In this document: positions 1 to 64,000 of the stretch, one piece after another | How the letters are laid out: each line of letters starts with the position of its first letter | Position numbering within the stretch: the stretch's first letter is position 1 | Assembly: GCA_037916975.1 (NCBI GenBank) | Contig: JBAIWX010000007.1 | Span: 41 to 64,040 of the forward strand | Length of the DNA: 64,000 nt | Direction: 5' to 3' | Origin: Gemmatimonadales bacterium | GTDB taxonomy: Bacteria; Gemmatimonadota; Gemmatimonadetes; Gemmatimonadales; GWC2-71-9 | Position numbers and translations under genes: made by a program | The notes under the pieces: model-generated | Seen by the model: only the letters and a program-made list of their open reading frames with translations | Told to the model about the DNA's origin: nothing | Database searches by the model: none

Positions 1-725
1 TGCCCGGCGAAGTGCACGGCGCCGCGCAGCCCGAGGCGCGCCGCCTGCCGCTCGAGGGCCGTGCGCTCGGGGCCGTCGCCGGCGAGCACCCAGCGGAGCG
101 CAGGGTGGGAGCCGGCGAGCCGTGCCGCCGCCTCGAGGAGGTCGGCGTGGCCCTTCTCGGGGGTCAGGGCGGCGACGGTGACGGCGACCGGCGCCGTCCC
201 GGGCCAGCCCAGGCGGGCCCGGATGCCGCTCGGCACGGCGCGTGCTGTCTCGTCGACGGGGATCGCGGAGGGGATGACCGTGATCCGGTCCGCCGGGACA
301 CCACCCGCCTCGAGCGCCTGCCGGACCGCCTCGGAGATCGCGATCGCCCGGCTCACGCGGCGCCAGGGCCCGGGGCCGACCGGAAAGACGACGCGGCGCG
401 TCGCGACCAGCGGCACGTCGCGCGGCGCGGCCCAGGCGGCGAGGCGGAGGGCGTGCGCGTCGTGGGCGTGGAGGAGGCTCCCGGGGCGGCGGGACTCGGA
501 TAAGATTGCGATGAAGGCCCGCGGGTCGAGCCCCGCGCGCCACGCCACCTCGCGCACGGGGATCCCGTCCGCGCGGCAGCGTCGCGCGAGTGCCGAGCCG
601 CGGCCGGTGAGCACGAGCTGCGGCGGGCCGCCTTGGCGGGCGAGTTCGCGGGCGAGGAGCCAGACCTGCCGCTCGCCACCGCGCCACGCCCGGCCGCGCG
701 CGAGGTGCACGACCCGCGTCAGCAC
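1..725 (-). CDS. Glycosyltransferase family 4 (GT-B, group 1), N-terminal ~241 aa; 3' end runs off the window
   Basis: My own translation of the minus strand from GTG at 725 (GAGGGGA 4 nt upstream) gives VLTRVVHLARGRAWRGGERQVWLLARELARQGG...LLHAHDAHALRLA...VIPSAIPVDE...LTPEKGHADLLEAA...LAGDGPER with no stop down to base 1. It is absent from the ORF track because it is open at the window edge. Confidence 0.6.
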   Translation of the reverse strand, partial: MLTRVVHLARGRAWRGGERQVWLLARELARQGGPPQLVLTGRGSALARRCRADGIPVREVAWRAGLDPRAFIAILSESRRPGSLLHAHDAHALRLAAWAAPRDVPLVATRRVVFPVGPGPWRRVSRAIAISEAVRQALEAGGVPADRITVIPSAIPVDETARAVPSGIRARLGWPGTAPVAVTVAALTPEKGHADLLEAAARLAGSHPALRWVLAGDGPERTALERQAARLGLRGAVHFAG

Positions 726-820
726 GGCGTCCCCTCATGACCGGGCGGGCGCGGGCCGATCCTCGGGAAGAGGGGGGCGGGGAGGGGCGGCACCACCACC
801 GCCAGCACGGAGGGCCAGTC

Positions 821-1546
821 GTGATCCGACCCGACACGCGCGGCCACCTCGGGGCCCGCGACCTGCAGCTCGTGATCCTGCTCCTGAGCCGCGGCTCGGC
901 GCCGAAGCGCCGGGCGCTCGAGCGGCGCCTGCAGCAGGAGGGCCCCGACGCGCTCCTCGACGCGCCGGAGCTGCTCGAGCGGCTGCTCGCGGTCCGCACC
1001 CTGCTCGTCCCGTCGGATCACCTGCTCTTCTACGTGCTCGTCCGCCACGCGCTCCGGCGCTCGGGCGTGGACGACCGCGACCTCGCCGACTACGTCGCGG
1101 CGGTGCTGCTGGCCTTCGGGCAGCGGGACCGCGCGTGGCGGGTGGACTGGAACGACGATGCCACGCACGAGTACTTCGTGGACCTGCTCGGCGACCTCGA
1201 GCGCACCACCGGCGACCGCCGCTTCAAGGTGCTCGCGCACCTCGGCAACTACGCGCTCTGGCTCGCGGGGGTGTTCCCCGACTACATCGCCGCGCGGCGG
1301 CTCCGGCGCGGCGGCCCCGACGTGAGCTACTACGAGGCGCTGGGGCGGCGGGGCTTCGGCCTCGCGTCGGACCATGCGCTCGCGGACCAGTACGGGCTCG
1401 ACGGCATCTTCCGCTCGGCGTCCGAGCGCTTCCGCGCGCTCCGGACCGCGCTCAACGGGCTGAGCGACCAGGTCTTCTTCCCGCACCACTGCACGCCCGA
1501 CCGGATCGCGCGCGCGCTCGAGGCCGGCGGGGGCCACGAGGCCTAG
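821..1546 (+). CDS. Conserved hypothetical protein (no family recognised)
   Basis: Track ORF 737..1546. The C-terminal ~200 aa have normal composition (YFVDLLGDLERTTGDRRFKVLAHLGNYALWLAGVFPDYI). GTG 821 has GGAGGG 6 nt upstream and was chosen as start; ATG 737 is an alternative. Confidence 0.5.
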   Translation: MIRPDTRGHLGARDLQLVILLLSRGSAPKRRALERRLQQEGPDALLDAPELLERLLAVRTLLVPSDHLLFYVLVRHALRRSGVDDRDLADYVAAVLLAFGQRDRAWRVDWNDDATHEYFVDLLGDLERTTGDRRFKVLAHLGNYALWLAGVFPDYIAARRLRRGGPDVSYYEALGRRGFGLASDHALADQYGLDGIFRSASERFRALRTALNGLSDQVFFPHHCTPDRIARALEAGGGHEA

Positions 1547-2274
1547 GCGCGCGGGGCGGCGGCGGCCGCCTCGACGAGCGCCGAGAAGAGCCCGCGATCC
1601 GGCGCGGCCGGGTCGGCATGCATCTCCTCCGGGTGCCACTGCACGGCGAGGAGCCAGCCCGCGCCGTCCTCCCCCTCGAACGCCTCGATGACGCCGTCGT
1701 CGGCCCAGCCCGTGGGGCGGAGGCCGGCGGCGAGGTCGCGCACCGCCTGGTGGTGGAACGAGTTCACCGTGAGGGCGGTCGCGCCGACGGCGGCGGCCGC
1801 CGCACTCCCGGCCGCGAGGCGCACCGCGTGCGTGCGGGCGTCGCGCGCGGCGGGCGGGTCGTGGGCCACGTGCGTGGGGCGCTCGGTCGGGAGGTCCTGC
1901 CAGAGGGTGCCGCCCAGCGCCACGTTCACGAGCTGGAGCCCGCGGCAGATGCCGAGCACCGGCAGGCCCCGCTGGCGCGCGGCGGCGAAGAGGGCGAGCT
2001 CGAAGCGGTCGCGCAGCCGGTCCACGCGCCCGAGCCGCGGGGAGGGCACCGCGCCGTACCAGGCGGGATCGAGGTCCTCGCCGCCGGTGAGGAGGAGGCC
2101 GTCCATCCCCTCGAGGGCGAGGGCGGCGTGCTCGGCGCCGACGAGCGGCGAGAGGATGACGGGGAGTGCGCCGGCGGCGCGCACCGCGTGCACGTAGCCC
2201 GCGTTGACGCCGGTGCGCTCGGCGCCCTGCACCTCGCGCCGCAGGCCGCTCACCGCGATGCGCGGCGGCGTCAC
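1543..2274 (-). CDS. Class I glutamine amidotransferase / peptidase C26 (gamma-glutamyl-GABA hydrolase-like)
   Basis: 243 aa with GICRGLQ (nucleophile Cys), SFHHQ and AVQWHPE signatures. There is a 4-nt overlap with the upstream lipoprotein gene. Confidence 0.8.
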   Translation of the reverse strand: MTPPRIAVSGLRREVQGAERTGVNAGYVHAVRAAGALPVILSPLVGAEHAALALEGMDGLLLTGGEDLDPAWYGAVPSPRLGRVDRLRDRFELALFAAARQRGLPVLGICRGLQLVNVALGGTLWQDLPTERPTHVAHDPPAARDARTHAVRLAAGSAAAAAVGATALTVNSFHHQAVRDLAAGLRPTGWADDGVIEAFEGEDGAGWLLAVQWHPEEMHADPAAPDRGLFSALVEAAAAAPRA

Positions 2275-2762
2275 GGCTGGCGGAGCGAGTCGGGGAAGAG
2301 CGGGCAGGCGGGGTCCTGCACGGCGCCCATCTCGAGCTCGATGCCGAGGAGCGGGAGGGTGAGGCGGCCGGCATTCACCACGCCGAGCTTCGGCGCGGCC
2401 TCGATGGGATCGGTCTCGAAGAGCATCACGCCCTGCACCGCGCCGCCCTTCTGGACGACGAGGACCCCGAACTTCGGGGCGAGGGTGGCGGGCAGCGCGC
2501 CCTCGACGCCGATCACGAGGCCCGAATCGGCCCGGCCGACGAGCGCCGGGAACGCCGGGCCGGCCGCGACGCGCGCCACGGTGCGCTCGGGGAGCCGCGC
2601 CGGGGGCTGCGAGAGCGTCTGCTGCGGGATGGTGAACTGCTCGAGGAGCCGCGCCGCGCCGGCGATGGCGACGATGCCGCAGGTGGGGTTCGAGGTACGG
2701 GCCGGCGCGCCGCGGCCGCAGGCGGCGAGGGCGAGGAGCGTCGGGAGGACGAGGCGTCGCAT
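2271..2762 (-). CDS. Putative lipoprotein, unknown function
   Basis: 163 aa. Signal peptide with lipobox (LLALAAC). Normal composition, no family recognised. Confidence 0.6.
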   Translation of the reverse strand: MRRLVLPTLLALAACGRGAPARTSNPTCGIVAIAGAARLLEQFTIPQQTLSQPPARLPERTVARVAAGPAFPALVGRADSGLVIGVEGALPATLAPKFGVLVVQKGGAVQGVMLFETDPIEAAPKLGVVNAGRLTLPLLGIELEMGAVQDPACPLFPDSLRQP

Positions 2763-2833
2763 GGTCGGGTCGCTCGGCGCGTGAAGGTCGGGAGCGGGTC
2801 GCTCGGCGGAAAGCTAACGCCCGGCGGGCCGCG

Positions 2834-3493
2834 TCAGAGCGAGGCGACCAGCAGGACGGCGATGATGCGGTTCTTCACCGGGCTGCCCGCGGTGAGCCCG
2901 CGCATCCCCTGCGCGATGCGTCCCTCGAGCCCGAGCGCGAAGCCGCTGCGGTAGAGCGTGACCCCGCCGCCGGCGACCCAGGTGAACTCGGCGCGGCGGA
3001 CCGGCAGGCCCGCGTCGGCGCATTCCACGGCGCTCACGCTGGTGCTCGACTCGAGGCGGAGGCTGCAGCCGGCACGGAGGCCGACGCCCGCGCCCCCGAA
3101 GAGGACGGGCCGCAGCCCCCGCGCACGGCGCGGCGGGGCGAGGCGCACGAGCACGGGGAGCTCGAGGTAGCCGAGCTCGAGCGCGGCGCGCGCGACGGTG
3201 TCGGCCGCGGTGGTGAAGGGGGTCTGGCCGCCCTTGATCACGAAGTTGAGCTCCGGCTGCACCGCGACCCACGGCGCCAGGCGCAGCCGGTACCAGGCGC
3301 CCACGAAGGCGCTCTGCCGGCCCTCGAGGGCGACCTCGCCGGGCCCCGGGGCGGGCAACCCCACGAAGCTCGCGCGCGAGTAGCCGAGCTGGAAGCCGAG
3401 GGCGCGCGGCACGCGCTGCTGCGCGGGCGCGGGGGCCGGCGCGGCGAGGAGCGCGGCGCCGAGCGCGAGGAGGGGGCGGAGGGCACGGGGCAT
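2834..3493 (-). CDS. Small outer-membrane beta-barrel protein (porin/OmpA-like beta-barrel family)
   Basis: Internal ATG (residue 128) of the 346-aa track ORF. MPRALRPLLALGAALLAAPAPAPAQQ signal peptide is followed by alternating hydrophobic beta-strand patterns (AWYRLRLAPWVAVQPELNFV, FTWVAGGGVTLY). The upstream part of the track ORF is Arg/Pro junk. Confidence 0.55.
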   Translation of the reverse strand: MPRALRPLLALGAALLAAPAPAPAQQRVPRALGFQLGYSRASFVGLPAPGPGEVALEGRQSAFVGAWYRLRLAPWVAVQPELNFVIKGGQTPFTTAADTVARAALELGYLELPVLVRLAPPRRARGLRPVLFGGAGVGLRAGCSLRLESSTSVSAVECADAGLPVRRAEFTWVAGGGVTLYRSGFALGLEGRIAQGMRGLTAGSPVKNRIIAVLLVASL

Positions 3494-3604
3494 CGCCCGC
3501 AAGATAGCGGCGCCGCGGCGTGCGCCGGGGCGCCGGCTCGCTTGACCCGGTGCCGCCGCGGGGCGTACTCTTCGCGGTTCCCTCAGCCACCCGCGGCCCT
3601 CCGC

Positions 3605-4162
3605 ATGTTCGAGAGCCTCAAGGCGCGCCTCGACCGCCTCTTCGCCGAGCACACCCCGCCCGCCGATGCCCGCGCCCGCGGCGCCCTGCTGCACGAGGCC
3701 GTGGTCGAGGCGAAGGTCGGGCTCGGCCGGCTGCGCGACGGGGTGGCGGCGACGGAGCGGGAGCTCGCGCAGGAGCGCGGGCACCTGGCGGACGCCGAGC
3801 GGCGCGGGCGGCTCGCCGCGGAGATCGGCGACGAGGAGACGGTGACCGTCGCCCAGCGCTTCGCGGAGCGGCACCGCGAGCGCGCCGGGGTGCTCGACCG
3901 GAAGCTGGCGGCGCAGCGGGAGGAACTGGCGCTCGCCGAGCGCGAGGTGGCGGAGATGACGGCGCAGCTCCGCGCGCGGCCCGCGGCCCAGGCCGACCGG
4001 TCGCTCGAGGCGGCGTGGCGCGACCTCGAGGCGGCGGGCGGGGCCCGCCCGGGCACGGACGCGGCCGACGACCTGCTCCGCGCCGAGGCCGACGCGGCGG
4101 CCCGGCAGGCGGCGGTCGAGGCCCAGCTCGCCGCGCTCAAGAAGAAGCTCGGCCGGGACTGA
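3605..4162 (+). CDS. Coiled-coil protein, PspA/IM30-like
   Basis: Start at ATG 3605 (MFESLKARLDRLF). Heptad-rich Ala/Glu/Arg sequence ending AVEAQLAALKKKL, reminiscent of the PspA family C-terminus. Family call is tentative. Confidence 0.45.
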   Translation: MFESLKARLDRLFAEHTPPADARARGALLHEAVVEAKVGLGRLRDGVAATERELAQERGHLADAERRGRLAAEIGDEETVTVAQRFAERHRERAGVLDRKLAAQREELALAEREVAEMTAQLRARPAAQADRSLEAAWRDLEAAGGARPGTDAADDLLRAEADAAARQAAVEAQLAALKKKLGRD

Positions 4163-4193
4163 CCGGCCCCGTCACGGACCCGAACCCACGACC

Positions 4194-5306
4194 ATGCCCC
4201 AGCGACGACTCCGCCGCCCCGTGCGGCGCCTCCCCCACGCGGCCCTCGCCCTCGCCGCCGCGGCGTTCGTTCCCCCCGTCGTTGCCCAGCAGCAGCCGAT
4301 CGCTCCCCCCGCGCACTTCGAGAAGCTCGCCCACACCTACAGCATCGTCGCGTGGGACTCGGTGACCGGCGACCTCGGCGTCGCGGTGCAGTCCAAGTTC
4401 CCGAACGTGGGCGGCATCGTCCCGTGGGCGAAGGCGGGCGTGGGCGCGGTCGCGACACAGAGCCTCGGGAACACGGCCTACGGCGAGCGCGGGCTCGAGC
4501 TCCTGGGCCTCGGCGCGTCGGCGGAGGAGGCGCTCCGCATCGTGATGCGCACCGACACGATGCTCGCCGACCGCCAGGTGGGGATCGTGGACGCGCGCGG
4601 GAACGCGGCGAGCTTCACCGGGACGCGCACCTTCGACTGGGCCGGCGGGCGGGTCGGCTGCGCGCCGGGCGCGGCGCCGGCGGGCGACTCGGTGCGGGTC
4701 GAGCGCGCGGCCGGCGGGTGCCAGGTGGCGGGCGGGAAGGGGGCGGTGATCGCGGGGCGCGGCTTCGCGGCGCAGGCGAACATCATGGTCTCCGACCGGA
4801 CCGTGCGGAACATGGCCGACGCCTACCAGCGCGCGACCGGCGACCTCGCGAGCCGCCTGATGGCGGCGCTCGAGGCGGGGCAGGCGGGCGGCGGGGACAA
4901 GCGCGGCATGCAGTCGGCGGCGCTCCTCGTCGTGCGGCGGGGCGGGGGCTACCTCGGCGCCAACGACCGCTTCATCGACATCCGCGTCTACGACGCGCCG
5001 CAGCCGATCGCGGAGCTCCAGCGGCTCCTCGCGCTCCACCGGCTCCACTTCTTCCCGAGCGAGCCGGCGGACCTCGTCCCGATCACGCCGGCGATCGTGC
5101 GGCAGCTCGAGCCGATCCTGCTCCGGGAGCCGGCGGGCCAGGCGCAGCACTGGCTCGCCGCGCCGCAGGGGAGCGCCACCCCGGCCTTCCTCGCGGCGCT
5201 CCGCGACTTCATGTACTGGGAGAACTACGACGTCCGCGTCCGCATGGACGGGCAGATCGACCGCGTCGTGCTGCAGGACATCCTCCGGAAGCGCGCCGGG
5301 CAGTGA
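4194..5306 (+). CDS. Secreted DUF1028 (Ntn-hydrolase fold) protein with C-terminal extra domain
   Basis: 370 aa. Signal peptide ...VVAQQQP. HTYSIVAWD...GVAVQSKF motif typical of DUF1028. The C-terminal ~90 aa (ITPAIVRQLEPILL...FMYWENY) look like a peptidoglycan-binding-like repeat. Confidence 0.7.
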   Translation: MPQRRLRRPVRRLPHAALALAAAAFVPPVVAQQQPIAPPAHFEKLAHTYSIVAWDSVTGDLGVAVQSKFPNVGGIVPWAKAGVGAVATQSLGNTAYGERGLELLGLGASAEEALRIVMRTDTMLADRQVGIVDARGNAASFTGTRTFDWAGGRVGCAPGAAPAGDSVRVERAAGGCQVAGGKGAVIAGRGFAAQANIMVSDRTVRNMADAYQRATGDLASRLMAALEAGQAGGGDKRGMQSAALLVVRRGGGYLGANDRFIDIRVYDAPQPIAELQRLLALHRLHFFPSEPADLVPITPAIVRQLEPILLREPAGQAQHWLAAPQGSATPAFLAALRDFMYWENYDVRVRMDGQIDRVVLQDILRKRAGQ

Positions 5307-5342
5307 GCGCCGCTTCGTGACCCCACCGACGGGAGACCACCG

Positions 5343-6869
5343 GTGACCTCGACCCCCCCGACCGCCCAGGACACGGCCTTCTTCGGCCACCCGCGCGGCC
5401 TGTCCACGCTCTTCTTCACCGAGATGTGGGAGCGCTTCGCCTACTACGGCATGCGCGCCATCCTCATCCTGTTCATGACCGCGTCGGTGGCGAACGGCGG
5501 CCTCGGCTTCGACGTCGCGAAGGCGGGCGCGGTGTACGGGACGTACGTCGCGCTGGTGTACATGCTCACGCTGCCGGGGGGCTGGATCGCCGACCGGATC
5601 CTCGGGCTCCGGCGCTCGGTGCTGTACGGCGGCATCCTCATCATGCTCGGCCAGGGGTGCCTCGCGGTGCCGGGGACGGCCTTCTTCTACCCGGGCCTCC
5701 TCCTGATGGTGCTCGGCGTGGGCCTCCTCAAGCCGAACGTGAGCGTCATCGTCGGCGAGCTGTACGGGCGCGAGGACGTGCGGCGCGACGCGGGCTTCTC
5801 GATCTTCTACATGGGGATCAACCTCGGCGCCTTCATCTCGCCGCTCATCGTGGGCTGGCTCGCGCAGAGCGACGGCTTCAAGGCGATGCTGCAGGGCTGG
5901 GGCATCACGCCCGAGACGTCGTGGCACTGGGGCTTCGGCGTGGGCGCGCTCGGCATGTTCCTCGGGCTGGTGCAGTACGTGCTGGGGTGGAAGCACCTGG
6001 GGGAGGCCGGGATGCACCCGAGCGTGGCCCCCGCCTCGGCGGAGGGCGCGGCGGCCCGGCGGCAGCTCTGGCTCGGGGCGGGGGCGCTCCTCGCCGTCGT
6101 CGCCGCCGTCGCGGCGCTCGTGGTGCAGGGGGTGCTGAGCGTGCAGACGGTGACGAACGCGTTCAGCGGGCTCTACTTCCTGATCGTCGTCGCGTTCTTC
6201 GTCTGGCTCTTCTTCTTCGGCACGTGGACGCGGGACGAGTACAAGCGGCTCGTCGTGATCCTCGTCCTCTTCGTGGGCGCCGCGATCTTCTGGTCGGCGT
6301 TCGAGCAGGCCGCGTCCACGCTCAACCTCTTCGCCAACGAGAAGACGCGGAACAGCGTCTTCGGGTGGACCTTCCCGGCGAGCTGGTTCCAGTCGGTGAA
6401 CGCGGTGATGATCATCGCGCTCGCGCCGGTGTTCGCGTGGATCTGGCTCGCCCTCGGCAAGCGCGACCCGTCGAGCCCGGCCAAGTTCGCCGTGGGGCTC
6501 CTCTTCGTGGGGCTCGGCTTCGCGGTGATGGTGGGGGCGGCGCAGGCGGCGGCGGGGGGCGAGAAGGTGAGCCCGGGGTGGCTCACGCTCACCTACCTCC
6601 TGCACACGATCGGCGAGCTCTGCCTCTCGCCGGTGGGCCTCAGCTCGATGACGAAGCTCGCGCCCGACCGGGTGAAGGGGCTGATGATGGGCGTCTGGTT
6701 CCTCGCCGCGTCCATGGGGAACCTGATCGCGGGGCGGGTGGTGGGCTTCCTCGAGAAGTTCAGCCCCGCGCAGATCTTCACGGCGGTGACGGCGTTCGCG
6801 ATCGTGGCGAGCGTCGTGATGTTCGCGCTCGTGGCGCCGATCCGCCGGATGCTCGAGCGCGAGGGCTAG
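5343..6869 (+). CDS. Proton-dependent oligopeptide transporter (POT/PTR2 family di-/tripeptide permease)
   Basis: 508 aa. FFGHPRGLSTLFFTEMWERFAYYGMRAIL and FYMGINLGAFISP PTR2 signatures, about 14 TM segments. Confidence 0.9.
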   Translation: MTSTPPTAQDTAFFGHPRGLSTLFFTEMWERFAYYGMRAILILFMTASVANGGLGFDVAKAGAVYGTYVALVYMLTLPGGWIADRILGLRRSVLYGGILIMLGQGCLAVPGTAFFYPGLLLMVLGVGLLKPNVSVIVGELYGREDVRRDAGFSIFYMGINLGAFISPLIVGWLAQSDGFKAMLQGWGITPETSWHWGFGVGALGMFLGLVQYVLGWKHLGEAGMHPSVAPASAEGAAARRQLWLGAGALLAVVAAVAALVVQGVLSVQTVTNAFSGLYFLIVVAFFVWLFFFGTWTRDEYKRLVVILVLFVGAAIFWSAFEQAASTLNLFANEKTRNSVFGWTFPASWFQSVNAVMIIALAPVFAWIWLALGKRDPSSPAKFAVGLLFVGLGFAVMVGAAQAAAGGEKVSPGWLTLTYLLHTIGELCLSPVGLSSMTKLAPDRVKGLMMGVWFLAASMGNLIAGRVVGFLEKFSPAQIFTAVTAFAIVASVVMFALVAPIRRMLEREG

Positions 6870-6878
6870 GCCCGTCCC

Positions 6879-7415
6879 TCAGTCGTGGCGGTCGGCGGCG
6901 TAGAGGAGCACGTCGCCGACCTCCTCGTCCCACAGGGCGCCGACCCGGCGCATCCCGATCTTCTCCGCCACGCGCACCGACTTCTCGTTCCAGGGCGGGA
7001 TCGTGGCCGCGACGCGCCGGACGCCCGGCTGGCGGAGGGCCCAGTCGAGGAGCCCCCCCGCCGCCTCGGTGGCGAAGCCGTGGCCCTCGTGGCCGGGATA
7101 GGTCGCGTAGCCCATGATGACGGCGCCCTCGGCGTCCGGGGGACCGCCGAGCCCGACCGAACCCACCGCCTGCCCGGTGTCCCGCCGCACCACGACCCAA
7201 CTCCACCACCCGTCCTGCGACGGGTCGCGCCGCAGGCGGTCGCGGAGGTCCGGCAGGACGTCCTCCATGAGCGGCGGCGGGGCGAGCGGCTGCGGGAAGG
7301 CGGCGCTCGTGAGTGCCGAGAGCCGGAGCGCGTCGCCCGCGAGGAGCGCGTCGATCGCCTCGGCGGAGAACGGCGTGAGGGTGAGGCGGTCGGTGCGGAT
7401 CGGGCCGGCGGGCAT
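6879..7415 (-). CDS. GNAT family N-acetyltransferase (RimJ/RimL-like)
   Basis: C-terminal 178 aa of the 571-aa track ORF starting MPAGPIRTDRLTLTPF. GYATYPGHEGHGFATEAAGGLLDWA acetyl-CoA-binding-type motif. Confidence 0.8.
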   Translation of the reverse strand: MPAGPIRTDRLTLTPFSAEAIDALLAGDALRLSALTSAAFPQPLAPPPLMEDVLPDLRDRLRRDPSQDGWWSWVVVRRDTGQAVGSVGLGGPPDAEGAVIMGYATYPGHEGHGFATEAAGGLLDWALRQPGVRRVAATIPPWNEKSVRVAEKIGMRRVGALWDEEVGDVLLYAADRHD

Positions 7416-7502
7416 GGGCGGCGCGCTCTCTTCTCGGGGGTCGGCGGGATTCTTACATTGGGACCAGCCGCCGGCAAGACCCGGCCCCACCCGGAGCATC
7501 CT

Positions 7503-8621
7503 ATGGCCAGCTTCACCCGCACGGCCGCCGTCTCGACCCACGGCCAGCGCACCCTCACCCGGCGCGAGTACACCGACCCGGCGCACTTCGCGGAGGAGCT
7601 CGAGCGCGTCTTCGCCGCCCACTGGGTCTGCGTCGGGCGCGAGGAGCAGGTGGCGAACCCCGGCGACTACGTGCTCGTGGACGTGGCGGGCGAGAGCCTC
7701 GTGCTGCTCCGCGACCGGGGCGGTGCCGTGCGCGCGCACTTCAACGTCTGCCGCCACCGCGGCACGCGGCTCTGCGAGGAGCCCTGCGGCACCCTGGGCG
7801 AGACGATCCAGTGCCCCTACCACGCGTGGACCTACGCGCTCGACGGCCGCCTCGTCGGCGTGCCGGACCAGAAGGAGTTCGAGGGGTTCGACCGCGGGCA
7901 GTTCGGCCTCAAGGCGGCGGCGGTCGCGACCTGGGGCGGGTTCCTCTTCGTGCACCTCGGCGACCGCCCGGAGCCGTTCGCCGAGTGGTTCGCGCCCGTG
8001 ATGGCGCGGAGCGCGCGGTGGGGCCTCGAGGGGCTGCGCGTGGCGCGCCGGATCGAGTACGACGTGCGCGCCAACTGGAAGATCCTCTTCGAGAACTACT
8101 CCGAGTGCTACCACTGCTCGCCGGCGCACCCGGCCCTCGCGCGGCTCTCCCCCTCCACGAGCGGGGAGAACGACCTCACCGACGGGCCGTTCCTCGGCGG
8201 CTTCATGCAGGTGACGCGCCCGGGCGGGAGCCTCACCGAGAGCGGCGCCAGCTGCGGGCTCCCGGTGGGCGACCTCCCCGAGGCGGAGCGGCAGCGCGTG
8301 TACTACTACTCGATCTTCCCGAACATGCTGCTGAGCCTGCACCACGACTACGTCATGGTGCACACCTTCCGCCCGCAGGCGCCCGATCGCACGCTCGTCA
8401 CCTGCGAGTTCCTCTTCCAGCCCGGCTCGCGCGAGGCGGGGTTCGACCCCGACGACGGCGTGCGCTTCTGGGACCGCACCAACCGCGAGGACTGGCATCT
8501 CTGCGAGCGCACGCAGCAGGGGGTCGGGAGCCGCGCCTACCGGCCCGGCCCCTACTCGCGGCGCGAGAGCGTGAGCGCCGCGTGGGACCGGCACTACCGG
8601 CAGGTGATGGCCGAGGGCTGA
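7503..8621 (+). CDS. Rieske [2Fe-2S] aromatic ring-hydroxylating oxygenase, alpha subunit-like
   Basis: 372 aa from ATG 7503 (MASFTRT). Rieske CRHRG...CPYHAW motif and mononuclear-iron motif NYSECYHCSPAHP. Confidence 0.85.
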   Translation: MASFTRTAAVSTHGQRTLTRREYTDPAHFAEELERVFAAHWVCVGREEQVANPGDYVLVDVAGESLVLLRDRGGAVRAHFNVCRHRGTRLCEEPCGTLGETIQCPYHAWTYALDGRLVGVPDQKEFEGFDRGQFGLKAAAVATWGGFLFVHLGDRPEPFAEWFAPVMARSARWGLEGLRVARRIEYDVRANWKILFENYSECYHCSPAHPALARLSPSTSGENDLTDGPFLGGFMQVTRPGGSLTESGASCGLPVGDLPEAERQRVYYYSIFPNMLLSLHHDYVMVHTFRPQAPDRTLVTCEFLFQPGSREAGFDPDDGVRFWDRTNREDWHLCERTQQGVGSRAYRPGPYSRRESVSAAWDRHYRQVMAEG

Positions 8622-8631
8622 GGCCGCAGGG

Positions 8632-9009
8632 ATGCGCCGGCTCTTCCACTACGAGGCGCGGGGCCTCCGGCCGCTCGGTCGCGCGGCCTTCCACCGCCGC
8701 CTGCTGCGGCACGGCGGGGTGGCCGCGGCGATGGTGGGCGTCTCCCTCGGGCTCGGCATGGCGGGCTACCACGTCTTCGAGCGCCTGCCGTGGCTCGACG
8801 CGTTCCTGAACGCGGCGATGCTGCTGGGCGGGATGGGGCCGGTGGACGTGCCCCGCACTTCGGCGGGGAAGTTCTTCGCGGGCTGCTACGCGCTGTACGC
8901 GGGGCTCGTCTTCCTCGTCGTGGCGGCGACGCTCCTGGCGCCGGTGCTCCACCGGCTGCTCCACCGCTTCCACTGGGAAGGCGCCGACGAACCCGGGGGG
9001 ACTCCGTGA
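8632..9009 (+). CDS. Small 2-TM membrane protein, ion-channel-like
   Basis: 125 aa. TM1 (VAAAMVGVSLGLGMAGY), re-entrant-like WLDAFLNAAMLLGGMGPVD, TM2 (FAGCYALYAGLVFLVVAATLLA). Resembles a K+ channel pore module with a non-canonical filter. Confidence 0.5.
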   Translation: MRRLFHYEARGLRPLGRAAFHRRLLRHGGVAAAMVGVSLGLGMAGYHVFERLPWLDAFLNAAMLLGGMGPVDVPRTSAGKFFAGCYALYAGLVFLVVAATLLAPVLHRLLHRFHWEGADEPGGTP

Positions 9010-9470
9010 GCGCACACCTCGTCCGTCTCGTGGCCCACCTGCGCTGGGCCGACGAGCGCGTCCTCGCCGCCCTGCGCGGCGCCACCTCGGCGCCCCCGCG
9101 CGCACTCGAGCTCTACGCACACGTGGTCGGCGCCGAGCACGTCTGGGTCGCCCGCCTCCACGACGAGGCGCCCCGGCTCCCGCCCTGGCCCACCCTCTCC
9201 CTCCACGCCGCCGCCGCGCTCGCCGAGGAGACGCATGCGGCGCTTGCGCAGCTGGCGGCCGGGCTCGACGCCGCGGGGGCCGCGCGCCTGGTGAGCTACC
9301 GGAACTCGGCGGGCACCGCCTTCCAGTCCACGGTCGAGGAGATCCTGCTGCAGGTGGCGCTCCACGGCGCCTACCACCGCGGCCAGGTGGCACTCCTCCT
9401 CCGCGAGGCCGGCGCCGATCCCGTCCCCACCGACTTCATCCTCTTCACGCGCGAGGGCGGCGCCCGCTGA
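9006..9470 (+). CDS. DinB family protein
   Basis: GTG 9006 overlaps the previous stop (GTGA). 154 aa with LRWADERVL...HVVGAEHVW...ALHGAYHRGQVALLLR, the DinB four-helix His triad pattern. Confidence 0.75.
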   Translation: MSAHLVRLVAHLRWADERVLAALRGATSAPPRALELYAHVVGAEHVWVARLHDEAPRLPPWPTLSLHAAAALAEETHAALAQLAAGLDAAGAARLVSYRNSAGTAFQSTVEEILLQVALHGAYHRGQVALLLREAGADPVPTDFILFTREGGAR

Positions 9471-9495
9471 CCGTCCGGCGGGCGGCGCCGGCGGG

Positions 9496-10518
9496 TCAGT
9501 GCGTCGGCCGCGCGTCCCGGCCCTTGAAGATCCGGAACAGGTAGGCGAGCGAGGGCACGAGCACGACGAAGCCCAGCGCGAGCGCGGCGAGGATGAGCTC
9601 GAGCGTCGCGGCGGGCGCGGCGGCGCCCTCGATCGTGAGGTCGGGCGGGAGCAGGTAGGGATACTGCACGAAGCCCCAGCCCCAGAGGATGAGCGTCGCC
9701 TGCACCGGGGCGGCGAGCCGCGCGAGCCGGTAGCGCCGCCGCAGGAGCGCGGCGAAGGCGGTGACGGCCGGCAGCGCCACCGCGGCGTGGTAGCCGGGGG
9801 ACCAGCGGCTGGCGACGAGCCCTTCCCAGACGTGCGGCGCCCCCGCCCGTGCCAGCGCGAGCGTCACCATCGCGGCGAGGAACAGCGCCACCTGCGCGGC
9901 GAGGGCGCGGCGGCGGAAGTCCTCCTGCAGCGCGGGGTCGCGCGCCTCGACGGTGAGGTACACCGCCGCGAGGAAGGCGAAGAGCGCGAGCGTGAGCGCG
10001 CCGATCGCGAAGGGGAAGGGCTGGAGCCACGGCGTCACGTAGCCCGCGGTGAACGACGCCGCCGGGGCCGCGGGAATCCGCCCGGCCGCCGCCGTCCCGG
10101 CCGCGACGCCCAGCAGCACGGGCGTCACGAGGCTCGCCCACGAGAACAGGAGCCCCCAGCGGCGCTGGACGTCGTCGCGCTGGCTGTCGTAGCTCCGGAA
10201 GGTGAAGGCGGAGCCGCGGAGCACGATCCCGACCAGCATGAGGGTGAGCGGGACGTGGAGCGTGATGGAGAGGCGGGCGAACGCCGCCGGGAAGCAGACG
10301 AAGAGCAGCACCACGACCAGGATGAGCCAGACGTGGTTCGCCTCCCAGATGGGGCCGATCGCGTCGGCGATGAGGGCGCGCTGCCGGGCGCGGCGCGGGC
10401 CGGTCGCGAGGAGGTCCCAGACGCCGCCGCCGAAGTCGGCGCCCGCCATCAGCACGTAGGCGGTGAGCGCCGCCAGGATGGCGGCGGCGACGAGGAAGGC
10501 CGGCGTGAGCTCAGGCAC
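9496..10518 (-). CDS. cydB: Cytochrome bd-type quinol oxidase subunit II
   Basis: 340 aa. LMAGADFGGGVWDLL...IGPIWEANHVWLI, typical of CydB. There is an 8-nt overlap with cydA. Confidence 0.9.
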   Translation of the reverse strand: MPELTPAFLVAAAILAALTAYVLMAGADFGGGVWDLLATGPRRARQRALIADAIGPIWEANHVWLILVVVLLFVCFPAAFARLSITLHVPLTLMLVGIVLRGSAFTFRSYDSQRDDVQRRWGLLFSWASLVTPVLLGVAAGTAAAGRIPAAPAASFTAGYVTPWLQPFPFAIGALTLALFAFLAAVYLTVEARDPALQEDFRRRALAAQVALFLAAMVTLALARAGAPHVWEGLVASRWSPGYHAAVALPAVTAFAALLRRRYRLARLAAPVQATLILWGWGFVQYPYLLPPDLTIEGAAAPAATLELILAALALGFVVLVPSLAYLFRIFKGRDARPTH

Positions 10519-11854
10519 CCTGCAGCACCGGCGGCACGTAGGTCCGCTGCCACTCGTCCACGTCGGGGCTCCGCACGATCTGCCGGTAGAGGAGCCAGAC
10601 CACGGCGACGGCGAGCGCCACGTAGAGCAGCGTGAAGAAGGTGAGCGGCACGACGAGCCCCGGCATCGGCGTCACCGCCTCCGCCGTCCGGAGCACCCCC
10701 TGGATGATCCACGGCTGGCGTCCCACCTCGGTCACCACCCATCCCGCCTCGATCGCGACGAAGCCCATCGGTGCGGCGAGGGCGAGTGCCCGCATGAGCC
10801 AGCGCCGGCCGGCGAGGTCCTGCCGCCGGAACGCGCACACCGCGGCCCAGAGCGACACGAGCAGCATGAAGGTGCCGAGGCCCACCATCAGGTCGAACGC
10901 GGCGTGCACGATCGCGACCGGCGGCCAGAGCTCGCGCGGGATGCGGTCGAGCCCGCGGACCTCGGCGGCCGGGTCGCCGTGGGCGAGGAAGGAGAGGAGC
11001 TTCGGCACCGGGATCGCGCCCTTCACCGTCATCGTCGCCTCGTCGGGGAAGCCGCCGATGAGGAGCGACGCCCCGGGCTCCGTGTGGAAGTGCGCCTCCA
11101 TCGCCGCGAACTTCGCGGGCTGGAGCCGGGCGAGCATCTTGGCGCTCAGGTCGCCCGAGACCGGCTGCACGATCGCCGCGGGCGCGCCCACGAGGAGCGC
11201 CACCGCGAGCGCCCGGCGGTGGAAGGCGTTCTGCGGCCGGCGCAGCAGCATCCAGGCGTGGATCCCGGCGACGCCGAGGCCGGTGGCGGCGTAGGCGGCG
11301 AGCGTCATGTGGAGCGCCTGGGTGAACGCCGCGGGGTTGAGCATCGCGCGCACCGGGTCGATGCCGGTGATGCGGCCCCCCTCGAGGGTGAAGCCCGTCG
11401 GGGCGTTCATCCAGCCGTTCGCCATCACGACGAAGATCCCCGACACCGCCCCGCTCGCCGCGACCAGCACCCCCGCCACGAGGTGCGCCCTCGGCGAGAG
11501 GCGGTCCCACCCGTACAGGTAGATCCCGAGGAAGATGGCCTCCGTGAAGAAGGCGAAGCCCTCGAGCGAGAAGGGCATGCCGATGATCGGGCCGGCGAAC
11601 TCCATGAAGCGCGGCCAGAGGAGCCCGAGCTCGAAGGAGAGCACCGTCCCCGACACCGCGCCCACCGCGAACATGATCGCCGTGCCCTTGGCCCACCGCT
11701 TCGTGAGCTCGAGGTAGAGCGCGTCCTTCGTCTGCCGCCAGCGCAGCTCCGACACCACCATCAGGAGCGGCATGCCGATCCCGATGACGGCGAAGACGAT
11801 GTGGAAGGCCAGCGAGATCGCCATCTGCGATCGCGCCGCGAAGAGGTCGGTCAT
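10511..11854 (-). CDS. cydA: Cytochrome bd-type quinol oxidase subunit I (short Q-loop type)
   Basis: 447 aa. ARSQMAISLAFHIVFAVIGIGMP..., GWVVTEVGRQPWIIQGVLRT motifs. Confidence 0.9.
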   Translation of the reverse strand: MTDLFAARSQMAISLAFHIVFAVIGIGMPLLMVVSELRWRQTKDALYLELTKRWAKGTAIMFAVGAVSGTVLSFELGLLWPRFMEFAGPIIGMPFSLEGFAFFTEAIFLGIYLYGWDRLSPRAHLVAGVLVAASGAVSGIFVVMANGWMNAPTGFTLEGGRITGIDPVRAMLNPAAFTQALHMTLAAYAATGLGVAGIHAWMLLRRPQNAFHRRALAVALLVGAPAAIVQPVSGDLSAKMLARLQPAKFAAMEAHFHTEPGASLLIGGFPDEATMTVKGAIPVPKLLSFLAHGDPAAEVRGLDRIPRELWPPVAIVHAAFDLMVGLGTFMLLVSLWAAVCAFRRQDLAGRRWLMRALALAAPMGFVAIEAGWVVTEVGRQPWIIQGVLRTAEAVTPMPGLVVPLTFFTLLYVALAVAVVWLLYRQIVRSPDVDEWQRTYVPPVLQGA

Positions 11855-11887
11855 GCGTCCCGTGCCGCGGTGCAGGAGTGGCTCATT

Positions 11888-11907
11888 CTTGTGAAACTAT
11901 TCACAAG
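11888..11907. promoter_or_regulatory. CRP/FNR-family operator-like palindrome upstream of cydAB
   Basis: CTTGTGAA-ACTA-TTCACAAG, a perfect 8-bp inverted repeat containing TGTGA-N6-TCACA. It is centred about 44 bp upstream of the cydA ATG in a locally AT-richer intergenic region. Confidence 0.5.
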
Positions 11908-12010
11908 CTGGCGCTTTCCTCAAGTACCCAGCGGCGGCGCGCGGGTTCGCCGCCCCACACCCGGCGCCGCCGGCGCGCCGGCCTGCGGGGAGCGCCGGGC
12001 CGTTCTGGCC

Positions 12011-12673
12011 TCACGCCGGCACCGGCAGCACCAGCTGGCCGGCACAGACCCACAGCCGGTCGCCCTCGCCCAGCTCGGGCTCGGCGCCGCCGGTGAAGCT
12101 CCCGAACGCGGGGAGGATCGCCGCCCTCGGCCCGATCACGAAGGCGGGGAGCCGCTCCCGCAGGCGACCGGGGCCGACGAGGCGCGCGGCGGGATGCAGG
12201 TGGCCCGAGAGCACGTAGCCCGTGGGGTCGGGCTCGGGGTGGTGGCGATGGACGAACGGTGCATCACGGACGGGCGCGTCGGCGCAGGCGATGCCGAGGT
12301 CGGCGGGCGGGTCGCCTGCGTGCCGGTCGTGGTTGCCCCGGACCAGGAGCAGCTCGACCGAGGCGTGCCGCTCGCGCCAGCGCCGGAGCGGCGCCAGCGT
12401 CGCGGCCGCCTCGCGGCCGGCGCGGGCGTGGAAGAGGTCGCCGAGGATGACGAGGCGGGTGGCGCCGGTCCGGTCGAGCGCACGCGTGAGCCGCGCGAGG
12501 TCGTCCGCCGTGGACCCGTGCGGCACCGGGATGCCGGCGGCGCGGAAGGTGGCGCCCTTGCCCCAGTGGAGGTCGGCCACCACGAGGGTGCGGCGGGCGG
12601 GCCACCAGAGGGCGCGCTCGGCGAGGAGCGCCACCTCGGTGCCGGCGAGCTCGAGGACGGGGTCGGTGGTCAC
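12011..12673 (-). CDS. pdeM: Ligase-associated DNA damage response endonuclease PdeM (metallophosphoesterase)
   Basis: 220 aa. VVADLHWGKGATFRAAGIPVP...VILGDLFH...VRGNHD...LSGHLHP, as in the PdeM family. Lies downstream of the DEXH helicase. Confidence 0.85.
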   Translation of the reverse strand: MTTDPVLELAGTEVALLAERALWWPARRTLVVADLHWGKGATFRAAGIPVPHGSTADDLARLTRALDRTGATRLVILGDLFHARAGREAAATLAPLRRWRERHASVELLLVRGNHDRHAGDPPADLGIACADAPVRDAPFVHRHHPEPDPTGYVLSGHLHPAARLVGPGRLRERLPAFVIGPRAAILPAFGSFTGGAEPELGEGDRLWVCAGQLVLPVPA

Positions 12674-12719
12674 GCGGCCAATCTAGCGAACGGCCGGGCC
12701 CCGGCGTGCCACGCCGGCG

Positions 12720-15449
12720 TCACTCGCCCCGCCGCGCCGCCGCGCGCTCGTACGCGGCGGTCATCCGCCGGACGCGGTCCTCGAGCTTCTCGGTCGTCAC
12801 CTGCTCGCGCGTGCGGTCCACGAGGATGGGGAACGAGAGCGGCGAGGGGCGCTCGAGCTCCGCGATCGTGACGCGGCCCGCGGCCATCCGCTCGAGGGCA
12901 CGCCCGAGCCGCGTGTGCTCGAGCTGGCGCTCCAGCACCTCGCGCTGCGCCTGGCGCAGCAGCAGGTTGTCGGGGTCGTAGCGGCTGAAGACGTCGTAGA
13001 GGAGCGCCGCCGAGGCCTGCAGCTGCTTCACCGACCTGTCGCGCCCCGGATAGCCCTGGAAGACGAGCCCGGCGACGCGCGCCACCTCGCGGAACTGGCG
13101 GCGCGCCAGCTCCGCCGCGTTGAGCGAGGCCAGGATGTCGTGCAGCAGGTGTTCCCGCGCGAGGAGGCCGGCCTCGAGCGCCTCCTCGAGCGGCGCCCGT
13201 TCGGGCGACAGGAGCTCGAAGCCGTAGTCGTTGCTCGCGAAGGTGAAGGAGATCGGCCGGAGCTGCGCGAGACGGTAGGCGAAGAGCGCCGACAGCCCCT
13301 CGTGCACGAGGCGCCCCTCGAAGGGGAAGATGAACAGGTGGTGGCCCTCGCCCGTCTCGACCCGCTCGACGAGCAGCTCGTCGGGCGCGGGGATGCGCGA
13401 CACCAGGGCCTGGAGCTCCAGCACCGGGCGTACCGCCGCCATCTCGGGCCCCTCGAACCGCCCCACGCGTGCCTGCTCCAGCCGGCCGCGGAGCGCCGCC
13501 GCGAGCTCGGTCGAGAGCGGCATCCGTGTCCCCTGCCAGCGCGGCACCGCGCCCTTCGGGCTCTTCGCCTTCCGCACCCAGGCGGTCATGTCGCGCACGC
13601 GCACGAACTCGAGGGGCTTCCCGGCGAAGATGAACCGGTCCCCGGCGCGCATCCGCGCGATGAAGCCCTCCTCCACCGTGCCGAGGGTGCCGCCGGTCAG
13701 GTAGCGGACCTTGAGGGCCGTGTCGCTCACGATGGTGCCGATCGAGAGGCGGTGCCGGAGCGCGATCATCCGGTCGGCCACCGTGAACACCCCCTCCCGC
13801 TCGCGCAGGCGGGCGTACTCCGGGTAGGCGCGGAGCGCCTCGCCGCCGCGCGCCGCGAAGTCGAGCACCCAGTCGAGTTCCGCCTCGGTGAGGTCCCGGT
13901 AGGCGTGGGTCGCGCGCGCCTCGGCGAGGAGCTCCTCGCGGGTGACGCCGCCGCCCAGGGCGAGCGTGCCGGCATGCTGGGCGAGGAGGTCGAGCGGCCG
14001 CTCGCGCGGGTGCCGCGCCTCGATGGCCCGCGCCGCGAGCGCGTCGCGCGCCGCGGCGACCTCGAGGAGCTCGAAGGCGTGGGTGGGCACGCAGGTCACG
14101 CGGCTCACCGCGCCGGGCTGGTGCCCCGAGCGGCCGGCGCGCTGGACGAGGCGGGCGACGCCCTTGGGGCTCCCGACCTGCAGCACCCGGTCCACCGGGG
14201 TGAAGTCCACGCCGAGGTCGAGGCTCGAGGTGCAGACGACGCAGCGGAGCGCCCCGCTCCGGAGCCCGGCCTCGACGGCGTCGCGGGCGCGGCGCTCGAG
14301 GGAGCCGTGGTGCAGCGCGAGGACGCCGGCCCAGTCCGGCCGCGCATCGAGCAGCGCCTGGAACCAGAGCTCGCACTGCGAGCGCGTGTTCGTGAAGACG
14401 AGCGCCGTCCGGCCCTCCTCCACCGCCTCGATAACGCGCGGCAGGAGGCGCACGTTCAGGTGCCCCGCCCACGGGAACTTCTCGATCGTCTCCGGAATGA
14501 GCGCGTCCACGGCCAGCGCCTTCGGCACGAGCCCCTGCACGAGGCGCCCCGGTCGCGGTCTCCCCTCGGCATCTCGACCCAGCAGCGTGACCATCGCCTC
14601 GTCGAGGTTGCCGAGCGTGGCGGAGAGTCCCCAGAGCCGGAGCCCGGGGGCGTAGCGGCGGAGCCGCGCCAGGCAGAGCTCCGCCTGCACCCCGCGCTTC
14701 GATGCCATGAGCTCGTGCCACTCGTCCACCACGACCGCGCGGAGGTCGGCGAAGAGCTCGGCGCGATCGGGTCGCGTGAGCAGGAGCGAGAGGCTCTCGG
14801 GGGTGGTGACGAGCGCGGTGGGGAGCCGCTCGCGCTGCCGCTGGCGCGTGGAGGCCGGCGTGTCGCCGGTGCGGGTTTCGACGGTCCAGGGGAGTGCCAG
14901 CGCCTCGACGGGCGCGCGGAGCGCCTCGGCGGTGTCGGCGGCGAGCGCGCGGAGCGGCGTGATCCACAGCACCCGCAGGGGGGCGGCGAGCGCGCGGCGT
15001 CGGGGGCGCTCCCGCCCGGCCGGGTGCTCGCGCAGCCACTCCCGCACTGGCCCGAGCCAGGCCGCGTACGTCTTGCCCGTCCCGGTGGCTGCGTGCACGA
15101 GCCCGCACTCGCCGGCTTCGAAGGCGTCCCAGACCTCGCGCTGGAAGGGGAAGGCGGTCCACCCGCGCGCCGCGAACCACGCGTCCAGCGCGGCCTCGGG
15201 CGTCGCGTCGGGGGGGAGCGGGAGGGGCGGGCCCGAGGCGCGCCGTTCCCGGGGAGCAGCCCGGCGGTCGTGGCGGCGGCGGGCGCCGTTGCGGCGGCCG
15301 TCCCCGACCGAGGGCTCGGCGTCCGCCTCGGCCGGCACGCTCGACTCGCCGCGCGCCGCCCGCTCCGCCCGGAGGCGACGGCGCGCCTCGGCGAGCTCCC
15401 GCTCGAGGGCGAGCCGGGGACGGCGTGGTGTGTCCATGGGGGGAAACAT
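12720..15449 (-). CDS. Ligase-associated DNA damage response DEXH-box helicase (Lhr-core-like)
   Basis: Track ORF 12720..15620. FPFQREVWDAF...LVHAATGTGKT (motif I), VVVDEWHEL (DEWH box), SSLDLGVDF, QRAGRSGH (motif VI). Start is uncertain (ATG 15449 or 15437). Basic low-complexity N-terminal extension. Confidence 0.9.
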   Translation of the reverse strand: MFPPMDTPRRPRLALERELAEARRRLRAERAARGESSVPAEADAEPSVGDGRRNGARRRHDRRAAPRERRASGPPLPLPPDATPEAALDAWFAARGWTAFPFQREVWDAFEAGECGLVHAATGTGKTYAAWLGPVREWLREHPAGRERPRRRALAAPLRVLWITPLRALAADTAEALRAPVEALALPWTVETRTGDTPASTRQRQRERLPTALVTTPESLSLLLTRPDRAELFADLRAVVVDEWHELMASKRGVQAELCLARLRRYAPGLRLWGLSATLGNLDEAMVTLLGRDAEGRPRPGRLVQGLVPKALAVDALIPETIEKFPWAGHLNVRLLPRVIEAVEEGRTALVFTNTRSQCELWFQALLDARPDWAGVLALHHGSLERRARDAVEAGLRSGALRCVVCTSSLDLGVDFTPVDRVLQVGSPKGVARLVQRAGRSGHQPGAVSRVTCVPTHAFELLEVAAARDALAARAIEARHPRERPLDLLAQHAGTLALGGGVTREELLAEARATHAYRDLTEAELDWVLDFAARGGEALRAYPEYARLREREGVFTVADRMIALRHRLSIGTIVSDTALKVRYLTGGTLGTVEEGFIARMRAGDRFIFAGKPLEFVRVRDMTAWVRKAKSPKGAVPRWQGTRMPLSTELAAALRGRLEQARVGRFEGPEMAAVRPVLELQALVSRIPAPDELLVERVETGEGHHLFIFPFEGRLVHEGLSALFAYRLAQLRPISFTFASNDYGFELLSPERAPLEEALEAGLLAREHLLHDILASLNAAELARRQFREVARVAGLVFQGYPGRDRSVKQLQASAALLYDVFSRYDPDNLLLRQAQREVLERQLEHTRLGRALERMAAGRVTIAELERPSPLSFPILVDRTREQVTTEKLEDRVRRMTAAYERAAARRGE

Positions 15450-15509
15450 ACCGGCGGGCCGCGGGCACGTTCCCGGAGGTCCCGGCGGGCCGGTCCACCG
15501 ATGCGAAAC

Positions 15510-15531
15510 GGGCCGCCCAACAGGGCGGCCC
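15510..15531 (-). terminator. Stem-loop downstream of the PEP-CTERM/membrane-protein pair
   Basis: GGGCCGCCC-AACA-GGGCGGCCC, a perfect 9-bp stem. On the minus strand it is followed by GTTTCG. It lies between the stop at 15559 and the helicase start. Confidence 0.4.
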
Positions 15532-15558
15532 GTGGCATTCGTCCGGCGGGCGTGGTGG

Positions 15559-16080
15559 CTAGGCCCGGCCCACGATCGGCTCGAGCCGCTCCTGCTTCTG
15601 GCGGCTGCTCGCAGCGACACCCGCGGCGCGCAGGGATGCGACGCCGGCCCAGAACAGCACGGCGGCGGCGAGCACGTTCTTGGCGAGGCCGCGCAGCCCC
15701 GAGAGCGCGATCGCCGTGCGCATTTCCGCGGGGGAGGTGGCGCGGAGTTCGACGACGTCCAGGGCGAGCAGCCCCGAGACGGCCAGCACGGCGAGCGCGA
15801 GCACGATCGCCAGCACGCCGGTCACGCGGAGGGCGCCGCGGTGCTGCAGCAGGCCCGCCGCGAGCAGGATGAGCGCCAGGCCGAGCAGCGGCGTGAGCAG
15901 GAAGCCGGAGAGGAGCGTGAGCGAGGCGAAGCGCCACTTCGCCTCGCCGGGCAGGAACGGGTAGATGCTGGTGACGTAGTCGAGCGCCGGCGACACGACG
16001 AGCAGGAGGCCGATCGCGTAGCAGGGCGCGGCCAGACGACGAAGCGGGGCCCCGGAGGGCCCCGCCGCGAGGGAGCTCAT
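15559..16080 (-). CDS. Integral membrane protein (4 predicted TM), unknown function
   Basis: C-terminal 173 aa of the 490-aa track ORF, from ATG 16080, 2 nt after the PEP-CTERM gene stop. Hydrophobic stretches CYAIGLLLVVSPAL, LTLLSGFLLTPLLGLALILLAAGLL, VTGVLAIVLALAVLAVSGLLAL, NVLAAAVLFWAGV. Confidence 0.6.
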   Translation of the reverse strand: MSSLAAGPSGAPLRRLAAPCYAIGLLLVVSPALDYVTSIYPFLPGEAKWRFASLTLLSGFLLTPLLGLALILLAAGLLQHRGALRVTGVLAIVLALAVLAVSGLLALDVVELRATSPAEMRTAIALSGLRGLAKNVLAAAVLFWAGVASLRAAGVAASSRQKQERLEPIVGRA

Positions 16081-16082
16081 CG

Positions 16083-16748
16083 TCAGGCCCCCGCCCCCCG
16101 GACCCGCATGAACACCATGAGGAGCAGGATGCCGGTGCCGAGGAGGAGGATCGTCGCCGGCTCGGGGGTGACCGTGATGAACTCCTGGTAGCCGCCCGTC
16201 GGGTAGACCTTGTTCACGTCGGTGATGACGAGCACGCTGGCCCAGTTCATCGACTGGCCGGCCGCGCTGTTGTACCAGGCGTTGAACTTGTCCTGCCAGC
16301 CGCTGATGACGTAGCTCGAGAAGCTGCCGAGCTGCGCCGTCGGGGTGAAGACGCTCCAGATCGTCGCGTGGACCTGGGCGGTGGTCCAGCCCAGCGCCGC
16401 GGCGTTCGGGAACTGCATCGAGAGCCAGGCGGCCTGGCGGTAGCGGAGGAGCGCGTCGGAGAAGGCGCCCCCGAAGCGCGTGCTCGCCAGGTTGGTCCCG
16501 TCGGCCAGGTTCGTCGTGTTCACCTTGTAGGTGAGGCCGACGTAGGCGTCGTTCAGGTAGTCCACGCAGGTCACGTCGATCGTCGGCGCGCCGGGACCGC
16601 TGCCGAGCACGCCCTTGTAGGGACCGACGTAGACCCCGTTCGCGACGGTGCTGCCGGGGTTCGTGATCTTGAAGTCCTGCTGCGCCGCGACCGGCAGCGC
16701 GAGGGCGCCCAAGGCGAGGGTGAGGACGGCGGACCGAAGCAGCTTCAC
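16083..16748 (-). CDS. PEP-CTERM sorting-domain secreted protein
   Basis: GTG 16748 gives VKLLRSAVLTLALGALALPVAAQQ signal peptide. The C-terminus VTPEPATILLLGTGILLLMVFMRVRG is a PEP-CTERM motif plus TM plus basic tail. Asn/Thr/Tyr-rich mature part. The track start (TTG 16889) was rejected. Confidence 0.8.
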   Translation of the reverse strand: MKLLRSAVLTLALGALALPVAAQQDFKITNPGSTVANGVYVGPYKGVLGSGPGAPTIDVTCVDYLNDAYVGLTYKVNTTNLADGTNLASTRFGGAFSDALLRYRQAAWLSMQFPNAAALGWTTAQVHATIWSVFTPTAQLGSFSSYVISGWQDKFNAWYNSAAGQSMNWASVLVITDVNKVYPTGGYQEFITVTPEPATILLLGTGILLLMVFMRVRGAGA

Positions 16749-16815
16749 GCGGGACTCCGTGGCCGGGATTGGCGGATGCAAGCAGTTGCAGTACTTGCTG
16801 ATGCCATCCGTAGGA

Positions 16816-16829
16816 GCACGGAGCGTGCC
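16816..16829 (-). promoter_or_regulatory. Possible sigma-54 (-24/-12) promoter for the PEP-CTERM gene
   Basis: The minus strand reads GGCACG-CTCC-GTGC (GG-N10-GC spacing), about 68 nt upstream of GTG 16748. Caveat: the element is itself palindromic (GCACG-GAG-CGTGC), so it may be an operator instead. Confidence 0.3.
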
Positions 16830-17059
16830 GAAATCGGGCGGCTGGAATCTGGACGGCCAGGGCACACGGCGTCCTGAAGCCGGTACCAAGGTCCCTGGTT
16901 AACTCGATGGCAATGAATCGCTTACAAAGGGATGTCGGGGTTCGTGCGGGACATCCGCACGGGCGGGCCGCGGCGCCAAGGGTTCGGCGCGCACGATCGA
17001 GCGGGATTCCGTTGCGACCCGACCACAACACGGGTGACCGAGTTGTTGCGCACGCCGAC

Positions 17060-18649
17060 TCAGGGTGGCAGGAGCGCGACCAGGCGCTCGAGGCGGTCGG
17101 CCTCGTGTGGCGGCTTGTCGCGCCGCCAGCGCACGATGCGGGGGAAGCGCACCGCGAGTCCTGCCTTGTGGCGGGGCGAGCGCTGGATGCCCTCGAACGC
17201 GAGCTGGAAGACGAGCGAGGGCTCGACCGAGCGCACGGGCCCGAACCGCTCGAGGGTGTGGCTCCTTACGAACTGGTCCACCTCGCGGATCTCGGCGTCC
17301 GTGAGCCCGGAATACGCCTTCGCGATCGTGACGAGCGCATCGCCCGACCAGACGGCGAAGGTATAGTCGGTGTAGAGGCCCGCGCGGCGACCGTGGCCCG
17401 GCTGCGCCGCGACGAGGACGGCGTCCACCTCGAACGGGTCCACCTTCCACTTCCACCAGTCGCCGCGGCGCCGTCCGACGCCGTACGGGGCGTCGGCCCG
17501 CTTGAGCATCAGCCCCTCCGCCCCGCGGCCGCGCGCCGACTCGCGCTCCCGCGCGAGCGCGGCCCAGCCCTCGGCCGCCACCGGCTCGGAGAGCCGCAGC
17601 GCGGCGCCCGCGGGGAGGGCCGCGACGAGCGCCTCGAGTGCCGCGCGGCGGCGGGCGAGCGGCCAGTCGCGCACGTCCGTTCCGCCGTGCTCGAGCAGGT
17701 CGTAGGCGACGAGCACGACGGGCACCTCGTCGAGCACCCGCCGCGTCAGCGTCTTCCGCCCGATGCGCCGCTGCAGGGCGCCGAAGGGGAGGGGCATGCC
17801 GTCGCGCCAGGGGAGCAGCTCGCCGTCCACGACGGTACCGTCGGGGAGGAAGGCCGCGGTCGCCTCCACCTCGGGAAACCGCCCGGCGAGCAGCTCCTCG
17901 CCACGCGACCAGACCCACGTCCCGCCCGCGCGCCGCACGAGCTGGGCGCGGATGCCGTCCCACTTCCACTCCGCCACCCACGCCGCGCGCGCGCCGAGTG
18001 CCTCTGGCGGCTGCTCGAGGGGATAGGCGAGGAAGAAGGGGTAGGGCCGGCTCCGGTCGGCGTCGCTCGTGTCGGCGGCGAGGAGCCGCCGGTAGAACTC
18101 GGGGGTCGGCTCCCATCGGCCCATGAGCCGGTGCGCAAGCACCTCCTCGGCGAGCCCCGACACCCCGGCCAGCGCGCGCAGCACGAGTCCTTCCGACACG
18201 CCGACGCGGAACGCCCCCGTGATGAGCTTGAGGAAGACGAACCGCGCACTGCCACCGAGCCGTCGCCACGCCTCGCGGAGCGCTTCCCGCTGCGCATCCG
18301 GCGCCTGGCCGGCGAGCGGGAGGAGGTGCCGCTCGACCCACTCCGCGAGGGGCGCCTCGTCGGTGGCGTCCACGGCGGGCATGAGCAGGGCGATGGTTTC
18401 GGCCAGGTCGCCGACGTGCTGGTAGCTCTCCTCGAAGAGCCATTCGGGTATGCCGGCGGCCTCGGCGGCCCACCGGCGCAGGTCCGGGGCGCGCACCGCC
18501 CGGCGCGGTCGCCGGCCGAGGAGGAACGCAAGCGCCCACGCGGCGTCGGCTGCCGGGGCCGCGCGGAAGTACTCCGCGAGGGCCGCCACCTTGGCCGACG
18601 TGGCGGTGGTGCGGTCGAGGGCCTCGTAGAGCGTGGCGAACGCCCTCAT
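17060..18649 (-). CDS. ATP-dependent DNA ligase (ligase-associated DNA damage response set)
   Basis: 529 aa from ATG 18649 inside the 849-aa track ORF. AEWKWDGIRAQL (adenylation motif I, KxDG), LPDGTVVDGELL, EGLMLKR, WWKWK motifs. Confidence 0.9.
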   Translation of the reverse strand: MRAFATLYEALDRTTATSAKVAALAEYFRAAPAADAAWALAFLLGRRPRRAVRAPDLRRWAAEAAGIPEWLFEESYQHVGDLAETIALLMPAVDATDEAPLAEWVERHLLPLAGQAPDAQREALREAWRRLGGSARFVFLKLITGAFRVGVSEGLVLRALAGVSGLAEEVLAHRLMGRWEPTPEFYRRLLAADTSDADRSRPYPFFLAYPLEQPPEALGARAAWVAEWKWDGIRAQLVRRAGGTWVWSRGEELLAGRFPEVEATAAFLPDGTVVDGELLPWRDGMPLPFGALQRRIGRKTLTRRVLDEVPVVLVAYDLLEHGGTDVRDWPLARRRAALEALVAALPAGAALRLSEPVAAEGWAALARERESARGRGAEGLMLKRADAPYGVGRRRGDWWKWKVDPFEVDAVLVAAQPGHGRRAGLYTDYTFAVWSGDALVTIAKAYSGLTDAEIREVDQFVRSHTLERFGPVRSVEPSLVFQLAFEGIQRSPRHKAGLAVRFPRIVRWRRDKPPHEADRLERLVALLPP

Positions 18650-19674
18650 GCCGCGGGCCCCGGCTCGTCGGCGCCGGCGCGGTCGTCGGGACGCTCGCCC
18701 TCGTAGCGCGTGGCGAGCGCCTCCGCCTCGAGGCCGCGCTCGCGCAGCCAGCGCACCAGGGTGCCGGTGAAGCCGTGCGTGACCCAGACGCGCGACGCCC
18801 CCGTCGCCGCGATGGCGGCGAGGAGGCCGGGCCAGTCGGCGTGGTCCGAGAGCACGAACCCGCGGTCGAGCCCGCGCCGGCGGCGCATGCCGCGTACCTG
18901 CATCCAGCCCGAGGCCATCGCGACGGAGGCCTCGCCGAAGCGGCGGGCCCACGGCGTGGCCTCCGCGCCCGGGGGGGCGAGCACGAGCGCGCGGCGCCAG
19001 CCGTCGTCGCGCCGGTCCATCGTGGCGGGGGCGGTCGCGGGGAGCGGCACGCCCGCGGCGCGGTAGAGCGCCGCCATCGTCTCCACCGCGCCGTGCGCGA
19101 GGATCGGCCCCGCGGCGGGGTCGAGCGCGGCGAGGAGCCGCTGGGCCTTGCCGAGCGCGTAGCCGAGGAGGAGGCTGGGCCGGCCCTCCGCCTGGTTCCC
19201 GCGCCACCAGGCGTGCAGCTCCGCGACGACCTCGTGCGCGCGGGGCCATCGGTACACCGGCAGTCCGAAGGTGGACTCGGTGACGAAGGTGTGGCACCGC
19301 ACCGGCTCCCACGGGTCGCAGGTCGGGTCGGGCTCGGTCTTGTAGTCGCCGGAGACGACCCACACCTCGCCCTGATGCTCCACGCGCACCTGTGCCGAGC
19401 CGAGGATGTGACCGGCGGGGTGCAGGGAGAGCTGCACCCCGTTGACCAGGCGACGCTCGCCCCAAAGGAGGGGCTCGACCGACGCGCCCGGCTCGAGCCG
19501 CTGGCGCGCGAGCGCGGCGCCGGGGACGCTGGTGAGGTAGTGGCGGCAGCCGCGGGCGAGGTGGTCGGCGTGCGCGTGGGTCACGACCGCGCGATCCACC
19601 GGACGCCACGGGTCCACGTGGAAGCCGCCGGCCTCGCAGTAGAGGCCGGCGTCGGTGAGGCGGAGGAGCGTCAC
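18646..19674 (-). CDS. Ligase-associated DNA damage response exonuclease (metallo-beta-lactamase/beta-CASP fold)
   Basis: GTG 19674 (VTLLRLTDAGLYCEAGGFHVDPW). THAHADH motif, ...ESTFG..., LSDHADW. 4-nt ATGA overlap with the ligase gene. Confidence 0.85.
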   Translation of the reverse strand: MTLLRLTDAGLYCEAGGFHVDPWRPVDRAVVTHAHADHLARGCRHYLTSVPGAALARQRLEPGASVEPLLWGERRLVNGVQLSLHPAGHILGSAQVRVEHQGEVWVVSGDYKTEPDPTCDPWEPVRCHTFVTESTFGLPVYRWPRAHEVVAELHAWWRGNQAEGRPSLLLGYALGKAQRLLAALDPAAGPILAHGAVETMAALYRAAGVPLPATAPATMDRRDDGWRRALVLAPPGAEATPWARRFGEASVAMASGWMQVRGMRRRRGLDRGFVLSDHADWPGLLAAIAATGASRVWVTHGFTGTLVRWLRERGLEAEALATRYEGERPDDRAGADEPGPAA

Positions 19675-19687
19675 GGCAGGCCGGGGA

Positions 19688-20278
19688 TCAGCTGACGGCC
19701 CGCGGCTCCGCGCCCGGGATCGGCGGGTGGTGCAGGGCGAGGAACCGCTCGATGCCGCGCCAGAGCTCGGCGATGTTCCGCCGGTTCTGGCCAAGGTCGC
19801 TCCGGCCGACGCGCGAGGCGCTCCGCACCTCGACCAGCGTCTGACCGTCCTGCTCGGTGAGGAGGATGTAGACGTCGTCCACGAACCGGAACAGGCGCGT
19901 GCGCCGAGTGGCCCAGAGGACGTCGTCGTTCCGGCCGGCGACGCGCCAGCGGGGCATGGCGCCGATCACGCCCTCGAGCGCGCGCGCCACGACCGCCCTC
20001 GGGGCCGGGAGGACGCGGGGGCGGAGCACGGGGTCTGCGGCGCCCGGCCGCGTCACGGCGACATTGCTGCCCGGGCCCTTCGCGAGGAGGGCCGTGACCT
20101 CGGCGGCGGTCGGGGCCCGGGTCACGGGTGGCGTGCCGCCGCAGGCGGCGAGCAGGAGCGCCAGGGCCGCGAGGCCGCGCCGCGGGTAGTGTCGCGCGCC
20201 CGGAGCATGTACCGTTCCACGCAGGGGCGGCACGCGCGGCCCCACCCCATCCACGACTCGCTCACGAGGCTGATCCAT
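19688..20278 (-). CDS. DUF1499-like lipoprotein
   Basis: Lipobox LALLLAAC-GG. RLFRFVDDVYILLTEQDGQTLVEVRSASRVGRSDLGQNRRNIAEL resembles DUF1499. Start is uncertain (ATG 20278, or GTG 20233 closer to the signal peptide). Confidence 0.55.
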   Translation of the reverse strand: MDQPRERVVDGVGPRVPPLRGTVHAPGARHYPRRGLAALALLLAACGGTPPVTRAPTAAEVTALLAKGPGSNVAVTRPGAADPVLRPRVLPAPRAVVARALEGVIGAMPRWRVAGRNDDVLWATRRTRLFRFVDDVYILLTEQDGQTLVEVRSASRVGRSDLGQNRRNIAELWRGIERFLALHHPPIPGAEPRAVS

Positions 20279-20705
20279 GCGTTCGGGCTCCATCGTACCG
20301 GCTCTCCTCGCCGCCGCGCTTGCCGTCGGCTGCGCCCCGTCCAAGCCACCGGCGCCGGCTCCCTCGGCGCGCGTGCGCATCCTCGCGCCGGCGAGGGGCG
20401 CCACGGTCCGCGTGCCGTTCGTGGTGCGGGTCTCGGCCATCGGCGTCGAGGTCGCGCCGTCCACCGGGTACCGCGAGCCGGGCAAGGGGCATCACCACCT
20501 CTTCTTCGACGCCGACCTGACGCCCGAGGACCAGGCGGTGTCGCGCACGGAGCAGATCGTCCACCTCGGCACCGGCGACTCGACCTACACGGTCACCTCG
20601 CTCGCCCCCGGGCGCCACCGGCTCATCCTCCGGCTCGCGGATGGGCTCCACTTCCCGATTCCCTACGTGGCGACGGACACGGTGACCTTCACGGTCGTCC
20701 AGTGA
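20277..20705 (+). CDS. DUF4399-like lipoprotein
   Basis: 142 aa. Lipobox LAVGC. GKGHHHLFFDADL motif characteristic of the DUF4399 family as I recall it. Confidence 0.55.
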   Translation: MRSGSIVPALLAAALAVGCAPSKPPAPAPSARVRILAPARGATVRVPFVVRVSAIGVEVAPSTGYREPGKGHHHLFFDADLTPEDQAVSRTEQIVHLGTGDSTYTVTSLAPGRHRLILRLADGLHFPIPYVATDTVTFTVVQ

Positions 20706-20760
20706 CCGCTGCGATCCCCTGCGGAACGTACCACGCCGGCGCGGCCGCGGTGAACGGGGC

Positions 20761-21651
20761 GTGAGCGCGGTACCCCTCGAGGAGGTTCGGGTGCCGGTCG
20801 GGGATGCCGAGCGCAGGGCCCTCGTCCGCCGGCCGTCGTCCGCGGGTCCCGAGCCGGCGCCGCTCGTCCTGATGTTTCACGGGGCGGGCAGCACGGCGCA
20901 GTTCGCCGCGGAGACGACGGGGTGGTGTGCGGCGGCAGGCCGGCACGGCTTCGTGGTCGCCTTCCCCGAGGGCACGCCGGCCGACCCGTCGCGGGCCCCG
21001 GAGTTCCGGACGAACCCACAGGCGTGGAACGACGGGTCGGGACGGGGGCATGCGGTGCGCGCCGCGGACGACGTGGCGTTCACGCGGGCGCTGCTCGACG
21101 AGCTCGGCCGGAGGATGCCCCTCGACCCCGGGCGCCGTTTCGTGACCGGCTTCTCGAACGGGGCGAGCCTGGCGTGGCGGCTGGGCGTCGAGCTCGCCGC
21201 GGACCTGGCGGCGATCGCGCCGGTGGCGGGGCACCTCTGGCTCGAGGCGCCGGCGCCGGCGCGCGTGCTGCCGGCGCTGGTGATCATGGGGGGCAGCGAC
21301 CCGCTCAACCCGGTCGCCGGCGGCCCGATCACGACGCCCTGGGGCCGGCGGACCACGGCCCCGCCGGCGCGGCGCTCGTTCGACCGGTGGCGGGCGCTCG
21401 CCGGCTGTCCCGGGGCGCCCGCGGTCGAGGAGCACGCACGCTGGCTCGTGGAGCGGTCCCCCGGCTGCGCGGGCGGGGTGCCCGTCGAGTTCCGCCTCGT
21501 GCACGACCTCGGGCATGCGTGGCCCGGCGGCCCGCGCGTGCTGCCCTCGTGGATCGGCGGGCCCGCGAGCGACGCGCTGGACGGCGCCGAGGCGATCTGG
21601 GGCTTCTTCGCCGCGCTCGGCGCCGCGACCATCGCAGGGTCCCCGCGATGA
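20761..21651 (+). CDS. Alpha/beta-hydrolase esterase, PHB-depolymerase (LpqC-like) family
   Basis: 296 aa, GTG start. LVLMFHGAG, GFSNGA nucleophile elbow, HDLGHAWPG. Confidence 0.7.
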   Translation: MSAVPLEEVRVPVGDAERRALVRRPSSAGPEPAPLVLMFHGAGSTAQFAAETTGWCAAAGRHGFVVAFPEGTPADPSRAPEFRTNPQAWNDGSGRGHAVRAADDVAFTRALLDELGRRMPLDPGRRFVTGFSNGASLAWRLGVELAADLAAIAPVAGHLWLEAPAPARVLPALVIMGGSDPLNPVAGGPITTPWGRRTTAPPARRSFDRWRALAGCPGAPAVEEHARWLVERSPGCAGGVPVEFRLVHDLGHAWPGGPRVLPSWIGGPASDALDGAEAIWGFFAALGAATIAGSPR

Positions 21652-22481
21652 CGATCCTAGCCTTCACCCTCCTCGTCGGCTGCGGTGCCTTCCTCGCCGG
21701 CCTCCTCGGCTCGCTCACGGGCCTGGGCGGCGGGATCGTGATCGTCCCGCTCCTCACGCTGGGCTTCGGCGTGGACCTGCGCTACGCGGTGGGCACGTCG
21801 CTCGTCTCGGTGATCGCGACGAGCTCGGGCGCCGCGGCGGCCTACGTGCGCGAGGGCTACTCCAACGTGCGCATCGGGATGCTGCTCGAGGTGGGGACGG
21901 TCACCGGCGCGCTCCTCGGCGCGTACGCCTCGGGGGTCCTCTCGCCCAACGTGATCGCGGTCGTCTTCGGGCTCGTGCTCCTGTTCACCGCGTTCCAGTC
22001 GCTGCAGCAGCGCACGGAGCGCCTCGCCGCCGCCTCGAGCCCGCTCGCGCGGCGGCTCCGGCTCCCGTCGTGGTACCCGACGCCAGCGGGGCACCGGCAC
22101 TACGAGGTGCGGAACGTCGGCCTCGGCGCGGCGCTCATGTTCGTCGCCGGCGCCCTCTCCGCCCTCCTCGGGATCGGCTCGGGCGTCGTGAAGGTGCTGG
22201 CCATGGACCGCGCGATGCACCTCCCGTTCAAGGTCTCGACGACGACGAGCAACTTCATGATCGGGGTCACCGCGGCGGCCAGCGCCGGCGTCTACCTGTC
22301 GCGCGGCTGGATCGACCCGGTGCTCGCGCTCCCCGTCGTGCTGGGGGTGCTCGCGGGCGCGCTGGTTGGGGCGCGCATCCTTTCCCGCGCGCCGGTCCGG
22401 CCGCTGCGGGTCCTCTTCACCAGCGTGGCGGTGGTCCTGGCCGCGGAGATGCTCTGGAAGGGCGTCCGGGGGGCCTTCTGA
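21648..22481 (+). CDS. TauE/SafE (DUF81) family anion exporter
   Basis: 277 aa from ATG 21648 (ATGA overlap with the esterase stop). LTGLGGGIVIVPLL and LLGIGSGVVKVLAM duplicated motifs, about 8 TM. Confidence 0.85.
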   Translation: MTILAFTLLVGCGAFLAGLLGSLTGLGGGIVIVPLLTLGFGVDLRYAVGTSLVSVIATSSGAAAAYVREGYSNVRIGMLLEVGTVTGALLGAYASGVLSPNVIAVVFGLVLLFTAFQSLQQRTERLAAASSPLARRLRLPSWYPTPAGHRHYEVRNVGLGAALMFVAGALSALLGIGSGVVKVLAMDRAMHLPFKVSTTTSNFMIGVTAAASAGVYLSRGWIDPVLALPVVLGVLAGALVGARILSRAPVRPLRVLFTSVAVVLAAEMLWKGVRGAF

Positions 22482-22873
22482 TGCACGCACCGGACGAGGA
22501 TCCGGACGACGTCCGCATGCACCACCTGCTCGGCAACCTGCTTCGCTGGGGGGTGCTGCTCTCGGCGGCCGTGACGCTCGCGGGCGGGGTGTTCCTGCTG
22601 GCGGCGAGGGGCGGGTCCCCCGTGGCCTACGGGGCATTCCGGGGCGAACCGGGGGCCCTCACCTCGGTGGCCGGGATCGTGCGCGGCGCGCTCGCCCTCC
22701 GCAGCGATGCCGTCGTGCAGCTGGGGGTGATCCTGCTCCTGGCGACGCCGATCGCGCGCGTCGTCTTCTCCCTCGTGGCGTTCCTCCGCCAGCGGGACCT
22801 GCCGTTCGTTCTGATGACGCTCTTCGTGCTCGCGGTCCTCGTCTTCAGCCTCGCCTTCGGCGGGCGGGCCTGA
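22481..22873 (+). CDS. DUF1634 membrane protein (usual TauE partner)
   Basis: 130 aa. TGATG 1-nt overlap with the TauE gene. LLRWGVLLSAAVTLAGGVFLL...LLLATPIARVVFSLVAF. Confidence 0.7.
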   Translation: MHAPDEDPDDVRMHHLLGNLLRWGVLLSAAVTLAGGVFLLAARGGSPVAYGAFRGEPGALTSVAGIVRGALALRSDAVVQLGVILLLATPIARVVFSLVAFLRQRDLPFVLMTLFVLAVLVFSLAFGGRA

Positions 22874-22882
22874 GGGCCGGCG

Positions 22883-23659
22883 CTAGAACACGAGCTGCAC
22901 GCCGCTGGTGAAGACGCGGTCGGTCTTCCGGAACCCCGGCTGCGGGACGTTGTCGAATCGCACCACGTAGGAGAGCTTCACCGCGAGGTGGCGCACCACC
23001 GGCGCCACGAGGGCGCTCTCGGTGTTGAGCCGCAAGTCGTCGGCTTCCTTGAGGTTCGGCAGCGCCTCCACGAACTGCTGCACGTAGGCCTTCTCCGCGA
23101 GCGCGAGCCGCCAGGTGAGCGCCGCGCGCCCGGTCACGAACGCGTCGAGCGAATCCGCGGTGGAGCGCTGCTGCACGGCGGCGAGGCCCGTCTCGACCAC
23201 CAGCCGCTGCCGGCTCTCCCGGCCCACGCGGGCCGCGAGGCCCGCGCCCTCCTCGAAGCGCCCGCTGATGCCCGCGAAGGGGTTCCGCTCGTAGTTGAAG
23301 CCCGCGAAGAAGCCGACGTTCCCGGTGGCGAACCAGTCGCCGCGCAGGGAGGCGCGCCAGAGGTTCGCGTTCGTCGTCCCGTCGTTCCGGCCGTAGATGT
23401 GCGCGAAGGCCTGCGCCACCTGCCAGCGCGCCTGGTTGAGCGTGACGCGTTCGCCGACGTTGAGCGTGGTGACCGAGGTGTTGCCGCCGGTGCTCACGAG
23501 GCCGAGGTCGAAGGCGAGCTCGGCGGGGTCCTTCGGGGGCTCGGGCGGGAGGCGCGGCTTCGCCACGACGGGGGAGGCGGCCGCCTCCTGCGCGCGGGCG
23601 CCGGGCGCGAGCGTGAGCAGGAGCGGCAGCAGCAGGGCCGCCGCGCGGCGCAGGGACAT
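22883..23659 (-). CDS. DUF481 outer-membrane beta-barrel protein (YdiY-like)
   Basis: 258 aa from ATG 23659 inside the 931-aa track ORF. Signal peptide ...APGARAQE. DLGLVSTGGNTSVTTLN...WF...FNYERN..., C-terminal ...SGVQLVF. Confidence 0.7.
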   Translation of the reverse strand: MSLRRAAALLLPLLLTLAPGARAQEAAASPVVAKPRLPPEPPKDPAELAFDLGLVSTGGNTSVTTLNVGERVTLNQARWQVAQAFAHIYGRNDGTTNANLWRASLRGDWFATGNVGFFAGFNYERNPFAGISGRFEEGAGLAARVGRESRQRLVVETGLAAVQQRSTADSLDAFVTGRAALTWRLALAEKAYVQQFVEALPNLKEADDLRLNTESALVAPVVRHLAVKLSYVVRFDNVPQPGFRKTDRVFTSGVQLVF

Positions 23660-23791
23660 CGGGGCTCCCGGGCTCCGGGTCGGACCGGGCGGGTGCCTCG
23701 GCCCGCGCGCCCGCTCGGGAACGCGCGGCGGGAACGATAGTGCTGCGAGCCGGGCGACTGTAGGGGTGGCACGGCTGCCCGCGCACGCCGG

Positions 23792-24478
23792 GTGTGTCTC
23801 CGCCGCCACGTCGGGCGTTACCTTGCAGCATCCCCCAAGCCAGGACCCGCCATCATCAGTCTCACGAGGTGCCGCCCGGTCCCCGGCGGGCGCGTGCTCG
23901 CGGTCCTTGCCGCCCTCGCGCTCGGCGCCTGCACGCCGCTCGGCGTCTGGCTGTACGAGGACCCGACCTTCGAGCTGTCCGGCGTGCGCGTCACGCCCGA
24001 CAGTGCGGGCCTGCTGCGCCTCGACCTCGCCTTCATGGCGTGCAACCGCAACGATTACGACCTGCAGGCCAGCGCCCTGGTCACCCGCCTCATGCTGGGC
24101 GGGCGCCAGGTGGGGGAGGGCAGCTCGGCGGAGCCGATCCTGCTCCGCATGCGGGACTCGGCGGTGGTGGAGCTGGCGCTCCACGTCCCGGCGGCCGAGC
24201 TCGCGGTGCCGGCGGACCTGCGCGAACGCGTGATCCCCTTCGAGCTGGCGGCGACGAGCACTGTCGGGACCCCGTCCGGGCGGCGGCCCCTGCGGTTCCT
24301 GCAGCGCGGCAAGGCGCGGTTGCCCCGCACCGGCAGCCCCGTCTGGCGTCCCGAGGAGCGGCGTGCCTGCCGCCCCGGCCTCTCGGTGCTGCCTCCGGCG
24401 ATGGGGCGCGGCCGGCCTTTCCCGCTCCAGCCGGACCCGATGCCGACGCCCGCCATGCCGCAGGGCGACCGACCCTGA
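23792..24478 (+). CDS. LEA_2/WHy-like lipoprotein
   Basis: Lipobox LALGAC. PTFELSGVRVT...LDLAFMACNRNDYDLQASALVTRLMLGGRQVGEG pattern of LEA14-like domains. Start is uncertain (GTG 23792 or GTG 23894). Confidence 0.45.
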   Translation: MCLRRHVGRYLAASPKPGPAIISLTRCRPVPGGRVLAVLAALALGACTPLGVWLYEDPTFELSGVRVTPDSAGLLRLDLAFMACNRNDYDLQASALVTRLMLGGRQVGEGSSAEPILLRMRDSAVVELALHVPAAELAVPADLRERVIPFELAATSTVGTPSGRRPLRFLQRGKARLPRTGSPVWRPEERRACRPGLSVLPPAMGRGRPFPLQPDPMPTPAMPQGDRP

Positions 24479-24586
24479 ACCGCTCCCCGTGCGGGTTCGG
24501 CGGTCGCTCGTCGTATGTCGCGGTAAGGCACCACGGGACGGCGGACCGACCGAAGCCCGTCGCGGTATCTTGCGCGAGTTTGCGGG

Positions 24587-25351
24587 GTGCGGAAGCCGAC
24601 GACGGAGGGGAGCGAGGTGCGACCACGGGCGGACAGGCCTGAAGCGCCGGGGCGAGGAGCGTGGCGCGAGGGTGCCCGCTGGCTCGCGGTCGGCGTCCTG
24701 CTGACGGCGTTCGCGGTGGGCGGCCGCGCCCTCGCCGCGTCCGTGCCGCGGCTCGTCGAGTGGGTCGGGGCGCAGGGTGCGGCGGGTGTCGCCGCGTTCG
24801 TGCTGGCCTACGCGGTGGGAACGGTGCTCCTCGTACCGGGCTCGCTCCTCACCCTCGCCGCCGGCGCCCTCTTCGGCCTCGCGAGGGGTACGCTGGTCGC
24901 GCTCGTCGCCGCGACGCTCGGTTCCACCGCGGCCTTCGTCGCGGGGCGGTTCGTCGTTCGCGAGCTCGTGGCGCGCCGGCTCGCGCGCGACCCGCGGCTC
25001 GCCGCGATCGCCGCCGCGGTGTCGCGGGACGGGCTCCGCATCACCCTGCTGCTCCGCCTCTCCCCGCTCGTCCCGTTCAACGTGCTCAATTACGCGCTCG
25101 CCCTCACGACGGTGCGGCTGCGCGACTTCCTGCTCGGGAGCGTCGGCATGCTGCCGGGCACCGCGCTCTACGTGTACGCCGGTACGCTGGCGGGGTCGGC
25201 GGCGGCCGCCGCCGGCGGCGCACCCCTGCCCCCGGCGGGGCGCGCGGCGCTGCTCGTGGCGGGATTCGTCGCGACCGTGCTCGCCACCCTGCTCGTGACG
25301 CGGGCTGCGCGGCGGGCGCTCGGGGAGGTTATGGGGCGCGCCGACGGCTGA
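24587..25351 (+). CDS. TVP38/TMEM64 (DedA-related) family membrane protein
   Basis: 254 aa. VLLVPGSLLTLAAGALFG...RLSPLVPFNVLNYALALT signature. Confidence 0.8.
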   Translation: MRKPTTEGSEVRPRADRPEAPGRGAWREGARWLAVGVLLTAFAVGGRALAASVPRLVEWVGAQGAAGVAAFVLAYAVGTVLLVPGSLLTLAAGALFGLARGTLVALVAATLGSTAAFVAGRFVVRELVARRLARDPRLAAIAAAVSRDGLRITLLLRLSPLVPFNVLNYALALTTVRLRDFLLGSVGMLPGTALYVYAGTLAGSAAAAAGGAPLPPAGRAALLVAGFVATVLATLLVTRAARRALGEVMGRADG

Positions 25352-25668
25352 TGCGCCCCGCCCCCTGACGCAGGCCCGTTCCGGGCCGCGCTCTTCCCGA
25401 ATCATGAAGGACCCCGGCATCCCGCCCGAAGTCTCGCGTGCCGAGTGCAACGAATCGTTCCACTCGCGCGATTGCATTACAGAAGCCCTACCGCGCGCCT
25501 CCCGTTTTTCAGCGTAAATCATTATCCGGCAATCCCTTGGTTTTGTTCTCCGCAGCGCTACGGATGGCCTGTCGGTTGCAACGATTTTCGACGCTGTTCG
25601 CGAGCTGCTTGCCGGAGACCCGACGACCCCCACCCGGACGCCCGGCGTCCGGGTCGCCAAGGATTGCG

Positions 25669-26604
25669 ATGTCCGCACCGACCGCCACGCTCGACCGCTC
25701 CGCCGAGGCCTCCCCCGCGCGCCGCCCCGCCGTCCGGAAGGGCCGCGGGGGGACGGTCGCCATCGTCGTCATCCTCGCGGCCCTCACCGCGGCATCGCTT
25801 GCGGGGCTCTCCTACTACCGCCTGCCGGCCGCGGCGCGCGTGCGCGACCCGCTCCACGCCTGGCTCAAGCCGTCCGGCCTGATCGGCCAGAGCGCGGGGA
25901 TCCTCGGCTTCCTCGTCTTCCTGTTCCTCTGGCTCTACCCGTTCCGCAAGAAGTACAAGTGGCTCGCGTGGACCGGTTCGGTGGGGAAGTGGCTCGACGT
26001 GCACGTCGTGACGGCGCTCGGGCTCCCGCTCCTCGTGGCGATCCACGCGGCGTGGAAGTTCGAGGGGCTGATCGGGCTCGGGTACGCCTCGATGCTGGTG
26101 GTGTGCGCGAGCGGCATCGTGGGCCGCTACCTGTATGCGCGGATCCCGCGCAGCCGGAGCGGTGTCGAGCTCACCCGCGACGAGGTGGCGGCGGAGCGCC
26201 GGGCGCTCGTGACCGAGATCGCCGCGGCGACGGGCCAGACGCCGGACCAGGTGAGCCGCACGCTGGACGAGGCGGCGGGGACGGCGGAGCAGGGCCTCGG
26301 CCGCGCCTTCGCGCGGATGCTCCTCAACGACCTGATCCGCTGGCGCACCACCCGCCGGCTCCTCCGCGAGTGGGGGCAGGCGGGCCCCGGGGGGACGCCG
26401 CTCCCGCCGGCGAAGATCCGCCAGCTCGCCGAACTGGTGAACAGCGAGATCGCGCTGGCGCAGCAGGCGCGCCTCCTCGAGGCGACGCAGGCGGCGTTCC
26501 GGCTCTGGCACGTCGCGCACCGGCCGTTCGCGGTCACCGCGCTCGTCGCCGTCACCGTCCACGTGATCGTGGTGATCGCGATGGGCGCGACCTGGTTCTG
26601 GTAG
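25669..26604 (+). CDS. 5-TM membrane protein with intramembrane His residues (possible b-heme/electron-entry subunit)
   Basis: 311 aa from ATG 25669; the upstream part of the track ORF crosses a low-GC leader. TM segments contain [32 protein letters not shown]. Long cytoplasmic helical insert. First gene of the cytochrome operon. Confidence 0.6.
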
Positions 26605-26611
26605 CCGCGCC

Positions 26612-28039
26612 GTGGAAATGCTCCTCACCACCCTCGTGGTGGTCGCGATCACGGCGCTCTCGGTGTGGCGGCACCTGCGCCAGCACGCGCCGGCGCGCCC
26701 GGCGGGCCAGGCCTGCGCGCGCTGCCGGGCAGCCGTGCCCGAGGGGGCGCGCACCTGCCCGAAGTGCGGGGTGCCCCTGCAGGTGTTCGAGGTGGTGGCG
26801 GCGCCCGCCGCGACGGCCGCACCCGCGGCGGCGGCGGGACAGCGGCACGCAGTGGTGCGGGCGGACGTCTGCGCGGGCTGCGGGACCTGCGTCGCGGCCT
26901 GCCCGGAGGACGGCGCGATCCGCCTCGAGAAGAAGCTGGCCGTCGTGGACCTCGCGCACTGCGTGGGTCACGGGGACTGCGCGGCGGCCTGCCCGGTCAA
27001 CGCGATCGTGGTCGGCGCGGGCGACGGCGTGCAGCGCGTCGAGGTGCCGGAGGTGGACCGGAGCTTCCGCGCGAACGTGCCGGGGATCTACGTCGTGGGG
27101 GAGCTGGGCGGGCGCGGCCTCATCAAGAACGCGGTCAACGAGGGGAAGGTCGCCGTCGAGGCGATCGCCCAGGAGCTGCCGCCGGGGCAGCTGCGGCTCG
27201 ACGGCTACCTGCACGCGCTCGACGTCGTGATCGTGGGCTCGGGCCCGGCGGGGCTGAGCGCCGGGCTCGAGGCGCACCGCGTGGGGCTCAAGTACGTGGT
27301 GCTCGAGCAGGGCTCGCTCGCCGACACGATCCGCCGCTACCCGCGCCACAAGCTCCTCTTCGCCGAGCCGCTCACGGTCCCGCTCTACGGAGACCTGTGG
27401 ATCTCGGATGCGTCGAAGGAGAACCTCCTCGCGGTCTGGGAGACGATCGTCCGGAAGACCGGGCTCACCGTGCTCACGGAGCACAAGGTCACGAACATCA
27501 TCCGCCGGGACGACATCCTCGAGGTGGTCGTGCCCGGGCGGAAGTTCCTCACGCGGCGGGTTGTCCTCGCCCTCGGCCGCCGCGGCACGCCCCGCAAGCT
27601 CGGCGTCCCCGGCGAGGAGCTGGGCAAGGTCGTCTACGACGTCGCCGAGATGGAGGACTTCAAGGGACGGCGGGTGCTCGTCGTGGGCGGCGGGGACAGC
27701 GCGCTCGAGTCGGCGATCGGGCTCGCGAGCCAGCCGGGGACGACGGTCACGCTCAGCTACCGCGGCACCTCCTTCGACAAGGCGAAGGAGCGGAACCGGG
27801 CCAAGCTCGACGCCGCCGTGGCCGCGGGCCGGGTGCGCCTCATGCTGCAGAGCCAGGTGCGGGAGATCCGCGACGACGTCGTCGTGCTGGACGTGGAGGG
27901 CGCCTCGACGATCCTCCCCAACGACGACGTGATCGTGCGGATCGGCGGCGAGGCCCCGTTCGCCTTCCTCGAGAAGATCGGCGTGCGGATCATCACCAAG
28001 GAGATCCGCCTGCAGCCGGACGTGCAGCAGCGTGCCTGA
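26612..28039 (+). CDS. Membrane-anchored Zn-ribbon / 2x FeS ferredoxin / FAD-NAD(P) pyridine-nucleotide-disulfide-type oxidoreductase fusion
   Basis: 475 aa. N-terminal TM ([16 protein letters not shown]). CARC-x11-[16 protein letters not shown] and [26 protein letters not shown] (FAD) and [14 protein letters not shown] (NAD(P)) dinucleotide folds. Confidence 0.8.
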
Positions 28040-30083
28040 CCTGCGCCGGCTCCTCCGCGCCGCGCTCCCCGCGCTCGCCGCCCTGGCCCTCGGCCGGGCG
28101 GCACCGGCGCACGCGCAGATCTCGCCCGGGCCGCTGGCGCAGCCGCATGCGCAGCTCGAGGGCACGCTCAAGTGCACCCAGTGCCACGCGAGCAGGAAGG
28201 AGGAGATGCCGAGGGTCTGCCTCGCCTGCCACCGGGAGATCGGCTGGCTCGTGGAGCGGAACCGCGGCCTCCACGCGCGCGAGCGCGCGACGCCCTGCCA
28301 GAGCTGCCACCCGGACCACGCGGGGCGCGACTTCGCGCTCGTGAGCTGGAAGGAGGGGGCGCCCGAGCGCTTCGACCACCAGCGCGCCGGCTTCCGGCTC
28401 GAGCTGAGCCACGCGAAGGCGAAGTGCGAGGCGTGCCACGCGGCCAAGTACCGCGTGTCGCCCGCGGCGGCGCTCGCCCCGCAGAAGGGCGCGCACTGGA
28501 CCGGCCTCGAGACGGGGTGCACCGCCTGCCACGAGGACGTCCACCAGGGCGCGCTGGACAAGGACTGCACCAAGTGCCACGACGCCGGGAAGTGGGTGCT
28601 CGCGCCCGGCTTCGACCACAAGACGACCCGCTACCCGCTCACCGGCGCGCACGACACCGTCTCGTGCGACGGCTGCCACCTCGCGAAGCGGCTGCCGCTC
28701 CGGCTCGCCGCGACGGGGAAGCCGATCCCGGTCTACAAGCCGCTCCAGTTCGGCGAGTGCTCGAGCTGCCACGCCGACCCGCACAAGGGGAAGTTCGGGG
28801 CCGAATGCTCGTCGTGCCACGTGACGGCGAGCTTCCGGAAGATCGACAAGGACAACTTCGACCACGAGAAGACGCGCTACCCGCTCCGCGGGAAGCACGC
28901 GGCGGTCGCGTGCGCCAAGTGCCACGCGCCGGGCGACCCGGCGGGGAAGAAGCCCCCATTCGCGCGCTGCGCGGACTGCCACCGCGACGACCCGCACGCC
29001 GGCACCGCGAAGCTCGCGGGCGCGGTGGCGGACTGCGCGAGCTGCCACAAGGTCGAGGGGTGGACCCCCGCGACGTACACGGTGGCCGACCACGACCGGG
29101 CGCCGTACCGCCTCGAGGGGAGGCACCGCGAGGTGCGGTGCGCCGAGTGCCACCAGAAGCGGCCGCCGGGCGTGCCGGCGGCGGTCCTCGGCAGTGCGGG
29201 CGTCCAGCTCCGGCCCGCGTCCAAGGCGTGCCGTGACTGCCACGCCGACGACCACGGGGGCCAGCTCGCCCAGCGGCCCGACAAGGGCGCGTGCGAGGCC
29301 TGCCACAGGGTCGCGGGCTGGGACCAGACCACCTACGGCATCGCCGAGCACGCGAAGCTCCGGCTTCCCCTCGACGGCAAGCACGCGACGATCCGCTGCG
29401 GCGCGTGCCATGCGGCCGACCGCAAGGGCCTGCCGGGGTTCGCCAACGTCGCGGCCCTCGGCAAGGCGCGCGTGCTCATGAAGCTGGCGAGCGCCGAGTG
29501 CGCCTCGTGCCACGTGGACGTGCACGACGGTCGGTTCGCCCAGGGCGGCGAGCGCGCCAAGCCGGAGGGGTGTGCGGCGTGCCACGACGCGCGCGCCTTC
29601 CGGCCCTCCACCGTCGCCGCGGCGCAGCACGAGCGGTACGCCTTCCGGCTCGAGGGCGCCCACCGGGCGACGCCCTGCGTCGCCTGCCACGCCGACCTCA
29701 AGACCACGGCCGGCGGCAGCTTCCTGCTCGCGGCGGCGCGCAAGCCGGCGACGCCGCTCGCGCTCGCCGTGGCGAAGCGGGACTGCGCGGACTGCCACGC
29801 GAGCGAGAGCCCGCACGGCGACCAGTTCGCGGGCCGGAAGGACCGGGGGGCCTGCGAGGCCTGCCACTCGGTGGCGGCGTTCGCGCCCGCCGACCGGTTC
29901 GACCACGACCGTGACGCGTCGTTCTCCCTCGCGGGGGCCCATGCCAGGGTGCCCTGCGCCAAGTGCCACGTGCCCGACGCCCAGGCCGCCGCGCGCGGCG
30001 GGGTGCGGGTGCGCTACCGGCCGCTCTCGGGGAAGTGCGAGAGCTGCCACGACGACGCCACCGCGCGTCGCCCGACCCGCTAG
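28032..30083 (+). CDS. Multiheme c-type cytochrome, 23 CxxCH motifs, signal peptide
   Basis: 683 aa. I counted 23 CxxCH, arranged as seven three-heme modules plus one two-heme module. Signal peptide ...AAPAHAQ with no lipobox. 8-nt overlap with the upstream gene. Confidence 0.9.
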
Positions 30084-30092
30084 GAGGCCGCC

Positions 30093-31370
30093 ATGCGCCG
30101 ATCCCGGTTCGTCGCGCTCGCCGCGCTGCTCCCCGCCCTCGTGGGTGGGCGGCTCGCGGCGCAGGACACGGGGCAGGACCCCGGGCAGAACCCGCACGGC
30201 CCGCTCAAGGTCGAGTGCAGCACCTGCCACGTCGCCACCAGCTGGACGGTCGTGCGGCCGGCGAAGCAGTTCGCGCACGCGCCGGCCACCTTCCCGCTCC
30301 AGGGGGCCCACGCGAGCACCTCATGCCGCGCCTGCCACCGGGCGCTCGACTTCACCGGCACGCCGACGGCCTGCGTGAGCTGCCACAAGGACGTGCACCA
30401 GGGCGAGCTCGGCGCCGACTGCGCCCGCTGCCACTCGGCGCGGAGCTTCGTGGACCGCGCGACGATGCTGCGCCAGCACCAGACGGCGCGCTTCGTCCTC
30501 ACGGGCTCGCACGCCGCGGTGGACTGCGAGCAGTGCCACACGGCAAAGGGGCAGGGACGGCTCGCGTTCACGAACACCCCGTCGCGCTGCGAGGACTGCC
30601 ACCTCGACCGCTTCGCCGCGACGCGGAACCCCGACCACACTGCCGGCGGCTTCTCGCGCGACTGCAACCAGTGCCACGCCACGGCGCTCTGGACCCCCGC
30701 GCGGTTCAACCACGCGGCGGGCCGCTTCCCGCTCACGGGGGCGCACCGCGCGGTGGCCTGCGACCAGTGCCACGCCAACAACCGCTTCGCCGGCACGCCG
30801 ACGGCCTGCGTGGGCTGCCACCTGACGGACTGGCAGGGGACCACGAACCCGAGCCACCAGACGCTCAACTTCCCGCAGGAGTGCACCCAGTGCCACTCCA
30901 CCGTGTCGTGGAGCGGCGCGACCTTCGACCACACGGTGACCGGGTTCACGCTCACCGGCCAGCACAAGTCGGTGGCGTGCACCGACTGCCACAAGAACGG
31001 CGTCTTCGCCGGCACCCCGACCACCTGCGTCGGGTGCCACCAGCAGGACTACGCCGGCACGACGAACCCGAACCACCAGGCGGCGGGTTTCCCGACCGAC
31101 TGCGCGTCGTGCCACACCACGGCGGGATGGGCGGGCGCGACCTTCAACCACGACGGGACCTTCTTCCCCATCTACTCCGGGGCGCACCGCGGCCAGTGGA
31201 CCGACTGCGCCACGTGCCACACGAGCCCCACGAACTTCGCGACGTTCACGTGCCTCACGTGCCACGTGCACGACAAGCCCACGATGGACGCCAAGCACCA
31301 GGGGCGCGCCGGGTACACCTACGACAGCCAGGCGTGCTACCGCTGCCATCCGCAGGGGAGGGCCGGCTGA
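30093..31370 (+). CDS. Multiheme c-type cytochrome, 16 CxxCH motifs, signal peptide
   Basis: 425 aa. 16 CxxCH counted, with the same F-[DN]-H...G-x-H...CxxCH module as the preceding gene. Signal peptide ...GGRLAAQD with no lipobox. Confidence 0.9.
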   Translation: MRRSRFVALAALLPALVGGRLAAQDTGQDPGQNPHGPLKVECSTCHVATSWTVVRPAKQFAHAPATFPLQGAHASTSCRACHRALDFTGTPTACVSCHKDVHQGELGADCARCHSARSFVDRATMLRQHQTARFVLTGSHAAVDCEQCHTAKGQGRLAFTNTPSRCEDCHLDRFAATRNPDHTAGGFSRDCNQCHATALWTPARFNHAAGRFPLTGAHRAVACDQCHANNRFAGTPTACVGCHLTDWQGTTNPSHQTLNFPQECTQCHSTVSWSGATFDHTVTGFTLTGQHKSVACTDCHKNGVFAGTPTTCVGCHQQDYAGTTNPNHQAAGFPTDCASCHTTAGWAGATFNHDGTFFPIYSGAHRGQWTDCATCHTSPTNFATFTCLTCHVHDKPTMDAKHQGRAGYTYDSQACYRCHPQGRAG

Positions 31371-32941
31371 TGCGGACCACGACGCTCCTCCTCGGCGCGC
31401 TGGCGCTCGCGACGCCGCTCGCGGCCCAGGACTCGGCCGCGACGCGCAGCGCGCGGATCACCTACCTCACCAGCACCACCGCGTACCTCGACGCAGGGCG
31501 GGAGGACGGCCTCGCGACCGGTGCGCTCCTCGACGTGCGGCGGCAGGGGGCGAGCGTGGGCGCGCTGCGGGTGACGGACCTCTCGTCCCACCGGGCGGCC
31601 GGCGAGATCGTCCGTGCCGACCAGCCGCTCGCCGTCGGCGACTCGGCCTGGTACGTCCCGGTCGCCGCGCCCGCCGAGGCGCAGGTGGCGCAGGCGGGCG
31701 ACGCGAGCGCGGCCCGGCGCCGCGGCCGCCACCCCGACGCGCTCCGGGGCCGGATCGGCGTGCGCTACCTGTACAGCTCGGCGGCGGGGGGCGCGCGGGA
31801 CCTCTCGCAGCCCGCGCTCGACGTGCGGCTCGACGGCACGAACCTCGGCGGCACGCCGCTCGGGCTCGCCGTGGACGTGCGCGCCCGCTGGACCAACACC
31901 GGCGGCACCGGCGCCGTGACCACCAACGACGGGGTGGCGCGCGTCTACCAGGCCGCGCTGCTCGTCGAGTCGGCGAAGAGCCCGGTCCGCGCCGTCGTGG
32001 GCCGCCAGCTGTCGCCGACCATCGCCACGGTGAGCTTCCTCGACGGCGCGCTCGTCGAGGCGCGCGGGAAGAGCTGGGCCGTGGGCGCGATCGGCGGGAC
32101 GGAGCCGGACCCGGTCACCTTCGCCTGGTCGAAGGACATCACCGACGTCGGCGGGTACGTGCAGCTGCGGAGCCCGGTCGGCGCGGCGAAGCGCTGGAGC
32201 GCGACGCTCGGGGCCGTCGGCTCGTACACCGAGAGCCGCGCCAACCGGGAGTTCGCCTACCTGCAGGGGAGCTACCTCGACCGGAACGTCTCGGCCTTCC
32301 TGGCGCAGGAGCTGGACTACTACCGCCCCTGGAAGGTGGCCCTCGGCGAGAAGAGCAGCCTCTCGCCCACGAGCACCTTCGCGAGCCTGCGCGTCCGCGT
32401 GAGCGACGGCGTGAGCCTCTCCGCCGGCTACGACAACCGGCGCAACGTGCGGCTCTTCCGCGACGCGGTGAACCCCGAGACGGTCTTCGACGATTCGTTC
32501 CGGCAGGGCGTGTGGGGCGGGGCCTTCTTCTCCTTCGCACGGCACCTGCACCTCGGGCTCGATGCGCGCACGAGCGACGGCGGCACCGCCGGCCACGCCG
32601 ACCTCTACTCGGTGACCATGGGGGCGACGAACCTCGGGCGGGCCGGCCTCTCGATCCGGGGCCGCGGGACGCGCTACCAGAACGCGGTGCAGGACGGCTG
32701 GCTCGGCTCGCTCTCGGTGGGCGTCTCGCCCGGCTCGCGGCTCTCCCTCGAGGTGAACGGCGGGCTGCGGAGCGAGCACAACGCCGCGGCCGACCCCGCG
32801 ACGCAGCAGGTGACGTGGGTGGGCGGCTACGCCGACTTCTCGCTGCTGCGGTCGCTCTACCTGATGGTCTCGGCCACCCACGAGTCGGGCGCCCTCGAGG
32901 GGAGCGACCAGGGCTACCTGAGCCTCACCTGGCGCTTCTGA
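31370..32941 (+). CDS. Outer-membrane beta-barrel protein with N-terminal soluble domain (putative porin partner of the cytochromes)
   Basis: 523 aa from ATG 31370 (TGATG overlap with the cytochrome stop) inside the 992-aa track ORF. Signal peptide ...TPLAAQD, many amphipathic strands, aromatic C-terminus ...YLSLTWRF. Confidence 0.7.
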   Translation: MRTTTLLLGALALATPLAAQDSAATRSARITYLTSTTAYLDAGREDGLATGALLDVRRQGASVGALRVTDLSSHRAAGEIVRADQPLAVGDSAWYVPVAAPAEAQVAQAGDASAARRRGRHPDALRGRIGVRYLYSSAAGGARDLSQPALDVRLDGTNLGGTPLGLAVDVRARWTNTGGTGAVTTNDGVARVYQAALLVESAKSPVRAVVGRQLSPTIATVSFLDGALVEARGKSWAVGAIGGTEPDPVTFAWSKDITDVGGYVQLRSPVGAAKRWSATLGAVGSYTESRANREFAYLQGSYLDRNVSAFLAQELDYYRPWKVALGEKSSLSPTSTFASLRVRVSDGVSLSAGYDNRRNVRLFRDAVNPETVFDDSFRQGVWGGAFFSFARHLHLGLDARTSDGGTAGHADLYSVTMGATNLGRAGLSIRGRGTRYQNAVQDGWLGSLSVGVSPGSRLSLEVNGGLRSEHNAAADPATQQVTWVGGYADFSLLRSLYLMVSATHESGALEGSDQGYLSLTWRF

Positions 32942-32956
32942 GCGCGCGCCGGCGCG

Positions 32957-32972
32957 GCGCGGCCGGCCGCGC
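32957..32972. terminator. GC palindrome between convergent genes
   Basis: GCGCGGCC/GGCCGCGC, a perfect 16-nt palindrome between stops at 32941 (+) and 32987 (-). No U-tract. Confidence 0.3.
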
Positions 32973-32986
32973 CCCGCGAGGTGCGG

Positions 32987-33364
32987 TCAGGTCGCGCGCC
33001 CGGTCCGTGCCCGCCGCCGCAGGATCGCCGCGTACAGCGCGACGTTGACGGCGAGCGCGCCCGCGCCGATGACGAACTGCGCCTCGCGCGTGAGTCCCTC
33101 GGGATAGAGCCAGGCGAGGAGGTAGTGGCCCAGGAAATCACCCGTGTAGCCCGCCTCGCCCGCCCGCCGGCGCAGCGCCGCCTCGAGCGGCGTGAGCGGG
33201 CAGGTCCCTCCCGTCCATTCGATCAGGACTCCCCAGGCGGCCGCCGGCAGGTGCAGCCACGCGAGGCGGGGCCAGCGGCGCACGAGGAACGCCCCGCCCG
33301 CCACGAAGAGCGCGAAGCCCGCGTGCAGCAGGAGGACGAGGTCGGCGAGCCAGCCCCAGGGCAT
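32987..33364 (-). CDS. DUF2784 membrane protein
   Basis: 125 aa from ATG 33364. LLLHAGFALFVAGGAFL...WGVLIEWTGGTCPLTPLE motif. Confidence 0.65.
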   Translation of the reverse strand: MPWGWLADLVLLLHAGFALFVAGGAFLVRRWPRLAWLHLPAAAWGVLIEWTGGTCPLTPLEAALRRRAGEAGYTGDFLGHYLLAWLYPEGLTREAQFVIGAGALAVNVALYAAILRRRARTGRAT

Positions 33365-33403
33365 GCCCGGAGGGTGCGGCCGCGGCTGGCGGCGCGCCAG
33401 CGG

Positions 33404-33432
33404 TTGACGGCGGTCGTCCGCCGCTTTATCGT
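33404..33432 (+). promoter_or_regulatory. Sigma-70-like promoter
   Basis: TTGACG-N17-TATCGT, with an alternative -10 TAAAGT just downstream, in the divergent intergenic region. Confidence 0.35.
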
Positions 33433-33521
33433 GTAAAGTGACTTCTGCCCCGTGCCCGGAGCGCCGAGTGGCTGCACCGCTGCCGCGTCCCGCCGAACCG
33501 CCCGCGCTCCACGCGCGCGCG

Positions 33522-34073
33522 ATGGCGAACCTGGACTTCATCCGTGACACGATGGAGCGCGCCTCCGCCTTCACCGGCGTGCCCGGCTGGGGCGGGGTGC
33601 TCATGGGCATCTCCGCGATCGGCGCCGCCGCCGTGGCGGCGCGGCAGTCGGCGGGCGAGCGGTGGCTCGCCACGTGGGCGGTCGAGGCGCTCGCCGGCAT
33701 CGTGATCGGCAGCGTGGCGCTCGCGCGGAAGGTGCGCCGCCACGAGGGCTACGTGCTCACCCGGCCGCTCCGCCGCTTCCTGCTCGGCTACCTGCCACCC
33801 CTCGGCGTGGGGGCACTCCTCACGCTCGTGCTCGCGCGCGCCGGCGTGTACGGCCTGCTCCCGGCGCTCTGGCTCCTCCTCTACGGCACCGCGCTCGTGA
33901 CGGGCGGCGCCTTCTCCGTGCGCATCGTGCCGGTGATGGGCGCCTGCTTCCTCGCCCTCGGGATCGCGGCGATCGTGGCCCCCCCGGCGTGGGGCGATGC
34001 CTGGATGGCGCTCGGCTTCGGCGGGCTGCACGTGGTGTTCGGCACCTGGATCGCGCGGAGGCACGGTGGCTAA
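33522..34073 (+). CDS. Membrane protein (5 TM), unknown function
   Basis: From ATG 33522 (MANLDFIRDTMERA); GTG 33438 is an alternative. Hydrophobic segments throughout. 8-nt overlap with the downstream regulator. Confidence 0.55.
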   Translation: MANLDFIRDTMERASAFTGVPGWGGVLMGISAIGAAAVAARQSAGERWLATWAVEALAGIVIGSVALARKVRRHEGYVLTRPLRRFLLGYLPPLGVGALLTLVLARAGVYGLLPALWLLLYGTALVTGGAFSVRIVPVMGACFLALGIAAIVAPPAWGDAWMALGFGGLHVVFGTWIARRHGG

Positions 34074-34467
34074 GGGACCGCAGCCGGCCCGGCGCCTCGA
34101 CGGTGACCCGCCCGGGCCGCCCGTCCTCGAAGGCGTGCGCGGGGGCGCGCCCGGCGACGCCCTCGACCTCGATCGCCTGATCCACGAGCGGATGCGCCTC
34201 GCGATCGTGAGCGCGCTCGCCGTGAACGAGTCGCTGAGCTTCAACGAGCTCAAGCAGTTGCTCGGCATGACCGACGGGAACCTGAGCGTGCACGCGCGCA
34301 AGCTGGAGGAGGCGGGCTACGTGCGGTGCGAGAAGACCTTCGACGGCCGGACTCCCCGCACCGACTATCGCCTCACGCGCGAGGGCCGGGCGGCGCTCGA
34401 GCGGTACCTGGCGCACATGGAGGCGCTGATCCGCGCGGTGGGCGCGGAGCGGCCCGGCGACGGGTGA
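34066..34467 (+). CDS. Winged-helix transcriptional regulator (ArsR/MarR-like)
   Basis: GTG 34066 with GGAGG 4 nt upstream. IHERMRLAIVSALAVNESLSFNELKQLLGMTDGNLSVHARKLEEAGYV...DGRTPRTDYRLT. Confidence 0.7.
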   Translation: MAKGPQPARRLDGDPPGPPVLEGVRGGAPGDALDLDRLIHERMRLAIVSALAVNESLSFNELKQLLGMTDGNLSVHARKLEEAGYVRCEKTFDGRTPRTDYRLTREGRAALERYLAHMEALIRAVGAERPGDG

Positions 34468-34496
34468 ACCGGGCCGGTCGCCAGCGCGAGACGCAC

Positions 34497-34518
34497 GGGG
34501 CGCGAGTCGCCCCTTTTT
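34497..34518 (+). terminator. Rho-independent terminator
   Basis: GGGGCG-CGAGT-CGCCCC followed by TTTTT, 30 nt after the regulator stop. Confidence 0.6.
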
Positions 34519-34534
34519 CGGGGAAGGCAACTTT

Positions 34535-35302
34535 ATGATACAAAGAGCTTCGCCTGCGGTGCCCGACGGACTGCACGTCGCGCTCGTGATGGACGGGAAC
34601 GGGCGCTGGGCCGAACGGCGGGGGCTTCCGCGGGTGACGGGCCACCGGGCGGGCGCGGCGGCCGCACGGCGCGTCGTCGAAGCCGCGCCGCACTGCGGGA
34701 TCGGCGTCCTCTCGCTCTACGCCTTCTCCGCGGACAACTGGCGGCGGCCGCCGGGCGAGGTCTCCGCGCTCTTCCGGTTGCTCGGCACCTTCCTGCGGCG
34801 CGAGGTGCTGCGCGCCGAAATGGAGGGGGTACGCGTGAACGTGGTCGGGCGGCGCGACCGCCTGCCGGCGGCGCTCCGGCACGCCATCGACGACGCCGAG
34901 CGGCGGACTCGGGGCGGCGGGCGCCTGCTCCTCCGACTCGCGGTGGACTACTCGGCGCGCGACGCCATCCGGCGGGCGGCCGCCTGCTGCGCCGGGGACG
35001 AGGCGCCGACCCGGGAGGCATTCGCGGCCGCGCTCGCGGCGGTGGACCACGCGGAGCCGGCGCCGCCGGTGGACCTGCTCGTGCGGGCCGGTGGCGAGCA
35101 GCGGCTCAGCGACTTCCTGCTGTGGGAGTCCGCGTACGCCGAACTGCTGTTCCTCGACACGCCGTGGCCGGACTTCGGCGCGACCGACCTGGCGCAGGCG
35201 GTGGAGGCCTATCGCCGGCGCGAGCGGCGGTTCGGGGGCGCGGGCCGTCCCGCCGCAGTCGCCCTGCGCCCGGCCCTCACCGTGACCCGGAGGACCGGAT
35301 GA
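34535..35302 (+). CDS. uppS: Undecaprenyl-diphosphate synthase (cis-isoprenyl transferase)
   Basis: 255 aa. HVALVMDGNGRWA...GHRAG...LYAFSADNWRRP...RLSDFLLWESAYAEL. Confidence 0.9.
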   Translation: MIQRASPAVPDGLHVALVMDGNGRWAERRGLPRVTGHRAGAAAARRVVEAAPHCGIGVLSLYAFSADNWRRPPGEVSALFRLLGTFLRREVLRAEMEGVRVNVVGRRDRLPAALRHAIDDAERRTRGGGRLLLRLAVDYSARDAIRRAAACCAGDEAPTREAFAAALAAVDHAEPAPPVDLLVRAGGEQRLSDFLLWESAYAELLFLDTPWPDFGATDLAQAVEAYRRRERRFGGAGRPAAVALRPALTVTRRTG

Positions 35303-35919
35303 TGCAGCTCGATCCGGGGTCGATGCTCGCCGCGCTGCTGCGCCTCGTCGGGGCGGGCGGCTTCCTGGTCGTGGTCGCCGGCGTGCTCGGCGCGTCCGCG
35401 GTGGCGGCGTGGGCGCTCGTCCGCCGCCGGCGGCCGGTCGCGCGGCTCGCGGCGGGCGTGGCGGGCGTGCTCGTGGCGCTCTGGGGGCTCGCGCTCCTGC
35501 TGGGCCCCGCCGTGCTCGGCGGGCGCCTCCTCGCGCCGGGCGACGAACTCGCGTTCTGCGGTCTCGACTGCGACCTCCACGTCGCGGTGACGGGCGTGCG
35601 GCGCGACAGCGAGCTGGTCGTCACGGTGCGGGCGCGGAGCGACGCGAAGCGCGTCACGCAGGACCCGAGCCTGCTGCGGCTGCGCGTGCGCGACGCCGCG
35701 TCGCGGCGCTGGGACGCCGAGCCGCCGGGGCTCGTGCGGCCGCTCGGGCCGGGGGAGAGCTACGAGCAGGAGCTGCGCTTCCGGGTGCCCGCGGAGGCGA
35801 GTGGCCTCGTGCTCGTGGGCGGGTGGCGCGACTGGGCGGGCTACCTGGTCCCGGGGCCGGACCACCCGGCGGTGCAGGAACGCACGGGCGTGCCGCTCGA
35901 GCGGCGCGGCCCGTCGTGA
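35299..35919 (+). CDS. Membrane-anchored hypothetical protein
   Basis: ATGATG at 35299 overlaps the uppS stop. Two N-terminal TM segments, then a soluble domain (ELAFCGLDCDLHVAVTG...). No family recognised. Confidence 0.5.
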   Translation: MMQLDPGSMLAALLRLVGAGGFLVVVAGVLGASAVAAWALVRRRRPVARLAAGVAGVLVALWGLALLLGPAVLGGRLLAPGDELAFCGLDCDLHVAVTGVRRDSELVVTVRARSDAKRVTQDPSLLRLRVRDAASRRWDAEPPGLVRPLGPGESYEQELRFRVPAEASGLVLVGGWRDWAGYLVPGPDHPAVQERTGVPLERRGPS

Positions 35920-36032
35920 GCGCGCCCGCGGGGACGTGGCGCGCGGTCGACTCGGGAAGCTGGTGCGGGCTCCTTGCGTCGCGATGGCGGCGCTGGTGGC
36001 GCCGCCGCAAGCGGGAGCGGAAGGAGCAGGGC

Positions 36033-36935
36033 GTGGAACGTCGTCGGGGACCTCGGGTGATCCTGCCGCCGGAGCGCGAGTCGCGCGAGGGTGGCCATGG
36101 GCTGCGGCTCGACCGCCGGGCGTGGCTCACGATGGTGGGGGCGGGGAGCGCCGCGGCGCTTGGCGGCTGCGCGTGGGCCTTCGGTCCCGAGGCCGCGGAC
36201 GTCGAGCTCACGCGCCACGTGATCGGGGTGCCGTCGCTTGCCCCGGCGCTCGAGGGGCTGCGCGTGGCGCTGGTCACCGACGTGCACCTGCCGGCCAACG
36301 GCCCGGCGGCGCGCCACGCGCTCGCGCTCCTCGCCCGCGAGCGGCCCGAGGTGGTCGTGCTCACCGGCGACATGGTGGAGCGGCCGGCGGGTCTCGGCGA
36401 CCTGAAGGAGTTCGCGGCGGCGGCGCGCGGCAGCATGGCCACCTTCGCGACGCTCGGCAACTGGGAGCGGGTCGGCGGGATCGCGCCGACGACGCTCGAC
36501 GCACTCTACCGCGACGCGGGGGTGACGCTGCTCGTCAACGCGCGGGCGCTCGTCGGGGCGGGTGGAGCGCGGCTCGCGATCGGCGGGCTCGACGATCCCG
36601 TGCGCGGGGCGCCCGATGCCGGCCCGATCCTCCGGGACGGCCGCTCCGCCGACGCCGAGTTCTGGCTGGTGCACGCGCCCGGCTACGTGGACCGCCTCCC
36701 GCCGGGCGCGCGGGGGCACGTCGCGGCGGTGCTCGCGGGGCACACGCACGGCGGGCAGATCCGCCTGCCGTTCGTGCCGCCGATGCTGCCGGCGTGCTCG
36801 GGCGGTTACGTGGCGGGGTGGTATCGCGAGGCGCCGCTGCCCCTGTACGTGTCGCGCGGGGTGGGCACGACCCAGGTCCGCGCGCGGTTCCGCTGCCCGC
36901 CGGAGGTGGCGCTCTTCACGCTCCGGAGGGCATAG
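36033..36935 (+). CDS. Metallophosphoesterase with Tat-like signal
   Basis: GTG 36033 with AAGGAG 6 nt upstream. LDRRAWLTMVGAGSAAALGGCAWA. VTDVHL, LTGDMV, GNWE, GHTHGG phosphoesterase motifs. Confidence 0.8.
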   Translation: MERRRGPRVILPPERESREGGHGLRLDRRAWLTMVGAGSAAALGGCAWAFGPEAADVELTRHVIGVPSLAPALEGLRVALVTDVHLPANGPAARHALALLARERPEVVVLTGDMVERPAGLGDLKEFAAAARGSMATFATLGNWERVGGIAPTTLDALYRDAGVTLLVNARALVGAGGARLAIGGLDDPVRGAPDAGPILRDGRSADAEFWLVHAPGYVDRLPPGARGHVAAVLAGHTHGGQIRLPFVPPMLPACSGGYVAGWYREAPLPLYVSRGVGTTQVRARFRCPPEVALFTLRRA

Positions 36936-36957
36936 CGCGGGGCGGCGGCGGCCGCCG

Positions 36958-37290
36958 TCAGTACACGCGCCCGCCGAGCGGCACCTCGCGCTCGGCGGCG
37001 AGCAGCACCACGCGTCCCTCCGCGTCGGGCAGGCCGAGGACGAGCACCTGCGACTCGAACCCGGCCACCTTGCGACTCCCGAGGTTCACTGCCGCCACGA
37101 CCAGCCGTCCGACCAGCTCCTCGGCGCGGTAGAGCGCCGTGAGCTGCGCGCTCGAGGTGCGCTCGCCGAGGGGGCCGAAGTCGATCCACAGCTTGTAGGC
37201 CGGCTTCCGTGCCTTCTCGTTCACCTCGCAGCGCAGGACGCGCCCCACGCGGAGGTCGAGCAGTTCGAAGGCCTCGATCGGCGTGGTCAT
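36958..37290 (-). CDS. tRNA-binding (EMAP/CsaA-like) protein
   Basis: 110 aa from ATG 37290. LDLRVGRVLRCEVNEKARKPAYKLWIDFG...VAAVNLGSRKVAGFESQ. Confidence 0.85.
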   Translation of the reverse strand: MTTPIEAFELLDLRVGRVLRCEVNEKARKPAYKLWIDFGPLGERTSSAQLTALYRAEELVGRLVVAAVNLGSRKVAGFESQVLVLGLPDAEGRVVLLAAEREVPLGGRVY

Positions 37291-38111
37291 GCGAGCAGCT
37301 CGCCCCGCAGGATGGTGATCGCGCGCCCGCCCAGCAGGACGCGGTCGCCCGCGCGGCGCACGCGGATGGTGCCGCCGCGGCGCGAGGCCTGCACGCCCGT
37401 CAGCGTGTCGCGCCCGAGGCGCTCGCCCCAGAGCGGGGCGAGCGCGCAGTGCGCCGAGCCGGTGACCGGGTCCTCGGGGACGCCGGACTGCGGCGCGAAG
37501 AACCGGGAGACGAAGTCCACCCCGGCGGCGTCGCCGGGCGCCGTGACGATCACGCCGCGCACCGGCAACCGGGCCACGAGTCGCAGGTCGGGCGCGACGG
37601 CGCGCACCGCGGCGGCCTCGCCCAACTCGGCGATGAGGTCGAAGCGCGAGCGCCAGCAGCGTGCGGGGGCCGTCCCGAGTGCCGCGGCGAGTGCGGCGGC
37701 GGCATCGGGGGCGGGGACGGGCGGCGTGGCGGGAAAGTCGAGCTCGATGAACTCCCCGGCGCGCGTCGCCGAGAGCGGGCCGCTCCGCGTCTCGAAGCGG
37801 GCGGGCCGGCCGGGGTCGAGGCGGCCGGCGTCCCAGAGCACGTGCGCGGCGGCGAGCGTGGCGTGCCCGCAGAGGTCCACCTCGACGCTCGGGGTGAACC
37901 AGCGGAGGCCGAACGCCTCGCCCCGTGGCACGACGAAGGCCGTCTCCGCCAGGTTCATCTCGGTGGCGACCGCCTGCATCCACGCGGCGTCGCGAGGGGC
38001 GTCGAGGAGGCAGACGGCGGCGGGGTTCCCCGCGAACGGGGCGTCGGCGAAGGCGTCCACCGTGCAGAGGGGCACCGGCGTCACGGTGCCCCCGCGTCGT
38101 TCGGTGCCCAT
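37287..38111 (-). CDS. PhzF family isomerase
   Basis: 274 aa from ATG 38111. VDAFADAPFAGNPAAV...EMNLAETAFV...DLCGHATLAAAH...EDPVTGSAHCALAP. Confidence 0.85.
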   Translation of the reverse strand: MGTERRGGTVTPVPLCTVDAFADAPFAGNPAAVCLLDAPRDAAWMQAVATEMNLAETAFVVPRGEAFGLRWFTPSVEVDLCGHATLAAAHVLWDAGRLDPGRPARFETRSGPLSATRAGEFIELDFPATPPVPAPDAAAALAAALGTAPARCWRSRFDLIAELGEAAAVRAVAPDLRLVARLPVRGVIVTAPGDAAGVDFVSRFFAPQSGVPEDPVTGSAHCALAPLWGERLGRDTLTGVQASRRGGTIRVRRAGDRVLLGGRAITILRGELLA

Positions 38112-38179
38112 CGGGGGTTGTACGAGTCCTGCCGGCGCTCCATCGCTCCTCCTCGGGGCGGACGCCGGCAAATCTAGCG

Positions 38180-40156
38180 TCAGGCGGTCGCGAGGGCGGT
38201 GGCCTGGATGAGGCGGCGGACGGTGTTGGCGAGGTCGCCGAGCTCGAACGGCTTGCGGAGGAAGGCGTCCGGCGCGACGCCGCCGGCCTCGGGCTGCAGC
38301 TCGCGGAGCGTGCTGCCCGAGACGAGCACGACGGGGAGTCCCGGGGCCCGGCGCTTGAGCTCGCCGAGGAGGGTCCAGCCCGACATGCGCGGCATGCGGT
38401 GGTCCACCACGGCGACGCGCACCTCGGCGGCGTGGCGCGCGTGGAGCTCGAGCCCCTCCTCGCCGTCGCCCGCCTCGAGGACGCGGAAACCGCAGTGCTC
38501 GAGTGCCTGCCGGAGCGGGCGGCGCACGTCGGGATCGTCGTCCACGAGGAGGATCGTCCCCTCGGCGGGGGTGCCCGGGGTGGGCTCGGCCGGCGCGGGC
38601 GCCGCGGCCGCACGGGGCAGGTAGAGGCTCACGATCGTGCCGCCGCCCGGCGTCGCGCCGAGCGTGAGGTGGGCGCCCTGCTGTGCGAGGAGCGCCGGCG
38701 CCCCGGCGAGGTCGGCGAGCGCCACGGCCCCGGCGCCCCGGGGCCAGTGACCGCCGACACCTTCGTCCTCGGCGGCCCCGGTGTCGGCGACGTCGAGCCG
38801 GACGAAGTCGCGCGGGCTCCCGCCCACGGCCTGCGTGACGCGTGCGGTGCGGAGCGCCAGCGTGCCGCCCTGGGCCATCGCGTCGCGCGCGCGCAGGGCG
38901 AAGGCGAGCACGAGGTCCACCACCTGCTCGGGATCCACGAGCACGCTCCACCCGCGGTGCTCGAGGCGCGTGACGAGGCGGATGGCGGCGGGCAGCTCGC
39001 GCGCCAGCTGCCGCTCCACGTCCTGCGCGAGGACGACCGGGTCCACCACGCGCCGCTCCGCGGGCTCGGGATGCGTCAGCTGCCGGAGCCGGCGCACGAG
39101 GCGCGCCGCGTTGCGGACGCCCACCTGCGCGTGCTCGAGCTCGGCGACGGCGGTCGCCTCCCCCTCGGCGAGGCGGCGCGCCGTCTCGATGCCGCCGCCG
39201 ATCGCGGCGAGCGCGTTGTTGAGGTCGTTGGCCGCCTCGTCCACGACGGAGGCGAACGCCGCGGCGAGCGGGCTCGTGGGGGCCGGGCGGGCCTCGCGCA
39301 CCACGGCGATCCAGTGGGCGCGCACCTCCGCGGCCGGGACGTGCGCGAGCGACACCTCGCACGGGAACTCGCGGCCGTCCGGGAGGCGGCCCCAGCAGCC
39401 GACGACGTGCCGGATGCCGCGGCGGGCCGCGTCTCGCAGCTGCGCCGCGACCGGCCCCGGCGTGGCGGCGGCTCCGCTGCGGAGCAGGCGGTCCACCGGC
39501 ATCCCCGGCAGGGCCGCCTCGCCGAGGCCGAAGAGCGCGCCGGCGGCCGGGTTCGCCGCGACGACGGTGCCGTCGGCGTCCACCACGAGGGTGGCGTCCG
39601 GAAGCCAGGGAAGGACGATGGCGTGCGGGGGAGTGCTCGGGCCGACGGGGGCGCGTGGCGCCGCGGGAACGGCGGCGGGTGGCGGCGCGGGCTCCGGCAC
39701 CCGACGCGCCGCGTCCGCCTCGATCGGCTCGAGGTCGCGCCAGCGGAACCGCGCGAGGTCGCCCGCGGTCGGCGCCGGGGCCGAGGGCTGCACGCGGAGC
39801 TCGAGGGCAGCGAGGCGGGCCCGGATGGTGCTGGGCCGCTGCGGGCCGACGAGCACGTCGTCGGCGCCCGCCTTGAGCGCGGCGATCAGCTCCCCGCCCA
39901 GTGGCGTCGGCAGGAGGACGACCAGGATGGGGCGCGGCGTGCCCTGCCGCCGGCGCGCGCGGCGGCAGGCCTCGAAGGCGTCGTTCCCCTCGGCGAGGCG
40001 CTCCACGATGACGAGCGGCGCGCCACCCGCCTCGAGCTGCGGCAGCAGCTCCTCGAGCACGGGGGCCACGCGCCGGACGCGGTGGCCGCGCTCGGCGAGG
40101 ATGCCCTCCCATTCGCGGAGCCGCTCGGGGCTCCGGACCGCGACGACGACGTCCAT
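38180..40156 (-). CDS. Hybrid pseudo-receiver / PAS / degenerate histidine-kinase core / receiver protein
   Basis: 658 aa. The C-terminal REC is canonical (LLVDDDPDV...VAVVDHRMP...VLVSGS...KPF). The H-box position reads AANDLNNAL (Asn where His is expected). The N-box reads ALRARDAM. There are no G1/G2 boxes. The N-terminal REC-like domain has Glu at the phospho-Asp position (LVIVERL). Confidence 0.8.
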   Translation of the reverse strand: MDVVVAVRSPERLREWEGILAERGHRVRRVAPVLEELLPQLEAGGAPLVIVERLAEGNDAFEACRRARRRQGTPRPILVVLLPTPLGGELIAALKAGADDVLVGPQRPSTIRARLAALELRVQPSAPAPTAGDLARFRWRDLEPIEADAARRVPEPAPPPAAVPAAPRAPVGPSTPPHAIVLPWLPDATLVVDADGTVVAANPAAGALFGLGEAALPGMPVDRLLRSGAAATPGPVAAQLRDAARRGIRHVVGCWGRLPDGREFPCEVSLAHVPAAEVRAHWIAVVREARPAPTSPLAAAFASVVDEAANDLNNALAAIGGGIETARRLAEGEATAVAELEHAQVGVRNAARLVRRLRQLTHPEPAERRVVDPVVLAQDVERQLARELPAAIRLVTRLEHRGWSVLVDPEQVVDLVLAFALRARDAMAQGGTLALRTARVTQAVGGSPRDFVRLDVADTGAAEDEGVGGHWPRGAGAVALADLAGAPALLAQQGAHLTLGATPGGGTIVSLYLPRAAAAPAPAEPTPGTPAEGTILLVDDDPDVRRPLRQALEHCGFRVLEAGDGEEGLELHARHAAEVRVAVVDHRMPRMSGWTLLGELKRRAPGLPVVLVSGSTLRELQPEAGGVAPDAFLRKPFELGDLANTVRRLIQATALATA

Positions 40157-40163
40157 CGCCGGG

Positions 40164-40694
40164 TCAGCCCGGCGGGACCTGTCGGGCGCTCGCGAACGCC
40201 AGGTCCACCTGCGCCTGGCGGCTGGCGACGTCGTGGATGGTCGCGTCGGGGTTGTAGCTGTCGGGGGCCGGTGCGCCGGGCGCGCCCGCGGCGATGAGGC
40301 CGCTGACGTCCGCCACGCGGGCCTCGAGGTCGGCGAGCAGCGCCGTCACGCCGGCGAGCTGCTGCGCGATGATGTCCTGGAACTGCAGGCACTCGTAGAG
40401 CGAGTTCACCTCGCCGCGCAGGTGGTCGAACGCGTCGGGGCCGGCGTCGCCGCGCTCGAGGGCATCGATGTGGGCGAGCGTGCGGTCGAGGCCGTCGAGC
40501 AGCCGCAGCGTCGCCGACTCGCTCGTGGCGCTGATCTCGTGCAGGCGCGCGTGCGAGTCGCGCAGCCGGTCGGTGTCCACGGCCTGCACGGCGGCCCGGC
40601 CCTGCCGGAGGTTGCGCCGCAGCTCCGCGAGCTCGGCGGCCACCTGGGCGAGCAGGCGCTCGGTGGCGCCCGGCTCCTCTGGTCCTGCGGTCAC
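40164..40694 (-). CDS. CheZ-like phosphatase
   Basis: 176 aa helical protein. LQFQDIIAQQL matches the CheZ catalytic FQDLTGQ (Asp/Gln) motif. The C-terminal RQAQVDLAF resembles the CheY-binding tail. Confidence 0.5.
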   Translation of the reverse strand: MTAGPEEPGATERLLAQVAAELAELRRNLRQGRAAVQAVDTDRLRDSHARLHEISATSESATLRLLDGLDRTLAHIDALERGDAGPDAFDHLRGEVNSLYECLQFQDIIAQQLAGVTALLADLEARVADVSGLIAAGAPGAPAPDSYNPDATIHDVASRQAQVDLAFASARQVPPG

Positions 40695-40753
40695 GTCCGT
40701 CCCTCCCTGGTCGGCGTGCCGGGTCGGGGCGCCGGTGGCGCCCCGGACGGCGC

Positions 40754-41071
40754 TTACTCGAGACCGAGGTCCTTGCGGGCCCGCTGGCCGATGGTGTCCA
40801 GCACTTCGGGCCGGTCGTAGAAGCCGCCCTGCACGCGGTCGAGCACGGTGCGCAGGCGCTCGGCGGAGAGGCCCGAGGCCGTGCCGGCGGGCGTGCCGCC
40901 CGCGATGCGGCGCGACTCCTCGGAGAGCTCCACGCTGTCGCGGGCCCCCTCCTTCGCCTCCTCGGCGCGGGTCGACGCCGTGTCGCGCGCCGCCTGGGCG
41001 CCGTGGGCGTGGCCGAGCCGCGTGGCATCCGCGGCGGGCATCGAGCCGGACTTCATGGGATCAACGGTCAT
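40754..41071 (-). CDS. flgM: Anti-sigma-28 factor FlgM
   Basis: 105 aa. DSVELSEES, then ERLRTVLDRVQGGFYDRPEVLDTIGQRA (the G-x-Y C-terminal sigma-28-binding helices). Confidence 0.7.
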   Translation of the reverse strand: MTVDPMKSGSMPAADATRLGHAHGAQAARDTASTRAEEAKEGARDSVELSEESRRIAGGTPAGTASGLSAERLRTVLDRVQGGFYDRPEVLDTIGQRARKDLGLE

Positions 41072-41077
41072 GGCGTC

Positions 41078-41521
41078 TCACCTCTCGGGCGACTGGGCCG
41101 CGGCGGCGTCCTGGCCGGGCTGGCCGGACACCGGCGGCTGGTCGGCCGTCCCCAGTGCAAGGACATCGAGCCCCGCGAAGAACTGCGCGAAGCGATCCAC
41201 GGTGCGCCCCTCGCCCGCATCGGCCGATCCGCGCGCGGGGTCGGCCTTCCGGCGGCTGGCCTCGGTGCGCGGCTCCGAGCTCTGCACGAGCTTGCGCAAC
41301 TCGGCCGGGCTCAGGTGCAACTCCACGTCGCCGGGATTGGCGCCCATGGCGCTCGCGAGCGCGCGGGCCTCGGACGAGAGGCTCACCACGTCGCTGCCCG
41401 CAGGCTCGGCCCGGGCCTCCAGCGGTACGGCCGGCGCCGCCTCCGCGCGGGCCCGCCGGGCGCCCCCGGCGGGTTCGGGGAACGCGGGGGTTCCCGACGG
41501 TCCAACGGCTCGAACTGACAT
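41078..41521 (-). CDS. Hypothetical flagellar-locus protein with FlgM-like N-terminal motif
   Basis: 147 aa. GAGGGA 9 nt upstream of ATG 41521. DVVSLSSEARALA motif. First gene downstream of a strong sigma-28 promoter. Confidence 0.5.
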   Translation of the reverse strand: MSVRAVGPSGTPAFPEPAGGARRARAEAAPAVPLEARAEPAGSDVVSLSSEARALASAMGANPGDVELHLSPAELRKLVQSSEPRTEASRRKADPARGSADAGEGRTVDRFAQFFAGLDVLALGTADQPPVSGQPGQDAAAAQSPER

Positions 41522-41635
41522 GTGCTCGGTCCCTCATTCCCGGTGCGCCGGACCCCCGGCGACCGGGGCGAAGTCGAGCCCTTCCTTAGGCTTGCGCGCG
41601 CCGGTCCCATGGCGCGGTTTCCCACTCAACAGGAA

Positions 41636-41663
41636 GTATCGGCAGGAGGGGACGGATCTTTAG
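41636..41663 (-). promoter_or_regulatory. Sigma-28 (FliA) class promoter
   Basis: The minus strand reads CTAAAG ATCCGTCCCCTCCT GCCGATAC, i.e. TAAA-N15-GCCGATAC, against the enteric consensus TAAA-N15-GCCGATAA. Confidence 0.6.
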
Positions 41664-41679
41664 GGTCGGCCCAGGGGGG

Positions 41680-42093
41680 TCAGGCGTGCCGGTCGACCAG
41701 GGCAGGTTCGGGGGCGAGGTGGCCGGCCCGCGCCACGGCGGCGAGCTCGGCGGCCACGGCATCCCGCCGGGCGGCGATCCGGGCGGCCAGCGCGGTGGCG
41801 TCGGCGACCGCCGCGGCGGCCTCGTCGCGGCAGCCGGCGAGGGCCTCGTGGGTGGCGGTGTCGGACGAGCGGATCGCGGCCGGTCCCCCGGCCTCGCGGA
41901 GGGCGAACGCGATGGGCAGGGCCGCCGCCTCCAGGGCGCGGTGCACCACCCCGGCCGCGGTGAGGCGGTCGTCGAGCGCCTCGGCGTCGCCGGCATCGAG
42001 CGCGACGCGCGCCCCGTCCAGCTCGCGGCGGTAGTCCGCCCAGCGCGTGCGCTGCTCGGCGAGGAGGTGCGCGAGGGCCCAGGGATGCGGCAT
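41680..42093 (-). CDS. Hypothetical helical protein, possible FlgN/FliT-type flagellar chaperone
   Basis: 137 aa from ATG 42093, immediately after fliS. All-helical Ala/Glu/Arg-rich sequence (LLAEQRTRWADYRRELDGARVALDAGDAEAL). The call is based on position only. Confidence 0.35.
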   Translation of the reverse strand: MPHPWALAHLLAEQRTRWADYRRELDGARVALDAGDAEALDDRLTAAGVVHRALEAAALPIAFALREAGGPAAIRSSDTATHEALAGCRDEAAAAVADATALAARIAARRDAVAAELAAVARAGHLAPEPALVDRHA

Positions 42094-42101
42094 GCGGGGG
42101 C

Positions 42102-42494
42102 TCAGGAGGCGGCGGCCACGGGGGCCTGCACCTGCGCCGAGGCCTTCACCCACGCCTCGTGGAGCTCGCTCACGCAGCGGTACACGCGGTCGAGGCGTGC
42201 GGGCGCTGGGGTCCGCATCTGGTCGAGGAGCTCGTCCATGAAGGTCTGGTAGAGCGCGCCGAGCTGCAGCGCGAGCTCGCCGCCCTGCTCGAAGTCGAGG
42301 GCGCCGAGGAGCTCGTCGAGCCCGGCGTGGGCGCGGCCGAGCTGGTGGATGCGCGCCATCGCGTCGTTCGCGTCCATCGCCTGCCGCGCGAGGCGCAGGC
42401 TGCTGAGCACGTGGATGTACACCATCGCGATCAGCTTCGCGGGGGAGGCGCTCGCGACCTCGAGGTCGCGGTACCGGCCGGCCTGCGGCGTCAT
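42102..42494 (-). CDS. fliS: Flagellar export chaperone FliS
   Basis: 130 aa from ATG 42494. SPAKLIAMVYIHVLSSLRLA...AHAGLDELLGALDFEQGGELALQLGALYQF-type FliS pattern. Confidence 0.85.
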   Translation of the reverse strand: MTPQAGRYRDLEVASASPAKLIAMVYIHVLSSLRLARQAMDANDAMARIHQLGRAHAGLDELLGALDFEQGGELALQLGALYQTFMDELLDQMRTPAPARLDRVYRCVSELHEAWVKASAQVQAPVAAAS

Positions 42495-42496
42495 GG

Positions 42497-43849
42497 CTAC
42501 CCCTTGAGCGTGGAGAGCTGCGAGAGCGACCCGGTGCTCTGCCCCTGGAGGCGGCTGAGCGCGGATTCCATCCGGGCGAACTGGAGGTTGAGCTGGGAGC
42601 GGCGCTGCGCGAGGCGGGCGTCCACGCGCGCGATCCGCTCGTTGAGCGAGTCGATGCGGGCGCGCAGCTGCGTCTCGCGCGTCGCGATGCTGCCGGTCCC
42701 GACGCGGACGAGGTCGTCGGCGAGGCTCGCAAAGGCGGCGCCGCGGTCGGCGGCCATGGCGGTCACGTCGTCGCGGTGCGCGGCGTAGGCGTCGTCGAAC
42801 TTGGCCGCGTTGAACGTCATCCGGCCCTCGCTCGTCAGGCTCACGCCGACGGCGGCGAGGGTCTGGGTGTCCACCCCGACGCTCGTCACCCGCGCGAGCA
42901 CCGTGTTGGACAGCGAGAAGCGGGTGCTGCGGAGCAGGGTGTCGCCGTAGAGCGGGGCCTGGACCCCGTTCACCGGCTGGGCCTGCTGCCCCTTCATGTA
43001 GTCCACGATCCCGTTGTACGCGTCCACGAAGGCCTGCATCGCGTCGCGCGCCGCCTTCGGGTCGGCCGCGATGCGCAGGGTCGCCGTCGTGCCCTGCTCC
43101 TCCGCGAGGAGGTTCAGGGTGACGCCGGGGATCGCGTCGGTGATCGTGTTGGAGCTCCGGGTCACGTCCACCCCGTCCACCCGGATCTTCGCGTCCTGGC
43201 CGGCGGTCGTGAGCAGGTCGAGTTCCCCCGCGCCGAGCACGCCATCGGGGCTCCCGTCGGCGAGGGTGAGCGAGGCGGCGCCGGTCGTCGAGGCCTTGAG
43301 GACGAGGGCGTAGTGCGTCCCGTCGGTCGAGATGACCGACGCGCGCACCTTCGTCGGGGAGGTCCCGGTGTCGAGGGCGTTGATCGCGTCGCGCACGGCG
43401 TTGAGCGAGTCGCCCGCGGCGACGGTGACGGTCTGGCCGTTGACGGTGAACGTGCCGGTGAAGCCGAGGGCCGCGCCCGGGTCGGTGACGGTCGCCTGCG
43501 AGCGGGCGACGCCGGCGCGCGCGCGCTGGACGACCTCGACCTCGTAGTCGCCGGGCTTGGCGAGCAGGCCGGTGGTCGCGCTGAAGAGCGGGCTGCCCGC
43601 GGACGTGGTGCCGGTGACGGTCGCGGCGAGCGCGCCGAGGCCGGAGCCGTCCTTGAGCTTCGTGGCGGCGGTGTTGAGCGCGCCGACCAGGGTGCGGTAC
43701 TTCCCCCACTGGTCGAGCTGGTCCTGCACCTTCGAGACGGTCGCCTCGTCCCGCGCGGCGGGGGCCCGCTCCTGGGCGATGATGGCATCCACGAGCTTCT
43801 TCGTGTCGATGCCGCTCGAGAGGCCGCTGAAGGAGGTGAGCGGGTCCAT
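42497..43849 (-). CDS. fliD: Flagellar filament cap protein FliD
   Basis: 450 aa. MDPLTSFSGLSSGIDTKKLVDAII N-terminus and C-terminal QLNLQFARMESALSRLQGQ heptads. Confidence 0.9.
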   Translation of the reverse strand: MDPLTSFSGLSSGIDTKKLVDAIIAQERAPAARDEATVSKVQDQLDQWGKYRTLVGALNTAATKLKDGSGLGALAATVTGTTSAGSPLFSATTGLLAKPGDYEVEVVQRARAGVARSQATVTDPGAALGFTGTFTVNGQTVTVAAGDSLNAVRDAINALDTGTSPTKVRASVISTDGTHYALVLKASTTGAASLTLADGSPDGVLGAGELDLLTTAGQDAKIRVDGVDVTRSSNTITDAIPGVTLNLLAEEQGTTATLRIAADPKAARDAMQAFVDAYNGIVDYMKGQQAQPVNGVQAPLYGDTLLRSTRFSLSNTVLARVTSVGVDTQTLAAVGVSLTSEGRMTFNAAKFDDAYAAHRDDVTAMAADRGAAFASLADDLVRVGTGSIATRETQLRARIDSLNERIARVDARLAQRRSQLNLQFARMESALSRLQGQSTGSLSQLSTLKG

Positions 43850-43881
43850 GGGGCGTCAGGGGTCGGGGAGGGGCGGTGGCG

Positions 43882-43907
43882 GGAGGCCGGCGTCGCCGCC
43901 GGCCTCC
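43882..43907 (-). terminator. Stem-loop between fliC and fliD
   Basis: GGAGGCCGGCG-TCGC-CGCCGGCCTCC, a perfect 11-bp stem 16 nt after the fliC stop. No U-tract, so it may attenuate rather than terminate. Confidence 0.4.
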
Positions 43908-43922
43908 GCGCCGTGGCCGGGC

Positions 43923-44747
43923 TCAGCCGCGGAGCAGCGAGAGCACGCCCTGCGAGGACGCGTTCGCCTGCGCCAGCATCGCCACGCCGGCCTGCTGCAG
44001 CACCTGGAACTTCGTGAAGTTCGTGGTCTCCTCCGCCACGTCGAGGTCGCGGATCACCGACTCGGCCGCCTGGATGTTCTGCTTCCGGATGGCCGCGTTG
44101 TCGGCGGCGTAGTCGATGCGGTTCTGCGCCGCGCCGATCTGGCCGATGACCGCCGCGATCTTGGTGCGCGCGCCGGAGAGCGCGGCGAGCGCGCCCGAGG
44201 CGTTCGCGGTGCTGCTGACCGAGGAGCTGTTGAGGCCCAGGGTCGTGAGGTCGAGGGCGTTGATCGAGATCGTGACCTTCGCCGTCGAGGCGGTCGACGA
44301 GCCGACGCGGAAGTCCTTGTTGGCGTAGCCGCCGGTGAGGAGCGCCGTGCCCTGGTACTGCGTTTCACCCACGATCCGGGTGATTTCGTTCTTGAGCTGC
44401 GTGAACTCGGCGTCGAGGTTCGTCTGGTCGCTCGAGGACACGTTCGCGGTCGCCGACGAGGTCGCCAGCTCGCGCATACGGTCGAGGATGCTCGACAGCT
44501 GGTTCACGGTGCCGTCGGCGATGTCGAGCACGGCGCGCGCCTGGGCGGCGTTGCGCTGCGCGGCGCCGAGGGCCTTGGCCTCGCTCCGCAGGCCGTTGGC
44601 GATCGCCGCGCCCGCCACGTCGTCCGCCGACCGGTTGATGCGGAAGCCCGAGGAGAGCTTCTCGATGCTCCGACCGAGGTTCCGGTTGGTGACGGTGAGG
44701 TTGCGGTAGGCGGCGTTCGCCGAGGTGTTGGTCTGGATGACCGACAT
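43923..44747 (-). CDS. fliC: Flagellin
   Basis: 274 aa from ATG 44747 (AGGAG 8 nt upstream). MSVIQTNTSANAAYRNL...SSGFRINRSADD N-terminus, ...LQQAGVAMLAQANASSQGVLSLLRG C-terminus. Short Ser/Thr-rich central region. Confidence 0.95.
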   Translation of the reverse strand: MSVIQTNTSANAAYRNLTVTNRNLGRSIEKLSSGFRINRSADDVAGAAIANGLRSEAKALGAAQRNAAQARAVLDIADGTVNQLSSILDRMRELATSSATANVSSSDQTNLDAEFTQLKNEITRIVGETQYQGTALLTGGYANKDFRVGSSTASTAKVTISINALDLTTLGLNSSSVSSTANASGALAALSGARTKIAAVIGQIGAAQNRIDYAADNAAIRKQNIQAAESVIRDLDVAEETTNFTKFQVLQQAGVAMLAQANASSQGVLSLLRG

Positions 44748-44761
44748 GGGGACTGCTCCTG

Positions 44762-46873
44762 TTACCGATGATTCCGCGGCGTCCCTGCCACGGTCCTGCG
44801 GGAGACGGGCCGTTGCCGGCCTCGCAGAGCAGTATCGGCAGTCCCCCCGGCGACTTGAGCCGGGGCCGCCCCGGCGGCCCCCAGCGCGGCGCGGAGGGGG
44901 GCGGTCTCGGCGGTGCCGTCGGCGAACGCCACCGCGAGCTCGAGGCCGGCGAGCGGGGCCACCATCGGCTCGGCGCCGGGGCGCGAGGTGTCGTCCAGCT
45001 CGCGGGCGCTCAGGGTGAGCCGCGCGAACCAGGCGGGCTCGGCGTCCCGGCAGGTCACGAGGCCGAAGAGCGCCGCGGTCGCGGGGTCGGTCTCCACCCG
45101 CACGGCGCGCGTGGCGTCGCCGAGCCACGCGAGGCCCTCGGTCATCCCGAGGCCGGTGCGGCACGAGACGAGGTGCGAGGCGGGCTGCGTGTGGTCCACG
45201 GTGCGGCCGCCGAGGGGGAAGGCCTCCGGCCGGTCGCCGCCCAGGTGGGTCGCGTAGAAGAGGGAGCCCCGGTCGAATCCCTCGGGCCGCAGGGTCAGGT
45301 GGCCGAGCCGGAGGGTCCCGAGCGGCTCGCCGGCGAAGTGGAGGCGCCAGCGCAGCCCCACGCGGGTGCCCGCGCCGGCGACGGTCACGCGCTTCTCGAT
45401 CGGCCCGAGCGGCGTGCCGATGCGCGCGTCGAGGTGCAGCGCCTCCGCCGCGGGGTCCCAGGTGAGCTCGGGCTCCACCGCCTCGAGGTCGGTCACCTGC
45501 GGCTGGCCGAGCGCGGCGAGCACGAGGAAGCCGGTGTACTGGTCGGCGCTCAGGCTCATGTCGGCGAAGTAGCCGTGCGGGAGCGAGCCGTAGAGCGGGC
45601 GGTCGCCGTGTGCGCGGACGGTGCAGGCATCCACCGCGAGCCCGCGGCGGCGGTTGAGCCGCACCACGAGCTCCGGCGTCTCCACCACGACGACGCGCCC
45701 CTCCCGCCGGACCTGCACGTGGTCGGGCCAGTGGCCCCGGCCGTGGCGCGGCGGCGGCGCCGTCGGCGGCGCGGGAGGCGCGAGGCGCGCGCGGGCGGCG
45801 GCCCAGCGACGCGGCGTCACGTGGGTGCGGAGGTCGCTCGCCCAGAGGGTGCAGAGGTCGCGCCAGGCCGCGGGGTCCTGCTCGTCGTGCGCGGCCAGCG
45901 CGCGGTAGCGGCGCCAGCAGGCGGAGTTGAGGCCGAGGTCGTCGCGGCCCGTGATCGCCCAGCGGGAGAGGGTGTACTTCGCCTGCTTCTTGACCGGCAC
46001 CGGCTGCTCCGCGTCCCCGAGCGGGAGCACGGGGCCCTCGGGGTCGAGGAGCGCCAGCGCGTCGGAGGGGAGGGCGAGCTCGATGCCGGGCTCCCGCGCC
46101 AGTGCCCCGGCCAGGTGACGGATCCGGTCCCACTCGACGAGCGCCGGCAGCGCCGCCTCGGTGCGGTACCGTCCCGGGCGGAAGTCGAAGACCTCGGCGT
46201 CGCCGCCGTAGAGCGCGAGTGCCCGTGGCTCGCGGCCGGCGAAGCGGCGGAGGTACTCGAGCAGCTCCTCGGGCTCGAGGTCGCCGTGGGCGAGGCGCTG
46301 GAACTTCTGGAAGGCGATCGAGTGGTTCCACAGCACGGGGAGCGTGGAGCCGTCGGCCCCGAGCGCGCGCTGGGGGCGGAGCCCGAGCTCGCGGGGCCAC
46401 CCGGGGTGCAGCGCCGCCGGGTTCTCCCACTCCATCACCAGCGCCTCGTAGCCGGCCTCCCGGTAGAGCGGCACGAGCGAGGCGGACCACGCCTGCTCGT
46501 TCACCAGCGCGAGCGTCGGCCGCCGGCCGAGGAGGCGCTCGTAGGTCGCGTGGCCGAGGGCGAGGTTCCAGCGGTTCACGCGCGCCGGCACGAGGGGGCC
46601 GATGAGCTGGACGTAGCCCGAGCCGACGAATTCCGCCCGGCCCCGGGCGACGAGGGCGCGCAGCTCCTCGAGCCAGCCGGGATCGAGCTCGGCGATGCGC
46701 TCGAGGGTCCACCCCGACGCCTCGAGCCCCACCGGGAGGTGGCCGTCCCGCGCGAGGGCGAGCAGCGGCCGGTAGCAGCGCTCGATCACCTGCGCGTGCT
46801 GCTCCTCCTCCACCGAGGAGAAGGCCAGGTTCAGGTGGAAGACGGTGTAGAGGCGGAGCGCGGCGGTGCTCAT
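44762..46873 (-). CDS. GH57-like (glycoside hydrolase 57 / polysaccharide-deacetylase-type barrel) protein with large C-terminal domain
   Basis: 703 aa from ATG 46873 (ATGA overlap with the ATP-grasp gene). N-terminus LYTVFHLNLAFSSVEEEQ...GLEASGWTLE...GSGYVQLIGPL resembles GH57-type catalytic domains. Family call is tentative. Confidence 0.55.
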   Translation of the reverse strand: MSTAALRLYTVFHLNLAFSSVEEEQHAQVIERCYRPLLALARDGHLPVGLEASGWTLERIAELDPGWLEELRALVARGRAEFVGSGYVQLIGPLVPARVNRWNLALGHATYERLLGRRPTLALVNEQAWSASLVPLYREAGYEALVMEWENPAALHPGWPRELGLRPQRALGADGSTLPVLWNHSIAFQKFQRLAHGDLEPEELLEYLRRFAGREPRALALYGGDAEVFDFRPGRYRTEAALPALVEWDRIRHLAGALAREPGIELALPSDALALLDPEGPVLPLGDAEQPVPVKKQAKYTLSRWAITGRDDLGLNSACWRRYRALAAHDEQDPAAWRDLCTLWASDLRTHVTPRRWAAARARLAPPAPPTAPPPRHGRGHWPDHVQVRREGRVVVVETPELVVRLNRRRGLAVDACTVRAHGDRPLYGSLPHGYFADMSLSADQYTGFLVLAALGQPQVTDLEAVEPELTWDPAAEALHLDARIGTPLGPIEKRVTVAGAGTRVGLRWRLHFAGEPLGTLRLGHLTLRPEGFDRGSLFYATHLGGDRPEAFPLGGRTVDHTQPASHLVSCRTGLGMTEGLAWLGDATRAVRVETDPATAALFGLVTCRDAEPAWFARLTLSARELDDTSRPGAEPMVAPLAGLELAVAFADGTAETAPLRAALGAAGAAPAQVAGGTADTALRGRQRPVSRRTVAGTPRNHR
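44832..44858 (-). promoter_or_regulatory. Sigma-28 promoter of fliC, embedded in the 3' end of the upstream ORF
   Basis: The minus strand reads CTCAAGT CGCCGGGGGGACT GCCGATAC, i.e. TCAA-N15-GCCGATAC, about 85 nt upstream of the fliC ATG. Confidence 0.65.
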
Positions 46874-48090
46874 GCGGCGGTCCGGATGCCGAGCGCGGCC
46901 ACCGCCGCCTCGGCGCGCGCGACGGCCTCGGCGCGGTCGCGGCCCACGGCGATGGCACAGGCGGCGCGCAGCGTGTGGTTCGACGGGGGTGGCAGCTCGT
47001 CGCCGGGGCGCACGAAGCAGACCACGCGGCGCACGCCCGGGAGCGCCGCCGCGCGCTCCACGCCCTCGACCGCGGTCACGCGGCCCGGGGGCGGGAAGGC
47101 GTAGCGGATCGCCACGCCCTCGGCGCGGACGGGGACGAGCTCCTCCGCGCGGACCGTCTCGCCCAGGGCGAGGCGGATCGCGGCGCCGACGAAGTCCACG
47201 CCCGTGTGGAGCGGGATCTGGTCGGAGGAGAGCCAGCCGCCGCTCAGGCGCGCGGCGATCTCGATCACCTTCGGGCCCTCCGGGGTGAGGACCATGTCTC
47301 CCTTGATCACGCCCCGCGCGATCCCGAGCGCCGCCCCGGCGCGGGCCGCGAGCTCGGCGACGGCGTCGCGGTCCCGCGGCGCCAGCACCGACGGCTGCTG
47401 GCCGCCGTTCTCGATGATGAACGGTGCGTAGCGGTCGAGCAGCTCGTAGTTCCGCTCGGCGAAGCCCAGCGTCACCGTCCGGTCGCCCAGCGCGAGCGCC
47501 TCCGTGCTGAACTGCGGCCCCGTTTCGTATTCCTCGACCATCACCCGCCCGGTCGGGCTGTGGCGCACCGACTCGGCCCACGCCCACGCGGGGTCGGTGT
47601 CGCGCGCGAGGCGGAGGACGCCGCGCGCGCCGCGGCTGTCCACCGGCTTGAGCACGAGGGGGCGTGGGTGGTCGCGGAGGAGCGCGCCGAGCTCGGCGGC
47701 GCCCGCGACCGGACGGAACCACGGCACCGCCACCCCCGCGGCGCGGAGCCGCTCCTTCATGGCGAGCTTGTCCGCGGCCAGGTGCGCCGCGTCGAGCGGC
47801 AGGCCGGGGAGGCCGAGGGCATGGGCGACGGTCGCGACGGTGACGGGCACGTCGGCACCCAGGCTCAGCACGCCGTCCACGCGGCCGCCGGCGGCCCGAT
47901 GCGCCGCCGCGGCCCGCACGACCCCCTCCGGGTCGTAGGTGCTCGCCACGAGCACGTGGTCGGCGAGGCGAGCGCCGGGGGCGTCGGGGTTCAGGTCCGC
48001 GACGGCGACGTCGAGGCCCAGCGCGCGGGCGCGCTCGATGCCGGGGACGGCCTCGAGCCCGCCGCCCACGACGAGGAGCGTCCTACGCAC
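46870..48090 (-). CDS. ATP-grasp domain ligase
   Basis: 406 aa. LLVVGGG pre-ATP-grasp Rossmann region, DKLAMKERL...PLVLKPVDSRGARGV...MVEEY...IEIAARLSGG. Confidence 0.8.
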   Translation of the reverse strand: MRRTLLVVGGGLEAVPGIERARALGLDVAVADLNPDAPGARLADHVLVASTYDPEGVVRAAAAHRAAGGRVDGVLSLGADVPVTVATVAHALGLPGLPLDAAHLAADKLAMKERLRAAGVAVPWFRPVAGAAELGALLRDHPRPLVLKPVDSRGARGVLRLARDTDPAWAWAESVRHSPTGRVMVEEYETGPQFSTEALALGDRTVTLGFAERNYELLDRYAPFIIENGGQQPSVLAPRDRDAVAELAARAGAALGIARGVIKGDMVLTPEGPKVIEIAARLSGGWLSSDQIPLHTGVDFVGAAIRLALGETVRAEELVPVRAEGVAIRYAFPPPGRVTAVEGVERAAALPGVRRVVCFVRPGDELPPPSNHTLRAACAIAVGRDRAEAVARAEAAVAALGIRTAA

Positions 48091-49798
48091 GGGTCCACAT
48101 CCGGTCGAGCGTCTGGCCGGCGAGGAGCATCGGCGAGACGTCCTCGAGCGGGTCCACGACGCAGTGGAGCAGGGCGGGGCCCCTGGCCTCGAGGAGGCGG
48201 GCCACCGCCGCGGGCAGCGCCGCCGCGGCCGAGACCGTCTCCGCCTGCAGCCCGTAGGCGCGCGCGATCGCGGCGAAGTCCGGGTTCCACTTGTCGCCGC
48301 AGGTCGGGTCGCGCTGCCAGTTGAGCCGCTGGAACTGCGATACGATGCCGAGGCGGTGGTTGTCGAGCACGACCACCTTCACCGGCAGCTCGTAGGCGAC
48401 GAGCGTCGCGAGCTCCTGGATGTTCATCTGGAGCGAGCCGTCCCCGACGATGCAGAGCACCGTCGTGCCGGGGGCGCAGTGCTGGGCACCCATCGCCACG
48501 GGCAGGTCGAAGCCCATCGCCCCGTGCCCGCCGGAGGTGAGCCAGCGCCGCGTGGGGAAGTCGAAGTCGAAGTGGCGCGCCACCCACTGCTGGTGCGACC
48601 CGACGCCCGAGACGCAGACCACCGGGCGCCCCGCGGTCGCGCGGTTGAGCCCGGCCACCACCGCCTGCGGCTTGAGCGGGTCGCCGCCCTCGACCCGGAG
48701 GCCGTGCTCGGCCCGCCACGCGGCGAGCTGCGCGTGCCACGGGGCCCGGTCGGGGACGCGCCGGCCCCGCAGCGCGGCGAGGAGCCCGGCGAGGCCGTCC
48801 CGCGCGCCGGCGTGGATCACGCAGTGCGAGGCCACGCGCGGGTGCGCGAGCTCGGCGGGATCGAGCTCGATGCGCACGATCCGCGCGCGCGGCGCGAACT
48901 GGTCGGTGCGCGAGCCGGTCTGCCGCAGGTCGAGGCGCGAGCCCACGACGACGAGCACGTCGGCGTGCTGGATCGCGAGGCCGGCGACCTGGTTGCCGGT
49001 GTGCCCGTGGAAGCCGAGCGCGAGCGGGTGCGCCGTCGGGAAGGCGCCCAGCCCGAGGAGGCTCATCGTCACCGGGATCCCGCCCTCGAGCGCGAGGGCG
49101 CGGAGCTCCGTCTCCGCGCCCGCGAGGAGCACCCCCTGCCCGGCGAGGAGGAGCGGCCGTTCCGCCGTCGCGAGCCACTCCGCCGCCTCTGCGAGGCGCG
49201 CCGGGTCGGGCACCAGGACCGGCGCCGGCTCCGCCGGGGCCGGCACGGCCGCGGGCGCCTCGCCCAGCTGGCCGCGCTGCACGTCCATCGGCAGGTCCAC
49301 GAGCACGGGGCCGGGGCGGCCTTCGCCCGCGAGGCGGAACGCCTCGGCCATCGCGCCCGCGACCTCGGCCGGGGTGCGCGGCTGGAACTGCGCCTTGGTG
49401 ATCGGCGCCATGAGGGCGACGGTGTCCACCTCCTGGAAGCCCCGCTGGCGCACCGGCCGGGTGCCGCGCATGTCCCCGGTGCCGACCTGGCCGGTGCACA
49501 CCACGAGCGGCACCGAGTCGAACCAGGCGTCGGCGACCGGGGTCACGACGTTCGTGACGCCGGGTCCCGAGGAGACGAGCACCACCTGCGTGCTGCCGTG
49601 GATGCGCGCGGCGGCGAGCGCGGCGTAGCCGGCGCCCTGCTCGTGCCGGGGGCAGAGGATGCCGATGCCCGCGTCCTCGAGGAGGTCGAGCACCGGGGCG
49701 ATCGTGCCGCCCGGATAGACGTACGCCGACTCGATCGCGTGGCGCCGGAAGGCCGCGACGACCGCGTGGGCGCCGGTGAGGACGAGCGTGTCAACCAA
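48083..49798 (-). CDS. Thiamine-diphosphate-dependent enzyme (acetolactate-synthase-like/YerE-like carboligase)
   Basis: 571 aa. PGGTIAPVLD...HEQGAGYAA...SGPGVTN N-domain, and the ThDP motif IVGDGSLQMNIQELAT. Confidence 0.85.
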   Translation of the reverse strand: MVDTLVLTGAHAVVAAFRRHAIESAYVYPGGTIAPVLDLLEDAGIGILCPRHEQGAGYAALAAARIHGSTQVVLVSSGPGVTNVVTPVADAWFDSVPLVVCTGQVGTGDMRGTRPVRQRGFQEVDTVALMAPITKAQFQPRTPAEVAGAMAEAFRLAGEGRPGPVLVDLPMDVQRGQLGEAPAAVPAPAEPAPVLVPDPARLAEAAEWLATAERPLLLAGQGVLLAGAETELRALALEGGIPVTMSLLGLGAFPTAHPLALGFHGHTGNQVAGLAIQHADVLVVVGSRLDLRQTGSRTDQFAPRARIVRIELDPAELAHPRVASHCVIHAGARDGLAGLLAALRGRRVPDRAPWHAQLAAWRAEHGLRVEGGDPLKPQAVVAGLNRATAGRPVVCVSGVGSHQQWVARHFDFDFPTRRWLTSGGHGAMGFDLPVAMGAQHCAPGTTVLCIVGDGSLQMNIQELATLVAYELPVKVVVLDNHRLGIVSQFQRLNWQRDPTCGDKWNPDFAAIARAYGLQAETVSAAAALPAAVARLLEARGPALLHCVVDPLEDVSPMLLAGQTLDRMWTRA

Positions 49799-50522
49799 GG
49801 TGGAACCCTCCGTTCACGCCGAGCACCTGCCCGGTGACGTAGCCTGCGGCGGGCGACGCGAGGAAGGCGATGGCGTCCGCCACTTCCCCGGCGCTGCCGG
49901 CCCGGCCGAGCGGGACCTGCTGGAGCTTCTGCGCGGCGCCCGCGCTCGCGCGCTCGGCGGCGGTCATCTCGGTCTCGATGAGGCCCGGGGCGACGGCATT
50001 CACGCGGACGCGCGGGGCCCCGAGCCGGGCCAGCGAGCGCGTCAGGCTGATGAGCGCCGCCTTGCTCGCGGCGTAGTGCACGGCGAGCGTCCCGCCCACC
50101 TGCCCGCCGACCGAGCTCACGTTCACCACCGTGCCGGAGGCGTCCTCGAGCAGCGGCCACGCCTCCTGGCAGAGCTGGAAGACGCCCCGGAGGTTCACGG
50201 CGAGCATCTCGTCCCACTCGTCGTCGGTGATCGCGGACCACGGCTTCTGCACGAGCATCCCCGCGTTGTTGACCAGCAGGTCGAGCCCGCCCCACGCGGC
50301 GCGCACGGCGGCGACGAGGGTGCGCGCCGAGGCGCGCTCTCCCTGCGCGTAGGGCAGCGCGAGTGCGCGCCGGCCGATGGCGGAGATGGCGGCGGCGGCG
50401 TCCTGCGCCTCGCGCTCGCGCCGGTGCCAGGTGACGGCGACGTCCCAGCCGGCGCGGGCGAGGGCCAGCGCCGTCGCCCGGCCGATCCCCCGGCCGCCCC
50501 CGGTCACGAGCGCGCGCGGCAC
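49791..50522 (-). CDS. Short-chain dehydrogenase/reductase (FabG-like)
   Basis: 243 aa from GTG 50522. TGGGRGIG, NNAG, S...YAASK catalytic motif, PGLIET. Confidence 0.85.
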   Translation of the reverse strand: MPRALVTGGGRGIGRATALALARAGWDVAVTWHRREREAQDAAAAISAIGRRALALPYAQGERASARTLVAAVRAAWGGLDLLVNNAGMLVQKPWSAITDDEWDEMLAVNLRGVFQLCQEAWPLLEDASGTVVNVSSVGGQVGGTLAVHYAASKAALISLTRSLARLGAPRVRVNAVAPGLIETEMTAAERASAGAAQKLQQVPLGRAGSAGEVADAIAFLASPAAGYVTGQVLGVNGGFHLG

Positions 50523-50524
50523 GG

Positions 50525-51772
50525 TCAGTAGGCCTCGACGCGGTCGTAGAGCCGCACGATCCGCCCGGCGGGCACGCCGAGTTCCTGCGCGGCGGCCGCG
50601 ATCGCCCCGGTGTGGCCGTACGAGGAGACGACGAGGCACGCATCCGCCCAGTCCACGGCGGCGAGCGCGTCGGGGGGCACGATGGGGAGCCCGCGCCAGC
50701 GGCGGCCGAGCTTCACGGGGTCGCGGTCCACGAGGAGGAACTCGCGGCCCGGGTCGTGGAAGAGCGTCGTAAGCTGGTGCAGGAACTCGGTGTGCGCCCC
50801 CGCGCCCCAGATCGCCACCCGCCGGAAGGGGTGCACGGCGGCGAGCCGGGCCTCGACCCGCGCCACGGCGCGGTGCCAGCCGGCGAGGTAGTCGAGGAGG
50901 CGGGCGTGGTCGCCCTCGCTCGCGGTGGGTGCCCGCGGGGTGGCGGGCCGGGCGACGACGCGGCAGCCGCCGTAGCCCGGCGCCATCCACGTCTCGACGA
51001 TCGCCCAGCCGGCGCGCGCGAGCGTCTCCGCGAGGGTGTGCCGGCTGAAGTGCGTCGTGTGCTGGACGGAGAAGAAGCCGTTGATGTCCTCGCGGAGGCC
51101 GGTCTCGAGCACCGGCACCTCGACCACGAGGGCCGTGCCGGCGTGCGCGATGCGCCGCAGGTTCTCGAGCACCTGCACCGGGCGGGGCAGGTGCTCGAGG
51201 ACCATGAACATGGTGATCACGTCGGGCACGGTCGCCGGGCGGAAGTGCTCGAAGTCGCCCAGGACCAGCTCCACCGGCTCGCCTGCGAGGCGTGCGCGGG
51301 CCCGCTCGAGGGCGGGGGCGTCGAGGTCCACGCCGACCTTCCGGAGCCCGGGGCCCATCGTGGCGAGGAGCCGCCCCTCGAAGCAGCCGGCGTCGAGCAC
51401 CGCGGCGCCCGGCTCGAGGAGGCCGCGGGCGCGGAGCCAGGCGACCTGCTCCTCGGGCCGTCCTTCGGTGCTCAGGTACGACTGGCCGGCCTCCGCGAAG
51501 AGGCAGGCGTAGCCGTAGGGGGTGTAGACCGGGTCGAGGTAGAGCGCGAGGCAGTCGCGGCACTGCCGTTCGCGGACATCCACCCGCTTCGGCACCGTCG
51601 CCGAGTCGGTGAAGAACTGGAAGTCGGAGAGCTCGAGCACGGTGCGGGCCCGCCGCGAGTCGCAGACCGGGCAGGGGCGGTGCATGAGCAGCGCGGCGTC
51701 GGTGCGCGCGGGCGCGGCGGCGTCGAGCGCGCTCCAGCGCGCCGCAGGCGCGGCGACAGGGGCGGCAGTCAT
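50525..51772 (-). CDS. SAM-dependent methyltransferase with N-terminal Zn-ribbon and C-terminal Rossmann-like domain (sugar C-methyltransferase architecture)
   Basis: 415 aa. CPVC...CRDC, VLDAGCFEGRL SAM motif, and a C-terminal VAIWGAGAHTEFL domain. Confidence 0.7.
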   Translation of the reverse strand: MTAAPVAAPAARWSALDAAAPARTDAALLMHRPCPVCDSRRARTVLELSDFQFFTDSATVPKRVDVRERQCRDCLALYLDPVYTPYGYACLFAEAGQSYLSTEGRPEEQVAWLRARGLLEPGAAVLDAGCFEGRLLATMGPGLRKVGVDLDAPALERARARLAGEPVELVLGDFEHFRPATVPDVITMFMVLEHLPRPVQVLENLRRIAHAGTALVVEVPVLETGLREDINGFFSVQHTTHFSRHTLAETLARAGWAIVETWMAPGYGGCRVVARPATPRAPTASEGDHARLLDYLAGWHRAVARVEARLAAVHPFRRVAIWGAGAHTEFLHQLTTLFHDPGREFLLVDRDPVKLGRRWRGLPIVPPDALAAVDWADACLVVSSYGHTGAIAAAAQELGVPAGRIVRLYDRVEAY

Positions 51773-52506
51773 CGGATCCCCGAGGGCACGGCGCGGGGCA
51801 CGTGCCGGTTCAGGTCCACGAGGTCGGGCCGGGCGTCGAGCGCGGCCAGGAGGTCGGTCGTCCGGAACGGGCGCGGGAGCGCATCGAGCGCCCCGGCGAG
51901 TGTATCGGCGAAGGCGAGGTCGGCGGGGTCGTCCACCGAGAGCCGGAGGCCGGGCCGGGCGGCGTCACGCGCGGGAATCGGGATCTCCGCCACGCGGAGC
52001 GTGCCGAGCCGGTGCCGCGCGAGGAGGGCGAGGTGCTCGCGCTCGGCGGGGTCGGTCACCGTCGGCGCGAGCGCCGCGAGCGTGGCGACCCGCCAGGGGT
52101 CGATCCCCTCGTGGATGCTCGGCCGGTCGCCGGTGGCGCAGTCGGCGCCGGTGGCCCGCATCACCCGCACGGCGGCGTCCACCACGTCGGGGCAGAGGAA
52201 GGGGCAGTCGCCCGTGATGCGGAGGACGACGTCGAGCGACCAGCGGCGGGCGGCGTCGAGATACCGCTGCAGCACGTCGTCCACCGGCCCGCGATGGCAG
52301 GGGACGCCCGCCGCGTCGCACCACGCCGCGACGGCGTCGTCGCCCGGGTCGGTGGTCGTCGCGACGGCGACGAGGTCGAGCGTGGTCGCGAGCCGGAGCC
52401 GTTCCACCGCGCGCGCGAGCAGCGGCCGGCCGGCGATCGGCCGGAGGACCTTGCCCGGCAGCCGCGTGCTGCCCATGCGGGCCTGGACGACGGCGCCCGC
52501 CCTCAT
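51769..52506 (-). CDS. Cytidylyltransferase (SpsF/PseF-like nonulosonate CMP-transferase family)
   Basis: 245 aa from ATG 52506. AVVQARMGSTRLPGKVL...RITGDCPF. Confidence 0.7.
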   Translation of the reverse strand: MRAGAVVQARMGSTRLPGKVLRPIAGRPLLARAVERLRLATTLDLVAVATTTDPGDDAVAAWCDAAGVPCHRGPVDDVLQRYLDAARRWSLDVVLRITGDCPFLCPDVVDAAVRVMRATGADCATGDRPSIHEGIDPWRVATLAALAPTVTDPAEREHLALLARHRLGTLRVAEIPIPARDAARPGLRLSVDDPADLAFADTLAGALDALPRPFRTTDLLAALDARPDLVDLNRHVPRAVPSGIR

Positions 52507-53483
52507 GCGGCCTCCGCGAGCTCGGCGGCGAGGGCCGCGAGGCGCGCCGCCCCGTCGGCTTCCGCGAGTGCCTCGCGGGCGCGGGGTGCGGAGCCGCCGC
52601 ACCACACGGGGTCCAGCACCGTCTCGGCGAGCCGCGCCGTGACCGCCGCCGCGTCGAAGGCATGCCCGGCACCGGCGAAGGCGCCGACGCCCGCGGCCTC
52701 GAGCCGGCGGGCGGCGGCGTCGTCCTCCGCACGATGGGACAGCCACGCGACCGGCGTGCCGAGCGCGCCGGCGTCGTAGGCGGTGGTGCCGAAGCCGGTG
52801 ATCACGGCGCGGGCGCCCGCGAGGCGGCGGACGAGCTCCCCGCGCGTGGGGGCGCGGAGCACCGTCGCGCCCCGCGCCGCGAGGCGCTCGGCGCGCGCGG
52901 CGTCCATGGCGGGGCCGGCGACCACCGTCACGGCGCCCGCCTGCGGCAGCGACGCGAGCAGGTCGTACAGCCGCTCCGTCAGGCCGAGCGGGTCGGCGCC
53001 GCCCACCGTGAGGAGCGTCCCGTGGCGCCCGTCGGGCCAGCGGGTCGCGACGTGAGTCCGGACCTCCGGCGCCAGCAGGCACCAGGCGGCGCCGTGGAGC
53101 GCGGGGGTGCCCGGCGGGAGGTCGGCGTGCAGGGCGGGGATGACCGTCCGCGTCGCCGCATCGAGGCAGTCCACGCGGTCGAGCACGATCGTCGGCGCAC
53201 CGGCGCGGCGCGCCGCGGCGAGGATCGCGGCGACGTCCCGGCGCGTGTCCACCAGCAGGCATCGCGCGTCGCGCACCGTGGACGCGGGCTCCCCCCAGCC
53301 GGCCACCTCCGCCCGGGGCCGCTCCCGCGCGAGCGCGCGGCGCGCCGCCAGGTCGCCCTCGAGGTGGAACCGGCTCGAGAGCCCGCGCCGGTCGGCCGCT
53401 TCGGCGACGCTCAGGCAGCGATAGAGGTGGCCCAGGCCCTCGCGGGCGTCGGCGCTCGTCACGAACGCGAGGTCGGTGCTCAC
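52503..53483 (-). CDS. PseG/SpsG-like UDP-sugar hydrolase (GT28 C-terminal-like fold)
   Basis: 326 aa from GTG 53483 (GTGA overlap). FVTSADAREGLGHLYRCLSVAEA...TVGGADP...ITGFGTTAYD. Confidence 0.55.
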   Translation of the reverse strand: MSTDLAFVTSADAREGLGHLYRCLSVAEAADRRGLSSRFHLEGDLAARRALARERPRAEVAGWGEPASTVRDARCLLVDTRRDVAAILAAARRAGAPTIVLDRVDCLDAATRTVIPALHADLPPGTPALHGAAWCLLAPEVRTHVATRWPDGRHGTLLTVGGADPLGLTERLYDLLASLPQAGAVTVVAGPAMDAARAERLAARGATVLRAPTRGELVRRLAGARAVITGFGTTAYDAGALGTPVAWLSHRAEDDAAARRLEAAGVGAFAGAGHAFDAAAVTARLAETVLDPVWCGGSAPRAREALAEADGAARLAALAAELAEAA

Positions 53484-54340
53484 GGCGCCACCAGCCCGGC
53501 GCGCGTCGCGCGGAGGGGGCGGAGCCCGTCGTGCGGGTCGGCGCGCCACGCGCGGTCGGGCGCCTCGCTCGGCGCGGGGACCTTCGTGCCGCTGCCGTCG
53601 GCGGCGTCCGCCTCGCGCACCTGCGCGATGAGCGCCCGCATCGGCTCGGGGAGCCAGCAGTGGCCGGTGCGGAACTCGTCCCCCTGGCCGTCGAGGTCGA
53701 GGTGGAACTCGACGAACGACGCCCCCCAGCGGTGCACCGCGCGGTGGATCACGCCGGGGCGCACGCTGTGGTCGGACCAGCCCACCGCGCAGCGGAACTG
53801 CCGGCGCAGCGTCTCGAGCGCCGCGAGGTTGCAGTCCTCGAGCGGCGTCGGGTAGCCGGAGACGCAGTGGAGCAGCGTCAGGTCGCGCGCCCCCGCGCCG
53901 CGGGCCACCGCGACGGCGTGGCCGATCTCGTCGAGGGTCGCCATCCCGGTGGAGAGCACGAGCGGCTTCCCGGTCGCCGCGCAGGCCCGCAGGAGCTCGT
54001 CCCAGAGCAGCTCGTACGAGGCCACCTTGTAGAACGCGACGAAGGGCCGCAGCTCCTCGACCGCCTCGAGGTAGAACGGCGTGCAGCCGAAGGCGACGCC
54101 GCGGTCGGCGCACCGGCGCGCGATGGGCTCGAGGAAGGCGACCGGCAGCTCCCACGCCTCGCGGGCCCGCAGCTGCGCGTGGCGCGCGAGGGCCTCCGGG
54201 GCGAAGAGCTCCCGCACCCGGAAGAGCTGGAACTTGACGGCGTCGCAGCCGATGTCGGCCGCCGCGTCCACGAAGGCGAGGCAGCGGTCGAGGTCCCGGC
54301 CGTGGTTGCTCGATACCTCGGCGACGAAGCGCACGCTCAT
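53480..54340 (-). CDS. NeuB-family nonulosonic acid synthase (PseI/SpsE-like), no SAF domain
   Basis: 286 aa. VAEVSSNHGRDLDRCLAFVDAAADIGCDAVKFQ...KVASYEL...STGMATLDEI...LLHCVSGYPTP...GWSDHS. Confidence 0.8.
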   Translation of the reverse strand: MSVRFVAEVSSNHGRDLDRCLAFVDAAADIGCDAVKFQLFRVRELFAPEALARHAQLRAREAWELPVAFLEPIARRCADRGVAFGCTPFYLEAVEELRPFVAFYKVASYELLWDELLRACAATGKPLVLSTGMATLDEIGHAVAVARGAGARDLTLLHCVSGYPTPLEDCNLAALETLRRQFRCAVGWSDHSVRPGVIHRAVHRWGASFVEFHLDLDGQGDEFRTGHCWLPEPMRALIAQVREADAADGSGTKVPAPSEAPDRAWRADPHDGLRPLRATRAGLVAP

Positions 54341-55497
54341 GCCGCCTCCCGCACCCGCCCGACCACCTCGCGCACCGTCGCGATGACGGTGGCGACGTCG
54401 GCGTCGCCGAGCGCGGGGTACATCGGGAGCGAGATGGCCCCCGCGTAGTACGCCTCCGCCTGCGGCAGCGTCGTCGTGGCATGGCCGGTCCGCCGCCAGT
54501 ACGGGTGCCGGTACACGGGGAGGTAGTGCACGTTCACGAGCAGCCCCGCGGCGCGGAGCGCCTCGAACGTGGCGCGGCGGCGGCCGGCGGGCACCCGGAT
54601 CACGTAGAGGTGGTAGCTCCCCTCCGACCAGGCCGGGGAGCGCAGCGGCGCGAGGCCCGGCACGCCGTCGAAGGCGGCGTCATACCGCGCGGCGATCTCC
54701 CGGCGCCGCGCGACGAAGGCGGGCAGCCGGCGCAGCTGGCTCCGGCCGAGCGCGCACTGGAGGTCGGTGATCCGGTAGTTGAAGCCGAGCTCGTGCTGCT
54801 CGTAGTACCACGGCCCCTCGTCGCGGGTCAGCTCGGCCGGGTCGCGCGTGATCCCATGGGTGCGGAACCGGCGGAGCCGCGCGGCGAGCGCGGCGTCGTT
54901 GGTCGTGACCGCGCCGCCCTCGCCGGTCGTGATGTGCTTCACGGGGTGGAAGCTGAAGCAGCACATCGCGCTGTGGGCGCACGCGCCGACCCGGTGCCAG
55001 CGGCCGTCGGCCGTGCGGTAGCGCGCGCCCAGCGCGTGCGCCGCGTCCTCGACGATCGCCCAGCCGCGCCGGGCCGCGACCGCCGCGAGGCGCTCGAGGT
55101 CCGCGACGTGGCCCGCGAGGTGGACGGGCACGACCGCCCCGACCTCGGGCGCCATCTCGCGCGCCACGGCCTCGGGGTCGAGCAGCGCGAAGGCGGGGTC
55201 CACGTCCGCGAAGCGGACCGGGGCGCCCAGGTAGCGCGCGGCGTTCGCCGTGGCGGCGAAGGTGATCGGGGAGGTGAGGATGCCGCGGTCCGGCCCGAGG
55301 TCGAGCGCCGCGTAGGCGGCGTGCAGCGCGGCGGTGCCGCTGTTGAACGCCACGGCGAAGCGCGCGCCGACCGCGGCGGCGAGGTCGGCCTCGAACGCCT
55401 CGACCCCCGGTCCCTGCGTCAGGGCGGGGGCACGGACCGCCGCCATCACCGCGGCGACGTCCGACTCGTCGATCCACTGCCGGCCGTAGGGGAGCAT
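54337..55497 (-). CDS. pseC: UDP-4-amino-4,6-dideoxy-N-acetyl-beta-L-altrosamine transaminase (DegT/DnrJ/EryC1 family)
   Basis: 386 aa from ATG 55497. MLPYGRQWIDESDV start typical of PseC. SFHPVKHITTGEGG contains the PLP-Lys. Confidence 0.8.
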   Translation of the reverse strand: MLPYGRQWIDESDVAAVMAAVRAPALTQGPGVEAFEADLAAAVGARFAVAFNSGTAALHAAYAALDLGPDRGILTSPITFAATANAARYLGAPVRFADVDPAFALLDPEAVAREMAPEVGAVVPVHLAGHVADLERLAAVAARRGWAIVEDAAHALGARYRTADGRWHRVGACAHSAMCCFSFHPVKHITTGEGGAVTTNDAALAARLRRFRTHGITRDPAELTRDEGPWYYEQHELGFNYRITDLQCALGRSQLRRLPAFVARRREIAARYDAAFDGVPGLAPLRSPAWSEGSYHLYVIRVPAGRRRATFEALRAAGLLVNVHYLPVYRHPYWRRTGHATTTLPQAEAYYAGAISLPMYPALGDADVATVIATVREVVGRVREAA

Positions 55498-55499
55498 CG

Positions 55500-56519
55500 T
55501 CAGAGGAGCCCCTGCGTCGCGAGGAGCTCGCGCACCTGCGTCACGGTGAGCCGCTCGGGGTTCGTGTCGCTCCGGTACACGAAGTCGTCCGGCACGGCGT
55601 GGCCGTTCTGCCGGGCGTAGTGCCCGTTCCACCAGGGGAAGTGCGGCTGGACGACGTAGTAGTCGCCCATGTCGAGCGTCGTGCGCGCGTCGTCGGCGGA
55701 GATCATGAGCTCGTGGAGCTTCTCCCCGGGCCGGATCCCCACGTGCCGGAGCGGGACGCCGGGCGCCACCGCCTCGGCGACCGTCAGGATGTCGGCGGAG
55801 GGGATCTTCGGCACGAAGAGCTCGCCGCCCAGCATCCGGCCGAGCGAGGCGAGGACGAATTGGACGCCCTGCTCGAGGGTGATCCAGAAGCGCGTCATCC
55901 GCTCGTCGGTGATGGGCAGGAACCCCTCCCGGCGCTGCTCCAGGAAGAAGGGGACCACGCTGCCGCGGCTCCCGACCACGTTGCCGTACCGGACGACGGC
56001 CATCCGCGGGCCGCGACCGCCGCTGTAGGCGTTGCCCGCGACGAAGAGCTTGTCCGAGCAGAGCTTCGTGGCGCCGTAGAGGTTGACCGGGTTCGCCGCC
56101 TTGTCGGTGCTGAGCGCCACGACGCGCTCGACGCCGCGGCTCACCGCCGCGTCGATGACGTTCTGGGCGCCCAGGATGTTCGTCTTGATGCACTCGAACG
56201 GGTTGTACTCCGCCGCCGGCACCTGCTTGAGCGCCGCGGCGTGGACCACGATCTGCACGTCGTCGAGCGCGCGGTGGAGCCGCTCGGCGTCGCGCACGTC
56301 GCCGAGGAAGAAGCGCATCCGGGGGTCCGGGAACTGCCGCTGCATCTCCGACTGCTTGAGCTCGTCGCGGCTGTAGACGATCACGCGCCGCGGGTTGTGG
56401 TGCTGCAGCAGCTCGGCCACGAAGGCCCGGCCGAACGAGCCGGTGCCGCCGGTCACGAGGAAGGACCGGCCGTCGAAGAGGTTGGCGGAGTACATCCGCG
56501 CTTCGGACGCGGCGCTCAT
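55500..56519 (-). CDS. pseB: UDP-N-acetylglucosamine 4,6-dehydratase (inverting)
   Basis: 339 aa from ATG 56519. LVTGGTGSFG, STDKAANPVNLYGATK, VRYGNVVGSRGSV. Confidence 0.85.
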   Translation of the reverse strand: MSAASEARMYSANLFDGRSFLVTGGTGSFGRAFVAELLQHHNPRRVIVYSRDELKQSEMQRQFPDPRMRFFLGDVRDAERLHRALDDVQIVVHAAALKQVPAAEYNPFECIKTNILGAQNVIDAAVSRGVERVVALSTDKAANPVNLYGATKLCSDKLFVAGNAYSGGRGPRMAVVRYGNVVGSRGSVVPFFLEQRREGFLPITDERMTRFWITLEQGVQFVLASLGRMLGGELFVPKIPSADILTVAEAVAPGVPLRHVGIRPGEKLHELMISADDARTTLDMGDYYVVQPHFPWWNGHYARQNGHAVPDDFVYRSDTNPERLTVTQVRELLATQGLL

Positions 56520-58243
56520 GCGGGACTCCCGATGGATTGGGGTGCCCGCCGCGGGCGGCGGGCGCGGGGACCGCGGGCGATGCGCCGCAGCGCCGCGAGC
56601 TTGCGCGGCAGCGGCGCGGCGTCGGCCCGCGCGTAGCTGGCGAGGGGATGCGGCCCCGCGGGGGGGCGGAGCGCCCGCAGTGCGGCGGCGAGCTCGGCCG
56701 CCGTGCGCGTCACGGCCACCGGGGCGCGGTCGAGCCAGGTGACGCCGGCGCCCGAAAGGTGGACCACGAAGGGCACGCCGAGCTGCGCGGCCGCGAAGAG
56801 CGTCGTGGACGAGCCGGTGATGGCGCCGTCCGCCCCGTGCAGCACCGTCCAGGGGTCGAGGCCCGTCTCGATGCGCACGTCCGGGAAGCCGCGCTCGGCG
56901 CAGTGCCCACGGATCATGTCCGGGTTGTCGTGGAACGGGTGGCACTTCACCACGATCTCGGCGCCCGGGTGCACCTCGGCGAGCGCGGTGAGCGCATCGT
57001 CCAGCATCGCCTCCCCGTGCAGGACCGAGGCCTCCGCGTTCCACGGCGCGCCGGTGGGCGACGGGAGGATCACGAAGCGCTTCCGCGGGGCGGGCGGCAC
57101 CGGCTCGTCCCGGAGCGCGGCGAGGTGCGCCCCCGCCTGCGGCCAGCCGATCACCCAGCGCTCGCCGTGGAACGCCGCGCGATCGAGCTCGCGCGCCGCC
57201 TCGCGGCTCCAGACGAGGTGGTGGTCCGCGTAGCGGTGGTTCGGGTGCCCTGCCTCGATGCCCATGAAGGCGCCGTGCTGCACCAGCACCGTGGGGATGC
57301 CGAGGCGCCGGCAGGCGAGGAGCTTCGCGCGGTGCTCGGGAAAGTAGTCGTTGCCGGTCACGAGGAGGCGCACCTCGGCCGCCGCATAGGCGGCGCGCGC
57401 GTACTCGTACTCCTCGACGAGGTGCGGCTGCCAGAGGAGCGCCAGGTGCACCGCCAGCTCGCGCTCCCACGGCTCGGCGAGCGTCTCGAGCGCGGCGGGG
57501 CAGCCGGGGTCCTCGAGCGGGGCGCGCGCCTCGCGCGCCTCCGCCCGCGCGACCGGCCCGTCGTAGGTCGCCGGCCAGCGGGCCCGCTCCTCCTGGATGA
57601 ACTCGAGCACCCGGCCGCGCGACGCGAGCAGGTCGGGCATCAGGTGCGCGATCTCGTTGGTGTGGTGCACGAGCGCGCGCGGCGCGCGGCTCCTCGGCAG
57701 CGTGCGGCCGCGCCAGCTCGGCCGCACGAAGTCCTGCGGCCGCGGCATGAGCGGGTAGTCGTGGCGGCGCGAGATCGTCTCGGCGCGGTCGTCGTGCGGG
57801 TCGAAGGCCGCCGTCGGGACCTCGAGCTCCTGGCAGGTGAGGTTGATCACCGCCCCCTGGATCCAGCCCTCGAGGTCGTGCACGACCGCCGTCCGGCTCC
57901 CGAGGCGGTCGAGGCCCGCCTGCACGAGCCGGCGCGTCCGCGCCCCCTGGCTGCTCACGTAGAGCAGGGGCAGCTCGAGCGCCCACCACGCCCAGTCGGC
58001 GTAGGAGGTCGTCGCCGGCATGGTCGTGCCGGTGACCGCGCGCACGAGGCGCGACGTGTGGTGCTGCATCGCCAGCCGCTCGGCGGGACCGAGGAGCTCG
58101 TCCTCGAGGAGGCAGGGGATGTCGAGCTCGGCGCAGACGTCGCGGGTGGCCGTGGACCAGGTGCCCACGAGCGCGGGGCGCTCGCCGGCACGCACCAGCT
58201 CGAGCACGCTGCGGCCGCTGTTGAGGATGGCGAGAAAAGACAT
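56516..58243 (-). CDS. Large GT-B-like protein, candidate (flagellin) glycosyltransferase
   Basis: Track ORF 56516..58279 (TTG). ATG 58243 (MSFLAILNSG) is preferred. The C-terminal Rossmann-like half has VVKCHPFH and ITGSSTTLFAAAQLGVP. No named family recognised. Confidence 0.5.
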   Translation of the reverse strand: MSFLAILNSGRSVLELVRAGERPALVGTWSTATRDVCAELDIPCLLEDELLGPAERLAMQHHTSRLVRAVTGTTMPATTSYADWAWWALELPLLYVSSQGARTRRLVQAGLDRLGSRTAVVHDLEGWIQGAVINLTCQELEVPTAAFDPHDDRAETISRRHDYPLMPRPQDFVRPSWRGRTLPRSRAPRALVHHTNEIAHLMPDLLASRGRVLEFIQEERARWPATYDGPVARAEAREARAPLEDPGCPAALETLAEPWERELAVHLALLWQPHLVEEYEYARAAYAAAEVRLLVTGNDYFPEHRAKLLACRRLGIPTVLVQHGAFMGIEAGHPNHRYADHHLVWSREAARELDRAAFHGERWVIGWPQAGAHLAALRDEPVPPAPRKRFVILPSPTGAPWNAEASVLHGEAMLDDALTALAEVHPGAEIVVKCHPFHDNPDMIRGHCAERGFPDVRIETGLDPWTVLHGADGAITGSSTTLFAAAQLGVPFVVHLSGAGVTWLDRAPVAVTRTAAELAAALRALRPPAGPHPLASYARADAAPLPRKLAALRRIARGPRARRPRRAPQSIGSPA

Positions 58244-58368
58244 GCCCGCCGGGTGAGCAAGCGGCGGGCCATGGTCCAAGTCGTTGATTTACTGCGCGTT
58301 GCGAGTCGTCGCCGAGTCCGGGTCGGCAGGGTCTTCCGGCGGGCGCGGCAAGGTCTGCCGCCGGGCGA

Positions 58369-58848
58369 CTATCCCTGCAACTGGGCCCGCAGGTCCAGTT
58401 CGTGGCGGGTGTGCCAGGGCGAGTCGTGCGCGACGAACTGCCGGGCGACGTGGCGGCGCCGGTCGATCAGCAGGGGGGCCTGCAGGTTGACGGTGCAGGG
58501 CGCCGAGCGATCCGCGGGCAGGGTCACGATGCAGCGGACGTCGAGGTCGCCGTCCCGCGTCGCCTGCTCCTCCTCGTCGGTGCCGTCCACGACGTCCAGC
58601 GCGAAGTCGGCGAAGAAGCGGAAGGGGTCCACCGTGAGGAAGACGACGCCGGCATCGCCCGTCTCCTGCAGCCACGCGATCCCCTCGGCGGGGGTCGGGA
58701 GCAGGACGAAGTCCCGCTCGCCGGCGAAGCCGAGCAGCCCCTCGGGGAAGTGGATGAAGTCGCGGCGGTCCACGGTCAGCGGCCCGAAGAGCCGGGTGCG
58801 GATCGTCACCGGCTCCGCGGCCGCCGGGGTGAGGGCGGGTGCGCTCAT
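58369..58848 (-). CDS. fliW: Flagellar assembly factor FliW
   Basis: 159 aa from ATG 58848 (ATGA overlap with flgL). IHFPEGLLGFAGERDFVLLP...IAWLQE...FLTVDPF...TVNLQAPLLI. Confidence 0.85.
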   Translation of the reverse strand: MSAPALTPAAAEPVTIRTRLFGPLTVDRRDFIHFPEGLLGFAGERDFVLLPTPAEGIAWLQETGDAGVVFLTVDPFRFFADFALDVVDGTDEEEQATRDGDLDVRCIVTLPADRSAPCTVNLQAPLLIDRRRHVARQFVAHDSPWHTRHELDLRAQLQG

Positions 58849-59753
58849 CGCAGGTAATCGGTGAGGTTGAGGTTGAACACCTTGGTCGCGGCGAGGAGCG
58901 CCGACTGCATCGAGGACTGGGCGGCCGCGAAGCTGGTCACGGCGGTCTCCGCCGGGATGTTCCACGCCTCGCTCTGGCGGTCCTCCGTGAGCGACTGCAG
59001 CGAGGTGAGCTGGGCCTCGGCCGCGTCCACGTCCCGGCCCCGTCCGCCGACGTCGGCGAGGCGGAGCTGGATCGTGTCCTGGACGGTCTTGAGGGCGTCG
59101 GTGGCGGCGTTGATGCCGGGGACGTCGTTCGCGCGGAGCGCGTCCCGGAGGCTCTGCAGCGTCGAGAGCACGCCGCTCGACACCAGGAGCTGGTCGCCGT
59201 CGGTGTTCACCTGGATCGCCCGGCCGGGACCGAGGTCCACCCGGCGCGCCGCCGTGGCACCGGCGTTGCCGTTGTAGACGTAGTTGGTCACGCCGGCGGG
59301 GCTCGCGGGGTCCCGGGCGAACGGCGCGGCGGTGACGACCGTGCCGCCGAAGAGGTACTCGTTGCCGAGCGCGGTGTTGCCGAGGGCGGCCGCCTGGTCG
59401 AGGAGGCTCTGGATGTCGTCGGCGGAGATGGCCCGGGTCGCGGCGCTCGCGTTCGCGCTCGCCTGGGTGAGGGCCGTCTCACGGGCGGTGTCGAGGAGGT
59501 CGGCGACCTGGTTCACGACCGCCTCCTCGGCGCTCAGCCTCGAGCGCACGGCGGTCACGTTGCGCCGGTACTGGGCCACGGCGCGGAGCTGGGTCAGGCT
59601 GCGGAGCACCTCGGTGGCGCCCAAGGGGTCGTCGGCGAGCCGCTCGAAACGCCGGCCGGTGCTGACCTGCTGCTGCGCCTGGTAGACGCGCTCCATGGTG
59701 CGGCCAAGGTCCCCCTGGAGCCGTCCGTAGACCATCGCGGTCGTGATGCGCAT
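58845..59753 (-). CDS. flgL: Flagellar hook-associated protein 3 (hook-filament junction) FlgL
   Basis: 302 aa. MRITTAMVYGRLQGDL...QQQVSTGRRFERLADDP N-terminus and a flagellin-like C-terminus. Confidence 0.85.
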   Translation of the reverse strand: MRITTAMVYGRLQGDLGRTMERVYQAQQQVSTGRRFERLADDPLGATEVLRSLTQLRAVAQYRRNVTAVRSRLSAEEAVVNQVADLLDTARETALTQASANASAATRAISADDIQSLLDQAAALGNTALGNEYLFGGTVVTAAPFARDPASPAGVTNYVYNGNAGATAARRVDLGPGRAIQVNTDGDQLLVSSGVLSTLQSLRDALRANDVPGINAATDALKTVQDTIQLRLADVGGRGRDVDAAEAQLTSLQSLTEDRQSEAWNIPAETAVTSFAAAQSSMQSALLAATKVFNLNLTDYLR

Positions 59754-59810
59754 GCCTCGCTCCGTCCTCCCTGCGCGCGCCGGGTGACAACGTTCTTCCG
59801 GGCCACTACA

Positions 59811-59838
59811 TTCTCGGAACGTTCTGCCGGGGACTTGA
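59811..59838 (-). promoter_or_regulatory. Weak sigma-28-like promoter upstream of flgL
   Basis: The minus strand reads CTCAAGT CCCCGGCAGAACGT TCCGAGAA, i.e. TCAA-N16-TCCGAGAA (6 of 8 matches to GCCGATAA). Confidence 0.3.
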
Positions 59839-59881
59839 GGCGCATCCTGCCGGTCAGCCCCGGCCCCTCGTTCCGGGGTCC

Positions 59882-61306
59882 ATGGCCACGATTCTCTGCG
59901 TGGACGACGAGCCGGCGGTCGGCGTCGTCCTCGAGCACACCCTCGCCAAGATCGGCCACACGCCCGTCCTCGTCGGCAGCGTCGAGGAGGCGATGGCCAC
60001 CGTGGCGCGCACCCCCGTGGACCTCATCATCGCCGACTACCGGATGCCCCGGCTCACGGGTCTCGACCTGCTGAGCCTGCTCGAGCGGGACGGCTTCCGG
60101 ATCCCCGTCATCATCATGACCGGCTACTCGAGCATCGAGCACGCCGTCATGTCCATCAAGTCCGGTGCCATCGACTACCTGACCAAGCCGATCCGGAGCG
60201 AGACGCTCGAGATCGCCGTGGCGCAGGCGCTGGAGGTGGTGCGGCTCCGGCGGGAGAACGAGACCTTCCGGCGCGAGATCATGAAGATGCGCGCCGGCCG
60301 GACCCTGGTCGGCGAGAGCGAGCGGTTCCGGCGGATCATGGAGCTCATCGCCACGGTGGCCCCCACGCGGGCGACGGTGCTCCTCCAGGGCGAGTCGGGG
60401 ACGGGCAAGGAGCTCTTCGCCCGGGCCATCCACGACCAGAGCCCGCGGGCGGACGGTCCCTTCGTCACGATCAACTGCGCCGCGATGCCGGAGGGGCTGG
60501 TGGAGAGTGCCCTGTTCGGGCACGAGAAGGGCGCGTTCACCGGGGCGACGGTGCGGACGCCGGGGGCGTTCGAGCGGGCGCACGGCGGCACGCTGCTGCT
60601 CGACGAGATCTCGGAGATGCGGCTCGACCTGCAGGCCAAGCTCCTGCGCGTGATCCAGGAGCAGGAGTTCGAGCGGGTCGGCGGCACCCAGTCCATCAAG
60701 GTGGACGTACGGCTCGTCGCCACCACGAACCGGGACCTCAAGGGCGAGGTGGACGCGGGGAAGTTCCGCAGCGACCTCTACTACCGGCTCAACGTGGTGC
60801 CGATCCAGACGCCGCCGCTGCGGGACCGGGTGGAGGACATCCCGCGCCTGGTGCACCACTTCCTGCACCGCGCCGCGGAGCAGCTGGGCACCGAGGTGCC
60901 GCAGATCACCCCCGACGCGCTCGCCTACCTGCAGGCGTACCACTGGCCGGGCAACATCCGGGAGCTCGGGAACGTCATCGAGCGCGCGGCGATCCTGTGC
61001 CGGGGCGGGGCCCTCAAGCGGGAGCATTTCGAGGCCCACCTGCTCGGGGCCGGGGTGCCGCCCTCGGCCGCAAGCTCCGCGGCGCCGGCCGCCGCGGCGG
61101 CGCCCCCCGCGGTGCGGGCCCCGTCGCCGGTGCCGGACGAGTCCACGTTCAACCTCGAGGAGCTCGAGCGGCAGATGATCACGCGCGCCCTCGCGGCCAC
61201 CGGGGGCAACCGCACGCGCGCCGCCAAGCTCCTGGGCATCTCCGAGCGCACGCTCCGCAACAAGCTCAACACCCCGCGCAACGGCTCGCCCACCGAGGCC
61301 GCCTGA
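59882..61306 (+). CDS. Sigma-54-dependent response regulator (NtrC/FleR/FlbD class)
   Basis: 474 aa. REC (LIIADYRMP), AAA+ (GESGTGKE, GAFTGA, ELFGHEKGAFTGA-type loop), C-terminal Fis HTH (RAAKLLGISERTLRNK). Confidence 0.9.
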   Translation: MATILCVDDEPAVGVVLEHTLAKIGHTPVLVGSVEEAMATVARTPVDLIIADYRMPRLTGLDLLSLLERDGFRIPVIIMTGYSSIEHAVMSIKSGAIDYLTKPIRSETLEIAVAQALEVVRLRRENETFRREIMKMRAGRTLVGESERFRRIMELIATVAPTRATVLLQGESGTGKELFARAIHDQSPRADGPFVTINCAAMPEGLVESALFGHEKGAFTGATVRTPGAFERAHGGTLLLDEISEMRLDLQAKLLRVIQEQEFERVGGTQSIKVDVRLVATTNRDLKGEVDAGKFRSDLYYRLNVVPIQTPPLRDRVEDIPRLVHHFLHRAAEQLGTEVPQITPDALAYLQAYHWPGNIRELGNVIERAAILCRGGALKREHFEAHLLGAGVPPSAASSAAPAAAAAPPAVRAPSPVPDESTFNLEELERQMITRALAATGGNRTRAAKLLGISERTLRNKLNTPRNGSPTEAA

Positions 61307-61340
61307 CTGCGTCCCGCCGGGGCCGCGCCGGGTCCCGGGC

Positions 61341-61368
61341 TCAAGTTCCGACTCCCCTTCGCCGATAA
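61341..61368 (+). promoter_or_regulatory. Sigma-28-like promoter upstream of flgB
   Basis: TCAAGT TCCGACTCCCCTTC GCCGATAA, i.e. TCAA-N16-GCCGATAA, 240 nt upstream of the flgB ATG. Confidence 0.4.
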
Positions 61369-61410
61369 CCTCCCGATGCGCGCGTGATCCGGCAGGACGG
61401 ATCCGCCGCG

Positions 61411-61425
61411 CGGCAGCCTTTGCCG
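61411..61425. promoter_or_regulatory. Palindrome, possible enhancer (UAS) for the sigma-54 activator
   Basis: CGGCA-GCCTT-TGCCG, located 125-139 bp upstream of the -24 element at 61550. Confidence 0.25.
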
Positions 61426-61548
61426 ACGCGCTCGGTCGGCCCTGCCGGATGACCCGCCGCGACGCTCGCGCGCCGCACCTCCGCCCGACACCCCCAAGCA
61501 CCCACCTCCCAACGAGTTAGCGAGCGCCGTCGCGCGGCCTCCGGCGCG

Positions 61549-61564
61549 CGGCACGGCCCATGCC
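61549..61564 (+). promoter_or_regulatory. Sigma-54 (-24/-12) promoter of flgBC-fliE
   Basis: C GGCACG GCCC ATGC C, against the consensus TGGCACG-N4-TTGC. GG at 61550-51 and GC at 61562-63. About 45 nt upstream of ATG 61608. Confidence 0.5.
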
Positions 61565-61607
61565 CATCAGCGCCGTCGAGTCCAGCCACACTCGTGGGGG
61601 TTCGACG

Positions 61608-61901
61608 ATGATCCGATCGCTCTTCGGCGCCGGCACCGCGGTGAATGCACTGCGCGGGGGCCTGGAGGAACAGATGGCCACCCAGCGCGGCATCGCCGCC
61701 CGGGTGCAGCGCGCCGTGCAGTCGAGCTCGGAGCGCGGCTTCGCCGGCGAGCTCCAGCAGGCGGGCAAGCGCCAGCAGGCCGAGGTGGACATCCAGGCGG
61801 AGATGGCATCGCTCGCGGACACGCAGATCCGCTACGAGGCGACGGCCAAGCTCCTCTCCGGCGCCTACCAGAAGCTCCGCACGGCGATCCGCAATGGCTG
61901 A
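61608..61901 (+). CDS. flgB: Flagellar proximal rod protein FlgB (short, divergent)
   Basis: 97 aa from ATG 61608 (MIRSLFG). C-terminal LADTQIRYEATAKLLSGAYQKLRTAIR is rod-protein-like. Position is directly before flgC. The N-terminal NIAN-type motif is not seen. Confidence 0.55.
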   Translation: MIRSLFGAGTAVNALRGGLEEQMATQRGIAARVQRAVQSSSERGFAGELQQAGKRQQAEVDIQAEMASLADTQIRYEATAKLLSGAYQKLRTAIRNG

Positions 61902-62304
61902 CCCGGTCCGGGGCTTCCCCGCGCTCCCGCGCCCCATCCGCTCGCTCATGCGGCCCCTGCAGGCGGCCGCGGCGGGGATGACGATCCAGCAGCGGTTCAT
62001 GGAGGCGATCTCGCGGAACATCGCGAACGCCGAGACGACGCGGACCGCCGAGGGCGGGCCGTACCGCCGCGAGGTCGTGACGACCGACGGCGCCACCACG
62101 CAGGTCCGGCAGGATGCGTCGGCCGGGCGGATGGTCTACGACCCGGGGCACCCCGACGCGAACGCGATGGGCTTCGTGCAGATGCCCAACGTGGACATCG
62201 CGCAGGAGACGGTGGACCTGGTGATCGCGCGGCGCATGCACGAGGCGAACGCGAGCGTCTTCCAGGCGGCGAAGGGCATGCTCCGCCGCGCGCTCGAGAT
62301 CTGA
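61894..62304 (+). CDS. flgC: Flagellar proximal rod protein FlgC
   Basis: 136 aa. SRNIANAETTRT..., YDPGHPDANAMGFVQMPNVD, EMVDL-type ETVDLVIARRMHEANASVFQAAK. Confidence 0.85.
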   Translation: MADPVRGFPALPRPIRSLMRPLQAAAAGMTIQQRFMEAISRNIANAETTRTAEGGPYRREVVTTDGATTQVRQDASAGRMVYDPGHPDANAMGFVQMPNVDIAQETVDLVIARRMHEANASVFQAAKGMLRRALEI

Positions 62305-62313
62305 CGGAGGATC

Positions 62314-62625
62314 GTGATGAGCATCTCGTCCGTGGGTGGCGGCCTCCCGGCCGCGTACCGCCTGCCCGGCACCGGTGCCGCCCCGCACGCGGCGGCGCCC
62401 GCCGCGCCGGCCCGTCCCGCCGCGCCGTTGCGCGCCCCCGAGGCGGCCGACGCGCCGCCGGCGGGGAGTGACCCCAAGCTCTGGAGCGTGCTCACGGCGG
62501 AGGAGCGCTCCTACTTCCGCCGCATGGCGGAACTCGGCGCGGTGACCTACGCCCCCGGCCAGCGGGCGGCCCAGCCCCCCGCCGCCGCGGCGCCGCTCGG
62601 CAACCGCGTGGACGTCCGGGCCTGA
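62314..62625 (+). CDS. Hypothetical Pro/Ala-rich protein inserted between flgC and fliE
   Basis: 103 aa. GGAGGA 5 nt upstream of the ATG, high third-position GC. The only ordered-looking segment is DPKLWSVLTAEERSYFRRMAELG. Confidence 0.5.
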   Translation: MMSISSVGGGLPAAYRLPGTGAAPHAAAPAAPARPAAPLRAPEAADAPPAGSDPKLWSVLTAEERSYFRRMAELGAVTYAPGQRAAQPPAAAAPLGNRVDVRA

Positions 62626-62628
62626 GCG

Positions 62629-62931
62629 ATGACGGCCCCGATCGGTCCCGGCGTCAGCGGCTTCTCGCTCGCCCCGATGGAGCGCCCGGACGGCCCCGCG
62701 CCGTCGGGGGGGCCGTCCTTCGCGGACGCGCTCAAGCGCGGCATCAGCGACGTGAGCAGCCTGCAGGACGAGTCGAAGGACATGATCGGCGCCTTCCTGC
62801 GCGGCGAGCCGGTGGAGCTCCACCAGGTGATGGCCGCGAGCGAGGAAGCCGGCATCGCGCTCGAGCTCCTCGTCGAGATGCGCAACAAGCTCACCGACGC
62901 CTACCGCGCGGTGATGAACACGCAGGTCTGA
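62629..62931 (+). CDS. fliE: Flagellar hook-basal body complex protein FliE
   Basis: 100 aa. SFADALKRGISDVSSLQDES...LHQVMAASEEAGIALELLVEMRNKLTDAYRAVMNTQV. Confidence 0.8.
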   Translation: MTAPIGPGVSGFSLAPMERPDGPAPSGGPSFADALKRGISDVSSLQDESKDMIGAFLRGEPVELHQVMAASEEAGIALELLVEMRNKLTDAYRAVMNTQV

Positions 62932-62944
62932 GCCCCGCGCCCCC

Positions 62945-64000
62945 GTGTCCGCTCCCCTCCCGCCCGTCCTGGCCGACGCCGTCCGCGGCATGACCGGCAC
63001 GCGCCGCTTCGTCGGCCTCGCCGTCCTCGCCGGCGCCCTCGCGCTCCTCTGGGTCGCGAGCCGCTGGGCGACGCGCCCGACCTACGTCACGCTCTACAAG
63101 GACCTCGAGCTGGGCGCCGCCGGCGAGGTCACCGCCGCGCTCCAGAAGGCGAACATCCCCTTCGAGCTCGCGAGCGGGGGCAGCGAGGTGCTGGTGCCGG
63201 TGTCGCAGCAGGCCCAGGCGCGCGTGCAGCTCGCGCAGCAGGGGCTCCCGACGAGCGGCACGCCGGGGTGGCGGCTCTTCGACGAGACGCCCCTTGGCGA
63301 GACCGAGGCGCGCGAGCGGGTGCGCTACCGGCGCGCGCTCGAGGGCGAGCTCTCGAAGCAGGTGAGCGAGATGCGCGGCGTCCAGAAGGCGGTCGTCCGC
63401 CTGACGCCGCCCGAGACGAGCCCGCTCCGGCGGCTCGAGCGGCCGGCGAAGGCGTCGGTGATGCTCCGCCTCCGTCCCGGCGCGGCGCTCGGCGCAGCGG
63501 ACGTGCAGGGGATCGCCTACCTCGTCGCCAACAGCGTCGAGCAGCTCACGGTCGAGAACGTCGCCATCATGGACGACGCCGGCCGCCTCCTCTCGACGCC
63601 GATGGAGCCCGGCAACGCCTTCGGCCTCTCCTCGCGCCAGCAGGACCTGCGCAAGGCGGTCGAGGGCGACCTCTCGGGCAAGGTGCAGGCGATGCTCGCC
63701 AGCCGCTTCACGCCGACCCAGGCGCGCGTGCAGGTGACCGCCGACCTCGACTTCGACCAGGTCGAGAAGACGATCGAGTCGTTCGACCCCGACCGGCAGG
63801 TGCTCCAGACGGAGCAGCGGGAGGAGGCGACGCCCGACCCCGAGTCCGGCGGCAACCGGACGGTGATCCGCAACGACTACCAGAACAGCCGGGAGACGCA
63901 GCGCGTGATCGGCGCGGTGGGCGCGATCCGCCGCCTCAACGTCGCGGTGCTGCTCGACGCGAACGCGCTCCCCGCCGACACCGCGCAGGGCGGGCGGGCG
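62945..64000 (+). CDS. fliF: Flagellar M-ring protein FliF (N-terminal 352 aa; continues beyond the window)
   Basis: My own translation from GTG 62945: ...RRFVGLAVLAGALALLWVA...YVTLYKDLELGAAGEVTAALQKANIPFEL...VLVP...ARVQLAQQGLP...VVRLTPPE...IAYLVANSVEQLTVENVAIMDDAGRLLS. No stop before 64000, so it is absent from the ORF track. Confidence 0.85.
   Translation, partial: MSAPLPPVLADAVRGMTGTRRFVGLAVLAGALALLWVASRWATRPTYVTLYKDLELGAAGEVTAALQKANIPFELASGGSEVLVPVSQQAQARVQLAQQGLPTSGTPGWRLFDETPLGETEARERVRYRRALEGELSKQVSEMRGVQKAVVRLTPPETSPLRRLERPAKASVMLRLRPGAALGAADVQGIAYLVANSVEQLTVENVAIMDDAGRLLSTPMEPGNAFGLSSRQQDLRKAVEGDLSGKVQAMLASRFTPTQARVQVTADLDFDQVEKTIESFDPDRQVLQTEQREEATPDPESGGNRTVIRNDYQNSRETQRVIGAVGAIRRLNVAVLLDANALPADTAQGGRA

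Follow-up and report, generated by a model that had tools for sequence, protein, structure and literature searches.

A probable flagellin glycosylation operon of the Sfm type for a modified pseudaminic acid-type sugar between fliW and fliC of a Gemmatimonadales bacterium

The sfmABCDE operon (SO_3261-3265) of Shewanella oneidensis MR-1 is needed for flagellin O-glycosylation (PMC3765264). The flagellin glycan of MR-1 combines a 274-Da mono-N-acetyl nonulosonate with a nitrogen-free moiety of 236, 250 or 264 Da, corresponding to C9H16O7 with 0–2 CH3 groups. Deletion of sfmA-D abolished flagellin modification and motility, while deletion of sfmE led to a slightly smaller drop in the flagellin mass shift, with the filament kept and spreading in soft agar reduced. 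SfmA consists of 290 aa, and MR-1 is without orthologues of PseH, PseG, PseI and PseF (PMC3765264). The Shewanella glycan derivative was still termed atypical in 2023.

Here we describe an island of eleven genes in a window of 64 kb, the whole stretch of Gemmatimonadales DNA that was analysed. Translation of the coordinates gave 11 uninterrupted minus-strand ORFs (58243-44762), and their boundaries were reproduced by a GC3 frame plot and by an independent GC3-based gene caller. The earlier note had described these genes as translationally coupled and wedged between fliW and fliC. Every junction is as listed there, with successive spacings of -4, +2, -4, -4, -4, -4, +2, -8, -8 and -4 nt, and the gene order is indeed flgL-fliW, the eleven genes, then fliC-fliD-fliS. 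The domain content noted for all 11 proteins likewise holds. The distance to fliC had been put at 15 nt; the spacer from the TAA stop of the island to the fliC ATG measures 14 nt (CAGGAGCAGTCCCC). The features are, from upstream to downstream:

59753-58845: flgL, upstream flank of the island
58369..58848, minus strand: fliW, upstream flank (PF02623, 96 bits)
58256..58271, minus strand: sigma-54-type promoter motif TGGCCCGCCGCTTGCT, its TTGC element ending 13 nt before the gene 1 ATG
56516..58243, minus strand: gene 1, GT-B-fold protein, candidate flagellin nonulosonate O-glycosyltransferase, 575 aa (AF2 model and Foldseek)
55500..56519, minus strand: gene 2, PseB, inverting UDP-GlcNAc 4,6-dehydratase, 339 aa (TIGR03589, 515 bits, cut-off 408)
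54337..55497, minus strand: gene 3, PseC aminotransferase, 386 aa (TIGR03588, 467 bits, cut-off 423.5)
53480..54340, minus strand: gene 4, short SfmA-type NeuB-family synthase without SAF domain, 286 aa (PF03102, 209 bits)
52503..53483, minus strand: gene 5, divergent PseG-like protein, putative UDP-sugar hydrolase, 326 aa (TIGR03590, 40.8 bits, E 1.9e-10)
51769..52506, minus strand: gene 6, cytidylyltransferase of the CMP-sugar synthetase type, 245 aa (CTP_transf_3, PF02348, 90.7 bits)
50525..51772, minus strand: gene 7, SAM methyltransferase, SfmD position, 415 aa (Methyltransf_23, _11 and _12)
49791..50522, minus strand: gene 8, FabG-like SDR, SfmC position, 243 aa (adh_short_C2, 204 bits)
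48083..49798, minus strand: gene 9, ThDP enzyme like the acetohydroxyacid synthase (AHAS) large subunit, SfmB position, 571 aa (three TPP_enzyme domains)
46870..48090, minus strand: gene 10, ATP-grasp carboxylate-amine ligase of the L-amino-acid-ligase type, SfmE position, 406 aa (LAL_C2, ATP-grasp_3, ATPgrasp_N)
44762..46873, minus strand: gene 11, GH57/GH38-fold protein, 703 aa (PF03065, 60 bits, cut-off 21)
44833..44858, minus strand: sigma-28 (FliA)-type promoter TCAA-N15-GCCGATA, within the 3' end of gene 11 and 86 nt 5' of the fliC ATG
43923..44747, minus strand: fliC, flagellin of 274 aa (Flagellin_N and Flagellin_C)

The surrounding flagellar cluster takes up ~24 kb of the window (40-64 kb). 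Upstream, fliW and flgL share 4 nt at the flgL stop; fliC, fliD and fliS lie downstream, and the opposite strand carries a sigma-54 activator gene (59882-61306) with flgB, flgC, fliE and fliF. The island genes have the same GC3 (0.95-0.99) as the flagellar genes on either side; the island is an insertion in gene order and not a compositionally foreign one. Its 8-nt overlaps at the SDR/ThDP and ThDP/ATP-grasp junctions were also found in a Gemmatimonadales relative (L004).

Both promoter motifs occur more often in the window than expected: the sigma-54-type motif occurs twice in 64 kb (0.06 expected) and the sigma-28-type pattern also twice (0.00 expected). The former recurs with equal spacing 5' of gene 1 homologues in the loci L087 (TGGCCCGCCGCTTGCG) and L091 (TGGCAAGGCGATTGCC). 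A TCAAGTC...GCCGATA motif precedes fliC in L092, where it is also found ~30 nt 5' of a flgM-like gene, and it is also present in flagellar loci of two related MAGs, L053 and L031. From these motifs we infer promoter function at gene 1 and for fliC. With the TTGC element ending so close to the gene 1 ATG, the operon transcript would be leaderless or nearly so. The sigma-54 promoter would drive the whole translationally coupled operon and the separate sigma-28 promoter would serve fliC, so that the glycosylation machinery would be made before most of the flagellin.

Taken as a whole, the eleven genes very probably form an operon for flagellin glycosylation with a modified nonulosonic acid of the Pse type; the most probable target of this sugar is the short, Ser/Thr-rich flagellin. 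The presumed acceptor is the fliC product: the peptide quoted earlier from its centre is present, and residues 141-190 contain 32% Ser/Thr, and the helical parts on either side have 19% and 11%. That a native flagellar operon of this very GC-rich bacterium makes a CMP-activated, Sfm-type pseudaminic acid derivative and attaches it to flagellin is, in our judgement, likely.

The first steps of the pathway follow from family models. PseB and PseC both exceed the cut-offs of their equivalog models in NCBIfam and, on this basis, are predicted to convert UDP-GlcNAc to UDP-4-amino-4,6-dideoxy-beta-L-AltNAc. In a profile search, no acetyltransferase domain was detected in any of the 11 island proteins; because the island is without a PseH-type acetyltransferase, the 4-amino group (N7 of the final sugar) would stay unacetylated. 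A PseH gene may sit beyond the 64-kb window. UDP would then be removed by the divergent PseG-like protein, whose TIGR03590 score is far under the cut-off of 153.6; in Shewanella and Geoalkalibacter, the cytidylyltransferase carries a PseG-like part as a C-terminal fusion. The short SAF-less synthase, which stays under the NeuB and PseI equivalog cut-offs and is 61% identical to the protein in the SfmA position of a Shewanella sp., would condense the hexose with PEP. The cytidylyltransferase (under the PseF and KdsB equivalog cut-offs) would make the CMP-sugar.

The enzymes that follow would modify this sugar. The ThDP enzyme scored 494.6 against TIGR00118, under the cut-off of 538, and among solved proteins it is nearest to the E. 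coli AHAS I large subunit (347 bits). It may form a ThDP-bound C2 unit from pyruvate and join it to a carbonyl acceptor; a split transketolase would take this role in other lineages. The resulting ketone may be reduced by the SDR; most related loci have an SDR gene directly 5' of the ATP-grasp gene or 5' of the ThDP gene. O-methylation would fall to gene 7, a protein with an N-terminal four-Cys motif (CPVC-x33-CRDC) and a C-terminal extension that shares only 25% identity with its Shewanella counterpart in the SfmD position. The ATP-grasp ligase, with 47% identity to the Shewanella protein in the SfmE position and L-amino acid ligase BL00235 as the closest solved protein, may form an amide bond as a late step of the pathway.

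For gene 11, the AF2 model (pLDDT 84) displays a (beta/alpha)7 barrel and a beta-sandwich, with 1K1X as the best Foldseek match (E 6e-22) and GH38 mannosidases thereafter. In the alignment, the invariant residues E126 and D225 fall on the nucleophile and acid/base motifs of GH57, and the protein, having kept the catalytic Glu and Asp, might act in glycosyl transfer or hydrolysis. A GH57-like gene directly follows the ATP-grasp gene at 51 of 70 loci and, judged by this gene order, is its conserved partner. The roles given here to the ThDP, SDR, ATP-grasp and GH57-like proteins are guesses. By homology to S. oneidensis, the product would be a 274-Da mono-N-acetyl nonulosonate with a nitrogen-free C9H16O7 appendage carrying 0–2 methyl groups. 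The Shewanella phenotypes, in which the ThDP enzyme and the methyltransferase are essential and the ATP-grasp ligase is not, argue against a ThDP enzyme that merely makes the acid attached by the ligase.

The unfamiliar part of the island is gene 1, which the earlier note had labelled just GT-B-like. Its AF2 model (pLDDT 83) consists of two Rossmann domains, and Foldseek matched it to UDP-GlcNAc 2-epimerases and GT-B transferases. A word-indexed search returned 9 homologues besides its own entry, and an exhaustive search 12 representatives below 1e-30. The seven loci with a member of the family are all flagellar clusters, while their sugar genes vary. No Maf, GlfM or FlmG-like gene was found within the 64-kb window. 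A new flagellin transferase in place of the usual Maf is plausible from sequence and model: with its KpsC-like CMP-sugar motifs, gene 1 would replace Maf/FlmG and transfer the sugar to Ser/Thr of the exposed FliC centre before export.

Gene 1 could also be a nucleotide-sugar enzyme, since the epimerases are its best structural matches. The biosynthetic reading would then hold, with gene 1 as a hydrolysing epimerase of the NeuC/PseG type, a UDP-sugar hydrolase or an accessory factor, and flagellin glycosylated by a Maf/FlmG elsewhere or by the GH57-like protein. One distant relative matches Pfam Epimerase_2, gene 1 itself exceeds no family threshold in the profile search, and a sister Gemmatimonadales locus holds a TPR protein in this slot, which shows that the lineage has other transferase types. 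The visible portion of the genome is 64 kb, and a Maf or FlmG gene may sit outside it. However, a PseG-like gene is already there (gene 5), and gene 1 homologues adjoin fliS or fliW also at loci with different or distant sugar genes (L089, L090, L092), a pattern expected of a flagellin-directed enzyme and not of a pathway enzyme. Family members match KpsC/Capsule_synth weakly, the HP motif included, and one exceeds the Capsule_synth cut-off; the HP and S-T motifs align with the CMP-Kdo transferase KpsC, though the likeness of gene 1 to CMP-sugar transferases is mostly sub-threshold (best PDB match E 0.11). Given also that no usual transferase gene lies in a window with so much of a flagellar cluster, we regard the nucleotide-sugar enzyme as rather doubtful.

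Yersiniose is built by YerE, a ThDP enzyme resembling the AHAS large subunit. An additional branched sugar is a possible product of the island as well: a YerE-like ThDP enzyme would attach a C2 branch to the 4-keto sugar made by PseB and a YerF-like SDR would reduce the branch, yielding a separate branched deoxy sugar as the nitrogen-free appendage in place of a precursor for an acyl group or side chain, with the overall function unchanged. Gene 9 is AHAS-like without an adjacent small subunit gene, and in Shewanella the ThDP enzyme is essential to any glycosylation while the appendage is free of nitrogen. Among the related loci, an ALS-like ThDP enzyme is present in 29, a split transketolase in 33 and both in 0, and this exchange fits a step of C2-unit transfer. 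Against this, the island has no second set for nucleotide-sugar activation and glycosyl transfer, unless the GH57-like protein fills the role, and the C9H16O7 increment is not that of a simple hexose plus C2H4O. We consider the branched-sugar chemistry unlikely.

The cassette extends well beyond flagellar loci. Homologues of the ATP-grasp and GH57-like proteins number in the thousands at 45-60% identity, and the SDR/ATP-grasp/GH57-like core recurs in many phyla; the cassette itself was found in 80 species-level genomes. Flagellar genes accompany it at 20 of the 80 loci; in Geoalkalibacter, Chromatiaceae, Tenderia, Plasticicumulans and others a flagellin gene comes next on its 3' side. A flagellar setting is not inherent to the cassette, because 60 of the 80 loci have no flagellar gene within 10 kb and two are binned as archaea. 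These facts, and the absence of bacterial flagella behind the two archaeal contigs (Methanothrix and a thaumarchaeote), would suit a sugar for another surface glycoconjugate (LPS O-antigen, capsule or S-layer protein) and an incidental flagellar position, but this is very unlikely here given an operon between fliW and fliC with the fliC promoter inside its last gene, the exclusively flagellar relatives of gene 1, the lack of any polysaccharide export or polymerase gene among the window genes scanned, and the need for the orthologous Shewanella genes in flagellin modification.

We return to the flagellin glycosylation operon and its described relatives. What appears to be new here is the missing Maf/FlmG in the window together with a tiny GT-B family confined to flagellar clusters, a sigma-54-type promoter abutting the gene 1 ATG and a sigma-28-type fliC promoter embedded in the last island gene. 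Congeneric Shewanella loci contain sfmA-E, then a GH57-like gene, a cytidylyltransferase fusion and pseC/pseB, with 25-61% identity to the window proteins. The order sfmA-B-C-D-E, GH57-like gene, cytidylyltransferase is found in L074 and L076; L074 adds pseC and pseB and has Maf genes at both ends. In place of Maf, the island has gene 1 as its candidate transferase. The short NeuB, IlvB-like ThDP enzyme, FabG-like SDR, methyltransferase and ATP-grasp ligase match sfmABCDE of S. oneidensis by family, size and clustering, with orthology to MR-1 inferred via other Shewanella species and published gene sizes rather than a direct MR-1 alignment. The earlier proposal of a flagellin glycosylation locus for a modified nonulosonic acid thus stands in its flagellar-locus operon and its modified Pse-type sugar. 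Its view of the extra enzymes as a combination unfamiliar from described loci does not, as the same set is the published sfmABCDE of MR-1, and the Sfm-type pathway of the island is already genetically tied to flagellin glycosylation in Shewanella.

The eleven genes located between fliW and fliC very probably make up a flagellin glycosylation locus of the Shewanella Sfm type, in a new form without Maf. Coordinate translation, a codon-position GC frame plot and a GC3-based gene caller concur on eleven uninterrupted minus-strand genes between positions 58243 and 44762; raw ORF lists are cluttered by the high G+C content of the window (~76%). The translational coupling described in the earlier note was reproduced exactly, with consecutive junctions of −4, +2, −4, −4, −4, −4, +2, −8, −8 and −4 nt, and the spacer to the fliC start codon, given there as 15 nt, was measured as 14 nt. 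On the same strand the island is flanked by flgL and fliW upstream and by fliC (274 aa), fliD and fliS downstream, while the opposite strand carries the gene for a sigma-54-dependent response regulator followed by flgB, flgC, fliE and fliF. The flagellin peptide quoted previously is present in the fliC product, in which Ser and Thr account for 32% of residues 141–190. The GC3 of the island genes (0.95–0.99) equals that of the flanking flagellar genes; hence, the island is an insertion in gene order and not compositionally foreign DNA, and horizontally acquired foreign DNA was ruled out as its nature. The fliW gene (58369–58848, minus strand) overlaps flgL by 4 nt. A pairing of fliW with csrA is the usual arrangement; a regular-expression motif search of the window in six frames detected none for a CsrA-like protein, and fliW is without this partner here.

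The domain assignments proposed for the individual ORFs were borne out by matches to Pfam- and NCBIfam-type family models. Numbered in transcription order, the genes are:

Gene 1, 56516–58243, minus strand: GT-B-fold protein, 575 aa
Gene 2, minus strand: PseB, 515 bits against a cut-off of 408
Gene 3, minus strand: PseC, 467 bits against a cut-off of 423.5
Gene 4, minus strand: NeuB domain (PF03102) only, 286 aa, without a SAF domain; under both the NeuB and PseI cut-offs (PseI model TIGR03586, 162 against 340)
Gene 5, minus strand: faintly PseG-like, TIGR03590 at 40.8 bits against a cut-off of 153.6
Gene 6, minus strand: CTP_transf_3 cytidylyltransferase, under the PseF and KdsB cut-offs (PseF model TIGR03584, 23 against 206)
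Gene 7, 50525–51772, minus strand: SAM methyltransferase, 415 aa, with a CPVC-x33-CRDC N-terminus and a C-terminal extension
Gene 8, minus strand: FabG-like SDR, 243 aa
Gene 9, minus strand: three-domain ThDP enzyme, 571 aa; best solved match the large subunit of E. coli AHAS I (347 bits)
Gene 10, minus strand: ATP-grasp protein with LAL_C2 domain, 406 aa; nearest solved relative the L-amino-acid ligase BL00235
Gene 11, minus strand: GH57 domain (PF03065), 60.3 bits against a cut-off of 21.2

Domain scans found no GNAT or other acetyltransferase domain in any of the eleven proteins; thus, PseH is missing from the island. Gene 9 does not classify as the large subunit of a biosynthetic acetohydroxyacid synthase, as it stays below the respective cut-off (TIGR00118, 494.6 against 538.35) and has no small-subunit gene adjacent to it. 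In the product of gene 7, a four-cysteine motif at the N-terminus and a Rossmann-like extension of ~130 aa at the C-terminus flank a central SAM domain. This layout is similar to that of NDP-sugar C-methyltransferases of the TcaB9/TylC3 type; Pfam gave no match in support of this reading, and in Shewanella NMR pointed to O-methyl groups.

The enzyme combination, which the earlier note had not recognised from described loci, corresponds by family, size and clustering to sfmABCDE, the flagellin modification genes of Shewanella oneidensis MR-1. The MR-1 operon (SO_3261–3265) encodes a NeuB-domain protein of 290 aa that is homologous to PseI in its N-terminal domain only (sfmA), an IlvB-like ThDP enzyme of 581 aa (sfmB), a 3-oxoacyl-ACP-reductase-like SDR of 255 aa (sfmC), a SAM methyltransferase of 395 aa (sfmD) and an ATP-grasp protein of 412 aa (sfmE) (Bubendorfer et al. 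2013, PMC3765264). Against the last four of these sizes, genes 9, 8, 7 and 10 specify proteins of 571, 243, 415 and 406 aa. Our literature search found the name sfmABCDE only in PMC3765264, and nothing relevant was found that ties GH57, ATP-grasp plus transketolase, or acetolactate synthase to pseudaminic or nonulosonic acid or to flagellin.

In two further Shewanella loci (L074 and L076), the order NeuB, ThDP enzyme, SDR, methyltransferase and ATP-grasp is followed directly by a GH57-like gene and then by a 573-aa cytidylyltransferase fusion. L074 also contains pseC and pseB; the locus ends with Maf-2 and GlfM on one side and with a TPR-bearing Maf-1 on the opposite side. Identities to the Shewanella proteins amount to 61% for gene 4, 47% for gene 9, 38% for gene 8, 25% for gene 7 and 47% for gene 10 (these five against L074), and to 40% for gene 11 and 28% for gene 6. 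Judged by such comparisons, the Shewanella locus appears to hold counterparts for ten of the eleven island genes, the correspondence to MR-1 being drawn through the L074 and L076 proteins and the published sizes; gene 1 is the one without a counterpart. As in the Sfm-type locus, a short NeuB is present, the ThDP enzyme, SDR, methyltransferase and ATP-grasp protein are encoded together, and PseB and PseC exceed their cut-offs with the PseG, PseI and PseF models far below theirs and no acetyltransferase in the island. Maf transferases, which flank the Sfm-type locus, are absent from the window: tblastn with Shewanella Maf-1, Maf-2 and GlfM gave no match in the 64-kb window, and no PF01973 domain occurs among the window proteins scanned against Pfam. 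The earlier functional reading as a flagellin glycosylation locus was largely right, while the claimed novelty of the enzyme set did not hold.

The Shewanella data also inform the likely chemistry. In MR-1 the glycan, which is O-linked to serines of the ~28-kDa flagellins, has two parts, a 274-Da mono-N-acetyl nonulosonate (C11H18N2O6) and a moiety free of nitrogen, C9H16O7 with 0–2 methyls (236/250/264 Da); PseB and PseC are present, and clear orthologues of PseH, PseG, PseI and PseF are absent (PMC3765264). A 2023 preprint still describes the Shewanella glycan as an atypical pseudaminic acid (Pse) derivative. In-frame deletion of each of sfmA to sfmD abolished flagellin modification and motility, whereas deletion of sfmE left the filament intact, with a slightly smaller flagellin mass shift and reduced spreading in soft agar (PMC3765264). 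For the island, the early PseB and PseC steps are secure. The lack of PseH in the island fits the mono-N-acetyl 274-Da core of Shewanella. By analogy, the requirement for the ThDP enzyme and the methyltransferase in glycosylation and the dispensability of the ATP-grasp protein for the filament suggest that the ThDP step belongs to the core route and that the ATP-grasp step may be a late decoration; these phenotypes argue against the simplest model, in which the ThDP enzyme makes an acid that the ATP-grasp protein attaches. Of the units tried for the published C9H16O7 increment, namely hexose plus C3H6O2, heptose plus C2H4O and 1-deoxynonulose, several match by formula and none stands out.

YerE and YerF are a ThDP enzyme and a reductase that build the two-carbon branch of yersiniose. 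A similar branching on a 4-keto sugar by the ThDP enzyme and the SDR of the island is a live alternative: in both cases an AHAS-like ThDP enzyme and a reductase belong to a deoxysugar pathway that proceeds from a 4-keto intermediate. In the island, however, the ThDP enzyme would have to share the 4-keto sugar with a competing aminotransferase, and the pathway ends in a nonulosonate.

We screened 80 species-level genome loci, anchored on the ATP-grasp gene, with the window proteins. Within the E-value cut-offs used there were 2,366 homologues of the ATP-grasp and 2,249 of the GH57-like protein, the best 120 of each being 46–79% identical over essentially the full length. The GH57-like gene directly follows the ATP-grasp gene in 51 of the 70 loci with enough sequence and occurs anywhere in 67/80. 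An SDR is likewise found in 67 of the 80, a short NeuB in 41, PseC in 31 and PseB in 28. Beside this SDR/ATP-grasp/GH57-like core, the ThDP enzyme is acetolactate synthase (ALS)-like in 29/80 loci and a split transketolase in 33/80, and no locus has both (0/80; L007–L086); 18 have neither type, many of them truncated contigs. In other loci the type represented by gene 9 is interchangeable with split transketolase, and this mutual exclusivity points to two analogous solutions for one ThDP-dependent step, presumably the transfer of a C2 unit. The hosts of the cassette include Desulfobacterota, Geobacter and Geoalkalibacter, Gammaproteobacteria, Acidobacteriota, Gemmatimonadales, Chloroflexota, Planctomycetota, Firmicutes and Spirochaetales. 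Of the 80 loci, 20 have flagellar genes no more than 10 kb away and 60 do not; in Geoalkalibacter ferrihydriticus, a flagellin gene comes directly after the GH57-like gene.

Two contigs are assigned to archaea. That of a Methanothrix sp. MAG (L012) carries genes for PseB, PseC, a short NeuB, a cytidylyltransferase, SDR, ThDP, ATP-grasp and GH57-like proteins, and the 13-kb contig of a Marine Group I thaumarchaeote (L055) SDR and ATP-grasp only. This points either to a role on surface structures other than flagella or to contigs that were wrongly binned.

The nearest full cassettes, with 57–74% identity per protein, belong to the uncultured Gemmatimonadales loci L053 (identical to L004) and L031, and the window accordingly is likely to derive from the same phylum. 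An actinobacterial origin, to which a G+C content of 76% might point, was rejected on account of the sigma-54 activator and of the nearest relatives being Gemmatimonadales MAGs. At positions 1–1924 of L004/L053, the place of gene 1 before PseB is taken by a TPR protein of >640 aa, whose C-terminal ~300 residues have no family match. FlmG combines an N-terminal TPR domain, which binds flagellin, with a C-terminal GT-B domain, and the TPR protein may be an FlmG-like transferase. If so, this suggests that transferase modules are swapped ahead of the same sugar operon.

The AlphaFold model of gene 11 (pLDDT 84) has the full architecture of the GH57 4-alpha-glucanotransferase of T. litoralis and of GH38 mannosidases, and Foldseek matched it to 1K1X at an E-value of 6e-22. 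In alignment with 1K1W, the invariant E126 and D225 of the gene 11 family correspond to the motifs LTERVW and HDDGEKF, which contain the nucleophile and the acid/base, respectively. The family consensus deviates at the GH57 region I motif, with FHLN in the position of the HQP type. With the Pfam domain, the modelled (beta/alpha)7 barrel and the conserved Glu and Asp, gene 11 is predicted to encode a GH57 enzyme. It shares the barrel plus beta-sandwich and the positions of the catalytic residues with the 4-alpha-glucanotransferase (1K1W/1K1X) and the GH38 alpha-mannosidases, but is only ~14% identical and belongs to a nonulosonate cassette, in which it is coupled with an ATP-grasp ligase.

Gene 1 was found in none of the 80 cassette loci. 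It has no significant family match, and a sequence search of the PDB was empty at E ≤ 10. Apart from its own entry, a word-indexed search of 5.8 billion proteins returned nine homologues. Among 1.84 billion representatives, an exhaustive profile search gave just 12 below 1e-30, and a metagenome scan added two further loci; ~1,800 remoter proteins in the profile search share only the C-terminal ~280 residues. All seven family loci (7/7) are flagellar clusters: in L091 the window's order flgL-fliW-gene 1-PseB-PseC recurs, in L087 and L088 the homologue is divergent from flgB-flgC-fliE-fliF, and in L089, L090 and L092 it adjoins fliS. The accompanying sugar genes vary, with an FAD amine-oxidase-like protein and a methyltransferase in L087 and L091, in L087 also WbqC and a full-length NeuB with SAF, and PseB, a PIG-L deacetylase and a methyltransferase in L092.

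Chiefly because of this flagellar context, and also because no gene for Maf, GlfM or an FlmG-like protein occurs in the 64-kb window, gene 1 is the best candidate for the flagellin transferase, an assignment that could go either way. Failing that, it would most likely encode a nucleotide-sugar epimerase or hydrolase, since the best structural matches of its AlphaFold model (pLDDT 83), a GT-B fold of two Rossmann domains, include UDP-GlcNAc 2-epimerases besides GT-B transferases. Below threshold, gene 1 itself matched DUF6716, and members of its family matched Glyco_transf_4 and Capsule_synth of the KpsC/KpsS type. The Pfam Capsule_synth model matched 4 of 10 family members weakly (23.3 bits against a cut-off of 20 in the member P0125) and the window protein not at all. 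KpsC was the best PDB match of the family profile (E 0.11, not significant), in an alignment that spans the invariant H435-P436 (HP motif) and the following S-T motif.

Gene 1 was rejected as a Maf protein (MAF_flag10/PF01973), as it has no MptE-like/DUF115 domain, which the Shewanella Mafs match at 1e-27 to 1e-40, and no detectable sequence similarity. Nor does it classify as an FlmG: no TPR was found in gene 1, the nine other family members or the ten distant relatives scanned, and gene 1 shows no similarity to the TPR protein of L004. Rather more tentatively than the candidacy of gene 1 itself, we propose that the family is a third class of flagellin nonulosonic-acid O-glycosyltransferases, unrelated to Maf and FlmG, with a remotely KpsC/KpsS-like C-terminus, confined to flagellar clusters of Gemmatimonadota-like bacteria and combinable with different Pse-type pathways, and, separately, that the SDR/ATP-grasp/GH57-like/ThDP module would build the nitrogen-free C9 appendage of Pse-type sugars in many phyla.

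The promoter motifs suggest a temporal order of expression. A sigma-54-type motif, TGGCCCGCCGCTTGCT, is located at 58271–58256 on the minus strand; the window has two such matches, where 0.06 would be expected. The gene 1 ATG follows 13 nt after the −12 element with no Shine-Dalgarno sequence between them, suggesting a leaderless or near-leaderless transcript. A near-identical motif in the same geometry precedes gene 1 homologues that are only 44–47% identical (L087, ~3030–3065; L091, ~9970–10001). An inverted repeat, GCCCGCCG...CGGCGGGC (58262–58244), overlaps the −12 element and extends to the start codon; as a terminator this hairpin was rejected, for it shares positions with both the promoter motif and the start codon and has its T-run within coding sequence. 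The second match (25565–25580) is ahead of a plus-strand cluster (25565–33000) for an Fe-S flavoprotein and multihaem c-type cytochromes, including a protein with an MtrC/MtrF-like domain (28032–30083). For fliC, a sigma-28-type motif, TCAAGTC-N12-GCCGATA, was found within the 3′ end of gene 11 (44833–44858, minus strand), 86 nt ahead of the ATG. The pattern T[CA]AA-N15-GCCGATA has two matches in the window against 0.00 expected, the other at 41637–41662 (minus strand), downstream of fliS and before small genes including one for an FlgM-like protein (40754–41071). The TCAAGTC...GCCGATA consensus recurs before fliC and just upstream of the flgM-like gene in L092, and in the flagellar loci of L053 and L031. 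From these motifs, the glycosylation operon would be expressed along with the genes of the sigma-54 class, and flagellin would follow from a promoter of its own.

Identified with Sfm, the island is less odd than it looked: it belongs to a very widespread cassette, for which the Shewanella genetics and mass spectrometry of PMC3765264 are the only experimental work. What remains of interest is gene 1, the promoter architecture and the limits that the comparison sets to Sfm chemistry, namely an ALS-like or split-transketolase ThDP enzyme, the coupling of ATP-grasp and GH57-like genes and the retained GH57 catalytic residues. In a lineage whose flagellar cluster lacks Maf and FlmG, a tiny GT-B family restricted to flagellar loci is a concrete candidate for a new flagellin glycosyltransferase class, with a bearing on acceptor specificity and glyco-engineering.

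Compared with the canonical PseB-C-H-G-I-F pathway of Campylobacter, Helicobacter and Aeromonas, the island shares clear PseB and PseC equivalogs and the logic leading from a UDP-sugar via hydrolysis and PEP condensation to CMP activation. It differs by the missing PseH, the PseG, PseI and PseF counterparts far under the cut-offs, the synthase without SAF and five extra enzymes. With Maf and FlmG, gene 1 has in common the presumed role, the location within a flagellar/sugar locus and, as in the C-terminal domain of FlmG, the GT-B fold. With the KpsC/KpsS beta-Kdo transferases, which use CMP-Kdo, the similarity is confined to the C-terminal Rossmann domain of the family, which aligns with KpsC; no relationship extends to the N-terminal half, the window protein itself gives no significant match, and the acceptor would be a protein instead of a lipid-linked glycan. 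The closest parallel is the Shewanella MR-1 locus, which likewise combines a short NeuB, an IlvB-like ThDP enzyme, a FabG-like SDR, a methyltransferase, an ATP-grasp protein, PseB, PseC and a cytidylyltransferase without PseH, in a flagellar cluster with a short flagellin (~270 aa). In the window, a GT-B protein of the gene 1 family heads the operon in place of Maf and GlfM, the PseG-like and cytidylyltransferase functions are encoded by separate genes instead of a fusion, the gene order differs, and a sigma-54-type promoter precedes the eleven translationally coupled genes, while that of sfm is a FliA promoter.

Follow-up and report, generated by a model that had tools for sequence, protein, structure and literature searches.

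In Shewanella oneidensis, the sfmABCDE genes encode proteins of 290, 581, 255, 395 and 412 aa, and deletion of any of sfmA–D yields unmodified flagellin, whereas deletion of sfmE yields partly modified flagellin (Bubendorfer et al. 2013, PMC3765264). Mass spectrometry of this flagellin glycan revealed a core of 274 Da, C11H18N2O6 (a mono-acetyl pseudaminic-acid-like unit), and a second, nitrogen-free unit, C9H16O7, with zero to two further CH2 groups and at least one O-methyl; the 264-Da unit yielded no oxonium ion (PMC3765264). Two other kinds of system are relevant here. In the YerE/YerF system of yersiniose A, and in those of ErwE, JanthE and PpYerE, the ThDP enzyme is AHAS-like with three domains, is encoded in a surface-glycan gene cluster and is followed by a ketoreductase, as is also the case in the window. 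The split-gene transketolases of the miharamycin and amipurimycin antibiotic clusters of Streptomyces have a proposed role, and only a proposed one, in keto-sugar branching; YerE-like enzymes, alpha-KADH2 and split transketolases are the classes for which such branching has been proposed (PMC12247030).

The window (the whole stretch of DNA analysed, 64,000 nucleotides) comes from a Gemmatimonadales-like organism of 75% GC and contains an 11-gene minus-strand operon between fliW and fliC. The features concerned are as follows.

42497–43849: fliD, a flagellar neighbour
43923–44747, minus strand: flagellin FliC, 274 aa, presumed glycan acceptor (Pfam Flagellin_N and Flagellin_C)
44762–46873, minus strand: GH57-like protein, 703 aa (Glyco_hydro_57, E 4e-16)
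46870–48090, minus strand: ATP-grasp carboxylate-amine ligase (SfmE-like), 406 aa (LAL_C2, ATP-grasp_3 and ATPgrasp_N domains)
48083–49798, minus strand: AHAS/YerE-like ThDP carboligase (SfmB-like), 571 aa, TTG start (Pfam TPP_enzyme_N/M/C)
49791–50522, minus strand: classical SDR ketoreductase (SfmC-like), 243 aa, GTG start at 50522 (adh_short)
50525–51772, minus strand: TylC3/TcaB9-type three-domain SAM methyltransferase (SfmD-like), 415 aa (Methyltransf_23 and related domains)
51769–52506, minus strand: cytidylyltransferase (CMP-nonulosonate synthetase-like), 245 aa (CTP_transf_3, E 8e-25)
52503–53483, minus strand: divergent PseG-like protein, 326 aa (weak TIGR03590 match, 26.9 bits, E 5e-6)
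53480–54340, minus strand: short NeuB-family synthase (SfmA-like), 286 aa, without SAF domain (NeuB, E 8e-62)
54337–55497, minus strand: PseC aminotransferase, 386 aa (TIGR03588, 464.7 bits, cut-off 423.5)
55500–56519, minus strand: PseB-type 4,6-dehydratase, 339 aa (Polysacc_synt_2, E 2e-93)
56516–58243, minus strand: protein of 575 aa encoded by the first operon gene, possible glycosyltransferase (only a weak match, E 0.009, to DUF6716, a putative glycosyltransferase family)

Start/stop overlaps of 4–8 nt occur throughout this operon, and the ThDP enzyme, SDR and methyltransferase genes, the trio described in an earlier note on this DNA, are translationally coupled within it. The position and minus-strand orientation given there agree with the coding-phase GC3 of the three genes (0.92–1.00), their Pfam domains and their motifs, and the flagellar setting is confirmed by fliC, fliD, a sigma-54 activator and fliF.

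Taken together with the ATP-grasp ligase and short NeuB, the trio matches S. oneidensis sfmABCDE gene for gene, and the combination is not new. Both sets consist of a short NeuB, an IlvB-like ThDP enzyme, a FabG-like SDR, a SAM methyltransferase of about 400 aa and an ATP-grasp ligase, and in MR-1, as in the window, they are contiguous and adjoin pseB/pseC and flagellar genes; the protein sizes are nearly the same. The earlier note knew of no branched or C-methylated nonulosonate precursor on flagellin; for this gene set, however, a genetic requirement in flagellin modification was established in 2013 (PMC3765264). Identities, computed against the proteins of Shewanella electrica (locus L070) and not those of MR-1 itself, are 60% for NeuB, 47% for the ATP-grasp ligase, 45% for the ThDP enzyme, 36% for the SDR and 25% (E 2e-15) for the methyltransferase. 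The S. electrica locus encodes a NeuB of 286 aa, a ThDP enzyme of 581 aa, an SDR of 246 aa, a methyltransferase of 394 aa and an ATP-grasp ligase of 405 aa, and also carries the GH57-like protein, a cytidylyltransferase fusion, PseC and PseB. The gene orders differ: NeuB, PseG-like, CTP-transferase, methyltransferase, SDR, ThDP, ATP-grasp in the window, but NeuB, ThDP, SDR, methyltransferase, ATP-grasp in Shewanella. Unlike in Shewanella, a Maf (MptE-like) protein is absent here, and the unrelated 575-aa protein heads the operon.

With the canonical pathway PseB–PseC–PseH–PseG–PseI–PseF the operon shares PseB, PseC, a NeuB-family synthase and a cytidylyltransferase, all coupled. In contrast to that pathway, PseH (TIGR03585) was not found in this 99.6%-complete genome, PseG is barely recognizable (a Pfam search of the protein gave no match), the NeuB has no SAF domain, and five extra enzymes are interleaved. 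This NeuB is the only strong NeuB match in the genome, and its short length (284–287 aa) is seen again in loci L011, L012, L013, L068 and L070.

The same neighbours recur in 80 related loci spanning more than 10 phyla, the core of which is the ATP-grasp, SDR and GH57-like genes. The ATP-grasp ligase, whose closest solved structure is the L-amino-acid ligase 3vot, is the most conserved gene of the module (44–60% identity across the 80 loci); the SDR gene lies immediately upstream of it in 79 of 83 related loci, and a GH57-like gene is present in 68 of the 83. In the window's GH57-like protein, the N-terminal 250 aa align with Thermococcus litoralis 4-alpha-glucanotransferase (1k1w), and the positions of Glu123 and Asp214 are retained. 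By treating the trio on its own, the earlier note left out these most conserved partners, the ligase and the GH57-like protein. The ThDP step is exchangeable: 26 of the 80 loci have the AHAS-like enzyme, as the window does, 42 have in its place a split transketolase of the kind known from the miharamycin and amipurimycin clusters, and none has both. Three loci (L025, L044 and L068) have the ATP-grasp and GH57-like genes without any ThDP enzyme. The methyltransferase occurs in 39 of 68 loci with a ThDP enzyme, against one of 12 without.

The ThDP enzyme (TPP_enzyme_N/M/C, E 3e-29, 4e-33 and 2e-45) has the motif GDGSLQMN at residue 452 and, at residue 52, HEQG with the catalytic Glu. It belongs to a clade of its own, apart from housekeeping IlvB, marked by the loop insertion RPVRQRGFQE and a Trp-to-Phe change. 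In an active-site loop, the clade shares a 6-residue insertion, in gap-free alignment, with PDB 5ahk (GQVNTHELKGKRDIRQQGFQE), which we take to be PpYerE, a YerE; the insertion is also matched in 8rph, as judged from the alignment span, and is found in no true AHAS among the sequences compared. Overall, however, the window enzyme is closer to true AHAS than to 5ahk or 8rph (bit scores 347 for Escherichia coli AHAS I, 292 for 5ahk and 211 for 8rph), and the whole clade retains GSRLDxR, containing the Arg that matches the acceptor-carboxylate binder of AHAS, R380 in yeast. That the trio represents ordinary primary-metabolism genes (acetolactate synthase, FabG and an unrelated methyltransferase) placed by chance in a flagellar locus is extremely improbable. 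Its top NCBIfam matches are indeed the acetolactate synthase large subunit and FabG, but the scores lie under the curated cut-offs (494.6 bits against 538.35 for TIGR00118), a canonical leuA-ilvB-ilvN-ilvC operon lies elsewhere in the genome, no AHAS small subunit gene adjoins the flagellar copy, the genes overlap their neighbours and keep them across many phyla, and none of 30 related genomes has a flagellar-type paralogue. The separate ilvB copy, the distinct clade and the 5ahk-type loop bear out the earlier note in that the enzyme is not the housekeeping acetolactate synthase and does not cluster with genuine ones.

The SDR (adh_short, E 2e-55; TGGGRGIG at residue 7, NNAG at 85 and YAASK at 150) is, by Pfam and NCBIfam, of the classical FabG-like and not the extended nucleotide-sugar type; as a ketoreductase adjoining the ThDP gene, it is compatible with the YerF-like role suggested for it earlier. 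The methyltransferase shares with the NDP-hexose 3-C-methyltransferases TylC3, TcaB9 and KijD1 a four-Cys Zn-ribbon (CPVC at residue 34, CRDC at 71), a class I SAM domain (Pfam, E 2e-15) and a C-terminal domain, here carrying WGAGxHT. Its family profile matches 4rv9, 3ndi and 5t64 over its full length (E 7e-29 to 4e-26), upholding the three-domain layout proposed before, whereas PF08421 and PF08484 do not match the window protein even at E 10. C34, C37, C71, C74, E193, H194 and H238 are invariant (the four Cys checked in 20 family members), and the positions aligned with TcaB9 His181 and His225 are among the invariant ones; the residue preceding the second His is Gln here and Glu in TcaB9.

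We tentatively favour, at somewhat less than an even chance, the view that the trio belongs to a nonulosonate-tailoring module of Sfm type, in which it makes a nitrogen-free acid that is attached by the ligase. PseB, PseC, the PseG-like protein, the short NeuB and the cytidylyltransferase would produce a CMP-activated pseudaminic-acid-like sugar, which, because PseH is missing, would keep as its sole acetyl the one inherited from UDP-GlcNAc. In parallel, with pyruvate or hydroxypyruvate as the 2-keto acid donor, the ThDP enzyme would extend an oxygen-rich carbonyl acceptor by a C2 unit, the neighbouring SDR would reduce the resulting alpha-hydroxyketone, and the methyltransferase would add at least one methyl, giving a polyhydroxy or methoxy carboxylic acid free of nitrogen. 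The ATP-grasp ligase would then couple this acid, probably as an amide, to the free amino group (the future N7) that PseH would acetylate, and the completed sugar would be transferred to flagellin. The S. oneidensis core leaves no carbons over for the ThDP and methyltransferase products, which must therefore be in the nitrogen-free unit; the parent of that unit, C9H18O8, has one ring or double bond, which excludes glycosyl plus acyl, and since the operon encodes a carboxylate-amine ligase the simplest reading is one open-chain acid. If the ThDP/SDR pair supplies only one of several possible acids, loci such as L025, L044 and L068, with ATP-grasp and GH57-like genes but no ThDP enzyme, are expected. 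The missing PseH, the high conservation of the ATP-grasp gene, the retained Arg of GSRLDxR and the association of the methyltransferase with ThDP enzymes across the loci also favour this view. This chemistry is carried over to the window from proteins of only 25–60% identity. Several observations also speak against an acid appendage: deletions of sfmB, sfmC and sfmD should resemble that of the ATP-grasp gene but instead resemble that of NeuB, which calls for an extra assumption (dead-end products, or a transferase rejecting wrong acyl forms); the 5ahk-type loop and the methyltransferase type point to nucleotide-sugar substrates; and no role is assigned to the GH57-like protein, which is conserved and keeps its catalytic Glu and Asp.

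The main rival, close to the earlier proposal and in our judgement unlikely, is that a YerE-like ThDP enzyme branches PseB's UDP-4-keto-6-deoxy-HexNAc with an acetyl or hydroxyacetyl group, after which a YerF-like SDR reduces the branch and the TylC3-type enzyme C-methylates beside the keto group to give a branched or C-methylated nonulosonate precursor. The 5ahk-like loop, the full-length methyltransferase match with its invariant histidines, the parallel between the split-transketolase exchange and the classes proposed for keto-sugar branching, a 4-keto sugar made within the same operon and the NeuB-like sfmB–D phenotypes are all consistent with it. Unlike YerE/YerF clusters, the window has no CDP-3,6-dideoxyhexose genes, and the PseB product is the only keto sugar available. 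The Shewanella core, from the one homologous system with chemical data, however, is exactly a mono-acetyl diamino-nonulosonate without the extra carbon that branching or C-methylation of the PseB product requires; its two nitrogens mean that C4 is aminated, not branched, and the methyls, at least one of them an O-methyl, are on the separate nitrogen-free unit. A bona fide PseC would compete for the PseB ketone, the SDR is of the classical and not the extended nucleotide-sugar type, and the ATP-grasp ligase, the ThDP enzyme's partner here, would be left without a substrate; we know of no YerE cluster that contains such a ligase. Less probable still is that the nitrogen-free unit is a branched neutral sugar assembled on the glycan, modelled on the proposals for miharamycin and amipurimycin: a hexose, perhaps attached by the GH57-like protein as a transglycosylase, would be oxidized to a keto sugar, given a dihydroxyethyl branch by the transketolase or ThDP enzyme, and then reduced and methylated. 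A hexosyl residue with C2H4O2 and one CH2 added, after a single reduction, has exactly the formula C9H16O7, the GH57-like protein is frequent and keeps its catalytic positions, and branching of keto sugars has been proposed for split transketolases (PMC12247030). Yet the 264-Da unit gave no oxonium ion, the AHAS-like version would require hydroxypyruvate as donor, one SDR would have to both oxidize and reduce, the most conserved gene would again have no role, and we know of no GH57 enzyme with such donors.

The Sfm-type module is widespread, and its role in flagellin decoration is genetically established in Shewanella.

The G+C content of the window is 75%, and raw ORF lists are therefore full of false frames. 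Reading frames were resolved by a third-position GC plot, and start codons were placed afterwards. The plot revealed a single unbroken run of minus-strand genes from 58243 to 43923, with overlaps of 4-8 nt reported for every gene junction inside this operon. The gene identities were confirmed by Pfam and NCBIfam, and the genes are, in the order of transcription:

56516-58243, minus strand: 575-aa protein, family unclear, first gene of the operon
55500-56519, minus strand: PseB
54337-55497, minus strand: PseC
53480-54340, minus strand: NeuB, 286 aa
52503-53483, minus strand: faintly PseG-like protein
51769-52506, minus strand: cytidylyltransferase
50525-51772, minus strand: methyltransferase
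49791-50522, minus strand: short-chain dehydrogenase/reductase (SDR)
48083-49798, minus strand: ThDP enzyme
46870-48090, minus strand: ATP-grasp ligase
44762-46873, minus strand: GH57-like protein
43923-44747, minus strand: fliC, followed by fliD

Neither Pfam nor NCBIfam had a match for the PseG-like ORF, for two small ORFs at 40754-41521, or for the C-terminal half of the GH57-like protein. The latter protein retains Glu and Asp at the sites of the GH57 nucleophile and acid/base, and its C-terminal part of 380 aa belongs to no recognisable family. The first protein of the operon (56516-58243) contains no Maf (MptE-like) domain and shows at most a faint match to the DUF6716 glycosyltransferases; in L011, the closest Gemmatimonadales locus, the same slot is occupied by a 722-aa TPR protein. 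The SDR carries the TGxxxGxG, NNAG and S...YxxxK motifs of classical SDRs, as judged by motif search and Pfam, and the motifs that the earlier note had quoted were all found in the three genes encoding the ThDP enzyme, SDR and methyltransferase. With genes, family identities and motifs all confirmed, the observation made in that note is correct.

The NeuB encoded here is the only strong NeuB in the source genome. Like its counterparts in the related loci L011, L012, L013, L068 and L070 (the last from Shewanella electrica), it is short (284-287 aa throughout), without the SAF domain that PseI and NeuB have at the C-terminus. The ATP-grasp protein is of the L-amino-acid-ligase type. A search of the 99.6%-complete source assembly for PseH gave no TIGR03585 match, so the amino group derived from the PseC reaction should be either free or acylated by something else.

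The combination of ThDP enzyme, SDR and methyltransferase has been described before: the trio is a member of the Sfm-type module known from Shewanella. In S. oneidensis MR-1, sfmABCDE encode a 290-aa NeuB, a 581-aa IlvB-like ThDP enzyme, a FabG-like reductase, a 395-aa SAM methyltransferase and a 412-aa ATP-grasp protein (Bubendorfer et al. 2013, PMC3765264). In-frame deletions of sfmA-D leave the flagellin unmodified and abolish normal motility, and deletion of sfmE gives a somewhat smaller mass shift of flagellin (PMC3765264). The core of the Shewanella glycan is a 274-Da unit (C11H18N2O6), taken as mono-acetyl pseudaminic acid and O-linked to five serines; it bears a further unit of 236 Da that contains no nitrogen (C9H16O7) and has up to two extra CH2 (236-264 Da), at least one of which is an O-methyl (PMC3765264). 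Our literature search found no later paper on sfm or sfmABCDE after 2013, and nothing useful on acetolactate synthase or transketolase in connection with flagellin glycosylation.

Homology was measured against S. electrica L070, not MR-1; this locus has the gene sizes and order of sfmABCDE, and a GH57-like gene, a cytidylyltransferase fusion, pseC and pseB come after them. The window has the same five gene types, with contiguous genes for short NeuB, ThDP enzyme, SDR, methyltransferase and ATP-grasp beside pseB, pseC and flagellar genes. Identities between the two loci are 60% for NeuB, 47% for ATP-grasp, 45% for the ThDP enzyme (E 8e-167), 36% for the SDR and 25% for the methyltransferase (E 2e-15).

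The window ThDP enzyme matches the TPP_enzyme_N, M and C domains of Pfam and has a GDG-N27-N motif (GDGSLQMN...DNH) at residue 452 and the catalytic Glu, in HEQG, at residue 52. Its score against TIGR00118 (IlvB), 494.6 bits, lies just under the curated equivalog cut-off of 538.35, and it is far under the cut-offs of the remaining acetolactate synthase (AHAS) equivalogs. A housekeeping copy with 40-42% identity to it is located on contig C294 of the source genome, between leuA and ilvN-ilvC, and 30 related genomes contain the housekeeping IlvB type only. In public protein sets the window enzyme has a large family at 56-81% identity. Placement relative to IlvB, as the earlier note had proposed, used a quick maximum-likelihood tree with SH-aLRT support only, a midpoint root and no YerE included. 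In this tree the IlvB clade was separate from the module-linked copies, all of which together formed one long-stemmed clade (SH-aLRT 99). All members of this module-linked clade have an active-site loop that is six residues longer (RGxRPVRQRGFQE); the clade has Phe (VSQFQ) where AHAS has Trp (yeast W586), and it keeps the Arg of the GxRxDxR motif. The acceptor-pocket features of AHAS (yeast W586 and the loop GQVxxxxxGxDAFQE) are thus missing from the window enzyme. The idea that it is the acetolactate synthase of the cell was rejected on account of the sub-cut-off score, the separate clade and the cell's own leuA-ilvB-ilvN-ilvC copy elsewhere.

PDB 5ahk aligns to the longer loop without gaps, and 8rph matches it by alignment span; the loop has no gap-free counterpart in any true AHAS structure compared. 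Neither deposit is titled YerE; 5ahk is probably the structure of Pseudomonas protegens YerE (PpYerE) and 8rph probably that of JanthE. In full-length comparison the window enzyme is still nearer to E. coli AHAS I, which scores 347 bits against 292 bits for 5ahk.

The Zn-ribbon, SAM and C-terminal-domain layout that the earlier note read in the methyltransferase proved right, the family being a distant branch. Pfam detects only a generic class I domain in the window protein, with no match to PF08421 or PF08484 at E up to 10, and the homologue in locus L061 scores 21.1 bits against PF08484, under the cut-off of 23.5. Across 20 aligned homologues, four Cys in two CxxC pairs never vary, nor do a Glu-His and a His position, and the WGAGxHT domain at the C-terminus is conserved. 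Furthermore, the family profile matches 4rv9 (D-mycarose 3-C-methyltransferase), TcaB9 (3ndi) and 5t64 (sugar 3-C-methyltransferase) across all three domains, with E values from 7e-29 to 4e-26. The invariant H194 and H238 of the window protein align to His181 and His225 of TcaB9, presumably its active-site residues, whereas the position of TcaB9 Glu224 is Gln. TylC3 and TcaB9 C-methylate an NDP-4-keto sugar; in Shewanella, however, at least one methyl of the nitrogen-free unit is O-linked (PMC3765264).

An ATP-grasp alignment, used as query against one genome per species, gave 80 loci, from Thermodesulfobacteriota, Gemmatimonadota (the closest), Acidobacteriota, Actinomycetota, Bacteroidota, Verrucomicrobiota, Planctomycetota, Spirochaetota, Myxococcota, Pseudomonadota (including two Shewanella species) and a marine thaumarchaeote. 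Three close homologues of the ThDP enzyme, two in flagellar loci and one in a polysaccharide-type locus, have the same neighbours, and together with these earlier context loci the set comprises 83. The SDR gene adjoins the ATP-grasp gene in 79 of the 83, and a GH57-like gene is present in 68. An AHAS-like ThDP gene occurs in 26 of the 80 scanned loci; in 42 its place is taken by a split transketolase, with Transketolase_N in one gene and Transket_pyr plus Transketolase_C in the next (e.g. L061:7392-9255), and no locus has both. The type differs even within Shewanella, being AHAS-like in S. electrica L070 and a split transketolase in S. profunda L065. A third ThDP enzyme, divergent and of decarboxylase type, occurs in one locus, and three loci have ATP-grasp and GH57-like genes with no ThDP gene. 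Of the 68 loci with a ThDP gene, 39 also contain the TylC3-type methyltransferase, against one of the 12 loci without. The loci are mutually related, so these counts describe a pattern and are not independent tests. They show a module core of ATP-grasp, SDR, GH57-like protein and short NeuB, a module that is common and mobile in soil, sediment and marine bacteria, and two unrelated ThDP enzyme types that, judged by gene content, would be able to serve one and the same step.

Several loci have features of their own. In L012 (12995-14620) and L084 (11224-12851), genes for a PIG-L de-N-acetylase and a formyltransferase lie between the ATP-grasp and GH57-like genes, which suggests that the 5-N-acetyl is exchanged for formyl in these lineages. 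The module of L061, from a Micropepsaceae genome, includes a sulfotransferase-like gene (4523-6085), hinting at a sulfated glycan variant. L031, from a MAG labelled Pedobacter sp., is almost identical to the Pelobacter MAG loci L028 and L038 and has a flagellin gene downstream; Bacteroidota have no flagella, and the contig is therefore probably mis-binned or mislabelled. L037, from a Marine Group I thaumarchaeote single-cell genome, has the SDR and ATP-grasp pair (39% and 44% identity), with an upstream flank too short to reveal a possible ThDP gene.

The Shewanella core accounts exactly for the carbons of a mono-acetyl diamino-nonulosonate, so whatever the ThDP enzyme and methyltransferase add must lie in the nitrogen-free unit, where the methyl heterogeneity is also located (PMC3765264). 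By formula arithmetic, the parent of C9H16O7 is C9H18O8, which has one ring or double bond only; this rules out a sugar paired with an acyl group and leaves a single unit, which is a ring sugar or an open-chain acid. The carboxylate-amine ligase in the operon argues for the acid. The ThDP enzyme would join a 2-keto-acid donor to an oxygen-rich acceptor, giving an alpha-hydroxyketone, which the SDR would reduce and the methyltransferase would methylate; the ATP-grasp protein would then acylate the free amine with this acid, a role otherwise played by PseH. A hexuronate plus a pyruvate-derived C2, reduced and with one methyl, is compatible as arithmetic and not as evidence, and so are a 3-deoxyheptulosonate plus C2, a reduced 3,9-dideoxynonulosonate and a dihydroxyethyl-branched methylhexose; sequence is unable to choose among the many compositions of C9H16O7. 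Two threonate units (C8H12O8) and any glycosyl plus acyl pair are excluded by the measured formula, and a nonulosonate as the 2-keto-acid donor was dropped, as it clashes with the transketolase alternative and the glycan fragments.

We rate the chance that this model of acid building and ATP-grasp amide formation is right as a whole at below one half. Weighing against it, deletions of the Shewanella ThDP, SDR and methyltransferase genes resemble the NeuB deletion and not that of ATP-grasp (PMC3765264), the YerE-type loop and the TylC3-type methyltransferase both suggest nucleotide-sugar substrates, and the GH57-like protein is given no part although it keeps its catalytic positions. These points, together with the exchange of ThDP types, make branching of the PseB product, the proposal of the earlier note, a live rival: the enzyme classes that reviews put forward for keto-sugar branching are YerE-like enzymes, alpha-keto-acid dehydrogenase E1-like enzymes and split transketolases (PMC12247030), and an AHAS-like/split transketolase exchange is of that kind. 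PseB gives a UDP-4-keto sugar and the SDR gene adjoins the ThDP gene, a setting that might suit a YerE-like enzyme, but PseC uses up that ketone. The main contradictions are this genuine PseC and the Shewanella core formula, the core sugar there being unbranched (PMC3765264). The formula C9H16O7 is likewise consistent with a third model, in which a neutral branched sugar is assembled on the glycan.

Returning to the acid, we propose tentatively, and regard as rather more probably wrong than right in its entirety, a PseH-independent route to pseudaminic-acid-type sugars in more than 10 phyla, including non-flagellated organisms. In this route a ThDP carboligase (AHAS/YerE-like or split transketolase), a ketoreductase and a TylC3-type methyltransferase would make a C8/C9 polyhydroxy, methoxy acid, and ATP-grasp would put it on the sugar amino group.

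The gene combination itself is already known from the Shewanella module. New, to our knowledge, are how widely the module occurs, which genes make up its core and the interchange of two ThDP types, as well as the clade-specific loop apparently shared with a probable YerE structure and the predicted TylC3-type nature of SfmD-like proteins. Until now the Sfm genes were a Shewanella curiosity with an unsolved 236-264-Da appendage; that two unrelated ThDP types can apparently serve the same step narrows the chemistry to two-carbon carboligation and offers concrete enzymes and substrates for testing. ThDP biocatalysis gains YerE/AHAS-like carboligases from a clade that is new to it. [quoted passage not shown]
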